A DNA stretch of 64,000 nucleotides from Neoconidiobolus thromboides FSU 785 (lineage: Eukaryota; Fungi; Entomophthoromycota): assembly GCA_025603075.1 (NCBI GenBank), contig MU626272.1, forward strand, positions 62,001 through 126,000. Direction: 5' to 3'. The notes beneath the pieces were generated by a model. The model did not search any database, had not been told where the DNA came from, and was given only the letters and a program-made list of their open reading frames with translations. Below, in pieces: positions 1 through 64,000 of the stretch (position 1 is the first letter of the stretch; the number at the start of each line of letters is the position of its first letter). The position numbers and the translations under genes were made by a program.

Positions 1-2051
1 TCAATTTCAATCTCGATTTTATCTAATGATATATTATGACATAGAGGTATTAATCCACTAGTCGTTTTTGCCCCTTGGATACCAGCTATTTGGGCAACAG
101 TTAATACATCCCCTTTTTTATTTTTTTTATATAAAACTTCTTCACTATTTGGATCTCTTATCTGTTCCATAGCTTCTTTACTTAATCTTATTTTAGCTTG
201 GGCTTTAGCTATTCTTTTACTTTGAATTTTATCACCTACATCCACCATGGATGCTCTACCTGTATTTGGATCAATATGACTTAATATATTATTTAGTCTT
301 TTTGTCGAATAGAGGCGTAATTGTGAAATATTAGTTCTTATCGGAAAGAATGAATAATTGGAACTGCTTGATTTGTAAGTTTCATTAGACTTAGATGGCT
401 CCAAATGAGATATACAAGAGTGAACATGAGTAACAGGAAGTAATAAATCTATTAAAATTAAAAATAAGCTAACTTAATAATAATAAACTATAAATAGAAT
501 GATTTAATGAGAATTGTATTATTATGCTATTATGTATTATGTGTTATATATTGTTATTATTATATTATTATATTAATATTCTACATTAATTTTATTATTA
601 ACCACCAATTAATATCATTGGTCTATTTTTTGATTTTGCTAATTCTAACATACCAGCGTGTTTGGGTAATTTCTTTTTTACTGCTATAGATACCAATTGT
701 TTTATCTCTTCTTCATTGACTTGTTTCCTCAACAAATCTCTTAAACTTATTTCTGAATTTCCAAACAAACATACCTATTATAATATTAAATTATATTATT
801 GTTAATCTATTATTAAATTGTATTCTAATTTACTTTTAAATTCCCATCCGCTGTTATTCTTAATCGATTACACGTCGAACAAAAATGTTCAGTCATCGAA
901 CTAATAAATCCAAAATTACCTTTATATCCATTCACTTGATAATGCTAGATGAAAATACCAATTAATTGATTTGTTATTATTATTATTATCTTACTTTTGT
1001 AGTATCATTTTTATCATCTGTAATTTTATTATATTCAGGATATTCATTACCAATCATTTTGAGTAATTCTTTATAAGGTACTAATTTTTTATCACTCCAT
1101 TTATTACCTATAATAATAAAATAAATAAAAAACCCCTAATATTATCAAATATACAAAAATCTAACTCACCATCGAAAGGCATGTATTCAATAAACCTTAC
1201 ACTAATTTTTCTATCTTTAGTTAATTGAATGAATTTAGGTACTTCTGTTTCATTCACTCCTTTAATAACTACGCAATTTATTTTTAAGTGTTCTATATCT
1301 AATCTTTCTGCTTCATCTAAACACTCCATTACTTTACTAAAGCCTAAATTTGTTTTTACATAAAAAATAATCCAAATTTAAACTTTGATAATTTACCATT
1401 CCTCCTCGTCATTAGTTGGTATTGAAATGGGTCTAAAGTATCCAAACTTAAATTTAATGTATTTAATCCATATTGAATTAATTTAGGTAATTTTCTTTTT
1501 AGTGCAATGCCATTGGATGTCATTGCTATTGATTTTAAGCCTAAATCTTTTAATTCAGATAGACCAGCTAAATTAAATATTAATTTTTTACTTTTTAATT
1601 AATTCGTCTTTATTAATATTACCAACTAATTCAATAATATCTTTCCTAATCGATGGTTCACCACCAGTCAATCGAATTTTATCTACTCCTTCACATACAA
1701 ATAATTTTGCTAATTGAAGTATCTCTGTAGTTGTTAATAACTCATTGTTTGGTGTTAATTCAATTCCTTCTTCGGGCATACAATAAGTACCTAATAATTT
1801 TAACAATTAATCATAGTTATTCGCGAATAATCACTGTAGTTACATCTCAAGTTACAACGTTCAGTTAGGGAAATGCGTAAATAGTTATGGGTTCGTTTGT
1901 GTAAGTCAGTTAATGTAGAGTTCAACTAAGAAGTTATAAGGTCTGTAATATGAAAAACAGTAAATTAACTTACCCTCTTAGCATAATATCGGTTAGTAAA
2001 TGGCAACCTTTGTATCGGCTTTAACTTTAACATTGGTTTTGTGAAGAACAT
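1..2051 (-). CDS. MOCS1: Molybdenum cofactor biosynthesis protein 1 (MoaA radical-SAM domain plus MoaC domain), multi-exon, runs off the window start
   Basis: Spliced translation gives [18 protein letters not shown] (presequence-like), [32 protein letters not shown] (CxxxCxxC), [16 protein letters not shown] (stop 598-600), then the MoaC motifs [30 protein letters not shown] and LIPLCH. Confidence 0.95.
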
Positions 2052-2551
2052 TTATAGAATAAAAAAATAAAAGTTAAGAATTTACTTTTTATGGTGAAAA
2101 AGTTTTGTAATGCAAAAAACTACGAAAGCAGTATTATAGTTGGTTAGATTTCAAAGCTTAGATAGAATAAAAAATTAAATTGTACAGTTTAGTTTAAAAT
2201 GAAATTCTGCAAATTTTAAAAGAATGACTAATTTTTAGTCACATTTTACGTGATATACACAGTTCAAAAAAATCATAAATTAAATGTTGAAATAAAAAAT
2301 ACTCCTGTCTATCCTTATTTAAATCTTGGTAAAGTCCCGTTCCTTTATCTTTTAGATATATTTACGTTTTTCATTTCCTTAAAATAAACTCGACAAAAAA
2401 ACTCATTCATAAAAAGAAAGCTATATAATTTTAGCTTATGAAATCGATTGGTAAATAAATGCCAATTTTTGAAAAATCGGGAAATCTAATTAAATGCAAA
2501 AACAAAAACTGTATAATCAATTTATCAATTTATTTCTATCCCTCAAAAAAA

Positions 2552-3310
2552 ATGAGTTTAAACTGTAATAGTTTGGATAATAACATGATTATACTTTCAG
2601 ATGGAGGACCGGAAGAATACGAAGTAGAGACTATAATTTCTCATGTATTTGATGATAATGAAGTAGGTTTTCATTTTAAAATAGATTGTTTGTTAATACA
2701 AGTTAATCAACCACAAAACTAGAACTGTTTTAAATATTTAGTCAAATGGAAAGGCTATGGTATTCAAGAGTGTACTTGGGAGCCGGTATCAAATTTGTAT
2801 GTTACCTCTACCCACCTACAACTTTAAGCTCATTATTTTATTTTTTATAGATTCAAAGCCATCTCCATTGTAAAACAATATTGGGTTTATGCAAAGATCA
2901 CTTCAAATTTTGATGGAGAAGAGTTAAGCGAAGAAGAAATAGAAGAAGCATTCAAATATTTAACAAATGAAAAACAGTTATTTGAGTATAAAATTAATCT
3001 CCATTACCCTAATAAAAAAATTAGGGATTGGAATACTAAAGTAGATAGTATTAAAAATGTTTTTAAAGATGACAATGGAGAATTGATTGTATTGGTCAAA
3101 TGGTAAGTTAAAACTAGTTCTTGAATGTTAATATCAGATTTCACTTGTTTCTGGTATAGGAAAACGGGAGTTATTACAGTTCATCCGATTGAATTAGTAG
3201 CTAAAAAGCTGCCTCAAAAAGTAAGCTTTTAAATCATCCTTTTAATAAGAATACTTATCTTTTTTTAGTTGATAACTTATTTCGAAAAAGAAACAGTATT
3301 TATGGGTTAA
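2552..3310 (+). CDS. HP1/Swi6-like chromodomain plus chromoshadow protein (paralog a), 4 introns
   Basis: Chromodomain EEYEVETI..YLVKWKGYGIQECTWEPVSNL; C-terminal WNTKVDSI..LVKW-KTG..VAKKLPQK-LITYFEK resembles a chromoshadow domain; GT-AG introns keep the frame; start codon uncertain (2552 or 2585). Confidence 0.8.
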
Positions 3311-3850
3311 ATTTGGCTAATGTAATATATCCTGCTATTTTCAATCTATGTTGTTTTACCTTATTTCTAAAAAAGTTTAATTTATCTTTATTGCTACACT
3401 CTTGTTAATCTTATAAATATAAAATGCCAAGTATAGTTTTTTCTATTTTCTGTTTTTTACGGTTAATAATTATTTGTCTAGTTTCAAATTAAAATTATAT
3501 GAGTTTATGTAACTACTATATTAATATCATTTATTGTATTCGACTTCTTACTTACAATATCATTTATAAATAATTCAATTTCATCTTAAACTTCAATCTT
3601 GTCCTGGTTTAATATTTATGAAAGTAGTAAATCAAATATGAATCAAGAAAACAGTAAGAATATTTTTGTTAATAAATTCAAACTATAAAATCACTTAGAA
3701 ATGCCTTTTTTCCACTATTTTATTATGAAACTTATAACGAAAAGCTTTTTAACTAATTTTATAATTTTCATTTGTATTTCAATTACACCTTTAGACTCGT
3801 CATATTAATTTGTTATTGCTATATAATAATGATAAAATACGATATAACAC

Positions 3851-3956
3851 ATATGGGGATGTATTTTTTGTTTAATAATTTTATCAATAATCTTTACACT
3901 TGAATACGTTTAAAAAAGTGGAAAAAATGATAAAACCAAAAAAAACATACCCATAT
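3851..3956 (+). mobile_element. ~100-bp TIR element (MITE-like family) copy
   Basis: ATAT-GGGGATGTATTTTTT...AAAAAAACATACCC-ATAT. Confidence 0.85.
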
Positions 3957-4026
3957 AGTTATAATCTTATTATAACAATGAATATTGATTTTAAAATTTA
4001 TTGAAAATTATTATTTTATTTTCATA

Positions 4027-5534
4027 TTAATTAGATTCAGGTACAATAGTTTTTGGTAAAGCTTCTTTCAAATCTGCAACTGAATATATAAACCCAGCAG
4101 TCATAGCAGCATTTTTAGCCAATTGTTCAGGTTTTAAAACTTCCATACGATCCCCAGCAGAATGATGAAAGGTGAAATAACTCAATGTAGAATTATTAGC
4201 TGCTTTTGAATAAAGTGAAGCACTCGGTATTCCTCTGGCACATAATGGTGATATATCTTCATCACTATCATCAGATTCTAATTTCATATTAATAACTACA
4301 AATAATTAATAAAAATAAACTTACCTACAACGTTCCCAAACGTTGTATGGCCTAACAAATCTTTTCCAATAGAACTAAAAATAGCAGTAGCTTCTTTATT
4401 ACCTGCGAAATAAAAACCATAAGGTTCAAATGTGCCTGAATCGGATTCCATTGCCAAGATATGATTATCTAAATTATTGATATTTTCTTTATAATAAGCT
4501 TCACCACCAGCAGTACCAGCTTCTTCATTAACCCAAAAGATAGCTCTAATAGTACGACGAGGCTTGATATTTAAGTTTGAAATTTGACGTAGTACTTCCC
4601 AACCAATAAAAGCACCGGCAGCATCGTCCATAGCACCTACTCCAACATCCCAAGAGTCAATATGACCGCTTACGATTACAATTTCATTTGGTTTTTCACT
4701 ACCTTTAATTTCAAGAATCAAGTTTCTTGTCTTGGCTTTACCTTTTTTTAACGTAGCTCCCATTTTTAAAGTAAGCTTTGGTTTTTTATAAATATTACAA
4801 TTGATATTATCACTTTTTCTAGCTCTTTCTTGAATTCTAGTTAACATTTGAGCATCTTCATAAGTAACTACAGCACCTGGAATTTTAGATTCTCGCATAA
4901 CCCCAGTATGTGGTGTATTAATAGAAAATGGTGTAGCTGCACGAACTAAAGCTGCAACGGCCCCATATTTTTCAGATAAGAAAGCACAGTTTTGTCGAAT
5001 ATTAGAAGCAGCGCCATATCCAGTCCAAGGAAAATTACATAATACAATTTTTTCACTTAACTCCCCTTTCTCACCTTTTTGTTTAAGATCATCTTTAGAA
5101 ACCACTGTAATTACTTCAGCAGTGATACCATGTTTTGGTGTACCAATAGATCTTCCAAGTCCTAAAAAGTTAAGCTTGACATCACCACGAGTAGGTGAAT
5201 GATACACTAAAGATTCTTCGTTACGTTGCCAATAGTCTGCAGTCACCTTTTGTGTATATGTTGTTAGTCCATCTTTTTTTGCTTGCTTTTGTATCCAATC
5301 AATTGAATCCTCTAACGCTTTTGAACCTGTTATACGATGACCATATAAATCTGTCATTTCAGCTAATCGATCCCAGATTATAGTGGTATTTTGAGTAGAT
5401 GCTAATAATCGATTAACATTATCTTTAAGATACGATAATGTTGGAAGTTGAAAATCCTTTTGAGTAGTTTGGGATTGAATGATGTTAGAATAGATTAAAG
5501 ACAAGCAGAAAGTTAGAGAAGGGTTATATTTCAT
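4027..5534 (-). CDS. Carboxypeptidase Q-like M28 metallopeptidase, secreted (paralog 1), 1 intron
   Basis: Signal peptide, PA domain, GHIDSWDVGVGAMDD, WVNEE, MESD and C-terminal HHS zinc-ligand motifs; intron at about 4278-4325 joins the two ORFs in frame. Confidence 0.92.
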
Positions 5535-6285
5535 CTTTTTAATTTTATATAAAAAAATAGCTACTATTTTTTAATTTAAATTGAAGTGAATCTTCTCCTT
5601 TTTATAATCTTTTGAATAATGATACATTATTAGGTATATCATTTTTAGTCATTCATTCTGAAAGCGGGTTTTACTATTCTGATATAATGTCATTCATTTA
5701 AACTAGAAATTATAATATAGCAAATGATCACAAAACCTCCAATTATATAAAACTAAATTTTAAAAAGTTAGACTCATGATAGTGAAAATAAAATAAAAAA
5801 GGATAGCTACAACTTAATGTTATAATAATACATTAATATTTCAATGCAAAGTTTCGATTATATACATATTTAGCTATTTCAAAAGTGTTTATTGGCTTTT
5901 GGATTTTATACAAATTTGACTTGTTTTTAATTTAAAATTGGTAATACCATTCAATATGAATGTTAGCAAATTGTTAGTGCTAAAGGCTAATAAAAAGTGA
6001 AGTTCTATTAGTAATACGTGTTTTTTTATGAATTTAAAGCTGAATAGAAAGTAAACATATTATTCATATTATTTGAGTATAGGTAGTAAACTTTACATCT
6101 TAAGTAAAAATTGAATTTATTAAGTTTTATTTTTTACTTATTTTTAGCCTTCTAATAAACCAGCAAGTTAAATAATCCTAAGCTGTAATTTAAATTGCTA
6201 ATTTACAAGTGAAATTAAACAAATTTTATTATTATAATAGCAAGAATATAAACTTATTATTCTTTCGATATTTCATATGGCATAA

Positions 6286-6387
6286 ATATGGGAATATATT
6301 TTTGTGTTTAAGAATTTTACTAAAAATCTTTTCACTCAAATAGCGCTTAAAAGATAGAAAAAGTGGTCAAAAAAAACACTCCCATAT
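6286..6387 (+). mobile_element. MITE-like family copy
   Basis: ATATGGGAATATATTTTT...AAAAAAACACTCCCATAT with the family core TTTAAGAATTTTACTAA..CTCAAATAGCGCTTAAAA. Confidence 0.85.
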
Positions 6388-6875
6388 GTTAGTTGGTCAC
6401 TTTATACTCGTTTTGTTTTTAAAATCATATCTATAGCTTAAATTTTACTTTGCAAGCTATTAGTCTTTCTGCTCTCAACTATATAATATAGGCTACTCAC
6501 TACATTTCTCTATAGTAGATCTATTTTTCTATACATCGTCTCTATATTTTCAATGTCCAATTTAAAGACCATCCACATTTACCTACCACCTCCATGGTTA
6601 TAAAAGATTATTTTTATGAATTCAGATTTATACTAAATCACTTCATCTCTTCCTTGGCCACCTCTATAGAAGGCGATCTTCCTGATATTCTTCAAGGTAC
6701 CCTCAATTTCTATAATAAATACTTTCTAATGTTCTAATAAGGATCGTTTCCTGTTCAATTTATTAACTCCTATAAATTGCTAATAATTAGCCTTATTTAT
6801 TTGGTATTTTATTGACTTTTAGAAAACTTTTGATAGAGAAATTCCCTAAAATTATAATATAAATATACTGCATAA

Positions 6876-6980
6876 ATATGGGGATCTTTTTTTGTCTTCA
6901 TTACTTTTTCCATTTTTAAGCGTTATTTGAGTGGAAAGATTGTTAGCAAAATTCTTAAACGAAAAAATACATCCCCATAT
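6876..6980 (-). mobile_element. MITE-like family copy (first of a tandem dimer)
   Basis: Reverse-orientation core; shares ATAT 6977-6980 with the next copy. Confidence 0.85.
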
Positions 6981-7080
6981 GGAGATATTTTTTTGACTTC
7001 ATTTTTTCTATCTTTTAAGCGCTATTTGAGTGGAAAAATTGTTAGTAAAATTCTTAAACATAAAAATACATCCCACATAT
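6977..7080 (-). mobile_element. MITE-like family copy (second of a tandem dimer)
   Basis: ATATGGAGATATTTTTTTGACTTC...AAAATACATCCCACATAT. Confidence 0.85.
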
Positions 7081-7480
7081 AATGATTCTTGAAGTTTAGA
7101 TACTATAGTTTGATTTTGTTTTTAATGAAATATAGATTTAATAAAAGTTTAAATAACTTTTCATCCGTTAGATATTCATTAAACTCCCGTTTAGTTATTT
7201 GACTGTTTAATGTATTATTGTATTTAGATTTTGTAATTTTACATCTTTTGGAAAAAAGTATGATTATTCGGTTATTTTTGTAGCTGTTGATGAAACTACA
7301 TAATTAATTTTTTTAGATCAGGTTATTATAACAATATGTTTAATATGTTTTAACTCTTACTTTAGATTCAACAGTCCTAATCAAGCTAGAATGATTAAAT
7401 ATTATCCTATGCTATAGCTTATAATAAATGAAATATTTACATAAAATTTCACCATTAAAATCGGAACTTTGAATTTTACC

Positions 7481-7586
7481 ATATGGAGATGTATTTTTTC
7501 GTTTAAGAATTTTGCTAATAATCTTTCCACTCAAATAGTACTTAAAAATGGAAAAAGTAATCAAGACAAAAAAAACATCCCTATAT
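7481..7586 (+). mobile_element. MITE-like family copy
   Basis: ATATGGAGATGTATTTTTT...AAAAAAAACATCCCTATAT. Confidence 0.85.
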
Positions 7587-8154
7587 TCTAAGGTTTAAGT
7601 TCAAAGTATCTTCTTTAGGCTTATTACAAAGTCTTGAAGCAGAGCGATAAAGGACTTCAAAAAGTTAATAAGAAGATGTTATCTTTTCAATTCTAATTTT
7701 AATTAATTAGATCAATTTAATAATCATATTAATAATTAAATTTGCACTTTTAAAACTTTAAAATTTAATTAAGGATGCTCTTTATCTAACTGAAAATTAG
7801 TAATACTAAATTTTTTATTTAGGTGTTAGCTTCAAAAAAACAATAAGTGTCTCTAAAAACTACTAAAAATTAAGTCGTTACAGAGTTGTAGCAGCTGTAG
7901 TTATGATATAGTGTAGAACAATAATAATAAGAATTTAAAATAAGTTGTGATGTTTGAAAGCCATAAATGCTATATAAAAAAGAAAATCAACTGACTATTA
8001 AATTTCCTTTAATTTATTGTATAATTCAAATTAAACTCGTAAAATTTTAAACTGTTAAGCAATAACGTAATGTTGAAGGCGTGGCTAATATTTGAAACTG
8101 TGTTTTATATGAAATATAAAGTCTGGTTTTAAAGGATACTTTTTCACTTTTAAA

Positions 8155-9107
8155 ATGAATAGTGATACTTTAGAAAAAAAAATATTAATAAATAGAGCGA
8201 ATTTAAGCGATCCCGATAATGTAACTCGGTACCAAAGATATAGGTTCAAGGCTTTCCAGATTATGGATTCCTATACTTTTCATTACAAAACCACTTTGGT
8301 TTCGATTTTGTATCTTATTGTCTTAAGCTTTGAATTTGGATATAGTGAGTTCAATAATCTTTGTCAAAACAGTAATTTATTAACTAATATAGGATATAGT
8401 TTTACCAAAACAGAATATGTTATATCTAAAGGACGAACTATTTTTCAATTGATATTTGGTATATTAGGAGCTCCTTTTATGTTATTATTTTTGATAGAGC
8501 TAATCATAAGGCTATTTGCACTCAATAATGTTAGACTATACACCGTTCGATTAGCAGCATTGGAATCTGCTTTTTTATTCGTTAATATTATTATAAGTAT
8601 GACTGATATGGTCTTGCCCTTAGATACGTTTCTAGAAATCAAAATATTAGTGGTAGCAGTAAGGTTGTTATTACAAGTTTATAAAAACAAGCAAGTAGTT
8701 GAAGTAATCGAGAAGCATGTAAATTTTAATATTTAGGTTAATAATAAGGTTAAATGTAAATAATAAAATAATAGGAAAATGAGATAACCAGAGAATATGA
8801 GGAGTACTATAAATCAGTTGTATTAAGATGCGAAAGTATAAAACTAAACAATAAAGAATTAGAAATGGAAATGGAAGAGTATTTAAAAACTATAGCTATC
8901 AGAGAAGAAGAGATTAAAAGCTTGAATACTGCGATGATTGAAACTCATAGGAAGTCATGGAGTGCCCTTGTATCACCGCTATTGGCAGTTAAGGTGAATA
9001 TACCTGTTATGTATGAAAGTTCTTCTAGTAACCAACGTAAATCTAAGGAATCAAAAGCGTCAGCAAAACTGAGAGAAAGAGGCCGCTCAATTAGCTTCTT
9101 TAAATAA
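8155..9107 (+). CDS. Divergent Hv1-like voltage-sensor-domain protein with C-terminal coiled coil, 1 intron
   Basis: Four hydrophobic helices: S1 FHYKTTLVSILYLIVLSFE, S2 LFLIELIIRLF (F..E...R), S3 ALESAFLFV, S4 LVVAVRLLLQVYK; the intron after EKH joins in frame to a coiled-coil exon. Confidence 0.65.
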
Positions 9108-9186
9108 AACAGCTTTACCATCAAATATCTATTTATTAAAATTACCTATGTCATATTTTAATCTAAAATAAAGTTTTATTCTTAAT

Positions 9187-9291
9187 ATATGGAGTGTTTT
9201 TTTGACTTCATTATTTTTTACATTTTTTAAGCGCTATTTAAGCGGAAAATTTGTTAGTAAAATTGTTAGACACAAAAATATATCCCCATAT
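9187..9291 (-). mobile_element. MITE-like family copy
   Basis: ATATGGAGTGTTTTTTTGACTTC...AAAATATATCCCCATAT. Confidence 0.85.
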
Positions 9292-9460
9292 ATTTATGTG
9301 TATTGAAATATTGGTCGATAGCTTTTTTAGAGCACAATAAAAAATAATTTGAACTTTGGGTTATTATCAGAACTCAAAATATTTAATAAACTTGTTCGTT
9401 TTTTATTACTAGCCTAATAATAAAAATAAAAGTTAGATGCTTACTATCAAAAACATAACA

Positions 9461-9554
9461 AATGGGGATATTTTTATAGTCAAGGATTTTATTAACAATT
9501 TTTCCACTCAAACAGCACTTGAAAGATAGAAAAAGTGAAGTCAAAAAAAACGCC
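9461..9554 (+). mobile_element. MITE-like family copy, right TIR eroded
   Basis: AATGGGGATATTTTT, core TTTTTCCACTCAAACAGCACTTGAAAGATAGAAAAAG, ends AAAAAAAACGCC. Confidence 0.75.
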
Positions 9555-9710
9555 AAATTGAGTTTTCATAAAATGACGTGAAATCACTTGTGATCATTTT
9601 TTTGAAAAATATCAATTTCAAAAACTAACAAGTTATTATGAATATAATGTAGCTAAAATTTTATTGGATTTAAATCAAAGAATCAAAATTGTCTTTATAT
9701 TTAATAAAAG

Positions 9711-12013
9711 ATGAGTTTGAAAACCACAATTGGATCAACAAACATAAAGATAAACTCTAATAGTAAAATAGCAGATGATAAAGATAAAGACGATTTAATA
9801 CAACCCAATTTAAACCAGGTTCGAAGCGAGAAAACCGTTGGTTCATCTACTATAAATGACAATGGTTTAACGGATACTTCAAATATTTTAGGAGAGAAAA
9901 AACTTACTTTAGAACCAGCTAGGGATGATGTTAAGGTATTGTATACTGATGTACAGAGGAGCAGTTTGCGCGCATCTGAGGCTTACCTAGGGGCAATGAA
10001 AGAAATAGAAAAAGAAATTAATGCTATCAAACCATCAATAAATTGGGAAGATGAAAATGATCATGAAACCTCTGGTAGAGAAAATGAATTATATAATATA
10101 CAAAAGAGGGAAACAAATGAAGATAGTGGAGATAGCAACGATGCCAACTCTAGGCAAGAAGTAATTTATACTATTGATCTTAATCCAGAGGAGTCATCCA
10201 GTTCTAAATATGAAGATTTTATTGAACCTGATGGACAAAAAGAGAAACAACTAGGTAATATTTTAGTTCTATTGTTTTAAAAAATAATATGAATTTGGTC
10301 AGATTGTGAAAGGAGTGGATGGGACGACATTGATGTTCCTGAAAACTCAGTTTCTAGTTTGTCTGATTTATCGGGTAAATCCTCAAAAAGCAGTATGGTT
10401 TCTGATAATTACAGTGTTTCTGAAGATGATGTATTTGCTTCTATTCTTACAGAGATTGTAACCAGTAATATGACTGGAAGTCAAGACAACCTCCTATATT
10501 ATGATGATATAGATGATAATTCCATTTTGAGTTCAAATCAAGAAGTTGTCGAAAATGATTTTAGTTTGAGTCCAACCAAGGATAACTCTATGAATAATAA
10601 AAAAGAATCTGACGATTTAAATAATGAAGTAAAAATTGAAGTAGAAGTAGCAGAAACTATAACAGATAATAATGATTCATGTATCTCTATTAGAAAGTTA
10701 GAAGAACTTCAAAATCAAAAAAATGGAGATACATTTTCCCTTAATGAACTTAATTTATCCAAAAGTGAGCACTTGGATTATGATGGTAGTAGGGAATATA
10801 AAAGAGATCAAGAAATTCCTGATTCATATTCCGTTTCCCCTAAAGCAGACGATATAGTAACCAATAGCAATAAAATAAGTAAAGCCTAAAATAAACTTAT
10901 AATTTATTTAATTGTTTAATTTTGAATAGATTTTGAAATAAAGCTTGTAAATGATACATGGAAAATACCAGACGAAAATGATAATAATGATAATAGTTTA
11001 GGTAGTGATAAAAATAAGAAATGCGAGCTTATTGATAATAAAAGAGATCACAATATAGGCAAGTCTAATTTGAATCAAAACAGCATAAAGGAAAACGTTT
11101 TTAACTACGGTAATGATTACAGTAATGGTGGGTCTTTAGATAAAGATAGCTTAGATATAAAAGCACAAAAAGGCAAAGTTAGATATATGGATTTGAGCGA
11201 AGATAATATCGAAGAATTTTATAAAAGAGAGTTACATACTTCAGCCAATGCAATAGCTCAAAACATCGTCAAAGGTGGCCTAGCTAAGGGTGGGTATATG
11301 GGCTCAAGCATAAGTGACATGGAAGACTTTTATAATAAGGAGTTAAACACAAACAATGTAAAAAATCAAAATGATTCCAATGACGATGATGATCTATGGG
11401 ATAATCAAGAAGTAGAGGTGAATTCAAACAATATTGAAGATTGGAAAATATTTTCGAAAGGTAAAGATAAAATTAAAATCAAAAATGAAAAAAATTAATG
11501 TATATTAAAACTAAACATACTTTTAGTCAAAATAAATCAATATCAAAAAGAGGACAGGCATAATATAAAAAATGAGTTTTTGATAATAAATGAAAAAACT
11601 GAAATTGAAATAAAAGAGGAAAATTTTAATGAAACGCAATATGATATTTCAGATGAAGTTTGGAAACCGAATTCAAGATGGATAATACCTAATTTCAATA
11701 TCACAGTTGTCGAAGATAAATCAGTAAACAACCAATCTTTGTTAAATGATATTGAAATTGGTTGGGAAGATGGTGCAATGAAGCTATCTGATTTTCCAGT
11801 TAGATCATGGTCTAGCGATAGTAATAATGAGGATGGTTATAACGAAAGTGAGGAGTTAAAAAGCAGAAAAAAGGATGCACTTAATAAATTCAAAGAGTAC
11901 AAAGCTAAAAATAAAGCGAAAAAAGATCCAACTCAGGTAATACTAATTTAATATTTCAAATTATTAATAATAATGTATAGAAATTCTTTGAGAGTGAGTT
12001 CAACGATATTTAA
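9711..12013 (+). CDS. Uncharacterised acidic, Ser/Asn/Asp-rich, probably disordered protein, multi-exon
   Basis: Four successive long + ORFs separated by ~50-nt AT-rich GT-AG gaps; last exon KFFESEFNDI*; no recognisable domain. Confidence 0.7.
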
Positions 12014-12295
12014 AGTACCAACCTTTTAAAATAATTGAACTAGTTTGACTCTAAAATGTGGCCTCTATGTGAATCCAGAAATTAAATTTAAACAATCATT
12101 TTTATTACTATTGATGATAACAATAGTCCCAGTCGTTGGAAGGTCTAGTAAAACTTGCATATTGAACTCATAGTAATAAATAAAAACCCATGTTGTTATA
12201 TTTTATAAAGAGATGATTTTAGTTAAACTTCATAATAAGAAAGATCTAACAACCAAAGCAGCTTGGATGATTTTTAACATAGCCATAGCTTTTTG

Positions 12296-12398
12296 ATATG
12301 GCGATGTATTTTTTTGCTTAATAATTTTACTAATAATTTTTCTACTCAAATAGCACTTAAAAAATGGAAAAAGTGAGGTCAAAAAAACACCCCTATAT
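12296..12398 (+). mobile_element. MITE-like family copy
   Basis: ATATGGCGATGTATTTTTTT...AAAAAAACACCCCTATAT. Confidence 0.85.
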
Positions 12399-13185
12399 AC
12401 TGAATATTCAAATGCTATAAATGATTTTTATTTGTACTACTGAGGCTGATTATAATTGCCATGAGTTAAAGCTGTCTTTGCTAACTCCAATTTATTTAAA
12501 TTGCTTGTAGCGCTTAATTATATTAGTTTATATTGTAGATGACATATTATTAATAGAGAAAACATGCTATGAAATAAAAATAAAAATGAAAATGAAAAAG
12601 GGGCCACTTTTAAAACATAATGTTACTTTATGGTGAATATTGTATTATTAATTTTACTTTTTTATGATCTTTAATAAAATATTTAAAATCTTTTACATAA
12701 ACAAATCACAAAATAATGTATAGTTATAGCATGACACTAACTTATAAATCAAAATCGAGTAAAATGCAATAAAATAGCATAAAAATTCAAAATGTCAATA
12801 GTAGTTTCACATACCAATATTATATAATGTTAATAAATATAACTTCTAAATCGAGAAAATAGTTGAAATCCACTCAGATTATTTAAATTTTACTAAAATT
12901 AGACTTTAACAGTAAAAAAAATACGATCAAAAAATAAAATATGTGGAAGTTTAGTAACTGAAATTTTATGTAATAAAGAAAACTAAAAGTAAGGAGAATT
13001 AAATTTAAAAAATAGGTTAGAATAAACTTAAATGATGAATAAAAAAGATGGCAATAATAATAAAGTTTAGGAAATTATATCGATCGTCTTGTAACTTATT
13101 TATTAGTTATGATAAATTTATAATCTATGATAATTTCATATGCTTGTTCTTATCTTTTTTCTTAACTAATCAAAGTTTCATTCAT

Positions 13186-15037
13186 ATGTTTGCATTAAAA
13201 TACATCACTTCTTTAGCTCTACTTTATTTAATGAACTTGCCACACTATGCCACTAAAGAAGTTGTATATAATTTAACTATAACGCTAGGTGTAGCGAATC
13301 CAAACTGTTTTGGTAGTCCACAGGTATTAGTTAATGGTATATCGCCTGGTCCTGTAATAAGAGCAAAGGAGAATGATTTATTAATTATTAATATCATAAA
13401 TAATTTACCAAAAGATGAGTTCACAATGCATTATCATGGCTTACATCAAAAAGGTACTCCATTTTATGATGGTGTGCCATTTATGACTCAACTACCAATT
13501 CCTCCAAAACAGTCTTATCAACATCGTATCAATTTAGTAGGGCAACATGGTTCATATTTATATCATTCGCATACAAAGACACATGCATTGACAGCATTAG
13601 GGGCCCTAATAATTGACCCAAAAGATGAAGAGCCATTCAAATATGATGAAGAATTAATACTGGTGTTAAGCGATAATTTATCTGCATCCCAAGGTCCTTC
13701 ACCACCAAGTGAGGGAAAGGCTAAACTAAATAAATTAAAAAATAGTACAGTGATCAACAGTAATAGTAGTATAAAAAGAAATAGTTCGAACCATACCATA
13801 ATAAGTAGAAAAAACATACATATGAATCACAATGATGACAACCATACATTATTTATTAATGGATTCCCAAGTACCAATCTATATCGGTTGAATAAAGATA
13901 TGGATAGAGAATGTAAACCGACAGTGTTTTCAGTTGATCCAAATAAAGTATATAGGCTGAGGTTAATTAGTGCAACGACAAAAGAATATATCTCGTTTGC
14001 GATAGCAGGACATGTTTTAGAAGTAGTTGAAGTAGAAGGATTTTATGTTAAGCCAGTTAAATTAGACAAAATACCTATACATTCGGGGCAAAGATATTCA
14101 ATTTTAATTAAAACAAATCATTCTAGAAAAACCGAATTTAACATCCATGCTCACTCTTTGAAATCAAATATTAATGATAATCCTTTAATTGCATTTGCTA
14201 AATTAAGCTACCTAAGTGATAATATTAATACCAGTAACTCCAACAATACAACTATAAGATTAGGGGAAATACAGCCTTATTTAAGAGACTTTGGTATTTT
14301 ATTTTCTGATACAATACATATGTTCTAATATTTTTTTAGATAAAAAGATAATAACTTTAGACAGTGATTATAATACACCATTTGATCTTGATTGGCCCAT
14401 GGATTTCCGTATGTACGGTAATAATTTAAAAGCAGCTTCAAATCTATTTGTTCCATTAAATCCAGTACCATTAAAAGAAGCAACCAAGAAATTTTATTTT
14501 AGGGTTACTCATGAGGAAAAAGAAGAAGAAGAGGCTCCAAGATGGTATGTTAACGGAACCACGCTAAAAATGCCCAACTTCAATTTACTTAAAGAAGCTT
14601 ATAAAAATAATACCCACACTTATGATAATACAAATTACCAACTAGTCCATTTAGAAAAAGATGAGGTGATTGAAGTTACAATTCAAAATACAGTGGATTT
14701 AGCAGGTTTGTGTGATAATCACCCATGGCATTTACATGGTCATTCATTTTGGGATTTAGGTTCTGGACCAGGTACCTATAACCCGAATGATGATAAATCG
14801 TTGAACAAAATACCAATTTTAAGAGATACCTTTACTTTTTCATTAAACTTACCACAGGGTAACTTGACGCCGAAAGAAGACTGTGGTTGGCATACGATTC
14901 GATTTGTTACTGACAATCCAGGACTATGGATCTTCCATTGTCATATATTAAAACATATGGACTATGGAATGATTATATACTTTATGGAAGGTTATAAGGA
15001 TTTGCCACCATATCCGTCTGATATTACCCTTATCTAA
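13186..15037 (+). CDS. Secreted multicopper oxidase (laccase/ascorbate-oxidase-like), 1 intron
   Basis: Cu motifs HYHG, YHSH, HPWHLHGH, HCHILKHMDYGM (axial Met); 46-nt intron 14294-14339 restores the frame; signal peptide from ATG 13186. Confidence 0.93.
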
Positions 15038-15333
15038 AAATAAATTATATACTATTTTAACTTTATTATAGTATTTTCAATTTTTTATGATATACCAATA
15101 ATTACTAAAATAAAAAATAAAAACATTACATTGATATAAATTTTATATACCATAAGTATGCTTTAATTACAATTATTAATATTTAAAATAAAGAACATAA
15201 ATAATATAGGATAATAATCAGAATAATTAATGGTTTATTACAGAGAATTTTTTATCAACAAAAAATCGCTCTTTATTAGCCTTTTACTCTGATACGTATT
15301 TTGAGAATACACTAAACTGATACAAATAGAATG

Positions 15334-15443
15334 ATATAAGGATGTTTTTTTGGCTTCATTACTTTTTCTATCTTTTAAGTACTATTTACTTGAGTGGAAA
15401 AATTGCTAGTAAAATTCTCAGACAAAAAAATACATCACCATAT
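15334..15443 (-). mobile_element. MITE-like family copy just upstream of cmk
   Basis: ATATAAGGATGTTTTTTTGGCTTC...AAAAATACATCACCATAT. Confidence 0.8.
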
Positions 15444-15485
15444 ACAAAAAGAACAATTTCATTTTTATTGCTTTTTCTTTAAAAT

Positions 15486-16403
15486 ATGTTAATTCAAAAA
15501 ATAGCACTCAAATATAATTTAGCTCCGATAAAATTGTATACTACAATGAGAAAGAGATTTCAATTGGCAATTGATGGTCCAGCAGCATCTGGGAAAAGTG
15601 AGTTATGGCTTACACTAAAATTAACTAGCACTAAATCAAGCTTAAAAAAGGTACTACCGCAAAACTGGTTGCAAAAGAGTTAGGTTTTGATTATTTAGAT
15701 ACTGGTATATCTATACCTTTATTTTTTACTACCTACTAATATAATTTTATTTTAGGAGCGTTATATAGAGCAGTAATAACTTTAAATAACAAAGCAGATC
15801 TTAAACTAATAATTAAAGGTAACATTAAAAGCGATCCAAAACCAAATATTTGAAGATGAAGACAAAATGCGGCAAAACAATAGAATCATTAATTTATTGA
15901 ATGATTTAAATATCAATATGAAAATGCAAGAAGGTATGAATAGAATATACTTAAACGGGAAAGAGATAACGGAAGAAATAAGAGACATAAAAGTGACAGA
16001 AAAAGTGTCACAAATTGCCAGCATTTCTGAAGTTAGAAAAAAACTATATAACTATCAAATTTCAAGAGCGAATGATGAAAATGAATTAAACGGTATTGTA
16101 ATGGAAGGAAGAGATATTGGTAGTGTAGTTTTACCAAATGCTGATGTTAAAATTTTCTTATTAGCAGATGTGAATTCAAGAGCTAGAAGAAGATATGATG
16201 AACTGAAAAAGAACAATAAATTAAATACTACCTTTGAAGCTATCTTTAAAAGTATAGAAGAAAGAGATCATGCTGACTACACTAGAAAATTATCACCCTT
16301 ATTAAAGGCAAGAGATGCCATATCAATCGATACTTCTAATTTAAGTATCAGGGAACAAGTGGATAAGATTGTTACAATAGTTAGCGAAAAATTGAATAAA
16401 TAA
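15486..16403 (+). CDS. cmk: Bacterial-type (d)CMP kinase (cytidylate kinase) with 3 spliceosomal introns
   Basis: [81 protein letters not shown]; 17-nt exon at 15756-15772. Confidence 0.93.
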
Positions 16404-16449
16404 ACGTAATAGAATATGCAATATTAGTTATTATAAATTTTTGAAATTT

Positions 16450-17222
16450 TTATTCTAAGTTATTACTGTTACTATTATACAAACTTATTTGCTCCTCTTT
16501 ACTAAGATTGTATCTTCCCCTCCAAGTTTCCCAATCAACTATTCCATTACTTATATTATGTATTAACTCATCAAAATTCGTTTCATTAATAAAACCGTAC
16601 CAATCGCCCTTAGGATAGTGAATTACATTTCCGGCATATCTAAAAGCTAATAAGTATAGGCAGACAGAAATTGGAATCTTACTTACTTGTGACCACCAAT
16701 ATGAGAAACTTTAAAAGTACAAAATTCTGATTTATTCAACTGGACCCCTTTTTTGTAAACTTTAGTTCCAATAGTACCGCATCGACAATCTACTTCATTA
16801 TGGGTACAAACTAATAATTGATTTTTTGAACTTAACGTTTGATATTCCAAATCTTTAAAAACTCTTTGAAACTCTTTAATAGTATTAATGTTGTTAAAAA
16901 CTAATTTATCCACGAACTCCTTTAGTTTTAAGTCCTTTAATAAAACTTTAACTCCTAATGGAAACACTATTATACTATCTTCTTCTTCACTTTGGCTATA
17001 GATACTACTTATTTTTATCCTTTCTTTTTGTTGACTATTATATCCTTGCATCATAACACTAAATAGATCCATATGAAAATTACTGGTTTTTTGAATTGCT
17101 TTTGGCCAACTTTCATGTCTTGTTGATATTCCTAAATGATAACCATACTTTTTAACCGTTCCATATAGTACTTCTTTTTTACTGGAATAAGGTCGAATTG
17201 TTTGTAGAATTATTCTTTTCAT
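16450..17222 (-). CDS. Sucrase/ferredoxin-like (Aim32/Apd1 family) thioredoxin-like 2Fe-2S protein, 1 intron
   Basis: LLVCTHNEVDCRCG and SHIGGHK-YAGNVI motifs, DWYG, WRGR; basic N-terminus resembles a mitochondrial presequence. Confidence 0.88.
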
Positions 17223-17239
17223 AATTGACTAAAAAATAA

Positions 17240-17345
17240 ATAAGGGGATGTATTTTTTTGTTTAAGAATTTTACTAATAGTCTTTCCGCTCAAATAACGC
17301 TCAAAAAATGGAAAATGTGATGAAATTAAAAAAACATCCTCAAAA
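17240..17345 (+). mobile_element. MITE-like family copy (left member of an inverted pair)
   Basis: GGGGATGTATTTTTTTG...AAAAAAACATCCTC. Confidence 0.85.
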
Positions 17346-17445
17346 TTTCAAGAATCACTTGTTTTAATTTGTTGTTAACTTTTTAAAACGCTACCAATCG
17401 AGTTCTTGTATAAAACCTATAGTTGACTATAGTAAAAATCAAAAT

Positions 17446-17552
17446 ATGTGGGGGATGTTTTTTTAATTTCATCACATTTTCCATTTTTTAAGCGTTATTT
17501 GAGCGGAAAGACTATTAGTAAAATTCTTAAATAAAAAAACACATCTCCATGT
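17446..17552 (-). mobile_element. MITE-like family copy (right member of an inverted pair)
   Basis: ATGT flanks on both sides; core nearly identical to the reverse complement of 17240-17345. Confidence 0.85.
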
Positions 17553-17783
17553 TTATTTTTCATTAGCTTTGGGATAAAAATTTATTTTCAATATTAATAT
17601 TAATTAAACAACCGTAAAATAAGACATTTACTTAGATTTTAAAAATCAGTTTTCAAATTACCAAAATACTATTTAAAACCAATAGAAGAATATCTTAAAA
17701 CCCCTCGACTACCCATTCAAGAAAGCCATTACACTCGATGACAAACTTATTTGAATCTTTTGTTCTTCTTAGCGGCTCTAATA

Positions 17784-17878
17784 ATATCATTCCATATTGT
17801 GTTTTTTAATCACTACAACAGTTACAAAAATCAAAAAAAGCAGAATTCTTGATTAAAAAACACAATATGAAATGATAT
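17784..17878. repeat. Hairpin with 28-bp inverted arms (1 mismatch) and a 39-nt loop
   Basis: ATATCATTCCATATTGTGTTTTTTAATC / GATTAAAAAACACAATATGAAATGATAT. Confidence 0.8.
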
Positions 17879-18316
17879 CAAACTAGCCAAAAAAAGCAGC
17901 CTCCTTGATTTATAACCAAATTCGCAATCTTTTATTAAGTTGCAATTTTACTTCGATTTATTGATCCAGCAATTTTGCCTTTATCCTTCATTTCAACAAA
18001 GCTTTGAAATCTCTAAGCCCAAAATGTTACAATAAAGGAACAAAAAACAAAAAAAGCAGGGGCTGAAATTTTTGTTGGTATCAAAGAATAATTCCTAAAT
18101 TAAGTAAATTCTAGCCCAAATTTGTGTCAAATAAATGAATTGTAGGTTAAGTTTATTCTTGATTTTAGTTTTAATATTGATTAAGTTGAGGGGGAAGGTG
18201 GATAACAATAAAGAATATATATAAAGGGGATTTAGAATGTGAACTTAAAATATTTGTTTTTGGGTATATTTTAGCTAATTTAACAGTGAATTTTTTATAA
18301 TAATTTAATATTCAAA

Positions 18317-19045
18317 ATGAAAAAGACGGATATCAATAGTTTAATAATAAATATAATGGATAGCTCTATTTTTACTATCAGTATTATATGTAGCTTAGTA
18401 TTTAATTTTTGTTTGAGTTCAATCGATTATTTATTAGGTATGTTACTTATATACCATTATTATATATTTATTTACTCTTTTTATAGCTGTTTTAATAATT
18501 GATAAACAACTCCCTTTTACACAACAGTATTTTGAAGCGAACAAAATGGTAGGTATTATGTGTATAGTATTATGTGGCATTAATACTGTAGAAACAACAC
18601 TTCGGTTAATTGTTAGCAGAAATGAAGGGTTAAAATTTAAGATAATAGTGATCATGGACTTATTAATAACTTGCTTTTTGTTTTTTGCCCAACTTTCTTT
18701 GAGTTGCTTAGATAGATTTGAGTATATACCTTTTATCTCTTCTTTTTTAATTTTTAGACTGATATTTGTCTATTTAAGAGTTAGTATTAATAATAATCAA
18801 GAGGTAAACTTAACTGTATTATTGTTAGTTTGTATTTAAGCTTAAATTTTCATTGTTAGTTTCAAGAAATAGAAGATGATACGGCAAGTCTTAATTATTG
18901 TATGGAACAGCTAAAGAATAAAGAAGAAGAAATAGAAGGGCTAAACAAATTGATAGCGGATTTTCAGTCAAAATTAAACTCAAAAAGCACTATCTATCAA
19001 ACTACTGCTACCATATTAACGGCTCATTCTAGTGAAACTTATTAA
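18317..19045 (+). CDS. Small divergent Hv1-like voltage-sensor-domain protein with C-terminal coiled coil, 2 introns
   Basis: Spliced ORF of about 207 aa: S1 IFTISIICSLVFNFCL, S2 NTVETTLRL, S3 IMDLLITCF, S4 LIFRLIFVYLRV, then MEQLKNKEEEIEGLNKLIADFQSKL coiled coil. Confidence 0.6.
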
Positions 19046-19200
19046 GTTTCTTGTAATAAAATTAATTTATTTTTCGATATAATTATTTGTAAATTATGAA
19101 ATGGATTTTCTAAATTTAACAACTGAGAAATCTCTTAATCAATTTTAAAAATCTAAACTCCCAAAAATTCATACAAAAAACATTTCTAATTTTTTTTAAA

Positions 19201-19934
19201 ATGGATAGAGATTACAATATCGAGATATCAGATAATGAGCCAGAGGAATACGAAGTAGAAACCATACTAAGCCATTCATATCATGGTGTAATAATATGAA
19301 TAGCTAATTTCTTTAAAAGGGTATACTAATGATTTAACTAATAGCACAAATTCTTTTATACCATCAAATGGAAGAACTATGATCATGAAGATAACACAAT
19401 TGAACCTGGAGAAAACTTGTAACTATAATAAATCACTTGAAAAAACTCAAGGCTAACTTTTATAAAAAAATGACAGAGAAAACGCAGATGAAGCTTTGAT
19501 TGCTTACTGGACAAAAATAGAGGAAAATAAAGGCAATAAAAATCTAACCAAAGAAGAAGAAAATATGATAGAAAAGTATGTTCCGCCAGGTTTAATACGA
19601 CAAGAGTTACCAATAACTTTAAATTACCCACCAAACAGTATGGGAGATTGGAATGACAACATTAAAAGTATAGCTAACATTTATCCAATTGAAGATAAAG
19701 TTTATGTTTTTATTGAATGGTAAAACTAAATTTAAGACAAAACCATAACTTTTTATCTAACTCTTGTTTCATTAGGAAAACCAAACATTTTACTTTACAC
19801 GATATAGAAGATGTCAAGCATAAGATACCTCAAAAAGTTAGTTTTATTTGGTTTATTAATCATTTAATTTAATTTTTTTATAGCTCATTAAATATTTCGA
19901 AAAGCACATAGTTATTATGTCAGATAGAAACTAA
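19201..19934 (+). CDS. HP1/Swi6-like chromodomain plus chromoshadow protein (paralog b), 4 introns
   Basis: EEYEVETIL..YTIKWKNY..DNTIEPGENL; WNDNIKSI..FIEW-KTK..VKHKIPQK-LIKYFEKH; intron positions equivalent to those of 2552-3310. Confidence 0.8.
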
Positions 19935-20061
19935 TCTTATTTATTAATGTCAAATAAACTTTAATCCTAAAACTAATATTAAATTATCATAATTTAATCA
20001 TACTCTTTTTAAATTTATTCTATTTTTAGCAGCATCTTTTATCTCCCTTTCAACTTGTTAT

Positions 20062-20662
20062 CTAATAACCTAACTTCTTAAGTACACCAAGTCTAGCCTT
20101 ACGTGGTTGATCACGTAAGTAATACAACTTAGCTCTACGGAATCCTTGAGAACTACGAAGTACCTTGATGCTTTTAACCATTGGCGAAAACACCCTAAAT
20201 TTTTGCTCAACGCCAACTTTGAGTACCATATTTCTTAATGTAACGCTAGTGGTTGGCCCAGAACGATGGATAGCAATGCAGATACCTGCAAAACTTGTTG
20301 TAACCTGCTTCTTTGCATTACGATAGAACTCAACTACCATCATATCCCCAGCTACTGCCCTTTCTGGTCCATCTTTCTTGAATAGAGTTGCACGATCGTC
20401 AGTGGTTCCATAGCGTGTCACTATGTCTTCGCGTACAATCTTCATAACATCTTTTACATTGCGTTGGCCGATTGGTATTTGTTCAGGTACAATTACATTT
20501 TGTGGTGGAGTGTAAGTGGATAAAACTGGACAAAATTAATATTAATGGATTGGATTAAAATGTCTTAATAGTATTACCTGATGGAGTAGAAGATAACACT
20601 CTCTTTGAAATGTTAGTTATTGATGGCTTTAAACTGGAGACTAAATTAGTTAATTTAAACAT
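20062..20662 (-). CDS. MRPL19: Mitochondrial ribosomal protein bL19 (Img1/MRPL19), 1 intron
   Basis: FAGICIAI..SG..TSVTLRN....GVEQKFRVFSP..FRRAKLYYLRD. Confidence 0.92.
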
Positions 20663-20907
20663 TTTATTTTTTTATTGAAATATTCAAAACTTGAAAATTA
20701 AACTTTGAGTAAAATTTGAAAATTGAATTAGAATTGGGCATTTAATTATGGTAACTCAAATGGACAGATTTAAGTTTACTTTTAATATCTATATTACAGT
20801 CTTAAAAGCTCAAAAAATAACTTACTACAGCCAATGAAGTTTGGTACTTTTTAAACTATAAAATTCAGAACAAAGTCAAAAAAAATGACAAAACAAAAAA
20901 GTCAAAA

Positions 20908-22694
20908 ATGGATCTCAGCAACTATTATCCTCAACAACGAGGTCAAGTGAAATTAAGCAATAGTTATTCCTATCTATGTTATGCTAATGGAGACAAAATC
21001 ATTATCCGAAACCCACTGGAAATGGAACTTATTCGACAGATTGAATGTGGAGGAGAGATAGAAAGTTTGGACTTATCCATTGACAATGAACTTGTATTAG
21101 CAGTTATAAAAGACAGTAATAGGATAGAGATCTATAATATTGAGAACGAAGGATGGAGAGCCATAATCGAGGATCAGTGTTTGGGTGTTAAGACAGCCTT
21201 GTTTTCGGTAAACCCCAGATATTGTTTCGTGTATTCAGAGGTTAGAGTAAGCTCATTTATTTTTAGACTTAAGGCTTCTTGAACTGTATTTATTAGTTAA
21301 GGATATCAATCTGGTCTCTCTGTGACAAAAAAGTGAAATATATAAATTGCCCAAAGTTTTACAATAAAGGTAAGTATAGAAATAATAAGTAAAGTAAAGT
21401 AATAAAATTTCATAGGTATAAGCTATAGGAATGATGACTTATATATGGCTCTATTAGAACGTAAAGATGGTAAGGATTATTTGGGAATATATAATACAGT
21501 AACTTGGAGTTTAAGAAAAGTAATAAGAGATATTATTAGTCTTTGTATTCATTTAGTAATGCATTATTCATCAGCACTTTCAACTTGAAACCATAGATGC
21601 AGCAAATATTTCATGGTCACAAGACGGTCAATTTATAGCCGTATGGGATAGCATCGTTACTGTAAGTTAAAAATTTTAAGCAAAAAATCAATACTTATTA
21701 AATGCTCTTTAGTATAAATTGTTTATTTATTCACCTGCTGGCTTTTTAATAACAAAATACTCCGCTTATAGTCATGGTTTAGGATTGAAAACAGTAGATT
21801 GGTCACCCTCTGGGCAGTTTATCATGTTAGCTAGTTATGATGAGAAAGTAGGTTATTTGTGTAGTGTTATCAATTAACGATACTAAAGAACACTTTATTA
21901 TTTAATTAGATCCGTTTGCTAAACACTTACACCTGGCAACCAACTTTTGAACTTGAACATAGCAAGAAATTAAGTTCAAAAACAGAAATTTATAAAGAAA
22001 ATCAAACTAGTACTTGGAAGAAACCGGTGCTAAATCCTACCATCGATATAAAGAAGAGTCAACCTAATAAGGATTTATATTGTATATTTATTATTGTTAT
22101 CATCCATGTTTATTAACTTACTATCGTTAGATTCAAAAGAAACAGCACCATATGCTGTACCATATATAAAACCTGACTCAGATGCGATAAATTTAAAAAT
22201 GGGCGTTGGTATCTGTGTTTTTAATCCGACTGGAAGGTATTTTGTGAGCAGAAATGGTAATCGCATAGAAACTGTAATAAGTAATAAAAATTAAAAACTA
22301 ACTTAGACGCCATGCCTACAAGCTTATTTATATGGAAAACAGGGACCCCAGTACCTATATTTTATAGTGAACAGGTCAAAGAAATTAAAATGGTTCAATG
22401 GAATCCAATTGATACCGAATTACTAGCATTCATTTCTGAGGGTAATCATTTGTATTTATGGTCCCCTAAACTAGGATTTCAATGCTATACGTTGAACAAG
22501 AGTAAGTTTTTTAATTTTATTTTCCATGTTTGGGTTTGATGTTTTTTCTGTGTTTAGTTGTGCAAATTACTTCCATTACTTGGTCTGAGAATGGGTTCTG
22601 TTTAATTGTTACTTCACTCGATAAATTTTGTTTAGCCTTTCCTATTATTCCTGCAGATGAAGATGATAAGGAGAATAATAAAAATGTTAAGTAA
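20908..22694 (+). CDS. WRAP73: WD40 protein WRAP73/WDR8-like, many introns
   Basis: WD40 blades, GLGLKTVDWSPSGQFIMLASYDEK-IRLLNTYTWQP, FNPTGRYFVSRN, MPTSLFIW; last-exon boundary approximate. Confidence 0.75.
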
Positions 22695-22906
22695 TTAAAA
22701 ATAGGAAAAGATAAAAAATTGTAGTTTATTTCAATAGTCAATATAATAAAGTAAGACTAAATAAGAAAGTAACAGATAAAAAAAATTCATTTAATATAAA
22801 AGAGTTCCAAAATATTTAAAAATAATTTTGAAAAAATTAAAAAGCCTGAGTAAATTTGTCTTTTTACTCCTTCTAAAATAATATTCGTATGTTATTCCCA
22901 CCTAAC

Positions 22907-25294
22907 TTAATTTGGGTATGGGTGATGATTTCCATTACCATTATTCTGTGGATTGTACCCCTGACTGCCATTGTTTTGTTCAAACAAATTCAAGTTGAAG
23001 AAAGGATCCTCTCCCATACTTGTAACAAAATTATTTTCCATCATGGGTATTTGACTTATATCGAAATTGAACTGGCCGTTATTTTGGTTATTAAAAAAGT
23101 TATTTCCTTGGCTACTAAACCCTAACAAATCCTCTAAGTTGCCATTTTCGAGACTGTTGAAGCTAGAAGGATCCCTCAGATTATTCATACCATTAAATTC
23201 CATAGGCAAATTTTGATTGAACGCCGTATTATGCTGTAAACTCCGGTTGTATGTGTTAATATTATTGATGAGCTCTGCTGGTCTAGACTGCGTCTGTGCT
23301 TTTGGTGTAAAATCTGAAGATGACTCTTGTGTAGCTGAAAAGGAACTTGCAGATGGATGTGAGTTGCCATTAGTTGACTGCTCATTTCCATCTTTTCTAC
23401 AAAAATTGTGGTCTAAGTCTTTTGATAACTTCTCTAAATAAGGATACCATTCATGTAATGAGGATTTAAGTGGTACAAGCCAGCTCATCACCGTACAACT
23501 CAATGGGTTTTCATTATTATTAGTGCTTGATATGTTATCACGTGACGAACGTAAAGCATACAACCCACGAAGAGAAGTGCAATATGTTTTACATATACCC
23601 CAATAAGTTTCCAACTCTCTTAATGATTTGTAGATCAACTCAAGTGCTTGTCTGGAACTTTCTGCTTGTTGTGCATCAATTGAAAATGATTTATTGGCAT
23701 GGATAGTACCTGCAGTATACAAAGCATAAGGATAAAATGGAATATAATGGTAAAAGCGATGTGGTGCAATATCCAGAGCCATTGTTGCAATAAAGTTGGA
23801 AGATTGTACACAGCGAATGAATGAGATATGTGAGTCGTTAATTGATTCCATTAAATTTAAATATCTTCCAACATTCGATCTATGAAGTACAATAGTAATA
23901 GCATGAAATAAACTATGTAAAAGTATAATGGCGCTTGAATTCATCTGACTTTCTGGTGATTTTGAACAAAGAAAGTCTTTATTATACTTCAAATGTGGTG
24001 GTAAATTCACATGCCATTCATTTAATATTTGATCCAATCGCTTAAGTTCTTCTTCTGAGTTGTCTCCCTTTCCATTGGTTGTGCTGCGATTGGAGTATTG
24101 GTTAATTTGTCCCATTAAGCTTACAAGTTGACCAAAGTGGAACATGTGATCTGGGATGGAAGTATTGTTGCTATTAGATTGTAAAGGAAATATGTCATTG
24201 TTGATCTCAGCAATTGGTGCTAAACTATTTTCCCAGTTATAATCATCAGATGGGAATCTCACTTGGCAATCCTCATCATGGATGGCCATCGGCCATGACG
24301 TCTTTGTACTGATAATGCGATCCATCAAACAACACCCAAACCAAGTTCTTCTACGCGTTTCTGCCTCAATCCAGTCCAATTTAGAAGATGCGTCTTTTTT
24401 ATCTGTACAATATAAGTTTAAATGCTGCCCCATACGTACTGCTAGTCCTGAATACATCCAAGAAGTAGGATAACGATCGCAACCAAACTCGTGAAGTGAC
24501 ATTAGGACCAAGGCTTGTACAGTACTAAGGAATGGAGTACTGTAAGATGTGGACTCCAAAAGAATTTTTGCATGAGCAATATATTCCTCACCAGCAGAAT
24601 GACAAGGATCACGTTTTACTTCTGGATGATTTGAAAAGCGAGATGCAAGTGCATATATAGTATATAAAAGTAAGCTACATTGCTTACCTTCCTGAAGGCT
24701 ATTTATAAACGTAGTACGATGGATAATGGATAATACTGGATGTTGGTAGCTAAAGAACAATGAAATGAGATGCTCTGAGACTTCTGGAGAAACTACAGGG
24801 ACTGGTGGTGTTGGCGGTGAAGGGATGGAGGGAAACAATAGTGAAGAATCTGGTAAAATATAGTTTTCAATATCGCGGAACAATGGGGAGGATTCATTGA
24901 TCGAAGTGCCGCTTTGAACCATTCTTAAGTTACCAGAAGAAATGGAATCTCCGTCAGCTGTTAAGTGAGGAGTTGAGTGGTTGGAGCTTGAGATGGATTG
25001 AAAATTTTTTAATTCAATATTTTTTAAAGGTTGCAAAAGCTTTTCCATAAGTTCTAAACGTTTTTCTAAGGTTTCAATATACCCTTGGCGTGGCCCTCTC
25101 TTTGTTGAAGTAGGAGTGTATTGACAATTTAAGTTTTTGGTCTTACAGTTGGTACATACGGTATTCTCAGTCCCATCACACTTTATCTTTTTTTTTCGAC
25201 AAGCATCACAGGCGTTAAGTATTTTGCGTTTTTTTTGGTTCGTTTCGTCATCAGAAAAATCATTCATATCTAATTCGGCATCATTAGCACTCAT
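22907..25294 (-). CDS. Zn(II)2Cys6 fungal transcription factor with a Fungal_trans middle domain, intronless
   Basis: ACDACRKKKIKCDG...CTNC....C binuclear cluster; YSGLAVRMGQHLNL and ETRRRTWFGC..MDR. Confidence 0.95.
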   Translation of the reverse strand: MSANDAELDMNDFSDDETNQKKRKILNACDACRKKKIKCDGTENTVCTNCKTKNLNCQYTPTSTKRGPRQGYIETLEKRLELMEKLLQPLKNIELKNFQSISSSNHSTPHLTADGDSISSGNLRMVQSGTSINESSPLFRDIENYILPDSSLLFPSIPSPPTPPVPVVSPEVSEHLISLFFSYQHPVLSIIHRTTFINSLQEGKQCSLLLYTIYALASRFSNHPEVKRDPCHSAGEEYIAHAKILLESTSYSTPFLSTVQALVLMSLHEFGCDRYPTSWMYSGLAVRMGQHLNLYCTDKKDASSKLDWIEAETRRRTWFGCCLMDRIISTKTSWPMAIHDEDCQVRFPSDDYNWENSLAPIAEINNDIFPLQSNSNNTSIPDHMFHFGQLVSLMGQINQYSNRSTTNGKGDNSEEELKRLDQILNEWHVNLPPHLKYNKDFLCSKSPESQMNSSAIILLHSLFHAITIVLHRSNVGRYLNLMESINDSHISFIRCVQSSNFIATMALDIAPHRFYHYIPFYPYALYTAGTIHANKSFSIDAQQAESSRQALELIYKSLRELETYWGICKTYCTSLRGLYALRSSRDNISSTNNNENPLSCTVMSWLVPLKSSLHEWYPYLEKLSKDLDHNFCRKDGNEQSTNGNSHPSASSFSATQESSSDFTPKAQTQSRPAELINNINTYNRSLQHNTAFNQNLPMEFNGMNNLRDPSSFNSLENGNLEDLLGFSSQGNNFFNNQNNGQFNFDISQIPMMENNFVTSMGEDPFFNLNLFEQNNGSQGYNPQNNGNGNHHPYPN

Positions 25295-26489
25295 GTTTGT
25301 TAAAAAATAGTTCTGCTTGGTTAATATAAGTTAATTTTGATAAACCTTTTTAATAAAAAAAATTAATTTTAAATTAGTAATAATAATTAAACTCAACTTA
25401 CGCAGCTTATTTTCGGGAATTTGATTTGTAGTGAATGTTCACTTCTCAATAGATAGCTGATTATTGGTAAAGAATGAACTTATGTGAGGATTTTATGCAT
25501 CGATTTTCCATTTTTTATTTTCATTAATGAAAATTTAATTCATCTGATAAATAATCTGAACTAAGCATTTGATTAATAAAGCACTATACTCAATGGTACA
25601 CATACTAAGCTAGAAATTTAATGTACCTTTAAATAACCTAGCATATATTTATTTTATTTTTTTAGATTTAATAATGTTATTTGAAATACTTTGATAGATC
25701 TATTTCAACTATTTCGAAGCTTCCAGAACAACACTTTATCTTTCATAAAATTAATTCCTTAATTTTAATTTAAGTCATGTAGCATTAAATCAATTATTAA
25801 AATGATATTATGCCAAATAGATAAAATATTTAAAGGTATATATTTAGTAAGTTTAATAATAAACTAAATATAAACTATAATGTTGAATGGCAATAGATAC
25901 ACTACTAAAACACTCTTAAGACGTTGTAAACTATAAATATTTTTTTATCATTCCTTTTTTAAGATATTTAATTATATTATTTATTCATTAGTGTTATAAG
26001 GTTCTTAATACTTTATACTTCTATTTATATTGGTTTATTATTGAAGCGTTGAGATATTTTTAATTTAGAGAATATACTCGGACTACTTCGGACAAGAAAC
26101 AATAGATAGTATTTTATTAACTACTGCTATATATTATTGTAGTTATTTAGTATTAAATAATCCTTATAATAATATCAAATACAATAACAGATTTATTAAT
26201 TATTGTTAAATAAAAGTAATAGATTAGATATAATCTTCAGTTAATTTGATAATCAAGTAATTTTTTAATTGTTAACTAAAATTGTAAATTCTTTGATTAT
26301 CTATCAACAAAATCTAGCTGAACTACGTCATAATTCAAAAGTCTTTCTAACCCACAGAGAATAATTCAAGTCATCAATTGGTTTTGACTAAATTGAAAAA
26401 TCTGAAACCTAAAAAACCAATAAAAGATTTGTAGCTGCACAAGCTTTATTTATTTTGTTAACAAGAAATTTCTGAAAAGAATCAGTGAT

Positions 26490-28076
26490 ATGTCGACCAG
26501 TGAAAGAAGTAAAATTAGCGACTTGAACGAAGTTATTAGCCTTCAAAAAGAGGAGATCAGTAACTTGAAACTTCAACTTGAAAAAGTGATTCAATCTAAA
26601 AGTGTAGGACTAATTCTATTTAGTTAATAATGTAATCTAATTTTTGTAGCTTCATAAAGATATCTTAGTAGATATGGAAAGAAACCAAAGTGAAATTAAT
26701 AAATCCTTACAAGACCAATTGGAAAAAGTAAGGGTATTTTGTTCCGCTTAAACACTTTCTGACAATCTTTAGGCCCTAAAATTAAAAGCAGACCTTGAAG
26801 ATGAATTTGGCCTCGATGATAGTTTGGAGGAGTAATGACTCAATATTTAGTAAAAACAATACTAATAGCTTAGATCCAAAACTTCCGATCCTGAGAAACT
26901 ATCTAAAGACTTAATCAAAGCTAAAGCAATGCTTAAAAAGCTAAAATTTGAGCTTGAAATGGAAAAAGGACAAAGTAATATATTGAGACATGACAATATG
27001 TTGTTAAAGAAAATGACAGTGGAATTGGTAAGAATATTAAAGAAAAATCAACCTGAGTCTAAGATTTATAGCACGCTTCTGCGGAACAAGAAGAAGAATT
27101 TATCTCTAATCGATTATTGAAAAAGATCTCAGGGCTTAAAAAAGAAAAAGGCGATTTACTACAGCTTGTGGAACAAGAAGAAGAGTATTTGACTAATTCA
27201 CTTCAAAAAAGGATCATTCAGGTAATTTATCTTTCATAAGGCCAATAACAAATTAAATTAGACTTTTTAGCTTCAAAAAGAGAAAGTTGATTTGGAAAAT
27301 GCACTTGAACAGGAGCAAGAGTTTGTCGTAAATAAATTGCAGAAGCAGCTGGATTCTTTTAGGCTCCAGTATCCATCCCATACACCCTCGCCAACTTTGG
27401 CTCCTTCCCATCGCGAACAATTAACCAATTCCCCTCCCTTGTTACCAACTACTATGATTTCTTCATCTCCTCCTACGTAAGTTCCAATTAAACTTTTTGC
27501 AAACCAATTTTAACTGTTTAAGTAGTGGGGGTTGGAGACCATCTCATTCACCTTCAGCTTCAGATTATGGTGGTGCTTCCCCAGGGGTTGTTGAGATGCT
27601 TAAAGCAGAAGTTACTTCATTAAGATTGAAACTTTCGGAAATGGAACGTGAAGGTAGAAGAATTGCTAGTAGTAGTCTTCTTACTAACATTTTATAGTTA
27701 TATCTGCGTATAACCAAACTAAAAGATATAAGAATGAGCTTAATGATCTCAGAAAAACGAATAACCTTCCAGTAGTAGAAGATAGGTATATTTATGCTTG
27801 CTTTGAATTTTTTTGGATTTAATTTGATTTTTAGTATTGGCTCCACAGAATATGTTGTGGTAAATTAGATTTGTATTGTTAAGTTTTATTGTTAAACTTT
27901 AATATCATTAGAGGTCTAGACGCTCCATTTCAAATGCTAGCTCGAATGCACCACTACCCTCCTCAAGCCCTTCTGACTCCCGTCGTCACTCAGCGAGATC
28001 ACTTTCAATGTCTGGAGACTTTGTATTGAATCCAAAGGAAGCTGCAGATGGCCTTCCTGTAAATCCAAGCTCTTAG
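26490..28076 (+). CDS. CCDC6 (H4/DUF2046)-like coiled-coil protein, multi-exon
   Basis: AEQEEEFISNRLLKKI..LKKEK..VEQEEEYLTNSLQKRI..LQKEKVDLENALEQEQEFVVNKLQKQL repeats; start approximate. Confidence 0.8.
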
Positions 28077-28561
28077 AAAGGTTAGGTTAATATCAAGTTA
28101 TTTAAAGAGTATGTTTGCTATACTCAACTATTTTTTTACTTGGCTAAGAATATTGAACTAATACTTTAAGCGAATTATGCTCTGACTTTACTATTGTATG
28201 ATTGTTGGACAAATAAATTTATTCTGCTATTTTCTGAAATTTTGGATTTGTTATTCGTGCTGTAGGCGAGGTCAAAGAGTTTTATTAGTGTTATGTATAC
28301 TACTAAAATACTTATAATTAAACAAATTTATCTCTAAACAATACCCAAATTACGAATAATCAAAACTATTATTTCTTTATATTTTATTTAAGATTAACAA
28401 ATCTTCAATTTAGGTATTTTAAACAAAGTAGCAACTTTATTTTTTCCAAGATTTATTTTAATTTACCATTAAACTTTTCTAAACTAAAAATCAATTTTCA
28501 TTTTTATAACTATCTTGGAAAAAAGTAGTGAAACAAAAATAGATTTAATTGAGTTAAAAAC

Positions 28562-30365
28562 ATGGAAGACAAAAACAATGACAACAAACCCCAGGAAGAT
28601 AATGAAAGTAACATGGATTGGACGATGTATGCTAAACAAAGAGAGTCAATGCGTACCAATATTAAAAAGAAAATACCTGGGACAAATTATCAGGGATGTG
28701 AGCCGTTATCTAATTTTGAATTAGTTAGAAAGTTAGGAGAAGGAACTTTTGGGTAATTTTATAAAATGAAATTTTAGATTTTATTCATTTGTCTTTATTA
28801 CAGGGTAGTACATTTAGCAAAACATAGAATAACCGGTAAAGAAGTAGCTTTGAAAAAGATTTTAGTTCATAATGAAAAGGATGGGGTAAATTAAGAGATG
28901 TACTATAGCCATTTACATTTAATAATTATAATAGTTTCCAATTACCGCGATGAGGGAGATTTCAATTTTGTCAAGTTTAAATCATGATAATGTATTAACA
29001 ATATCTTCATTGGTATATTCAAATGGTATGAAACTAATAATATGGATGTAATAGCACTTAAATACATTAATTTTTTAGAAGAGAAAACAAAAGAAGAAGA
29101 TAAATGTGAGATATATATGGCTTTACCATTCATGCATCATGATTTAAGCGGACTACTTAACAATCCAAAAGTGAAGTTTACTGGACCACAAATCAAATGT
29201 TATATGAAACAAATATTTGAAGGAATGGCTTTTTTACATCATAACAATATTATGCATAGAGATATTAAACCAGCAAATCTCTTGATAAATGATGAAGGTA
29301 GTGTATTTATTAATATGTTGCTTTTATTGATAATTAAATGAATAACAAGGTATACTCAAGGTAGCCGATTTTGGTTTAGCACGCCCTTTATTAATACCTA
29401 AACATAATATGTATACCCAATCTGTTGTTACGAGATGGTATCGGCCATTAGAATTATTGTTTAAATCACAATATTACAGTGAAGCGATTGATATGTGGGG
29501 TGTCGGGTAGATTCTAATTTTATATCAATCTTTTTTAATATTGATTTTATCCCTCTAGTTGTGTTTTTGGACAACTTTTAACAGGAAAACCATTGATACC
29601 TGGTATGACTGATATTGAACAAATTGATTTAATATTTCAACTTATGGGCACACCTGATGACCAAGAATGGCCAGAATGGAGAAAACTTCCAGGCGTTGAT
29701 CAACTCGAGTCAATTCCAAACTATCCTCGTTCATTAGAAGAAAGATTTTCAAAGTAAGTTAGTACTAATAATACTGAGATTCCTTTTATTCATTGTCCTT
29801 AGTTTAGATAGAAATACACTTGATCTTTTGCAAAAACTATTAACTTATAATCCAGCAGAAAGGATCACTGCTGCACAAGCATTAGAGCACCCTTATTTCC
29901 ATACCCTTCCTTACCCATCTGAGCCAGGATTGTAACGGTTTTTTCAAGATTATTATATAAAATAATTATAAATAATTTAGGCTTCCTAAGTACCCATGTA
30001 GTCATGAGTTTGTACAGTTAAAAGAAAATGCCAAAGCAGCTAGACCACCCCCACATATGGGAGGAATTAATATGAACCCCGCGGTGAAAAGACCAGGGGA
30101 TCCAGGTTTATATAACCCAAGAAATAATGGAAATGGAAATGGAAATGGAAATGGTTACCCTCGTAATAAAAGAGAAGCCTGGGAAGAAAACAGATCAAGG
30201 GGAAATCATGAGTCAAATTGGGGGAACGATAATCGAGCTCCACAAAGAGATCGTAGACATGATCCCAATCGTAATCGAAACCGCAATCCTAATAGAAATG
30301 GGAATAATTATGATAGTAGACGTAGGAATGATGGTAATAATCATCGATATCATCATGACCGTTAA
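28562..30365 (+). CDS. Cyclin-dependent kinase Bur1/CDK9-like, multi-exon
   Basis: [41 protein letters not shown], Arg/Asn-rich tail. Confidence 0.92.
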
Positions 30366-30601
30366 GTATTTGAACATTAGGTGATATTATTATGGTTATA
30401 TTAGGCTATTCCTATTTGTGTAACTAATTATCATGTTATTTACCTTTAATAACATGTAATGATAAAAAAAGCTATTTAAATTGAGCATTTTAAATTAAAT
30501 CTAATCATTTATAAATATTATTTATTTTTATTAAGCTACAAGCTGCAAAAATACGGATAATTAATTTATATTATAATTATAAATTTATTTTAGATTAAAT
30601 A

Positions 30602-32124
30602 TTAATATTCTAATAAATTCTTATGAATGGAGTTAAGAGCAATTAAACCTTGGGACTGTGGAATAACGCAGGATATATTAATTTCTGAAGAACCCTGAGA
30701 TATCATTTCAATATTTATATCGGCTTCAGCAAGAGTAGAAAACATTTGTGCAGCGATGCCAACCATATTTCGCATCTGTTTACCAACCAAGCTAAGTATA
30801 CATACTTTATCTTGAACCTCAACCTCACCATACTTAGATAATTCTTTAACTAAGCAGGCTATATGAGCTACATGTGAAATAGCAAGAGAGACATGGACTT
30901 CGCTAGTAGAAATTAAATCAACTACAATACCATGAGCGTCTAAAACAGTAAATAAATTAGCGAAAAAATCATGCGACACTGACTTCCTATTAGAATGGAC
31001 ATTTAAAATTAGCATGTCTTCTTTGATAGTTACAGCTGTTGGATGTCTACGTGTGAGGTTAGCATCATATCCGTTTAATAAAAATAGTTCGGCTGGTGGC
31101 TCATCATTTTCGTTATTCGGTAATATAATCGAGCCTTCTCCACTTGGATTTTGTACATTTTTAATACGAATAGGTATACGTGCTCGCATCACTTGTTCCA
31201 TAGTAAATGGATGTATTACTTCAGACCCGTAATAAGTAAGTTCGGCTGCTTCTTCTGGGCTAATGATTGGTAATAGCCTAGCATTTTTTACTTTTCTTGG
31301 ATCTGCTGTAAAGATTCCATCCACTTCTTTCCAAATTTGAAGTTCTGTAGCACCCACTCCTACAGCAACGAGTGCAGCTGCTAAATCTGTGTACCCACGG
31401 CCAATACTGGTAAGTAAACTTCCAGGCACCGGCCCAAAGAAGCCAGTAATAACTGGAATGCTACCTTTACACTTACCCACTGCTTTTGAAAACTGCTGTG
31501 ATAAATGATCATAAAAAGGTTGTTCTAAACTTTTTGATGAAAAGTTTTCAGTAATAACGTCACCCAAGTCCACCAGTTCAGCCTTTAGCCCAATAGAGTT
31601 TATGTAAGCTGAAACAATTCGACAAGAAAGCTTTTCCCCAGTACCAATTATGACATCCTTTGAACGTGGTGATATTTCTTTGATAACATATAAAGCATCC
31701 AAAAAGCGCTCCAGTTTTTTGCAGTCTTTAGTAAGTTCAAGTTCTAATTCTTTAAGTATACTTTGATCCTTGATAAACATTCTACAAGCTGATATATGAT
31801 CTTCTAAAATCTCTCCTACTGTAGCTTCATGTTTATTTTGGTTAGCTAATACTTCCTCACAAGCTCTAAGTAATCTTTATAAAACAGTTAGTTATTGTTA
31901 TTTAGTTTATGAGTGCTACAATACCTTGAAGTTGTTCCATTCACTTTTACATCTCCACTACGAGCCGAACAGACAACAGCGACTCTATTACCTTGGGTAG
32001 CATCTCGAATGATGGTATTAACGATGCTATCCAAAAACTTCCCAATACTTGTACCACCAAACTTTAATACAACCCAAGGCAGAGAATTTTGATTAAAAGA
32101 CTCAAACTTATCAATAGAAACCAT
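30602..32124 (-). CDS. HOM3: Aspartate kinase, 1 intron
   Basis: VVLKFGGTSIG, VVCSARS, GRGYTDL, WKEVDGIFTADP, two ACT domains (ISTSE, ISQGSSEINIS). Confidence 0.96.
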
Positions 32125-32159
32125 TATTTATAATAAAAAAAGAACAAATAATTTAAAAA

Positions 32160-32648
32160 TGACTAACTAAACCAAATTGACTTTGCAGTTTGTGTGACTA
32201 ATTTAATACTATTGATTATTTGATAGACCAGCGTGTCCATAGAGTTATGCCCTCACTATCAACTTTAATATTAGTGGTGACTTCCTTTTATGCTGAATTT
32301 ATTATTCCTTACTACGTTTCAGTTGATTTTATATCCCATAATTTTTTATAATGGTGTCATTTTTTCAGAAATGGTGCAATCTTAGACTAAAGTGAGGAAA
32401 TCTACATTACTTATTATCATTTAGATTTTACCTGATGGGGCTCTAGCCAATGATATTACACTGGTTTTTATCAAGCAAGATTACTCTTTTTTAGTCTGAA
32501 GCCTAAAAATAATTTTAATGATAAACGTACAAATTTAATTGGCTGTTGGCAGTTTTATCTCAGTTGCTGTTTGACAGATTTTGAGTCATTGATTTATTTG
32601 CTATAAACGAAATATTTGATCTTGATTAAACCTTATCTGCTTGAGTCA
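32160..32648. promoter_or_regulatory. Cluster of Gcn4/CpcA-type sites upstream of aspartate kinase
   Basis: TGAGTCA at 32582-32588 and 32642-32648; TGACTAA at 32160-32166 and 32195-32201; HOM3 is a known Gcn4 target in yeast. Confidence 0.45.
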
Positions 32649-32952
32649 ATATATGGCCTAATATTACCAAAAATAAGTACAGCTTCTTGCACTTTGATGT
32701 TAAACAGACAATTTAATAAACACTGCTATTTAAAATTTTATCAAGGTTGCCTGATATTTAGCTAGATTAGTTTGTTTTTAAAATTAACTTTTTTTTGACT
32801 ATAATACCTCATTTTTATAGAGAGTGCTTGAATCTAAATTTAAAAAAACTAACAGTTTATATAAAAGCTTTCATAGTTGATGTGCTTAAAAAATTAAAAC
32901 GTGAGTTGATAATAATTAAATAAGTTGTAAACTTTCGAATTTGTGTGTAAGC

Positions 32953-33053
32953 GTATGGGGATGTATTTTTACGTTTAATAATTTACTAATAATTTTTCTG
33001 CTCAAATAGTGCTTAAAAAATGAAAAAAGTGGTCAAAAAAAACACCCCCATAT
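32953..33053 (+). mobile_element. MITE-like family copy
   Basis: GTATGGGGATGTATTTTT...AAAAAAAACACCCCCATAT. Confidence 0.85.
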
Positions 33054-33084
33054 CTCAATTTTGTCTAAGTAATCTAACTATAGT

Positions 33085-33128
33085 TTTTTATTTTTATTTT
33101 TATTTTTATTTTTATTTTTATTTTTATA
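33085..33128. repeat. (TTTTTA)n hexamer microsatellite, about 7 units
   Basis: Direct reading. Confidence 0.8.
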
Positions 33129-33441
33129 ATATTAATGACATTATATTTTTCATATCATTTTACTTAATATTTCTATATTTGATCTTTAAAAACCATAAGA
33201 TAATAAAATTTAAAGCTACAACAAATTATACATTTGGCTTATTTATACTATTACTAGTAACAGTTGATATTAGCGTGGTTATGATTAGGATGACAAGTAT
33301 TTTGATAATGTAATAAAAATAATATCTCTCTAAGTATATATCCTCTAATTCTTTATTTTATATTAAAATAAATGTAAAAGCCATATTAGAGAATTAATTA
33401 GCTACATATGAGCTGTTAGTAACCATAAGTATATATTTTAA

Positions 33442-33545
33442 ATATAAAGGGTTTTTTTCTTCATTACTTTGGCATTTTTTAAACATTGCTTGAGTGAGAA
33501 AATTCTTAATAAAATTCTTAAACCCAAAAATACAGAGCTCCATAT
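33442..33545 (-). mobile_element. Degenerate MITE-like family copy
   Basis: Core CTTCATTACTTT..TTGAGTGAGAAAATT..AAAATTCTTAAAC; ends eroded, right ...CTCCATAT. Confidence 0.65.
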
Positions 33546-33824
33546 ATTTTCGTAGTTTTCAAAATGGTTAAAAAGTTAATACATTTTAAATATGCACCCA
33601 CTTTAGTTGACACTGTAGCTAAATGATTGTAAAATAGATTTATAAAAATCACAGTGATATTTAAAGTGATAAGCTAGAATAGCATTGAAGATAACCTTTT
33701 TACTTAGCAGAAATAGTAACTTCTTGTAAACTATAATAATAGATCTTTGATAACACATTTGAAAAGTGTCAATTATTTTCTATTTCATTTTATTAAAAAT
33801 ATACTACAAAAAAATTTAGTGTCC

Positions 33825-34727
33825 TTAAGAACTAACTGGAAGGATTCTTTCCGCTTCATTAGAACTATACTCGACATCATGATATCCACTTCTGCTCCTG
33901 GCAATACAAAATCGAACATTTGAATACAAAGAGGCAAAGGAAGTTAAGAGCACAGCTACCATAACTAAAATTGAAGCAATATAAAGTTGAAACTGAGGTG
34001 GATGATGGCTATAATTGGGTTGATAAGGGGAGTTTTTGATTGCCAAAAAAGCAAGGATCCAAGATAAGCTTAATCCAGCAGCTACATCAGACTGGTGGTG
34101 CACTAAATAAACAATAATACCCCCAAGGACATAGATACATAAACTTGCAAATAGGTAGGATATATGATTTGGTGCCACATTAAAACAAGAGAAAGTATCC
34201 ATTATACTGGCAAATAAAATCCAAGTAAAATAAATAGATTGCCAGACTTTACCAAACCAAAAATTTAAATATAGGTGATGGGAGCTATTGGTGCGTTGGA
34301 TAATATCCAACTTAAGTATAGTGGTCGTAGAGGTATAGGATAAATAAAGGGAAGTTAATAAACCGTATATGAATATAAGGCGTATTGGTTTGTATTGAGC
34401 GTAATCTTCAGAAGAAGTAAAATTCGTGACTAAGACCCAGCCCGAGTTACAAAGACATTGAATCGGAAAATAAGGCGATATTGCTTTATTTATATAGTTT
34501 AAGTTGTAAGTGAATGGGAATAGTTGGTATACAATAAATAACAACAAGAGTAAATAGATTAAACCCCAAAGCCCAAAAGCAGCAGGGTTTGGTACTAAGA
34601 TTGAGTGTTTTGAATTTGTTAGGATATTGGATATAGTTGGATTTTTTGCCAAGTTGAACCAGCCTGAGTTAACAAGAATTTGAAGTACAAAGCATAATAA
34701 ATTAAATAAGCGAAAGTATATCGCCAT
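33825..34727 (-). CDS. TspO-like (tryptophan-rich sensory protein-related) multi-pass membrane protein, intronless
   Basis: ILVPNPAAFGLWGLIY, LCNSGWV, SIYFTWI, LSWILAFLAI; about 7 hydrophobic segments. Confidence 0.6.
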   Translation of the reverse strand: MAIYFRLFNLLCFVLQILVNSGWFNLAKNPTISNILTNSKHSILVPNPAAFGLWGLIYLLLLLFIVYQLFPFTYNLNYINKAISPYFPIQCLCNSGWVLVTNFTSSEDYAQYKPIRLIFIYGLLTSLYLSYTSTTTILKLDIIQRTNSSHHLYLNFWFGKVWQSIYFTWILFASIMDTFSCFNVAPNHISYLFASLCIYVLGGIIVYLVHHQSDVAAGLSLSWILAFLAIKNSPYQPNYSHHPPQFQLYIASILVMVAVLLTSFASLYSNVRFCIARSRSGYHDVEYSSNEAERILPVSS

Positions 34728-35238
34728 TTTTTTGTAAAATCGTATGAGAAAATTTACTTTTTGTAACAAAAAGAAAGGTTGATTTAAATGTTTGCGATAT
34801 AAATCTTTAATTACGTTTTAAAATTTAAGAAAACTAGCTGGTTTTACTTTTACCTTTTATAGTTCCATTTTACTATTTAGAGGCTACTTACTTGATTGGT
34901 GCCATTATATCTTTAAGTTCCTAATTTATAATTAGGCTTAATTTTAACTTTTACAATAAAAAAGGGTAATGTAATTTATGACTATAACTGAAATTTTATA
35001 GTTTTAACATGTTAATTTGAGTCACAAGATGATATAGTGATTGTGTTTTGAACTTGTTTTTGCTTCATTTTAGGTTATTTTTTATAATATTTTTATTTAA
35101 TAAACCTTGTATTATAATATGCTTTTATTCATATTTATCAAATATAGTAAAAAATTTATTTTAAGTAGTCTTCATTGACAATAAAATAACGGCTATTTAA
35201 AAATGATCATGCTTTAATTTTTGACTATATTAATTATA

Positions 35239-36892
35239 TTAAGAAGGTGGTGGGGTGACTATCTTTTTAGGCAATGTTTCTTTAAGCTCTGCAATAGCAT
35301 AGATATAACTAGCTGCTGCTGCAGAACAACGATTAAGTTCAGAAGGGTTTAAAGCTTCCATGCGATCCCCCTTAGTATGATGGTAAACAAAATACCCAGA
35401 ATTATGATAATCTGGTGAATCTGGTTTAATATTAAAGATATGATCTGTAGTAGTAATACCAGCACATGGTATGCCACTTTCGCATAATGGGTCAACATCG
35501 GTAGTACCATTAGCACCTTCAAGGACATTACCAAAGGTAGTGTGATTTAATAATTCAGATCCGATTTGCTTTAGAATAGCACGAGCTTCTGGGAGACCAT
35601 CAAAGCCTAAACCATATGGCGAGAAAGTACCATAATCTGATTCAAATGCCAGTATATGATCTTCAAGTTTGTTCTTATTTCTCTCAAAATAATCAAGGCC
35701 ACCAGCAGATCCAGCTTCTTCATTTGTCCAAAAGATAGCACGGATAGTACGACGTGGCCTTTGAGGAAGTTTAGCTATTTGTCTTAATGCTTCCCATGCA
35801 ATGAAAGCACCAGCTCCATCATCTAAAGCTCCAACACCGACATCCCATGAATCAATATGGCCACTTAAAATTAAAACTTCATTTGGCTTTTCTCTACCTT
35901 TGATTTCAGCAATAACATTACGAATAATAGCTTTGTTTTTTCTGGTACAAGCTTTCATTTTCAATGTGACTACGGGTGGTTTGAAAATGGCTTTATTTTC
36001 AGTAGTGGCAGTTTTGGCTCTTTTTTCGAGCCTAACCAAGTATTCAGCATCTTCTACAGTGACAGATGCACCAGGAATTTTAGAGCGAGACATAGCTCCA
36101 GTATGAGGAGTATTAAGTGAGAAAGGAGTTACTGAGCGAACTAAAGCAGCAATTGCACCTAAAGGAAATCAATATTAATAAATGTGTGTTTTTAATCAAA
36201 AATTGAGTTACCATAAGGTTCAGAAGTTACAGCACACTTTTGACGGGCAGTCGAACCTTTACCATAACTAGTCCAACGAAAGTTACATAATACAATTTTA
36301 TTTCTTAATCCCCCTTTTTCTCCTACTTCTTTAAGCTCTTCCCAAGAGCTGATTGAAACTACCTCCCCAGTGATCCCCTTTTCCGGTGTACCAACTGAAC
36401 GTCCCAAACCAAGAATTTCCAACTTTACATCCCCTCTAGTAGGTGTGTGTAAAATTAAACTTTCTTCTCCACGTACCCAATAATCAGCCTAAAATTTAAT
36501 GTCAATTTATTATAACCAATATTTAAACTAGGGGCTTACTTTTGTTGGCTCTGTATGTACGTCAATGCCATCTTGTTTCAGATTCTTAACAATCCATTTA
36601 ATAGAATCTTCAAGTCCTTTTGAGCCAGTAATACGATGACCATAAAGATCTGTCATTTCTGCTAAACGATCCCATATAAAACTAAACAAGAAAAGTTGAG
36701 TATTTTCTATTATGGCTGAATAAAATAAGCTTACGTTGAGTTATTATCTAAAGCTTTCACTAAGGTATGTACATTTGGCTTAAGATAAGATAAATCTAAC
36801 TTGGCTTGGTCTTGATTTATAATTTGAGAATGGGTTGAAGTTAACAAAGACAATGTCAAACTTAACCAGGTTAGATTTAAGTTAGAGATCAT
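35239..36892 (-). CDS. Carboxypeptidase Q-like M28 metallopeptidase, secreted (paralog 2), 3 introns
   Basis: IWDRLAEMTDLYGHRITGSK, GHIDSWDVGVGALDD, WTNEE, FESD, YHHT. Confidence 0.92.
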
Positions 36893-37581
36893 AATGATGA
36901 TTAAGAGTAAAAATATGAAGTTATAAAAAATTGTAAACCACACTTTTATATTTGAAGACATTGATTTTTGTTTTTATATTGTTTTAAAAAGTGATTTTTT
37001 TAAATGAAGTACAAGAATTACGCCATTTTTAAATCTTCTGACAAATTAAGTGTAGTTGATAGCATTTCATAGGTTTATTTGTAATCATACAAAATTTATT
37101 CAAATTATTTGCTTTTATAGAAATTTCAAAATTTTGAATTTTGTGGTTGATATTTATCTAAGTTTACTATGGCTCAAAGACATAATAAAATCTAATAACA
37201 CATGAGATACATAATTTCATTCTATCAAGCATTAGATTGCCTTAGAGTATAGAAACTTTAAAAATTTAAAAAGTTATTTGCTTTTAGTTCGAATAGCTTA
37301 AGAATTTCTACGATACTTTTAAATGATCTGAAAATAGTATCCACAAGAACTTTGTGATGATTTTTCTAGTTATATTAAATTTCACCTAAATTCTCAAAAG
37401 TTAGGACCCCAATATTTGCCGTAAATAAAATGTTATTATAACATACAAATATAAACAATATAACGTGTTGTGAAATATGTAACTTTAGTATAACAATAGC
37501 CTTTTCCTTTTCTTTTGGTTTTTATGGCCTTTATGTATTAATTTTTATAAAGCAAGTCTAGGTATTGATTTGAAAATTAGG

Positions 37582-37688
37582 ATATGCGAATGTATTTTTA
37601 TGTTTAAGAATTTTACTAACAAATTTTCCGCTCAAACAGCGCTTGAAAGGTGGAAAAAGTAATGAAATCAAAAAAATCATCCCCATAT
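37582..37688 (+). mobile_element. MITE-like family copy
   Basis: ATATGCGAATGTATTTTT...AAAAAATCATCCCCATAT. Confidence 0.85.
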
Positions 37689-38233
37689 ACGGAATATTTA
37701 TTATTTTAATATCAGAAATAATGATATATTGTTAATGAATAGGAAGTTCAGTATCTGATTAAACCATTTAAGCCAAGATTTCGTAATAAACTTGAACTTT
37801 TTCGCTAAGGTTATTCTTTGATTTTTCTTAATTCCTGATGGAATAGCTTTTTATTTAGCCACTTTGTCCGTTTTTTCTACAACACAAAAATGTTAAACAT
37901 TAGTTAAACACTGGGACAAGATAAAACTTATGCTGGTCTTACTCTGATTAAACGTTTGAGCTCTAAAACAGTTGGTAAGCGTAGAATCTTTTGAGATTTT
38001 AAAAAAGTTGAATTTTATTATGTTAAAATATAAAGGTTGTATTTAAAGACATTGTTTTATTATTGTTTAATAGTGTTTCCTTAAAGATTTAGTATGCTGC
38101 TTTTCATCTTAATTTCATCATCTTATTTTTATATAGTTGTAGTAATTTGAAAGCATTTAAATAAAAAAAGAACAAGACTTTAATACAGCTATTTATTTAT
38201 TAATTTGGCAATAAATTTCTATCCAAAACAGTT

Positions 38234-39751
38234 CTATTTATTTTCGTTTTCGTTTTCATCACTATCTTCATTCAAATCCGCTTCTAAACCTTCAATAACA
38301 TGTTCAAATCTCTCTGGCAATAAGTCCTCACAATTTAATTGCTTGTAGGCTTTTACTGCTTCTACTGCTTCCATATGATATTCATTAGCTTGTTTTTCAT
38401 CAGCACTCAAATTACCGAGGTTGATGTAAACTTCAATCAGCTTTAAAAACTCGTATTAATACACATAAGAAAAAATGTTAATGACTTACAAAAGTATAAA
38501 TTTGAGCCAAGGATTGATCGTTATATGACTCATCTTGTTTAACTCTTTCGATACTCTTTTTCAACAATTCGAGTGCTATAAAAGAGTAAGTAAAATTATT
38601 AATAAAATATTCAATCATACCTTGGCTTAAGTTCTCCATTGCAACATTGTTATTCATCTCTGCTTTTAAATCTGGATCATATTCCTCGTCATCTTCTTCC
38701 TCATCTTCTTCCTCATCTTCATCTTCATCTTCATTAGATAATTTTTCCAAATACAAGTTAGTCATAGAAATCAAACAGTTGGAAACACCTAAGCTAGCTT
38801 CCATATCATTTTCACCGACTAGAATATTAATTATGTATAAAAAAAGTTTTTAAAAAATTACTTCTTAAAATTTGTTCATATTTTTCTTTAGCCCATAAAT
38901 TCCATTTTTTACGAGGAAGCCAAAAATCTTGACTATCACCATAGTCTTGTATAAACTCAATACTATTCTTATAATCGTTTATCAAATTGCTAAATTGTCC
39001 TTCTTGATTACTTAATATTTTTTCATAATCTTTACTTAATAAATCTAATAACGAAATGGCTTCACCAATATATGCACTTTCATCCAGCTTGTCGTTTGAG
39101 TTTTCACCCTCATTTTTTTCATCTTCTTCATCTTCAATTTCCATCTCTTCTTTTGATTTAAGTATTATCCTAGCCTTTGTTATATTAATTACTAAACTTT
39201 TAAATTCTGAAATCCTTACCTTTGATAGCAATATTTTAATATGTGTTAAATGAGCTTCATATTTTATATCATCTTTTTCAGTCAGAACCTCTTTACATCT
39301 ATTTATTTTTTCTTCTGCCAAAGTAAGGAACTCCAACTCTTCTGGTTGATCTTGGTACTCCATTGAAGAAAAATGATACAAGGCACAAGCTAAAGCTAAA
39401 TAAAAAGTAGCATCGAAACGTTGTGGTTCTGTCTCGTTAAATTCATGTAATAGCTTATCAGCTTCATTAATAGTAATTTTTATCAAATCTAAAGCTCTTG
39501 CATCATTTTCACCTATAAATTTATCAATTAGCAAGTTATTTCGTTGGGTTCTAGTTCATACCTATGTTTTCTAATGCTGATGCTAAATAGTATGCAATCT
39601 GTTCTTGTTCCGTTACTTCCTCTTGCATTGGAACTAAAACTTCTTCTCCGTTTGAATCCTCTGTTTTGCGCATCCTTTTTTGTTCTGGAGAGTTTTCTTC
39701 CCCTTCTCGCTTTTCTAATTTTGAGGCTATGTCGCTGTTGGATCCACTCAT
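38234..39751 (-). CDS. Ett1/Nro1-like protein (enhancer of translation termination), multi-exon
   Basis: N-terminal NLS-like KRMRK, ITINEADKLL, TFYLALACALYHF, acidic insert, C-terminal YINLGNL. Confidence 0.6.
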
Positions 39752-40368
39752 TATTAAGAATTCAAATTCAAATGAAAGAAGTGGTTTTTGATTTTTAGGA
39801 AATTATATTATAATAAATTGCACAACTTTTGAGTTGTCTAGAAGTAAATTTTTGGTTCTAACTTCCCATTCCAAGCTAATTTTTATTTCTCATGTTGAAA
39901 AATATATATTAAAAAATCTATGAATTAATAAATTTGATGAATTAAATAAAAAGATAATTATCTATCTTTATAATCATTGATACTTATATCTAAGCTATTA
40001 TCGCTTTATATGACTTAATACAACAATCTAATTTGGAGTTATCAATAAGTATTAGTAAAGTAGAATAAAATATATATAATTATATTAGAGTAAAATTTCC
40101 TGTCAAATATTATTAATAAATATTGAGCTATTCTTTTATTAAAAGTTGACTATTAGTATTAAAATTATAGCTTTGTAGCTTATTAAATTTTTTAGTGATT
40201 AATATTAGAAGATTAATTTTTATCAATATTTATTTAAAAAAGCTAAAACACTATAACGAAAAATAAAATGAATAGCTACAATACACTTTATTTCAAATAC
40301 AAAAATTTGTATAAAGCGTTATATTATGATAGGTTTTTAGTATTATTGTATTATTGCGCTTTAGATAG

Positions 40369-40473
40369 ATATGGGGATGTTTTTTCGTGTTTAAGAATTT
40401 TATTAACAATCTTTCCACTCAAATAGCGCTTAAAAATGGAAAAATAATGAAATCAAAAAAAACATCCCCATGT
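40369..40473 (+). mobile_element. MITE-like family copy
   Basis: ATATGGGGATGTTTTTT...AAAAAAAACATCCCCATGT. Confidence 0.85.
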
Positions 40474-40509
40474 CTCCAATCAAAAATAACAAAAATATAA
40501 GCTCAAATA

Positions 40510-41438
40510 CATAATTTTTAACATATCAACTATTGCATGAAATAGTTAGGTACGAATCCAATATAGTACTTTAAACAATTGATTTAACTTTGAGAATACG
40601 CTATTATTTATGAGTACTTTGGATAAATCAGCATCAATAAATGGCAACTCCTTTAAATTTTATATTCCATTAAAAGTTACTATATAATAATCTTGATAAT
40701 GAAGTAACTCAAGTTTTGCATAATGTCTAACTTTATACATATCTCAGTACATTTACAATTTAGATAATTAATAGCCAATTTCTTCAATTCAAAAACTTGT
40801 TTATTTAAGAAATGACTAAACTCTTTATATTAGTATATATATTAGTTAGCCCAAGCGCCTTTAAATTGTCAAACTTATCTAATAACTTTTGAAAATATGA
40901 TACTTCCATATCATGATTAAATTAACTACTAAAGAACTAATAGTTAATGGTAAAATTGGTATTATTGAAGTTTTGAAATAACTATTTAGTATTTAGAAGT
41001 ATATAGCGTAAGTTTTTAAACAACTTCAGCACAAATCTGATTCTCACTTATATATCCTTCAACCGGCATACCATTAGCACTACTAAGATAATAAACGCCT
41101 ATCAATGAAATATTTAAATCATGTTTATTTTTTAAATAGTTATCCAAGTGAATATGTGATTCAACACTATTTAGATATAAAGAAGAATCGATCGGCAAAT
41201 TTTTATATATTTTGAGATTTAAATACTTGATATAATGCCCATATTTTTTATAAATCTAGCACTGGCTTTATTATAAGAAAAAGGCTGCCTTGGAGCCATG
41301 TTTTCCCATAATACCGTTATTATTATTTTTTCCATTTTTTACAACATAGAAGCTGGCTTTACTTTTGTCTGATAAATGATGTAATACATGTTTAACTACA
41401 ATCTTTCCAGGGTTCTCTAGTTTAAATAAACTCTCCAT
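40510..41438 (-). pseudogene. F-box/LRR pseudogene, colinear paralog of 61397-63351
   Basis: MESLFKLENPGKIVVKHVLHHLSD..CCKKWKKIIITVLWE (F-box-like, frameshifted), SLYLNSVESHIHLDNYLKNKHDL, KFDNLKALGLTN; many stops. Confidence 0.65.
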
Positions 41439-42586
41439 TTTTAGATCAAATAAATTACAGAATAAAGTAAAAGATAAAAAAGCTCTGCCTCATATTCAAA
41501 TTAAATACCATTTTTAATAACCAAAACAAAAAATAATGTTATTTGTTGAGTTGAGTTGAGTTGAGGTTAGTGATATTGTTTTAAAAGATTTCCTGTTTTT
41601 ATAAATTTTATACTTAAAAGCAGAGAGAATTTTTGTTAAAAAGTTTCAATGAAAATAGTAAGTACACAATTAGTAATTATCTTTTTTATAGCTATGAAGG
41701 ACCATTTAGTTTATATTCGTTAATTTATAAAAGGTTAGTAAGTGCTCAAAAGTTTAAAATTTTAGAGAAAACCTGCAAAAGCAAGAGAAAAAAATATCAC
41801 TTCTACCCACAACGCTGGCTTCTCCTTACCTTAAAATCTTTACGTCCTAATTGTTCACCATTATCTTTAAACAAACAGCATAGGCTCTCTAAAACTTATC
41901 ACACAATTAGCTTCTTTTTATCCGAACTTAAAGCATCATAGTTATCTTCTAATACTCTCCTCTCCGAAGACCTGTCCCTTTTAATTTTTCTCCGGGTCTT
42001 TTTTGATTTCATTTAATTTTTAATAAAGTCACAACACTCAACAGTATTGGATTTAAAAAATATTTTATACAAATATTCTTTTTAAATTTTTTAAAACTAG
42101 TTAGCTTTACTATTTAAAGATTTTTTCATAACACATTTATTTTGCACACATTTTTATTCCAAAAATAATTTTATACTTTAATTGATTTTTTATTATCAAA
42201 CTATTTTGCTTTAAATAAATGCTTAATATTTAATATATCAAATTAATGTATTTAATATAATATTAATAATTATATTAATATTAGCTAATTATTTATAGAT
42301 TTAATTATTTATAAAGCCAAAAAAATTAATTAAAAATTGAGTTGAGTACGCTTTAACAACGGTCAATAAATTACAATTTTAATAAATTGATGGCAGGTTT
42401 CAATAAATTAAAAAGAGGAAGTTGACTAGTGACTAAATTGAAAATTTGGCTTACCGAAAATTATTTTTTATGTCAAACAATCTCAATCGTTTATAAAAAT
42501 TCAATAATAAAAGCAATCAAAATTTATTTTATATTGATAATTTTATTTTTTCTGATTATAATTTATTTTTCTATTTTATTAAATTG

Positions 42587-43621
42587 ATGTTGATACATAC
42601 ATTATTCTCCGGATCATTATATTTACTTTCTGTACTCCTACTCTTCAATATTCAATTGATTGTGTGTGAGAACGTTGATATCCCAATTGTAGATGTAAAA
42701 GAATGCTCCTTAGTATATAAATATAAAGATGTACATATAATGGGATGTACAGATATGGACAGTGAAGGCTTACCATGGTGTATGCTAAAGAATAGTAAAA
42801 GTAAGCAAACATGGGGATATTGCGATATGAATAGTATAACTGCATATTTTGGAGATGACAATGGTATCAAAAAAGATTGTGATGTGTCTAGTCATATTAA
42901 TGACACAAAATATTTAGTTTATGGTTGCTACTCTAAAGATAATAAGAATTATCAATGTAAGTCCAATGATAAGCCGATCTCATGTTTAATCAAATTAAAT
43001 GATAAGGACTATAAGAGACCTAATGTTAATGCTACAAGTACGGGTACTGTGAATGTTAAGAATAATAAAGGTCCAGATTCCAATTCAATTGAAAAAATAG
43101 AAAATGAAGACTCCAATTCCTTACAAGTTATTTTAATATTATCTATTCTAGGTAGTATTGGACTCATATCGGTTATAGTATTATTTTTCATGGCAAGGAA
43201 AAGAAACCAAAAAGCAAAGAAAGAATTACAAGAATTAAATAATAACATGCATCCTAATGATCAACATTCAAATAAATTAGAGAAATTGAGTTCAATTTCT
43301 ACTTTGATAAACCATAACAATATTATTCCCGCTACAAATGACAACAAACAATATAAGGAATTGATGGTTATATCCACGTATAAACCAACCTTATCCGATG
43401 AACTGATAATAAAACCTGGTGATAAAGTTGTTGTTTATAAGGAATATGATGATGGTTGGTGTCAAGGTGCTAACTTAACTAGGGGTGGTGTCAAAGGTGT
43501 CTTCCCAAAACATTGTGTCGAACCGTTATCAGATTCTTCTTTATCTTCAAATAAGTATAAGGTCACTAAAAGATGCTCGTCAAATATTTATAACTCTCTA
43601 CCTAAATCTGCCAATATTTAA
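42587..43621 (+). CDS. Type I membrane protein: signal peptide, Cys-rich FN2-like ectodomain, TM helix, cytoplasmic SH3
   Basis: C-x13-C-x10-C-x13-C module with WC and WGYC; TM VILILSILGSIGLISVIVLFFM; SH3 YKPTLSDELIIKPGD..DDGWC.G..GVFP. Confidence 0.85.
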   Translation: MLIHTLFSGSLYLLSVLLLFNIQLIVCENVDIPIVDVKECSLVYKYKDVHIMGCTDMDSEGLPWCMLKNSKSKQTWGYCDMNSITAYFGDDNGIKKDCDVSSHINDTKYLVYGCYSKDNKNYQCKSNDKPISCLIKLNDKDYKRPNVNATSTGTVNVKNNKGPDSNSIEKIENEDSNSLQVILILSILGSIGLISVIVLFFMARKRNQKAKKELQELNNNMHPNDQHSNKLEKLSSISTLINHNNIIPATNDNKQYKELMVISTYKPTLSDELIIKPGDKVVVYKEYDDGWCQGANLTRGGVKGVFPKHCVEPLSDSSLSSNKYKVTKRCSSNIYNSLPKSANI

Positions 43622-43822
43622 CTATTCAATATATCACTTTTATATTATTATAAATAAACTATTATTATTTTGATTTGATAAAATTTTAATATTTATACGA
43701 TATATTACAGTTGTACTTTATTTTAAAAAAACAAAGGTTGGAGGTAATAGCAAGAGAAAGAATCAGATACAGGAAATTACGAGAAAAGGGTATTAATAGA
43801 AGGAGAATAAAGCTATTTAATT

Positions 43823-45172
43823 TTATGGTCCTGAAGCTAAATTAGAAATAAAGATTAGTATAAAAAAACATTATATAAAATTAACTTACAATAGAAGTAA
43901 TATTTCTCCCAAAGTGGAATATAATCCTTTAACATGCCTGCGAAGAAGGAAATAAGGAACCTATTGGATGCAAAGTCACTAAATTTGAGCATAAAGATCC
44001 TAAAAAAATTAATATAATGGTTGATAAATTAAATTAAATACTATACTTTGTATAAAGTGCAAAGAAGGGTGATTTCAAAAGGTAATATAATAAAGCATAT
44101 TTTCTTCTCTTTCTTTCTTCAATTTCTAAACTTGATAAATCCTCTTCACCAATTACATCCTTGTTATATTGCTCTTTGAGTTGGAAGCTAATGATTTCTA
44201 AACCCAATGATAATAGCCATGGTTTCCATGATTTATGACCAAATTTATGTAGCATACAAACTAGAAGGATAAATAAAATAATTGAATGTTTATATTGGTC
44301 TTACCATAAATAAAAGGTCTAATAATGTATAACCATTCAGCATATTTGCCAAACGAAAATAGCTTAGAAACTAAACTTTCACTTTTTCTAGCACTGTCCT
44401 TATTTAATACTTTAGATATTAAAAATCCATTGATATTACTTTCTCTAGTTATTGAAGTAATATTTTTATGTTTATATCCTGTTCTTTTTCCTTCCCATAA
44501 CCCTTTATCCGTTGCTTTAGCATTCTCATTTTCATTAGCCATTCTATCTCTTTCTGGGTGTGCAGAAGCTAATAAGGTACGATTTTTGCTTAATTTAAAC
44601 AAAGCTAATTTCAATAACATTCTATGCTCAAAATTTAGATTAGATTATTAAAAAAAAAGAAGTTTACTTGATCAGCTCGATTAATGAAATAAGCTTATAC
44701 TTTCCTTTTTGACCATATCTTTTGATATATAGCATTTCCATCAAAACCTCAGTATATTCTATTAAACTTAACGCATAAGCAAATTGCTTATATAAGTTTG
44801 AAGTTTGAATTAAACTTCTTGTATATCTATTAAATACATTTTTATCATCTCTTTCCGTTTCGTTGTTTTTTGAGTTATCTAATATCTTATCATGGTATAA
44901 GCCAACTAAGTTTAGAAGCGAATATACTGTAATGTTTATATTAGTTCAAATGTTAATGTTTTATAATTCTTTAATTTGACTTACAAGCTTCTGAAGGCAA
45001 CTCTGCATCACTAAATCTACCTTTAAATATCGAATTTTAGTATACAATTGTCCTTTGTCTTTTAATTTATTAGCTTACCAGGTAATATATAAGTTAAAGT
45101 TCTTAACCCATTTTCAATAGCGTTAACCTGTGACTTGTTGGATAAGATAAAAGTTTCATAACGTTCAAACAT
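43823..45172 (-). CDS. PEX16: Peroxisomal membrane protein Pex16, multi-exon
   Basis: YETFILSN.SQVNAIE..LRTLTYILP-GRFSDAE, EWLYIIRPFIY, SWKPWLLSLGLE, LEIEERKRR..LLYYLLKSPFF. Confidence 0.9.
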
Positions 45173-45791
45173 GTTTAATACATTTTCATTTAACTTTAGT
45201 ATTCTAAATTAAAAACTATTATATTTACTTCTTATAACTATTTTGTTACTAAATTACTTATTTATGTTATTCATTACAATAAAATATAAAAAACAAAGAT
45301 GAAAAACTTTAACAATTTATTTTCTTTTATTTTCATTAACCAATAAGTTGGAATTGTGCTGTTTTTAAAAAATCGGGGGTAATCACCAAAAACGCTCCAG
45401 TTGTAAAATGAAGCTCTAGAGTCAATATTTAAAATATTTGATACTAGATAATATAATATGTTATGTTAGTTGATTTATTAAGTCATCTCAGGCAATCAAA
45501 AGTCATCAAATATGTTTGATATTATCATCAATTTTACCTAGCTTGTTTTAATTATAACTTTGGGCAATTACTAATTGTAACATAAAATTAACTGTTATTT
45601 GTCTTTCAGTAACAGTTTGTAGATAGAATCTTATTATTGGTTTTTGATATAAATGTAAAATAAACGAAAAAATATATAAAGTTCAATAAGAAATTATAAT
45701 CATTCAATATAGCAAGCTATATAAGAGAGCGGGGGGTACTTCGAGAAACATATTTTATAACAATTTTTAGACTATTACGAATAAGGGATAC

Positions 45792-46318
45792 ATTTCCACA
45801 AATAGTTTACGCATCCTTATAAAAATTAAGTACACATTAATAAAATAAATTATTACCAATTTCCAAAAGTTTGTCGTCATCTTTAGATAGGAAAAGTAAC
45901 AATTAATTTAGAAAAAAACCCTAAATTTATGTGTAAAATTATGAAAAAATCATTGATTTATTAAAGCTCGAAAGTTAGAACATAATTTGAAAAGCTTAAA
46001 ATTTAATGTAGTATAAAATTTAAAGTGGCTTAAATTTCAAATAAATGTCAAACTCTGATATAGAATAGTTAACAGATCCTTTAAAATCACTTAGAAGGAC
46101 TTTATCAGATGCATCTTAGATCCTTAAAGCTAAAATTTCAGTTTGTAATAATCCTTCTTGGCTTAAAAAATAAAAGCCCAAAAATAAATCAGTTTTTTCT
46201 AAATCAATTACTACTTTTCCTATCTAAAGATGACGACAAACTTTTGGAAATTGGTAATAATTTATTTTATTAATGTGTACTTAATTTTTATAAGGATGCG
46301 TAAACTATTTGTGGAAAT
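45792..46318. repeat. Perfect 107-bp inverted repeat (45792-45898 / 46212-46318) with a 313-bp spacer
   Basis: Checked base by base; the arms extend about 19 bp further inward with 3 mismatches. Confidence 0.93.
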
Positions 46319-46754
46319 AGCATAATTATAGTTATGTAATATTTGGTATATTACAGAATTTATAATTTATTTAAGTGAAAAGCTAAACAGGGATAAGGCT
46401 CATATAATTCTATATTTTTGATTCCAAATCTTGAAATTATCTAAAAGAGGCAAATTCATGTTGTATTCCTATATAATTATCTCATAAAGTTTAATAAATA
46501 GATAAATCAAATAACTTTTTATTTCTAAATGTGATTGAAATTAATCACTCAAAAATTAGCGAATTGTTAAAGCTTACAGCGCATTATGCGTTTTATGAGT
46601 TCAAGGTAAATATCACAAAATTTCAATTTTTATAGTTATGATATTGGTTTTTAGTCATTTAAAATTACTACAATAAAACATAAGCAAAAGTAATAGTATA
46701 AAAACAATCACCTAACAAGTAAATAAGAAATAATTGAAAACCAATTTATAAATT

Positions 46755-49700
46755 ATGACGAGTAGGGGCATATATAACAAAGAAGAGAGTATAAGATCTT
46801 GGAAAAAGTTACAAGATGAAAGCAGTGCGCCAAAGGTCGGTTTAGACGCTTGGCATAAACTGAGTAAAGATAAAGATAATAAAAATGAGAGGTAATTTTA
46901 CAATAAACATACTCAAATAATATTCTAATATAATTCTAGCAATTACAGTCACAATGACACAAACATAAATTTGAGTTATGGCTTCAAAGATCATAGGTTC
47001 GTTTTATTTTATTTTTCAACTTAGTAATCCAAAGTGCGATAGTGAAAAGTCGAATTGTTCTGGACACAAAGACAATAATATTAGGCACGTAAACCAAAAT
47101 AATGTAGCTAATGAAAAAAAGGTAAATTTTAATCTTTATCAAATAAACAATTATCTTATGATTTAAAAAGATGAATAGCCAAAGTCCTATTGATAAGAGT
47201 AACAGTATGTATTTATAGATATGATCAATTTCCTGATATGTATTTTTTAGATTTCGCATACAGCTTTAAATCCTCAATTATAGTTAAATTAAACCAAAGG
47301 AGAATAAATTTGAGCATTTTGTCTTCAAATAGTAGGAAGTTATTAAAAACATTTGATATCCATAATAGTGACTTTGATGATTATATCCCATCTAAAATGA
47401 GATCCGCTTTTATATCCCCAATTAATACCTTGTCAAAAGTTACAACATTTTTTCATTGTATAAGCAAACTTAAGCCAGCTCTAGGAATTCAATATTTAGT
47501 TAACCATTACAGTGAAATAGAGTTTTCATTTGATTATTATTTACCTGAGGTTATTTCCACAATTTTACAAACATTTAACCTATCAAATTTACTAAATGAC
47601 TTGAGCAACTCCAACAATCATACTGATCTATTAAGGTTATTTACTAAAAACGAAAAATTTATAATAAAGTTTATTATGCATTTTAGATATGGTACACATA
47701 CCGACTTCGAGTTTTGGAATTTTATATGGTTTTATTTAAGTTTATGTATGTTTAATCCGGAGTTTATTCATCTAATAGAAGTAGAAGAGTTGATCAACAA
47801 GAGTTTGAGGTTAAAAAAGCCTACAAATAGTAGAATAAAGTCGGATTGTGAATCAATTATTGCATTTCTTCGAGATATTGAAATGATTTGTCAAATAGAG
47901 GTAGATAATAATAATGTCATCACAAACAATACTGGTTTATTAGACGAAGATGACAATGTTGAAGGATATAATAATTTTGGCTCATATATAGTAGATGGTA
48001 AAGAAAATGTTGACATTGATTCAATTGTTTATTTGTTGAAATATGTGGATGAGTTGCCAAACCTCCCTCAAACACTTTATGACTTAATATCTAAAGCTCC
48101 AGATAACTTCGCTTTTAAGCTATTTACAGAATACAATCAAAGAATATTAGAAAACGATGAGGGGAATACAGAGAAAGGCTATTTTTCGAAATCAAAGCTT
48201 GAGTATAAATACTATGTTTGGCATGAAATAAAGATCAGATGCGATTATTTTTTCAAAAAATTGATAAATTCAATTGAGGGCTATAATAGCTCAAATAACA
48301 GCGAAACAAAGCAGCCTATTTTAACTTTTGATGGACCAATATACCATATTGGGAATATTATCCCTAGCTATGATGTAAAAGTTAATAGAGAATTAAGGGA
48401 TTTTATTAAAAATGAGACATTAGTTATTTTATTTAGTAGAGAAAAATCAAAGGTTTCAAAGTATTTACTATACAGCACTGGAAATGAGTCGATTCATCAA
48501 AACGAAAGCATGATTTTTGGGATAATCTATTACAACACAGATCATAGTAGGATTCAAGATCAATACTATCTTAACCCACGCGAACCTCAATCTATGCGAC
48601 TAACTATCATTTCAGATTCGTTGGATCAAATTGATATTTCTAAAGAATACTATATTGTACTGACACATATAAACTATAGCTACTATAAATTGATAATTGA
48701 CAATGAAGATCGGTTTAGCAAAAGCTATTTAGCCAAGAGCTTTGATACTATAACAACGAACTTACTATGTGAAATTAAAAATACAGACTTGAGACCAAAT
48801 TATTTAAGGGATGTAAAAATACCATTAAATTTTTTATTTGAAAATCAAAATAATCTCAGAGCATCTTTCTTTTTAAAGTCGATCCCAGATTATCAAGAGC
48901 TTAATGAATTATCTAACATGCTCGTTGACGAATCTCAGTTTAATGCAATCAAGTTTATCTTAAGCAATAAAATAGCAGTTACAGCAGGTGACTTTAAAAC
49001 CGGGAAGACAGACTTAGCTATTATCACTGCATCTATTTTAGCAAGTAAGTTAAAAGAGTTACAATTTCCAGAACCAGTTGTAATTATCACGAATAGTGAT
49101 TCAAAGTTGTATAAAATAGTAGACAAACTTTCGATCTATTTTCCTGACATTGTTTGTATTAACTCAGAGCAATCTGAAATACCAGAAAATATCCAAATTT
49201 ATAATATTGATAATATAGCAAACAAAAGTTGGGACAGGATTGAAAAGAATACTTGGAATAAAATACAATTTAATAAAGAGAATCTGCTAGATGAATGGGA
49301 TAAAATAACATTTGTAAAAGAAAGAATCAAAGATACCTCCTTTTCAATTAATGCCTTTATCAAACTTCTTCCACCACATTTAGCTAATAATATTTTCCAT
49401 AGTGATCAACCTGAAAGATTTAAATCACATAGTGGAACAAATGAATTGGAAAAAATAATGTCCTGGTTAGAATATGAATCTACTGTCGAATGTATTGAAC
49501 CAATGAATGATTTGACTTTAATCATTGATCTCAAAGATCTTGCAACTGAACTGGATACTAATTTATGGTCTTATTTAGATACCAATTTGTGGGATCTTTC
49601 CTTAGTTAAAAGGAGAGAAGTATTTGTCAAGTTTGAAGATATCTTATTGAGGTGTATTCAGCTTTGTTACAATAGAATTGTTAAAGAGTTAAATAAAGTA

Positions 49701-52354
49701 TATACTGAAGTCGAAAAATTAAAATATGGTATCTGGAGAAAAGTACTGAATACAGTATCCATAATAGTATTCACAAATGCATCATTTACTGAAAATTATT
49801 CTATTTTACAACATCTGAATGTTCGGGTTGGCATAATACTGGAAACTGAGAAATTTAGTGATTCTAAATTATTAACACTAACGAATTCTTTAAGCTTAGA
49901 ACATTTGATTTTATTTGCAAACCCTTCACAATTAAATCCTTTTTCTTATTTTGGTAATTTGAAGTACAGGAATTATTGGGAGTTTAGCCTTGTTAAGAGA
50001 TTATTTTCTACCGAAAGTATAAGGACTACACTCTCAAATTGTTATACAAAAAATAGTGCATTATTACCCATTGTATCAAATTTACATCCAAAGTCAAAGT
50101 TAACAATTGACCACCATCCTTTAACATCCCTTAAAGGAGTAGCTAAGCAACTTTCTTTTGTCAATGTATCAAGCATGAAGCATGCTATATGGTTCAATAC
50201 CGTTGAAGCAAAATTTATTGCTAGATTTGTGATATTTTTATATCAGCAAGGTTATACACAGGATGATATAGCAATATTTTCTTTGAGTTACAGCCAGGGG
50301 AAAATTATCATTGAAGCGCTTTTAAAAATGTTTAAAGTGTCCGAAAAACACCAACTTCTAGATAGAGAGAAAATAGGCTTACTGCCAACAGTTTATTCAC
50401 CTGGATATGAAGGTGGAGGTACATTCAAAATAGTGGTTGTTTCATTAATTTTTGGTAGAGAGCTCCGAAAGAACGATAACATTTCCTGTGTGAAGTTTGT
50501 GAAAAGCGCTTTGTTTTCAAGCCTTGAAAGCGCGACTATCTTTGGCGATGAATCGTGTTTTTCAAATGTCAAAGAATGGGTAACTTTTATGGAATTACTC
50601 AAAGCATCAGGTATTTTAGCCATTAAGTTTGTTTTGTTTATTGACCCTTTTTAGGAAATGTTACCGAATATTTAGAGTTAAGATGTCAAAGGCATACACA
50701 TACTGTAAATAAAGTTGATCACGATTTTGCATTTGATAAGGTGTGTGAATATGGTGGCTGTTTGGTAGTAATTAATATATTTTGAATTAGCATATATTTA
50801 TTTGATATTTAGGAAAAATGTGATCAACGATTAGCTTGTGGTCATATGTGTAGCCTTTTATGTCATCCATGGTTTCATGATAATTTGATGTGTCAGAAGC
50901 CATGTAATCGACGAAAAATATATGATTGCGGGCATATGTGTATAAATAAGTGTTTTGAATGTAAAGAAAAGGGGTGTCCTCCATGCGTGGAAAAAGTAAA
51001 TGCTAGACTTCCTTGTAACCATACATTTAAAGTTCAGTGTTCAAAAAAGTTAGTTATTGATGATATTGAATGTCAAGAGTTAGTAATTATTAAATTGCCT
51101 GGTTGTGGTCATGACTATACTATTGAATGTTTTAAATCAAATAACGATGATATATTATCTAGAATAAAATGTAGGGAAAAGGTTGAAAAAGAATTAGAGT
51201 GTGGTCATATAATCAGTGGAACATGTTATAAAGATATTTCATGTAATCAGGTATGTTTAAAAAAATTGGAATGTGGCCACTTTTGTCAAAGTAAGTGCGG
51301 GACAACGCATTCACATGATCGAAAATATTGTAAACATGATTGTCCCAAGGTACTTTTATGTGGTCATATGTGTCAAATGGGTTGTAGTTTACCTAATAAG
51401 CATACACAGTTTTGTAAAGAAAAGTGTAAGATTTGTTGCCCACATAAAGTTTATTGTCCAAAGTTATGTTATGAAGCTTGTATTGAATGTATTGAACCAT
51501 GTATATTTGGATGTAGGCATCAAATATGCCAAAAGTCATGCTCTGAACTGTGTGATCGTTTGCCATGTCAAAGAAGATGTGATAAAGTATTTGACTGCAA
51601 GTAAGTTTTATCAGGCTATTATAAAGTTTTATTAAATTATTTAGTCATCAATGTGTTGGCTTTTGTGGGGAACCATGTCCGCCATGCAATAAATGTATTT
51701 CTATGGAATGCCCAATTTCACTCCATCAGTTATCTGATATTAATTTAGATAATAATGAGTTACTTTATATGTTACCAGATTGTAATTGTGGTAAGTTAGT
51801 ATTTTATATATACCAATCCTATATTAATTCTATTTTATAGTTTATTTAGCTTCTTATTTAGATAATTATTTTAAATTTAATCCATCTAATAATGATGATA
51901 CAATAATTAAAATATGGTCTTGTCCAAAGTGTCAAAAGAACATAATAAGTGCTCCGAGATATGAAAGCTATATTAAAAAAGGATTAAATGATTTTTATAA
52001 AACAAAAACAACTATGTTACAAGGATTAAATTCGCTCACAAACAAGGAAAAGGATCAAATTATATTAGCTATGGCATCCACTGTTGATTTAGAAGTTTAT
52101 GATATTGTGGGTGGTAGATGGTTTAAATGTCCTAATAGTCATCCTTATTATATAGGTAATAATAGATTAATAACATGATTGTATATGTATTTATTAAGTA
52201 ATTCTAAGGTGAGTGTGGTGGTGCTACTGAAATATCCAATTGTCCAGAGTGTAATGAAGTAATTGGCGGTACAAAACATAAAATCGTATCAAGTAATGCT
52301 TTTTTTGGGGAGTTTGATCACTCTGAGAAACCTGCTTGGCCTGGACAAGAATAA
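46755..52354 (+). CDS. ZNFX1-like protein: degenerate SF1 (Upf1-like) helicase, NFX1-type zinc-finger array, C-terminal RZ finger; multi-exon
   Basis: Order of helicase-derived segments matches ZNFX1/Hrr1; repeated LxCGHxC motifs; WFKCPNSHPYYI-GECGGA...CPEC..IGG..H; 5' exons approximate. Confidence 0.88.
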
Positions 52355-52457
52355 TATAATGCAATTATTTTTTAAAATTATTTTATATAAAATAAAATAG
52401 GTTAAATTGCAATAAATAATATAGTTTAATATTAAAAAAATGAATAACTCTTTTAAT

Positions 52458-53231
52458 TTAAATATCTTCAAATTCTATTGCCTCATCTTCCCATAAACCA
52501 ATAGGCTCTGTATTTAATATACCATAACAATTAGCTAAGTTAACAAAGGATAACTTTGGCATCTGTTTTAATAATTGAACACTATTGTCAGTTATTAATT
52601 CACAATTTTCTAAACTTATCTCTCTTAATGTTGATTTACATTTTATTAAAATTTGTTTTAATTCTTCATCTTCTATATTAGTATCCGTTAAATCTAAATA
52701 GATTAAATTTTTACATGAAGAAATAGATTGAAATCCAGATTTATTTGATTTAATACCTTCGACACCCAATCTCACTAACTGATTGTTATAAGCTTTAGTA
52801 ATTAAAGATAAGCTAAATGAATTCAGTTTGCACAATGGTAAATTTAAATCTTGAACATTAGGACAATATTTAATTAGTTGATATAAATGTTTATCAGTAA
52901 TTAAATTCCAACGTAAAGGTACAATAGCTAAATCGACTTTTTTAACCAATCTACCAACATTATTGTATAATTTTTTAACGTTTTTACTATGAGTATTTTG
53001 TTGTTTTTCAAAGGTGGAAGAAGTGGAAGATAATTTTAGACTATTTAAAAAAGAGGAGAATTGGTTACATGTAGTGAAGATGGGGGAAGTGTAGATACAA
53101 GGTAAGGAAACTTGATACCATAATTTATTGAGTTGAGATATGGTGTAAAGATCAGGAAGTGTTAAATAGCTGCAGATTAAATCTACTAATTCAATAGGTA
53201 ATGATTGGGATGAGCTTGATGAAAATGCCAT
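52458..53231 (-). CDS. F-box plus LRR (RNI/Amn1-like) protein, intronless
   Basis: LPIELVDLICSYL..LNKLWYQVSLPCIY; CPNVQDLNL, CKNLIYLDLT, LREISLENC, LSFVNLANC. Confidence 0.88.
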   Translation of the reverse strand: MAFSSSSSQSLPIELVDLICSYLTLPDLYTISQLNKLWYQVSLPCIYTSPIFTTCNQFSSFLNSLKLSSTSSTFEKQQNTHSKNVKKLYNNVGRLVKKVDLAIVPLRWNLITDKHLYQLIKYCPNVQDLNLPLCKLNSFSLSLITKAYNNQLVRLGVEGIKSNKSGFQSISSCKNLIYLDLTDTNIEDEELKQILIKCKSTLREISLENCELITDNSVQLLKQMPKLSFVNLANCYGILNTEPIGLWEDEAIEFEDI

Positions 53232-53381
53232 TAAATTTTAGTAAAATTTAGATTCTAAGTTGAAGTTCACTTGAGTTTTGAATTCAAATTTTGCACTTTT
53301 TTTTGGAAAAGTTTGAAAAAATAAATTGAATTTGATTACTTTTATTCTTTTTATTAATATAGAATATAGAAAATAAATTTA

Positions 53382-55043
53382 ATGGCTCGTAATAGAAATA
53401 ATCAACAAAATAAAGACAATCAATTAAATGTTAATAAACCTTCTGAAGGATCTAAAACTCCTATATCAACTAATGAAAATGATGTTAAGCTACTTGAATA
53501 TATCATGAAAGAAGTAGCTACGTTTGAAAACAATACAAACGAATCTCAATTAACTTCTCTTTTACAAATTCTTCATTCTCGTCAATTGATCAACAGACTT
53601 TATTCTAATGATAATAATAGTGAATTACAAAAAAGATGGCTTATGTATATTACCAGCTTGTTAACTAAAACGGATCCAACTCAACAAGTTGCTATTTTTA
53701 TCAGTTGTAAGTTAATAGCAATTAGTATTGAACAATCAGATATTATTTATTTGAATGGGATTGTTAAATGGACAGGTGAATTAAATAGATGTTTACAAGT
53801 AAGTTTTGCATTACAATGATAGTGCATATTCTATTATTTCTTATTTGAAAATATTAATTTTAATAATTTAGAAAGTTTCATTATCAGATGTTGTTTGTAT
53901 TGAAGTTATTAATACGTTATCCAAGTTACTTTTAAACACTTATAATCAATTGGAACTTCAAAGAGAAGTTACTAATAGTAATTTACCTATTTTTATTTCT
54001 GGTTTAATGTATAAATTAAAAGGGGAAAGTAGTGAAAAGGTTAAAGTAAGTTACTTAAATAGTGTTGAATTTAATATATAAATTAAAACAAATTTATATT
54101 ATTGTTAATTAGTTAACTTGTTTAAAATCGATTCATGATTTGATTTTATGTTTTCCAAAGCAATATCGTTCACAAGTAGCTAATTTAAGAAGTTTATTAT
54201 TAACTATCTGGACTGATGATAACTTAAATATTCAACCAAATACTTTATTGGCTACTTGGTGGTTTAAATGCTTATCTGTTTTGTGTTTAAGTAATAATAC
54301 ATCTCAATTAATTACGGAAAATTTTAATAAAGAATTGGAATGTTTGATTGATACAGCTAATTTTTTATTAAATCAAGTATTGATCACAGTACAAGGTAAT
54401 ATTAATTTATTTAATATAATAAAGAATAAAGGATAAAAATCAATTATTAATATTTTATTATAGAACCTTATAAACAAATCAATAATCAATATGAAATTGA
54501 AATTAAGGAGGATGAAGTTAACAATCTTTTAAGACATCAAAAGGAATTTGAATTATTTCTATTAGCTTGTCAAGGAATTATTGGGTTTTTAAAGTAAGCT
54601 ATCGAACAAATATTACTAGTCTTGATAAACTTGTATTAAATTCATTATTTTTAGTTTTAAAACAAAAGAAAATAGCTTATTGTTGTCTATTCCTATTAAA
54701 AAATGTTTAGATTTATGTACTCGAATTTATTCTTTTGGGCCTAATTCAAGGGTAAATTGGAGTTATTTTGTAATTAACAATTTGTGAATTTTTAATTGAT
54801 TTTTTTATTAGATGTTAAATAATCAATCAATCAAATGTTATTTAAAATTGATGTCGAATTTGCCTATATTACATTCAGTAGCTAATGATTTATTAGTTAA
54901 AATGTGTCAAAGGCAGGTTTTTTTTAAATACTTTAATTATATTTTATTAATAACATTATTAGATTTAGTATTGGTATGGTAGAACACTGTAAATTAATTA
55001 ATAACATAATCAATAAGCTATTTTACAATTCTATTGGGTATAG

Positions 55044-55106
<63 letters not shown>

Positions 55107-56432
55107 TTTTTTAAATAGTCAATTAAGAGACAATGCTTACTCTTTAGTATGTCAATTAATTTATTATCTTGGAGATAATTTATTATATTTTATAATGGAA
55201 GGTTTAATATTAAATATAATTAGTGATTTAAAATTTAAACAAAAACAAAAGATGAAAAGTCAAGTGGTAAGTTTACAACTACTAATAACCATTTTGTTAT
55301 ATATTTATCTCTTTTTAACATTTTTTGCTTTATAATAGACTTCAAGCAATAGAAGAAATAAAACACAAACAATATCCAATTCAGATCAGTTATTAAATAA
55401 TAATAATCTATTAAAACCAGAAGATAATTATGAATGGGCATTAAAAGGTAATTTATTCCCCCCCTCTCTTCTCTTATTACATATTAATTACTCCTTAAAA
55501 TAGCTTTGTCTATGATATTAAAACATAACAGCTATATTATATCTTATGAATTAAAACAACAATTTGATAAAATTATATATTTCAATGGAATTCAATTTAT
55601 AAATAATCAATTAAAATTAACCAATCAACAACAATATCAATTAATTCAATGTTTGTATTATTCTAGCTTAATACCTAATCCATCTCAAGCAAGTTTACTA
55701 GAGTTAACAATATTATTATTAAATCAATTCAACTTATTAAAGGAAGGAGAAGTAAGTTTTTATTTTTTAAAAATTATAGAATGATTGTGAATTTATTAAT
55801 TGAATTTTATTTTTATTTTTATTTTTTAGTTAAAACAATTTTCCACCATGGCATTACAATCTATTAGTTTGTTAATGAATCCTCAATTACCAGCTAGTAC
55901 AAAAAATGTTACAAACTTTAATACTAATAATGAAAATCAATTAATGAATTTTAGTATTAATATTATGGATTCTAATAATACTTTATTAAATGGGAATAAC
56001 AATAATAATGATAAGGAAAATCAAGATGAAAAAAAGGAAGAAAATAGAATTGATAATTCAAATGAACATTCTTCAATTGATATTGAAATTGAAAAAGAAG
56101 AAATTGTTGATGAGGAGGTGGATGTTGAAGTGGATAATATATCACCAATAGTGGACTTAATTTCTATGGAAAAAAGAGAAGCAGAAGAAGAATTAGAAAA
56201 TTTAGAAAACAAAAGAAGTAACTTTAAGACAACAGAGAAAGTACAACCGAATAAAGAAATAAGTGAAGGAGATATTATAGTAGAAAATAAGTTGATAATT
56301 GATACAGTTATATTGAAAAATGAAAATAAGGAGGAGAAAGTCGAAGAAGTTATAATTAAAGCTCATAAGGAGATGAATTTAAATGATGATAAAGATTCAG
56401 ATGATGAATCCATTCCAGACATCGTATTTTAA
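53382..56432 (+). CDS. RIX1: Rix1/PELP1-like pre-60S biogenesis factor, many introns
   Basis: Armadillo-like N-terminus with LELQREVTNSNLPIFISGL; acidic tail ending DSDDESIPDIVF. Confidence 0.7.
55045..55103. repeat. (TAT)n microsatellite, about 19 units, intronic
   Basis: Direct reading. Confidence 0.9.
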
Positions 56433-56743
56433 GATAAAATTATAAGTCTAATTTAAGTTAAAGTTAATAGATTTATTATTAAAGTTTATAGAGATCAAAT
56501 ATATGAATTTTTTTTTTCTTTTTATATATAAATATTATTTTTTATTAATACAGGGGTTAAAGATAAAGAAATAAACAGAAATAAATTGATAAAGATTGAT
56601 AAATAAATAAAACAGATAGTGAAGATTATAGAAAAATAAATAAACAAAAAAACAAAAAAACAAAAAAAAGAAATGATTTAAACTATACATATATATTATA
56701 AACTATGACATATTACACAGAAAATCAAGGTCTAAACTTTATA

Positions 56744-57565
56744 TTAATTGTTATCATTCTCTTCCATTTCCAATTTAGATTGCTTTCTAAGTGCAGGTGC
56801 TAATGGTAATTTAAATTCATTCGGATCAAATTCAGATGAATAAGAAGAAGATATATGACCACCTTCTCTTTCATCAATAATTTTATTCTTATTTTTATTT
56901 TTTAATTTAATTAAATTTCTCCTTCCCTTACCTTTTCTTTTGATTTTAGGTACTTTTAAATTATTATTGATAGAAGGTACAATTTCCTTTTGTTCAGATA
57001 TCACTGATATTACCTCAGGGGGATTATAACTAATAGGTTGAATAAGCGGGGATAGTGACGAAGTGTGATTATTAATATCATTAATATCAGTATTATTATT
57101 ATTATTATCACTGTTATTACTATTATCTTCTTTTAATTGATTTTTAATTTGTTGATTTAATTCTTCCATTTCAACTTTAATAATTGGTAATTCGGTATTG
57201 ATATGGTGATAAATAGATTTATTATTAGTTAATGGTGTCTCTGTTTTATTACTATTAAAACTAGTATTAAAATTATTATTAAAACTATTATTAAAACTAT
57301 TATTATCCCTTATTAATTCATTAATCCTTTTAGGAGAAGGTTTAGATTTTATACTAGTGTTATTGTTATTATTGTTATTTTTACTATTCAATATAAAGTC
57401 CACTTGTTCTGCTTCTTTATTTAACCCATTTTTCATTAAATTATATATTTTTTCTCTTGATGGGGTTAATTTAATACTTTTTAATGAATTATTATTTGAT
57501 TTATCTTTTTCTCCAATATCGCTACTATTATTACTTTTCTCTATTTCTTGTCGTTGTTGATTTAA

Positions 57566-57603
<38 letters not shown>

Positions 57604-58836
57604 CTCGATTAATAAAATAATTTTGTTTAATATTAACAAGTTCTTGAGAAAGTGATATACTACCTCTAGATCTTCTTAATCTTGAATTATTTAAATTATT
57701 ACTTTTACTATCTTGTAAACTTAATCTACCAATTTTAGGTGATATTAGACAATCATCAAATAATGTTGGATTAATATAAATTTGTTGAATATCATTTTCA
57801 TCATTTTCATTGTCATCTTCATTAGCTTTTTCTTGCAAACTATCAATTGAATAATAACTTTCTTTAGAATTTAATTTAATTGTTTTACTACTTGAGTTAC
57901 TTGATGAATCTTCTTCTTTATTTGATGGATAATTGTCTTGCATTAATTTATTCTTTTGATTTTGATTTGTATTGCTATCAATTGTATTAACCATTCTCAT
58001 TGTATTAAATTTCCTTGTTAGTCTATGTATCTTTTTATTTAATACTTGACTATCTCGAATTGCTTCTTGAGTTCTTTCTTCTTTCTCTACTAATTGATTT
58101 GATAATTCATGTATCATTAATTGGTAATTATTGATTCTATTCAATGCGGTATTTTTTTCTCCTTCAATTCGTTGAATTATTAGTTGATTTTTGACTTCTA
58201 CTGAATGAGCAATTGAATGAATACCTCTAATTACTTTCCAAAATCGGAAGATAATTAATGTTGGAGCAGCAATTTGGCCAATTGAATGATGGTATAAATG
58301 TAAATAAACTTCAAATGGTAAGGAAAATAAGATGACTAAAGCATCTAACAAATTTAAGATATTTTTTAAAAATGCAGTACCTAAATAAAATAAAATAAAA
58401 ACATATTAGCCTACTTGTCATTAAATTCAAATAAATAATTGTATTTACCTAATAGTACTATTTTTAGTATTATTTCCAATACAAATAATGCTAAGATAAA
58501 ACAACTACCAATAAATAAAGCTTGATGTGCTATTTTTAACCCTTTACCGCTTTTTAAATAACCTTCTAAATGATGTAATTCTGTAATTTAAAAAAATTAG
58601 TCCTGATTCATTATATTATGTGTAGACTAATCTCTCTTACCTAAAACTTGTTGAACCATTAAAATCACCAAATCAAATAAAATCAAGACAATAATAATAT
58701 AATGAAATAAATCACATTCAATAGCATCTAACAATTTCATTCGAAATGTTTTTTGTTGAACAATTTCCAAGGCTACCGCTTCACTACTTCTAAATGTACC
58801 TTTACTATCTGAGAACTTAAGTCCTTTTTCCTCCAT
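56744..58836 (-). CDS. HVCN1: Voltage-gated proton channel Hv1-like with coiled coil and long Asn-rich tail, 2 introns
   Basis: S1 FHYIIIVLILFDL (selectivity Asp), S2 FVLEIILKI, S3 LLDALVI, S4 LIIFRFWKVIRGI (RxWxxxR). Confidence 0.85.
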
Positions 58837-59371
58837 TTAGATAATAGAGATTATGAATATAAATGTTGTTAATTAGTATTGTTATTAGTTGAATTAATAA
58901 TAGGTTGAAAGATTCAATGAATCAACTAAACTATTTTTGGCAGTAATTGAAAACTTTGAATATACTCATCATGCCCCTTTTTGCTATTATTGTTTTATTT
59001 TTGAGTAAAGATTATCGAATTTCAAGGATTAATTGAGTGTTTAAAAGTTCAATGTTTTAAAACTTCAATTGTTGATAAATTGGAAATGATTGGACAATCC
59101 AATCGTTTGCGTTAATAAAAAAAGTAGTAACAAACGCTAAAAATAAGTTTTATAGTAGTATTAAGAACAAATTTAAGTTTCTTAAGATTTTAAAATAATA
59201 GTGTTAAGTATACTTTAATTTCAAGATTATATTGAGTTTGATTAAAAAAGTGGCTTATTTAATAGTGTACTTTTTATGTAGCATTTAAATCACTCAAATT
59301 ACGATTATCTTTTTGTATCAACTTGCTAAAAAAAAATTGATAAAATTTTAATTACTTTAATTAATAATAAC

Positions 59372-59478
59372 ATATGGGGATGTATTTTTGTATTTAAGAA
59401 CTTTACTAACAAATTTTCCGCTTAAATAGTACTTAAAAAATGGAAGAAATAATGAAGTCAAAAAAAACACTCCCATAT
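59372..59478 (+). mobile_element. MITE-like family copy
   Basis: ATATGGGGATGTATTTTT...AAAAAAACACTCCCATAT. Confidence 0.85.
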
Positions 59479-59643
59479 GCTATATATAATTAACCAAAAG
59501 TTCTAAAAGTTATTTATTAGAAGATTAATAAAGCACTAAAAAATGTAGTTACTTTCAATTTGATTATTAGCTTTATCTTTCTATTCTAAAATTTAAAGCA
59601 ATTTTAAGTTTCTTTAATAATTAATAAAAGCTGCTTTTTAAAC

Positions 59644-59750
59644 ATATGGAGGTCTTTTTTTTTTATTTCATTATTTTTTGCGCTTTTCAAGTGCTATTTG
59701 AGTAGAATAATTGCTAGTAAAATTCTTAAACAAAAAACACATTCCCATGT
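59644..59750 (-). mobile_element. MITE-like family copy
   Basis: ATATGGAGGTCTTTTT...AAAAAACACATTCCCATGT. Confidence 0.8.
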
Positions 59751-59789
59751 ACTAAACAATTTTAAAAATACAATAAAAAAAAAAGATTT

Positions 59790-59866
59790 ATATGAGGATG
59801 TATTTTCATATTTAAGAATTTTACTAACAAATTTTCTGCTCAAATAGTGCTTAAAAGATGTAAAGA
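59790..59866 (+). mobile_element. Left part of a MITE split by an LTR-like insertion
   Basis: ATATGAGGATGTATTTT...CTTAAAAGATGTAAAGA, then directly the LTR-like terminus. Confidence 0.8.
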
Positions 59867-60186
59867 TATGAAATCTGGTACTCAGTGTTTGGAGTCAAAA
59901 ACAGCTATTGTTGGGTTGACTACACTATAAGTCGAAAGGTCTTACTTTATGTGACTAAGATAGACTTGGATTATGAGGAATACCATGTAATAGGTTACAA
60001 GCTATATAAGACAAATAGAATAGACAATACTAATGTAAATCTACGTAAAATACTACTAAGAAAACTTAGTGACTTTATCAAATGTTCGAGATATCAGGGA
60101 ATAATTCAGTTAAAAAGCCTTGAGCTACTATGTTCCAAAATCTCTTTTATACTCTGACAAGTACAATATCAAAACGAGAAGATAAT
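59867..60186 (-). mobile_element. Partial solo-LTR-like element (copy A, 3' ~320 bp, inverted)
   Basis: Reverse complement of about 60361-60680 and about 62032-62353; terminus TATGAAAT (TGTGAAAT with one change). Confidence 0.75.
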
Positions 60187-60218
60187 ATGGGGATGTTTTT
60201 TTTTGATTTTATTACCTT
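60185..60218 (-). mobile_element. Right part of the split MITE, inverted
   Basis: ATATGGGGATGTTTTTTTTTGATTTTATTACCTT is the reverse complement of the family right end. Confidence 0.75.
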
Positions 60219-60680
60219 TGTGAAATATCGCTTTACCAGTCCCATGGTTAATTATAGCATAACAATCGCCTAAGCTGTTGTGTTCTCGAGTTCAGAGAAA
60301 ATCAATCCCACGTTCTTAGTTTGATTTGCTATAAGAATTTCTAGCTCTATCCCAAAGAATATTATCTTCTCATTTTGATATTTATACTTTTCAGAGTATA
60401 AAACAGATTTTAGAGTATAGTAGTTCAAGGCTTTTTAACTGAATTATTCCCTGATATCTCGAACATTTGATAAAGTCACTAAGTTTTCTTAGTAGTATTT
60501 TACGTAGATTTACATTAGTATTGTCTATTCTATTTGTCTTATATAGCTTGTAACCTATTACATGGTATTCCTCATAATCCAAGTCTATCTTAGTCACATA
60601 AACTAAGACCCTTTGACTTACAATTAGCTAATCAAGCAAAAAGTGCTTTTGACTCCAACCACTGAGTATCAGTTTTCACA
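60219..60680 (+). mobile_element. Solo-LTR-like element (copy B, 462 bp)
   Basis: TGTGAAAT...TTTTCACA; colinear with 61890-62353; no matching flanking TSD. Confidence 0.75.
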
Positions 60681-60763
60681 AACTATTAGACACTAACTTT
60701 CATATCTATTTAAAAAAAGATTACTTCATATATCTAAATGATCTAATTTTTTATTTTAAAATT

Positions 60764-60870
60764 ATATGGGGGTGTTTTTTTCAACTTCATTACTTTTTCT
60801 ATCTTTTAAGCACTATTTGAGCAGAAATTTTGTTAGTAAAGTTCTTGAACACAAAAATATATCCCCATAT
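60764..60870 (-). mobile_element. MITE-like family copy
   Basis: ATATGGGGGTGTTTTTT...AAAATATATCCCCATAT. Confidence 0.85.
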
Positions 60871-61538
60871 TTTTGGTTTTTGAGTATTTTTAATTTGATT
60901 ATATTTAAGCAATAAACTTCATTAAAAAAACGTTAATATTGAAATTTTGAAGTAAATTTAAAATTCTATATAACTGGCTAATTCCTATTTCCTTTCAAAA
61001 TTAGATTAGATTTGTAAAAATTAAAATTAAATTCAAAATCTTAGATTTTTATTAAATTGTATACTTTTTTATAACAGGTATAATTTAGTAAAAACAACAT
61101 CCAAATAAGTTAAAAATAAAATAGTATATTTTTTGTTTTGAAATTATATTTTTATCTGCAACAACAAAAAGTTCATATAAGGTTTAAAAATTGAAAACTT
61201 GAAAGAATCATTCAAAATTTAAAAACTAATTGTAATATCTACTGGTGTAATTTTAGGCGTTTCTATTGACCAATTTGTTTTTCAATAAAAAATATTTATC
61301 AGAATAGTCACATCGCTGCTACTTTAGACCCTCCTTTTTAATAAATAAAAGCTTCTTTTAACTTTTCATTTTTTTATAGTTTCATTTACCTTTAAAACGG
61401 ATAGCATGTTCAAATTAGAGAACCTTAGAAGAAGTATAATCAAAGACATATTATATCACCTACCAGATAAATATAAAATCAACTTACTTTTGTGTTATAA
61501 AAAATGAAACAAATTAATATTGTCAATACTATAGGAAT

Positions 61539-61645
61539 ACATGGGGGTATATTTTTATGTTTAAGAACTTTACTAACAATTTTTCCACTCAAATAGGGCT
61601 TAAAAGATGGAAGAAATAATGAAGCCAAAAAGAACACCCCCGTAT
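61539..61645 (+). mobile_element. MITE-like family copy inside the F-box pseudogene
   Basis: ACAT-GGGGGTATATTTT...AACACCCCC-GTAT; removal restores the E-Y-M-I frame. Confidence 0.85.
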
Positions 61646-61889
61646 GATATCAAATCGCCCTCGCAACTACGATAAAGATGTGGTTGAATCCCATAAAAAA
61701 CATGGATATTATATCAAGAGACTAAATCTTAAAATGTGTGCAAATTTACTGGCTGATATTTCTTTACACCCAAATAGTATTGAATTATACATGCACTTGA
61801 ACAACTATTTAAACAATAAACATAACTTAAAAAATGCTCCATTGGTTGATGTTTGTTATGTTGATGATATTAGTAATATTCAATTGAAG

Positions 61890-62353
61890 TGTGAAATATC
61901 GCTTTGTCAGTCCCATGGTTAATTATAACATAACAATCGCCTAAGCTGTTGTGTTCTCGAGCTCAGAGGAAATCAATCCCATGTTCTTATTTTGATTTGT
62001 TATGAGAATTTCTAGCTCCGTCCAAAAGAATATTATCTTCTCATTTTGATATTTATACTTTTCAGAGTATAAAAGAGTTTACAGAGTATAATAGTTCAAG
62101 GCTTTTTAACTGAATTATTCCCTAATATCTCGAACATTTAATAAAGCCACTAAGTTTTCTTAATAGTATTTTACATAGATTTTACATTAGTATTGTCTAT
62201 TCTATTTGTCTTATATAGCTTGTAACCTATTACATGGTATTCCTCATAATCCAAGTCTATCTTAGTCACATAAAGTAAGACCTTTCGACTTATAGTGTAG
62301 TCAACCCAACAATAGCTGTTCTTGACTCCAAACCCTGAGTACCAGATTTCACA
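61890..62353 (+). mobile_element. Solo-LTR-like element (copy C, 464 bp) with a 4-bp TSD
   Basis: GAAG-TGTGAAAT...ATTTCACA-GAAG; segment absent from the paralogous pseudogene at 40.5-41.4 kb. Confidence 0.85.
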
Positions 62354-62819
62354 GAAGAGTACATAATTGTAAATAGGATTTATTTCAAAGAAGTATTCCA
62401 AAAGTTAAAGTTTTTAGAAATTTATTCTATTGACGGATATTTCAAAAGATCGGTTCTACTAGTTCTACTAGTTTTACTCTCAGCTATAAGCACTTTGATA
62501 TTTAATATCTATGGCAGTGAAATACCGTGTTTTGAAATTCTTTAAATAGATTGGATAATCTGAGGATACTTGAGTTGTGTGATATCGCTTTTAACTTAGA
62601 GCAACTTGCTTATTTATTACATAAACAGTCCTCTCAGTTGAAAAAGTTCAATATTGAGTTTTTAAATAATGAAGGTTGAAATGAAATATGTATAAATTCC
62701 AATAATTATCTAAAACTTAGTACATTCTATTATGACTATTTTGATAAAATAAAGCTTAATAGAGTATCAAATTTAAAGAAGTTATTACTATATGAGGCCG
62801 ATTTACCAGAAATACAAAT

Positions 62820-62926
62820 AGATTGGGGATGTATTTTTTTATCTAATAATTTTACCAACAACTTTTCCATTTAAATAGTGCTTAAAAAATGAAAAAAATG
62901 ATGAAACTAAAAAAACATCCCCAGAT
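62820..62926 (+). mobile_element. MITE-like family copy inside the LRR region of the pseudogene
   Basis: AGAT-TGGGGATGTATTTT...AAAAACATCCCC-AGAT. Confidence 0.85.
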
Positions 62927-64000
62927 ATTATGTTTCCAAATTGAATTATTTGAGTTTATGCTATTGTGTTGACTTCTCATCAAAACATTTTTACTCAATA
63001 TTTAATATGTCAACAATTACGCATATAAAGTTATCTATATGTCCTAGTTTAATATTTTTAGTTAAAGATATTTATCCAAAAAAGTACAACAATTTAATAG
63101 CATTGAAAATCTAATATTCTATCTTGGGAGTCAATTTTTTAAATTCTTTATATACTTTAGCTCCCAATTTACATAATCCCAAGATATAAAACTGTGATTT
63201 TGTTAATGATTTAACACTTTCAATTAAACAAAAGAAATAAATATTAGGCCACAATTTGACTATTGCTGAGTTTGATGATAAGGCTAATGTTAATTCGAAT
63301 GTTTCCATTAAATATGCGTTAGCCCATTTTAGAAAATATCAAACTATTTAAGATGTCCAATTTGGATAGTAGTTTAGCAAAATATATTAACAAGTATGGC
63401 TCAATTTTTAGTAAATTAGTAAAGTGGTGACTTTATTATAGTTAGTACAAAATCTCTTACTATAAAAAGGGCCGTTTATATTCTTTTATTAATTATCTCC
63501 TTGATAACTTTTAATATCCTACTTTGAAATACCTTCTTTTCTTTTCTAAGGCCCATTTACTTTTTGACTTCATCCCTTCCTGATCCTCCATAACCATTTT
63601 TAACTGAATCAAAGCTCAAAGCTTTTTAGTTTCATAGTTGTAAAAGGTGCTATTTTATTTAATTACATACTTGTTTTATTGATTCCAACTTTACAAATAT
63701 AGCTATTATCTATTCCTATTAAAGAGCAATTACTAAATAAATAATCCTAAAACTCTAATATTGTTACTAAAAGATAGAGTAAAAGTATCCTTTTTTTGTA
63801 AGTTTATAAGTAAACATACGTATATTTAGTTACGTTGATATAGGCTATTTATGAGGCAGTATTATATTTTATAAAGTACTCACTATTTTTATAAAAGCTA
63901 TTACCTGAAATATATATTAGAAACCTGAAACTATATCAATAATAAAAAACATTTAGAATAAATTAGATATTTATTATATAATAAATTAAATAAAGAGAAC

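Follow-up and report, generated by a model that had tools for sequence, protein, structure and literature searches.

A probable lineage-specific expansion of Hv-type voltage-sensor genes in the fungus Neoconidiobolus thromboides

Voltage-sensor domains without a pore

The proton channel Hv1 (HVCN1), fungal SlHv1 and AoHv1 included (PMC7910559), is a pore-less, four-helix voltage-sensor domain (VSD) whose S4 helix runs on into a coiled coil. The Hv1 dimer forms through this coiled coil, and its subunits gate cooperatively (PMC4148356). The S1 Asp and the S4 Trp of Hv channels are near-invariant (PMC10377628, PMC4621752), and fungal species carry one Hv each according to reviews (PMC10377628). 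In human Hv1 (hHv1) the S1 selectivity filter is D112; the D112N and D112F mutants are functional and anion (Cl−) permeable, while D112V, D112I, and D112Q give no current (PMC4969798). HVRP1/TMEM266 (C15orf27) likewise combines a VSD with a coiled coil but has Val at the D112 site, and is non-conducting and dimeric (PMC4148356, PMC6392501). It stays silent even with the Asp restored (PMC4148356), and hHv1 currents are unaltered when human TMEM266 is co-expressed (PMC6392501). Expansion of the usually single-copy Hv gene has a precedent in molluscs, where lineage-specific paralogs (Aplysia AcHv1-3) have diverged functionally yet apparently all remain proton channels and retain the signature residues (PMC10911540).

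The genes considered here lie in a 64,000-nt stretch of contig C15 of Neoconidiobolus thromboides FSU 785 (the window), which carries three Hv1-like voltage-sensor genes, denoted A, B, and C. A preliminary description had read them as one channel with two paralogs. All three genes were found where it had placed them and every motif it quoted is present; the family, however, proved larger than it allowed. No fewer than eight members were counted in this genome: besides B, C, and four genes of type A, there are the Hv-type genes D and E, which lie on different contigs, came up when the genome was scanned with PF00520, and each encode a VSD plus coiled coil. Where the reviews give one Hv per fungus (PMC10377628), this species has a minimum of three Hv-type genes and five divergent ones. 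The window genes are probably three members of a lineage-specific Hv (HVCN1-type) expansion, a reading put forward jointly with the functional roles proposed below and judged, as a whole, somewhat more likely than not.

Genes A, B, and C are all intron-bearing (GT..AG introns of 48-68 nt) and encode four-helix membrane proteins in which helix four continues into a coiled coil. Unlike the Kv and Cav members of Ion_trans (PF00520), none of the three has S5-S6 helices or a PF00520 match, whether in exon searches at E up to 10 or in the six-frame genome scan, where contig C15 gave no hit at all and D and E score over the gathering cut-off; their models reach a stop codon after the coiled coil. The S1-S4 arrangement lacking S5-S6 is seen in the gene models, in the transcript of B, and in AlphaFold2 (AF2) models of B and of a paralog of A (P0002). 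Continuity of the coiled coil with S4 appears in the P0002 model and in a low-confidence model of B, and for C is read from sequence alone.

Gene structures, transcripts, and selection

Gene C (56744..58836, minus strand; exons 58836-58641, 58580-58449, and 58380-56744) encodes 654 aa, of which the first ~233 make up the VSD and coiled coil. Its S1 Asp55 (58672..58674), the equivalent of hHv1 D112, lies 11 codons ahead of a phase-1 intron; S2 carries F98, E101, and K105 in an F..E...K pattern, and S3 carries D122 with a further acid at +11. The S4 segment RFWKVIR (58226..58246) aligns with hHv1 RLWRVAR and nearly matches the Hv pattern R-x-W-R-x-x-R, with Lys at R2 and Arg at R3. The full Hv signature attributed earlier to this gene is therefore present. 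Immediately past S4, a heptad-like sequence (58010..58207) predicts a coiled coil that aligns with the coils of A, D, and E. When the S3-S4 exon was searched against the PDB, the sole match was human Hv1 (5oqk, E=0.047), in an alignment that takes in D174, D185, R205, W207, R208, and R211. D and E are clearly akin to C (z = 8-14). By its residues, gene C is a probable genuine Hv-type channel gene. It differs from the described fungal Hvs, which have R.WR..K in S4 (PMC7910559, PMC10377628), in its R.WK..R and in bearing an Asn-rich, low-complexity tail of ~420 aa after the coiled coil. Its product would most likely work as a dimeric proton channel with an unusually long disordered tail, as it appears to retain the needed parts: the S1 Asp filter, the charge-transfer center of S2 Phe/Glu/Lys and S3 Asp, and the S4 R.WK..R.

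Gene A (8155..9107, plus strand; 282 aa) is a "Y-type" Hv-like VSD-only gene and one of four paralogs in the genome. Exons 1 and 2 (8155-8344 and 8393-8718) are identical to the NCBI partial protein P0001, and the last (8775-9107) is backed by the paralogs P0002 and P0004. Tyr53 (8311..8313) occupies the S1 filter position and is kept in four of four paralogs. Just past S1 lies a 48-nt, in-frame phase-1 intron (8345..8392); a K2P-pore-like "NIGYS" match in A is spurious, arising from reading through this intron. The S2 charge-transfer-center motif, F96..E99...R103 (8488..8511), is followed by E121 in S3 and by the S4 segment RLLLQVYKNK (8662..8691), which has Arg154 (R1) as its only Arg and, at +9, the conserved Lys163. 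The coiled coil, continuous with S4 (8692..8939), is interrupted in the gene by the intron 8719-8774. In the AF2 model of P0002, four transmembrane helices are predicted and S4 forms one helix with the coiled coil (residues 141-243; mean pLDDT 74.6, above 90 across residues 190-230). Past the coiled coil comes a cytoplasmic motif, THRKSW..V.P....V.IPVM (8943..9011), the most constrained segment of the family. At a dS of about 1, dN/dS between the A paralogs is 0.2-0.3 over the whole protein and 0.11-0.14 in the C-terminal motif; the A family is under purifying selection.

Gene B (18317..19045, plus strand; exons 18317-18437, 18487-18803, and 18860-19045) encodes a divergent Hv-like VSD-only protein of 207 aa, identical to the NCBI protein K502DRAFT_362842 (P0003). 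Its S1 Asn30 (18404..18406) is set by hhalign on Asp55 of C and lies at an equal distance from the phase-1 intron. Asn73 stands at the S2 Phe position, so the Phe is missing, followed by E76 and R80 in S2 and D98 in S3. The S4 segment, RLIFVYLR (18756..18779), has Arg131 at R1 and a second Arg at +7. The C-terminal helix continuous with S4 (18789..18985) is a coiled coil by weak Pfam coiled-coil matches and by a single-sequence AF2 model of low confidence (pLDDT 54), in which four transmembrane helices are followed by a helix over residues 117-203, with pLDDT 68-86 across residues 150-190. Both introns are confirmed by spliced RNA contigs from four runs in two studies (spanning 18137-18434, 18484-18801, and 18858-19077). 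The transcript is stand-alone, 836 nt long, and in exact agreement with the gene model. B is therefore not spliced onto pore exons, an outcome that would have undone the earlier reading of the small genes.

These data bear directly on whether A and B might be decaying Hv duplicates, pseudogenes or annotation noise devoid of function. B is a singleton for which searches returned no relatives, and its first exon shows three non-synonymous differences between strains, as such decay would produce. Yet no reading frame or splice site is broken, RNA from four runs shows B transcribed and properly spliced, the S2-S4 exon of B differs between strains by one synonymous change only, and the four A paralogs have remained constrained over a synonymous divergence of about 1. 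Decay is thus very improbable.

Kinship of the divergent genes with the Hv-type genes

The resemblance of A and B to Hv1 is one of selected residues rather than of overall sequence. Both retain the S2 Glu and base, the S3 acid, the R1 Arg, the coiled coil, and, at +7 in the outer part of S1, an acidic residue where hHv1 has E119. The preliminary description had listed the S2 Glu/Arg, the S3 acid, and the coiled coil without a pore, and the gene models uphold this; the IMDS..F that it noted ahead of S1 is likewise seen in both sequences. Also as described, A and B carry Tyr and Asn in place of the Asp/Glu filter, residues placed by profile alignment and the shared intron and not by strong identity, and the Trp, R2, and R3 of S4 are gone from both, in B along with the S2 Phe.

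Conventional searches do not connect the two genes with Hv channels. No Pfam family recognizes A or B (all exons and P0001-P0003, E up to 10), the weak coiled-coil matches of B aside, and the databases name them "hypothetical protein," which agrees with the earlier proposal that the family is unrecognized. HMMER profiles of the A family found no VSD in the PDB and nothing beyond this species among 1.84 billion proteins; neither A nor B has any HMMER match to experimentally defined Hv1, and their only sequence link to Hv runs through the C/D/E profile of this genome. Nor is the fold diagnostic. A VSD-like fold had been proposed as a check, but what is predicted is a four-helix bundle of generic type, and a fold search that places VSDs (Ci-VSP, Z 10.1) below soluble or designed bundles of this kind (Z about 14) does not separate the two. 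Pairwise similarity is weak for A-C and for B-C, the latter not significant under block shuffles. One might accordingly argue that the VSD likeness of A and B is convergent, the two being four-pass, coiled-coil membrane proteins of separate ancestry that form a generic bundle with a few buried charges.

Profile comparison and gene structure argue for common descent instead. Against the C/D/E profile, which is shallow (three sequences from one genome), hhalign aligned the A family over 203 collinear columns (P=5.8e-5) and B over 160 columns (P=0.0026). Both scores beat 120 of 120 block-shuffled nulls (z about 5 for the A family and 4.4 for B) and are higher than those against the Kv, Cav, and TRP proteins of this genome. 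In A, B, C, and D alike, a phase-1 intron falls in one and the same alignment column, 11 codons past the S1 site (in B 18438-18486, plus strand; in C 58640-58581, minus strand), and the identity of position and phase in independently aligned sequences speaks against convergence. An unsupervised alignment keeps the charge-transfer-center columns invariant: all eight proteins have the Glu of S2, the acid of S3, and the Arg of S4. The nearest ESM-Atlas feature clusters of both A and B are Ion_trans or "voltage-gated hydrogen channel 1" (0.90-0.92, with 178-203 shared features). On the strength of the intron position, the profile scores, the invariant columns, and the language-model neighbors, A and B are best regarded as re-tuned, lineage-specific paralogs of the Hv family, and convergence is quite improbable. 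In S2, the A-family F..E...R also matches the Kv channel of this genome over 29 columns (P=0.0045).

Possible roles of genes A and B

Under the favored reading, A and B would derive from the same ancestor as C, all members of the family sharing an S1-S4 voltage-sensor domain with S4 prolonged into a cytoplasmic coiled coil. In A and B the filter Asp would have been replaced and S4 stripped of its Trp and of the charges at R2 and R3, with the R1 Arg, the coiled coil, the Glu and base of S2, and the acid of S3 left in place. We infer that they are expressed, selected membrane proteins that are no longer proton-selective, steeply voltage-gated channels. Each may form a dimeric VSD scaffold, largely static or weakly voltage-sensitive, with the A family presumably acting through the strongly conserved cytoplasmic motif behind its coiled coil. 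Such proteins would be independently arisen functional analogues of vertebrate TMEM266/HVRP1, which they resemble in having a VSD, an S4-contiguous coiled coil, and a neutral residue at the D112 position. Orthology is not indicated: there is no sequence match to TMEM266, which is vertebrate-specific and conserved, bears several basic residues in S4, and responds to voltage by moving, whereas A and B have one or two S4 charges and are limited, at HMMER sensitivity, to this one fungal species. They have also lost the signature residues that the molluscan paralogs apparently retain (PMC10911540).

Alternatively, A and B could still be ion-conducting VSDs of altered selectivity or gating, providing an anion-permeable or "omega-type" leak pathway, since both have a neutral residue in place of the filter Asp and B, in addition, has Asn for the Phe of the hydrophobic gasket. 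The Cl−-permeable D112N and D112F mutants of hHv1 (PMC4969798) set a precedent for this, as do hHv1 gasket mutants, which reportedly yield gating-pore currents (PMC6754559). In B, two positions, the S1 site and that of the S2 Phe, are taken by polar Asn, and A and B alike retain R1, the Glu of S2, and the acid of S3. With R2, R3, and Trp lost, however, results from hHv1 mutants cannot be carried over directly, the Tyr of A is bulky, and HVRP1 remains silent with its Asp restored (PMC4148356), leaving conduction unlikely.

It has also been suggested, as in the preliminary description, that A and/or B heterodimerize with the Hv channel C through their coiled coils and so tune or silence it. All have an S4-contiguous coiled coil, the three genes share one contig, and Hv1 itself dimerizes by this element with cooperative gating (PMC4148356). 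Against this, the coiled-coil sequences of the family members are dissimilar in the eight-protein alignment, TMEM266 leaves hHv1 currents unaltered (PMC6392501), and the conserved cytoplasmic motif particular to the A family points to a different partner; the pairing with C is distinctly unlikely. A broader proposal, unlikely in our estimate, is that the genome holds a toolkit of eight VSD-only proteins in which the four A-type proteins (A1-A4) and B would constitute a new functional class, either regulatory subunits co-assembling with Hv or voltage or lipid sensors signaling via the HRKSW...IPVM motif.

The genome amounts to a natural mutagenesis series: beside one Hv of canonical appearance stand two Hv-type variants and five relatives, expressed or under selection, in which the filter Asp is replaced by Tyr, Asn, or Gln and S4 is stripped of charge. 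This series, its divergent A/B branch so far confined to one species, bears on what a voltage-sensor domain does once it is no longer a proton channel, the question surrounding TMEM266, and offers small, cloneable proteins for testing models of the selectivity filter and gating charges. If the VSD-sensor reading is true, it would also supply a fungal, independently evolved TMEM266 counterpart with a tractable partner motif. Two further observations concern B: a TMEM266 cluster is among its language-model neighbors (score 0.84), and the Asp of its IMDS motif is Asn in transcripts from another strain.

Gene models and the Hv-type gene C

Neoconidiobolus thromboides FSU 785 is an AT-rich (~27% GC) fungus of the Zoopagomycota, and the three voltage-sensor domain (VSD) and coiled-coil genes of the window were rebuilt from its sequence as exon models. 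Gene A occupies 8155–8344, 8393–8718 and 8775–9107 on the forward strand (282 amino acids, aa), gene B 18317–18437, 18487–18803 and 18860–19045 on the same strand (207 aa), and gene C 58836–58641, 58580–58449 and 58380–56744 on the reverse strand (654 aa). Every intron is GT..AG and 48–68 nt long, and every motif quoted from the three genes in the preliminary description is found in the sequence. The gene B protein is identical to NCBI K502DRAFT_362842 (P0003). The partial NCBI model of gene A, P0001, equals its exons 1–2 and reveals a 48-nt in-frame intron at 8345–8392 through which a plain open-frame reading passes; the last exon is backed by the full-length models of two paralogs, P0002 and P0004. 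Read through, this intron yields "LLTNIGYSF", a mimic of a K+ channel selectivity filter and the source of a K2P pore match of gene A (E=0.03), which was rejected as an artefact consisting partly of residues translated from the intron. An Rfam scan of the window gave zero matches.

Gene C carries the landmarks of a voltage-gated proton channel: Asp55 in S1, F98, E101 and K105 in S2, D122 with a Glu at +11 in S3, and RFWKVIR in S4. A heptad-rich stretch follows S4 and leads into an Asn/Ser-rich low-complexity tail of ~420 aa in one open frame (56744–58006), which makes the protein far longer than the described fungal Hvs (183–309 aa). The sole PDB match of its S3–S4 exon is human Hv1 (5oqk, E=0.047), in an alignment that pairs hHv1 D174, D185, R205, W207, R208 (Lys in gene C) and R211. 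Fungal Hv channels have been characterised electrophysiologically, and each major fungal division has them (PMC7910559). The motif published for their S4 is R.WR..K (PMC7910559, PMC10377628), of which the R.WK..R of gene C is thus a variant. A word-based protein search with exon 3 returned no match, its own protein included, so gene C seems to be either unannotated or modelled differently; the protein collection holds no match to it of 299–952 aa, and among recorded contigs none encoding a neighbour of gene C was found. Because full-length C has no database reference, its identification draws on exon-level evidence and motifs. It would encode the working proton channel.

Kinship of genes A and B with the Hv family

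Direct searches, with spliced models represented by their exons or by identical database proteins (P0001, P0003, P0004), did not place A and B in a known family. Pfam scans of every exon of the genes and of P0001 and P0002 gave nothing relevant, and a genome scan with PF00520 (Ion_trans) matched neither A nor B. Against the PDB, a HMMER profile of the A family recovered coiled-coil noise and no VSD, and a phmmer search with gene B found no match. Word-based protein searches with both genes returned same-species proteins only, and when the A-family VSD profile was run exhaustively with HMMER against 1.84 billion representative proteins, only P0001, P0002 and P0004 came back, all from N. thromboides. 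AF2 models P0002 (mean pLDDT 74.6) with four transmembrane helices and an S4 helix, 141–243, continuous into the coiled coil, a predicted arrangement that would reproduce the architecture of Hv1; the single-sequence model of gene B falls below the confidence needed for a fold search. Compared by fold through Foldseek (PDB), VIA-align wide and an Atlas shape search, the P0002 model retrieved generic helical bundles or MCP-like shapes. Foldseek gave no significant match, with VSD/VSLD channels frequent among its weak rows, and designed bundles scored Z ~14 versus 10.1 for the Ci-VSP VSD, such that the model is inseparable from any up-down four-helix bundle by this measure.

Comparison within the genome was more informative. 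A six-frame search revealed three paralogs of gene A, on contig C323, at 188 kb of C15 (the window's own contig; P0002) and on C28 (P0004). The four genes share an identical exon structure, their membrane parts align without gaps, and dN/dS is 0.2–0.3 at dS ~1; these genes are old and under selection. All four keep the S1 Tyr, the S2 F..E...R/K pattern and the S3 acidic residue, as well as a single S4 Arg, behind which stand a Gln (+4) and a Lys (+9). The most constrained segment of the family (dN/dS 0.11–0.14) is the cytoplasmic THRKSW..V.P....V.IPVM, past the coiled coil; its conservation hints that the A family may have a separate effector or partner.

The PF00520 scan of the genome also uncovered two further VSD and coiled-coil genes outside the window. 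Gene D (L015:816–1523, or C27 ~107.3–108.0 kb, forward strand, 199 aa) is Hv-type, with an S1 Asp, S2 F..E...K, two S3 Asp, S4 RLYKMFR and the intron layout of A and B; its S4 has Tyr where the literature calls Trp invariant. Gene E (exons at 1377–1527, 1014–1330 and 771–968 of L014 in plus-strand coordinates, or C90 ~30.4–31.1 kb, reverse strand, 221 aa) passes PF00520 at E=3e-9 and has the S4 RFLVVLRLLR. Its S1 lacks the Asp, the residue being Gln by intron anchor and Phe by MAFFT. Both D and E are clearly related to C (z = 8–14, block shuffles included).

Profile comparison ties A and B to this trio. Run in local mode, the global mode being uninformative, hhalign aligned the A family to the C/D/E profile over 203 collinear columns from before S1 to the coiled coil (P 5.8e-5), and gene B over 160 collinear columns covering most of the VSD and coil (P 0.0026). 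Both scores exceeded all 120 nulls, made by shuffling inside 12-residue blocks so that the hydropathy profile was kept, with z ~5 for the A family and ~4.4 for B. They also exceeded the scores against Kv, Cav and TRP proteins of the same genome, namely a four-domain Cav/NALCN-like channel (C39:122.5–126.1 kb), a Kv-like channel with a TTGYGD filter (C111:59.7–60.3 kb) and a TRP-like protein (C324:3.4–4.1 kb). Intron positions provide evidence independent of these scores. In A, its paralogs A2 and A4, B, C and D, exon lengths place a phase-1 intron inside the eleventh codon past the S1 filter position (the equivalent of hHv1 D112), and the DNA of paralog A3 shows a splice point at the same place. 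Without intron information, hhalign aligns Asp55 of C with Tyr53 of A and with Asn30 of B, and the introns therefore share one column. Gene E shares the position only when the intron serves as the anchor of its S1; in the MAFFT alignment it is off by a few residues. An unsupervised alignment of the eight sequences retains the S2 Glu, the S3 acid and the S4 Arg throughout, and the S2 base in seven. The ESM-Atlas feature clusters nearest to A and B are Ion_trans/"voltage-gated hydrogen channel 1" (178–203 shared features), a family filling 78 of the 100 nearest clusters for A (score 0.90) and 68 of 100 for B (0.90–0.92); these neighbours are leads, not proof. Together, these comparisons indicate that gene A probably derives from the Hv family; for gene B the same origin is favoured, if less firmly.

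A 2023 review states that one Hv per species is the only number found in fungi, and that in nature Asp112 varies only to Glu, as seen in some insects (PMC10377628). Full-text literature searches yielded nothing on Conidiobolus Hv genes or fungal Hv paralogs. What would be new here is a single-species Hv expansion of eight members in which the filter residue has been replaced in three different ways.

Filter loss and possible functions of A and B

Both A and B have lost the filter Asp, the S4 Trp, and the S4 basic positions R2 and R3. Judged on these residues, they would be VSD proteins that are not proton-selective, possibly acting as dimeric scaffolds; with only one or two S4 charges, their voltage sensitivity would be weak at most. 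The main functional rival is that they retain residual anion or leak conduction. Among neutral substitutions of hHv1 D112, Asn, Phe, Ala and Ser are anion-permeable and Val, Ile and Gln silent (PMC4969798), and gene B speaks for this rival by having Asn at the filter and gasket positions alike. HVRP1/TMEM266, with Val at the D112 site, does not conduct, restored Asp included; it forms coiled-coil dimers and leaves Hv1 currents unchanged on co-expression (PMC4148356, PMC6392501). The preliminary description had proposed that A and B might modulate channel C as heterodimers, which is possible but unsupported. The preferred reading is that of dimeric VSD scaffolds.

Transcription of gene B and its surroundings

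RNA contigs from four public runs of two studies cover gene B and carry both modelled introns as GT..AG joints, from which it follows that the runs are RNA; one contig of 836 nt spans 18137–18434, 18484–18801 and 18858–19077. Gene B is hence expressed, and its splicing agrees with the model. In these contigs the transcript stands alone and is not joined to pore-domain exons, a joining that would have counted against the preliminary description. Transcripts with the label of a second organism or strain depart from the window sequence at 18342, 18359, 18377 and 18759: exon 1 has three non-synonymous changes (L9S, D15N and I21V, with D15N inside the "IMDS" motif), and the S2–S4 exon a single synonymous one, in S4.

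The gene downstream of B (19200–20700) is also transcribed, with at least four short GT..AG introns (RNA-contig joints at 19287/19345, 19418/19477, 19718/19775 and 19836/19884). Upstream, RNA-contig depth at 17104–17556 exceeds that of the surroundings 10- to 100-fold in all four runs, and many contigs there break into unrelated sequence. This region overlaps the start of a reverse-strand open reading frame (16683–17222) and resembles a transcribed element that is multi-copy or derived from a repeat.

Follow-up and report, generated by a model that had tools for sequence, protein, structure and literature searches.

Gene structure, transcript and family placement

The gene on the forward strand of the window (64,000 nucleotides of the Neoconidiobolus thromboides FSU 785 genome, with positions counted from the first letter) corresponds to the JGI model K502DRAFT_323033, a protein of 1630 amino acids. 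Its features are collected in Table 1; protein residues follow the numbering of P0001, whose first residue is number 49 of the open frame supported by RNA. The gene is expressed and spliced. A 5322-nt spliced contig from RNA run X1 is 100% identical to the gene, begins at 46653 and lacks eight GT-AG introns. A contig from run X6 represents a relative of about 8% divergence, in which the identical introns are absent where they could be scored, and no indels with respect to the gene were found over 3 kb of the helicase. The introns flanking the large exon 4 (47199-47250 and 50609-50652) are spliced out in the RNA contigs. The preliminary description had the gene begin at ATG 46755. This ATG falls in the 5' leader and may mark a uORF; after excision of the RNA-supported introns its frame differs from that of the main ORF. 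The JGI start is ATG 47171, inside exon 3, with ATG 46978 as the alternative CDS start; the stop had been placed correctly. Exon 4 holds 1118 full codons and 0 stops, compared to 53-143 stops in the other five frames. The exon described earlier as uninterrupted and 1154 aa long is indeed open, but that length belongs to the stop-to-stop ORF 47190-50654. The whole coding frame runs for 1678 codons without a stop in a genome of 27% GC, where the other frames meet about one stop per 8-20 codons; its full-length product comprises about 1630-1680 aa.

The human ZNFX1 structure 9q9z_A matches the gene with an E value of 1.6e-23 (HMMER), in an alignment that continues from motif II into the zinc-finger stalk. 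The motif register was set by HMMER against 9q9z_A and by MAFFT alignments with 47 and 86 relatives. Over the C-terminal 506 aa, identity to Mucoromycota ZNFX1 orthologues amounts to 42-47%, with E values as low as 5e-137, and in the tree of this part the gene is nested with all Mucoromycota orthologues (clade support 96). The assignment to the ZNFX1 family is borne out by the 9q9z_A match, by the alignments with relatives and by the conserved columns of the stalk, Miz-like domain and RZ finger. No second ZNFX1/Hrr1-type gene was found elsewhere in the N. thromboides genome, of which this RZ finger is also the only one; four other SF1 helicases of the genome are better matches to a canonical chytrid ZNFX1 helicase than K502DRAFT_323033 is. 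As the sole ZNFX1-type gene in the genome it has no paralogue to act for, which makes the decoy function suggested at the outset unlikely. K502DRAFT_323033 is the single ZNFX1 orthologue of N. thromboides, with what appears to be the complete ZNFX1 architecture.

Table 1. Coordinates of the ZNFX1 gene and its domains and motifs in the window.
Feature	Position	Strand	Remarks
5' leader	46653..46977	+	exon 1 46653-46889, intron 46890-46937, beginning of exon 2; from the run X1 contig
Possible CDS start region	46978..47198	+	ATG 46978 in exon 2 (to 47115), intron 47116-47164, exon 3 47165-47198
Large exon 4	47251..50608	+	N-terminal helical region, 1B-like barrel, whole SF1 core with 1C insertion
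All-alpha helical-repeat region	47418..48293	+	P0001 66-357; AF2 pLDDT ~70-90 for 66-232, lower beyond
Beta-rich region	48360..48674	+	P0001 380-484; five strands in AF2 model, pLDDT 50-80
RecA1, N-terminal part	48900..49202	+	motif I GDFKTGKT and motif Ia; AF2 pLDDT >90
Motif I GDFKTGKT	48987-49010	+	K595, T596 retained; Pro-Pro-Gly lost
1C-type insertion	49203..49727	+	P0001 661-835; long, helical, as in ZNFX1/Hrr1; W748, W790, R797 retained
RecA1, C-terminal part, and RecA2	49728..50597	+	carries the eroded motifs; confident predicted fold, top match 9q9z
Motif II	49839-49844	+	L873-E874; first Walker B acid lost
Motif III	49917-49931	+	A899-N900...Q903
Motif IV	50031-50054	+	C940/T942; Gln/Arg/Met replaced by Cys/Thr/Lys
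Motif V	50397-50420	+	Asp/Glu lost
Motif VI	50496-50519	+	F1092, S1099; both arginines replaced by Phe and Ser, including the human R1223 equivalent
NFX1-type zinc-finger stalk	50598..51753	+	P0001 1126-1465; end of exon 4, exons 5-6, part of exon 7
Miz-like (SP-RING/U-box-like) region	51754..52043	+	P0001 1466-1545; interrupted by intron 51790-51839
RZ finger	52110..52300	+	P0001 1568-1613; split by intron 52154-52206; Pfam PF20173
Stop codon TAA	52352..52354	+	from the residue map

Helicase core and N-terminal region

The six motif strings on which the preliminary description was built all lie within ORF 47190-50654 and in the register it had assumed (HMMER, MAFFT). The claim that the catalytic motifs are eroded holds for most residues of the hydrolysis network, but the Walker A essentials, the catalytic glutamate and the motif III glutamine remain. 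Walker A should not be counted among the eroded motifs, as GDFKTGKT still fits GxxxxGK[ST] and the loss is limited to the SF1-typical Pro-Pro-Gly. The acid that precedes the Walker B glutamate is lost (L873), while the glutamate itself is retained as E874, at the position of E1007, the catalytic residue of human ZNFX1 (10.1101/2025.10.14.682297). The Gly-Asp of motif III has become Ala-Asn, whereas its glutamine persists (Q903). The Ser-Gln ahead of motif I is also retained. The position of the RNA-stacking Y1043 of the human protein is occupied by glycine, with Y909 and F910 adjoining. Judged at the sequence level against the SF1 motif set for catalytic competence, motif I alone is essentially intact.

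The extent of the loss was evaluated over conserved alignment columns; the motif table comprised 48 sequences. K502DRAFT_323033 retains 47 of the 91 family-conserved helicase columns (conservation of at least 80%), the lowest count among the 87 rows (median 83). Counted per domain, conserved columns are retained at 23/43 in the helicase, compared to 84/88 in the stalk, 15/16 in the Miz-like domain and 34/35 in the RZ finger. The RecA lobes are 18-24% identical to those of orthologues. The lost motif residues suggest loss of ATPase activity. Since the P-loop lysine and threonine, the catalytic glutamate and the motif III glutamine survive, the protein may bind ATP and perhaps hydrolyze it weakly, slowly or upon stimulation by a partner.

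The structure prediction called for earlier returned a retained helicase fold. The AF2 model of the core (pLDDT 84.9, pTM 0.85) has the ZNFX1 core of 9q9z as its top PDB match (Foldseek, E 3e-21), followed by Aquarius and Upf1, so that 9q9z is the best match in the PDB by both sequence and fold. Pfam AAA_11 and AAA_12 match below cut-off (E 0.005 and 0.05, respectively). Because the model draws heavily on aligned sequences of active relatives, it cannot prove that the divergent sequence folds alike. The combination found here, a predicted helicase fold, lost catalytic residues and a gene that is maintained and expressed, is that of a predicted pseudoenzyme, here a pseudo-helicase.

Upstream of the core, armadillo or other N-terminal homology is undetectable by sequence, and no Pfam match, including PF25396, was found in this region of P0001; a language-model lead connects it to ZNFX1-domain clusters (score 0.95). 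Its AF2 model (pLDDT 63) shows helices over residues 66-357 and strands over 380-484. The helical repeats may correspond to the armadillo domain through which ZNFX1 dimerizes, with weak fold matches to Aquarius (E 1e-3) and ZNFX1 (E 0.025). The beta-rich region is likely the counterpart of the 1B barrel, which in canonical members is PF25396 and lies at an equal distance upstream of Walker A.

Zinc-finger and predicted ligase domains and their rate of evolution

The stalk follows directly after the helicase, in unbroken alignment to that of 9q9z (HMMER), and it contains introns 50609-50652, 50764-50811 and 51601-51644. It is 40-43% identical to the stalks of Mucoromycota orthologues. All 67 of its conserved Cys/His columns are retained, in agreement with the earlier statement that the NFX1 zinc fingers are intact. 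Among the columns retained in the Miz-like region are both cysteine pairs, Cys-x-Cys and Cys-Pro-x-Cys; no residue could be confidently matched to human F1575, which binds the E2. The RZ finger, too, is intact as described. It matches PF20173 with an E value of 1.2e-19 (70 bits against a cut-off of 27) and has its four zinc ligands (C1574, H1578, C1594 and C1597), the nucleophile C1585 and the base H1606. Taken in sequence order, C1574/H1578/C1585/C1594/C1597/H1606 align with human C1849/H1853/C1860/C1869/C1872/H1881. Over the stalk, the Miz-like domain and the RZ finger together, 76 of 76 conserved Cys/His columns are present.

In this lineage the two halves of the protein evolve at distinct rates. 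With the tree topology fixed, the gene's terminal branch measures 2.60 in the helicase against 0.86 in the C-terminal part (ratio 3.0); the ratio in animal, chytrid and protist ZNFX1 is 0.5-0.6. The helicase branch is the longest in the family, and the ratio is the highest among the longer terminal branches. This three-fold acceleration points to relaxed constraint on catalysis. A crude dN/dS of 0.4-0.8 was obtained, which is not significantly below 1 and derives from 39 listed differences, most of which fall within the variable 1C insertion.

Proposed function and relation to other ZNFX1 systems

The gene is probably a ligase on a helicase-shaped scaffold, given that most residues for the use of ATP are lost and those of the zinc fingers and the ligase are retained. 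In the reading that we favor, with moderate confidence, an expressed and intact ZNFX1 carries an eroded helicase network and a bi-catalytic Miz and RZ ligase on the zinc-finger stalk. The core would keep its fold and P-loop while lacking the Mg-coordinating Walker B acid, the Gly-Asp of motif III and, in motifs IV and VI, the residues that sense the gamma-phosphate, losses that most likely uncouple ATP hydrolysis from RNA translocation. The activity under selection would be that of the ubiquitin ligase, and the helicase-shaped part may be a static module for RNA and/or nucleotide binding and for assembly. Loss of ATPase activity, continued RNA binding and ubiquitin ligation are predictions for this protein, and so is any part that it may play in RNA silencing or defence. 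Human ZNFX1, for which the Miz-like domain and the 1C insertion were defined, supplies precedents: its Miz and RZ domains each form an E3 module in their own right, the gamma-phosphate is bound by R1223 of motif VI, a residue that is substituted in the deleterious patient allele R1223Q, and the helicase-domain patient mutant L1051P retains auto-ubiquitylation (10.1101/2025.10.14.682297). The retention of E3 activity by L1051P makes a ligase on a dead helicase mechanistically plausible.

Three other explanations were weighed. The protein could still be an active, if non-canonical, ATPase or helicase, for which the retained P-loop lysine and threonine, catalytic glutamate and motif III glutamine would suffice. 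The lost arginines and Walker B acid would then be replaced by other basic residues, such as K592 in the P-loop or K943 where motif IV lies, or by a partner protein. The intact GxxxxGKT, E874, Q903 and the Ser-Gln before motif I favor such an enzyme, as do the high-confidence fold predicted around all motifs and the Walker B of ZNFX1 itself, which is already deviant (EE instead of DE). Six independent elements have nevertheless been lost together (the Walker B acid; the Gly-Asp of motif III; the Gln/Arg/Met of motif IV; the Asp/Glu of motif V; and the equivalents of both motif VI arginines, at 1092 and 1099), and one of these arginines corresponds to the residue altered in the human R1223Q loss-of-function disease allele. 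Together with the accelerated evolution of the helicase half, this makes continued activity rather unlikely. Nor do we consider it likely, to a slightly smaller degree still, that the helicase-shaped region is a mere spacer or oligomerization body that binds neither nucleic acid nor nucleotide. A helicase frame could persist merely through the E3 modules downstream in the same ORF, the identity of the RecA lobes is low, dN/dS in the sampled stretch is indistinguishable from 1, and the helicase, 1C and armadillo parts of human ZNFX1 also mediate polymer contacts. Yet the surviving columns are non-random: the P-loop, the catalytic glutamate, S922 and R926 of an SLFERL-like element, N992/E995/A996 of an Asn-x-x-Glu-Ala element and the 1C tryptophans are what one would expect to persist in a fold that binds a ligand, and the region of about 700 aa shows no shortening deletions and no indels with respect to the 8%-divergent relative.

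A decaying ZNFX1 copy, that is, an incipient pseudogene, is very improbable and was rejected, although many catalytic residues are lost and the helicase branch is so long. The preliminary description had tied that outcome to a dN/dS near 1 together with absent expression; dN/dS in the sampled stretch is not distinguishable from 1, but an expressed transcript was found, with all eight introns correctly spliced. The 1678 stop-free codons in an AT-rich genome, the complete set of Cys/His columns in a constrained C-terminal half, the relative of 8% divergence, likewise spliced where scorable and free of indels over the stretch compared, and the presence of this one copy only in the genome all speak against decay.

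Human ZNFX1 (9q9z; Naydenova et al. 2025, 10.1101/2025.10.14.682297) and the N. thromboides protein appear to share one domain order, from the N-terminal helical region through 1B, the Upf1-like SF1 core with its long 1C insertion and the rigid stalk to Miz and RZ, and the zinc ligands, nucleophile and base of the RZ finger and the Cys/His columns of the stalk are all conserved between them. They differ in the ATPase network, which is eroded in N. thromboides (the Walker B acid, the motif III Gly-Asp, the motif IV Gln/Arg, motif V and the motif VI arginines), and in the helical Miz-RZ linker of about 200 residues of animal ZNFX1, which is absent here as in all zygomycete orthologues. Caenorhabditis elegans ZNFX-1, Schizosaccharomyces pombe Hrr1 and Neurospora SAD-3 are ZNFX1-family helicases that act in small-RNA pathways. 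All three retain the helicase and belong to one subfamily with the present protein, 1C-type insertion included, and their RNAi partners are present in the N. thromboides genome as one RdRP and two Argonaute genes, which are unlinked to the K502DRAFT_323033 locus. To our knowledge, Hrr1 has no zinc-finger/RZ tail. C. elegans ZNFX-1 is without an RZ finger (10.1101/2025.10.14.682297). N. thromboides presents the reverse pattern, keeping RZ and Miz and dropping the helicase chemistry. The inactive C-terminal cassette of Brr2 is a natural pseudo-helicase that functions as a scaffold. PriA of Deinococcus radiodurans is likewise a natural pseudo-helicase, a functional scaffold with a retained fold and degenerate motifs (PMC4504706). 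The N. thromboides protein resembles both in its predicted fold and degenerate motifs; it differs in superfamily and biology and in that its pseudo-helicase, whose inactivity is predicted, is fused to two ubiquitin-ligase modules.

The Mucoromycota orthologues (among them those of Lichtheimia corymbifera, named 'nfx1-type zinc finger-containing protein 1', Mucor, Rhizopus, Endogone and Rhizophagus clarus) are 40-45% identical over stalk and Miz and 61-66% over RZ, share the supported C-terminal clade and have the short Miz-RZ linker. The motif III glutamine is lost in all of them, and constraint on the helicase is relaxed clade-wide. Walker A is lost in 8 of 8 Glomeromycotina sampled and the catalytic glutamate in Endogonales, Absidia, Gongronella and Hesseltinella; most Mucorales retain an intact Walker A, DE and motif VI arginine. 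Neoconidiobolus, by contrast, kept Walker A and the motif III glutamine, and its losses are both different and more extensive (the first Walker B acid, the arginine of motif IV and both arginines of motif VI). A view of the gene as a lone oddity does not hold, for the Mucoromycota orthologues in the motif table lost ATPase residues repeatedly; as read from these sequences, the N. thromboides gene is the extreme case of a recurrent erosion of the ATPase site across the zygomycete orthologue clade. We tentatively suggest, as a possibility still short of probable, that ZNFX1 throughout this clade (Zoopagomycota and Mucoromycota) changed from an ATP-driven RNA translocase into a sensor or scaffold that serves the bi-catalytic Miz/RZ ligase and needs no hydrolysis. 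The site would have been disabled at different points in different lineages: Glomeromycotina would have lost the P-loop, Endogonales and Cunninghamellaceae-like Mucorales the catalytic glutamate, and Neoconidiobolus the arginine sensors together with the Walker B acid. The P-loop of N. thromboides would serve as a nucleotide-binding switch only. If this is true, the ligase, and not the helicase, would be the conserved core function of ZNFX1 in zygomycete fungi.

Gene model and transcript

In a word-index search the helicase region had a single match, the 1630-residue 'hypothetical protein K502DRAFT_323033 [Neoconidiobolus thromboides FSU 785]' (hereafter P0001), from an entomophthoralean fungus belonging to the Zoopagomycota. 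The window corresponds to C15:62001-126000 of a 24.6-Mb assembly with ~27% GC. Searches were performed with exon sequences or with P0001, the exons being joined only for the frame and for coordinate mapping. A 5322-nt contig of X1, a public sequencing run of the same strain, is 100% identical to the window and lacks the eight GT-AG introns of the ZNFX1-like gene. The public runs are presumed to be RNA, which is a guess, and intron-free contigs necessarily derive from spliced transcripts; the strain thus has a spliced transcript of this gene. Once joined, the exons read open from ATG 46978 to TAA 52352-52354 as one frame of 1678 codons, which is P0001 exactly from codon 49 (ATG 47171) on. The RNA-supported frame is open for 48 codons 5' of the JGI start (window 46978-47170), and the deposited JGI model may be N-terminally short.

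Introns and main exon of the ZNFX1-like gene, in window coordinates
Feature	Coordinates	Strand	Observation
Intron 1	46890-46937	+	GT-AG, absent from X1 contig
Intron 2	47116-47164	+	GT-AG, absent from X1 contig
Intron 3	47199-47250	+	GT-AG, absent from X1 contig
Intron 4	50609-50652	+	GT-AG, absent from X1 contig
Intron 5	50764-50811	+	GT-AG, absent from X1 contig
Intron 6	51601-51644	+	GT-AG, absent from X1 contig
Intron 7	51790-51839	+	GT-AG, absent from X1 contig
Intron 8	52154-52206	+	GT-AG, absent from X1 contig
Main exon	47251-50608	+	0 stops in 1118 codons; 53-143 in the five other frames

Two details of the preliminary description have to be revised. The ATG at 46755, proposed as the gene start, lies in exon 1 out of frame with the main ORF and is therefore part of the 5' leader, and the '1154-aa exon' is not the true main exon but an ORF counted from stop to stop (47190-50654). 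Within the RNA-supported leader, ATG 46755 opens a 46-codon ORF (46755-46895), which may be an upstream ORF. Runs X2 and X5, both of organism B, contain joints beyond the eight main introns, at window 46992-47039, 50554-50653 and 50717-50812. The joint in exon 2 skips 46 nt with GT..AG borders, and the other two, around introns 4 and 5, skip 98 and 94 nt with non-canonical borders. Alternative splicing, a second allele or an assembly artefact may account for these joints.

Helicase motifs and predicted fold

The six motif strings that had been read as those of an eroded helicase are all present in the window sequence. Their register was fixed by HMMER alignment to the human ZNFX1 chain 9q9z_A (E 1.6e-23), by a MAFFT alignment of 48 sequences and by alignment A1 of 87 helicase cores, with the human reference residues taken from the structure paper (10.1101/2025.10.14.682297). 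In motif I (GDFKTGKT) the Gly, Lys and Thr of the P-loop pattern GxxxxGK[ST] are still present, the SF1-typical Pro-Pro-Gly alone being lost. The motif II pair L873-E874 corresponds to human E1006-E1007, such that the catalytic Glu remains and the acid before it is gone; the DSSP strand V869-I872 of the AF2 model agrees with this register. The Gly-Asp of motif III is replaced by Ala-Asn, with Gln-Leu-x-Pro kept, and the Gln-x-Arg-Met of motif IV by Cys-x-Thr-Lys. The Asp and Glu of motif V are lost. In motif VI, Asn-Arg...Ser-Arg-Ala has become ...Phe...Phe-Ser-Ser, with loss of both arginines, including the equivalent of human R1223. This residue binds the gamma-phosphate in human ZNFX1 and is essential in patients, R1223Q being a deleterious patient allele (10.1101/2025.10.14.682297). 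The erosion is real, but it is less complete than had been stated, as the Walker A essentials, the catalytic Glu and the motif III Gln are kept. By these residue states, the nucleotide-binding half of the ATP site survives, whereas the Mg/gamma-phosphate-sensing half does not.

The AF2 model of residues 430-1140, which was built on A1 and leans on the family alignment, had a mean pLDDT of 84.9 and a pTM of 0.85, and confidence was high at all motif positions. In the PDB it matched 9q9z, the helicase core of ZNFX1, best (E 3e-21), with Aquarius, Upf1, senataxin and IGHMBP2 next in order. The N-terminal 600 residues gave a weak AF2 model (pLDDT 63) and weak fold matches. Residues 66-357 of this low-confidence model form a helical-repeat block and residues 380-484 a block of five strands, predicted to sit where canonical members carry the armadillo domain and the PF25396/1B barrel. 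A language-model search with the N-terminal part returned ZNFX1-domain clusters as nearest (score 0.95), which we regard as a lead.

The loss of conserved positions is concentrated in the helicase. Of the 91 helicase columns with at least 80% conservation in 86 other helicase cores, 47 are kept in P0001, compared with a median of 83 per row and with 62 in the next-lowest rows. Domain-wise counts on the 48-sequence set gave 23 of 43 conserved columns kept in the helicase (Cys/His columns, 1 of 1), 84 of 88 in the zinc-finger stalk (67 of 67), 15 of 16 in the Miz-like region (3 of 3) and 34 of 35 in the RZ region (6 of 6). Pfam detected the RZ finger in P0001 at 1.2e-19, with AAA_11 (0.005) and AAA_12 (0.05) both below cut-off. 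With a canonical chytrid ZNFX1 helicase core as query, four other SF1 helicases of N. thromboides ranked ahead of the ZNFX1-like gene. The gene is a ZNFX1 family member by architecture, as the pseudo-helicase interpretation holds, and lacks the family's competent ATPase motifs; the loss of ATPase activity that this interpretation implies is what we infer from sequence and predicted structure. Apart from the points corrected here (Walker A, motifs II and III, start codon and exon size), the preliminary observation largely holds, and its interpretation finds partial support.

Relatives, rates and genome context

Over its C-terminal 506 residues, P0001 shares 42-47% identity with the ZNFX1 orthologues of Mucorales, Endogonales and Glomeromycotina, the lowest E value being 5e-137 (best 120 of 375 matches). 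An exhaustive HMMER search gave no more than 14 relatives with E below 1e-10, of which the best had 26% identity; for residues 1-450 it yielded no match. The best 120 of 375 matches of the C-terminal half, within the limits of the length window and database content, included no closer relative from other Entomophthoromycotina or Zoopagomycota. The C-terminal maximum-likelihood tree placed the gene inside a clade (SH-aLRT 96) with all Mucoromycota orthologues and near its base, a position that fits a Zoopagomycota orthologue. Identity to the Mucoromycota orthologues is 40-43% in the stalk, 40-45% in Miz, 61-66% in RZ and 18-24% in the RecA lobes; among the Mucoromycota subphyla it is 41-46% in the stalk and 32-34% in the RecA lobes. 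With the topology fixed, the terminal branch of N. thromboides measures 2.60 substitutions per site for the helicase versus 0.86 for the C-terminal part. This ratio of 3.0, against 0.5-0.6 in animal, chytrid, Pygsuia and Rigifila ZNFX1, indicates that relative helicase constraint is about six-fold lower in the N. thromboides lineage.

Erosion of the predicted ATPase site is recurrent among the 38 Mucoromycota orthologues surveyed, a clade-wide pattern absent from the preliminary description. The motif III Gln is missing from all 38 and is kept by Neoconidiobolus alone. Walker A is destroyed in 8 of 8 Glomeromycotina sequences (P0007, P0013, P0018, P0020, P0032, P0038, P0040 and P0123), and the catalytic Glu is replaced by Ser in Endogone and Jimgerdemannia and by Thr, Ala or Ser in Absidia, Gongronella and Hesseltinella. 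At least five Mucoromycota lineages are without the motif VI Arg; with Neoconidiobolus counted, the tree requires a minimum of six changes. Within this family-wide trend N. thromboides thus stands at the extreme, with a different subset of residues lost. Walker A in Glomeromycotina reads, for example, Ala-Pro-Ile-Ile-Thr-Ser-Lys-Ala, and Asp-Glu and the RZ finger are intact in all eight sequences. The ~200-residue helical segment between Miz and RZ of animal ZNFX1 is absent from all zygomycete orthologues, including P0001 (1546-1570 aligned).

Rhizophagus irregularis has a canonical ZNFX1 paralogue (P0096), and N. thromboides is without one. An active paralogue had been proposed as an alignment partner; every probe (helicase exon, stalk exon, Pfam RZ) matched only this one locus, and the genome yielded neither a second RZ finger or NFX1 stalk nor a second helicase of ZNFX1 type. 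This makes a decoy role towards an active paralogue unlikely. Five other AAA_11 loci look Upf1/IGHMBP2/Dna2-like, that is, generic SF1 helicases; the single one searched against the PDB, on contig C68, matched Upf1, Dna2 and Sen1 best and ZNFX1 weakly. The genome encodes one RdRP and two Argonautes, making an RNAi setting for the ZNFX1-like gene possible. One Argonaute (Piwi-domain) gene and a gene for a Upf1-like SF1 helicase are ~10 kb apart on one contig (C68:46295-47194 and C68:57541-58884), neighbours that could be an RNAi-related pairing. The ZNFX1-like gene itself is flanked by an upstream gene on the opposite strand and by a convergent F-box/LRR gene at 52458-53231 (-), neither of which suggests a functional link. 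The end of the latter (Pfam F-box-like, E 3.8e-5) and the stop codon of the ZNFX1-like gene are ~100 bp apart, and the 3' UTRs of the two genes probably overlap or abut.

The gene is alive, being transcribed and spliced in this strain and open in a relative. Contigs of run X6 (organism C) diverge from the window by 7.7-8.6% over the exons of helicase and stalk and by 2-5% over those of Miz and RZ; they have the five C-terminal introns removed exactly and show 0 insertions or deletions over 3 kb of helicase sequence. Runs X2 and X5 each show two forms of the gene over window 48593-51337. One form is ~99-100% identical; the other diverges by ~9% (35 differences over one stretch of 380 nt, for example), and many of its differences are common to organism C. 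The samples may be a mixture of two strains or of two species, or may carry a pair of diverged haplotypes. A sample of 39 coding differences (40 of the ~505 differences to relatives), mostly in the 1C insertion, comprised 15 synonymous and 24 non-synonymous changes. The crude dN/dS was 0.43 with equal-rate site counting and ~0.7-0.8 after a partly circular correction for the observed, transition-rich spectrum, neither being significantly below 1; on this sample we make no claim of purifying selection at the protein level for the helicase. Since 1C is the most variable part of ZNFX1 everywhere, the figure says little on the RecA lobes. The open frame of the helicase part could be maintained merely through the ligase modules downstream, and for this reason retention of the fold and of ligand binding is no more than likely.

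Putative function and significance

Most likely, the protein would work through the Miz and RZ ubiquitin-ligase modules on a rigid zinc-finger stalk. The helicase-shaped body may supply binding (of RNA, perhaps of nucleotide) and self-assembly, rather than ATP-driven translocation. In human ZNFX1 the Miz and RZ domains are each catalytic, and the helicase-domain mutant L1051P keeps full auto-ubiquitylation (10.1101/2025.10.14.682297).

Recent work has established that ZNFX1 is an RNA helicase and at the same time a ubiquitin ligase with two catalytic sites. C. elegans ZNFX-1, with the helicase kept and, according to 10.1101/2025.10.14.682297, the RZ finger lost, has the reverse pattern to N. 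thromboides, which keeps RZ. Our literature search, which was in part too loose, found no paper on a fungal ZNFX1 with degenerate helicase motifs or on clade-wide erosion; as pseudoenzymes are common, the surprise of the finding is moderate. The ZNFX1-like gene and its zygomycete clade appear to form a natural separation-of-function series, in which the ligase modules and stalk are constrained and the ATPase site has been dismantled in several ways. If biochemistry confirms the prediction, the E3 function of ZNFX1 would be selectable without ATP-driven translocation, and the proteins of this clade would be ready-made natural mutants for dissecting helicase-ligase coupling. What role the protein has in RNAi-possessing fungi could be addressed in tractable Mucorales.
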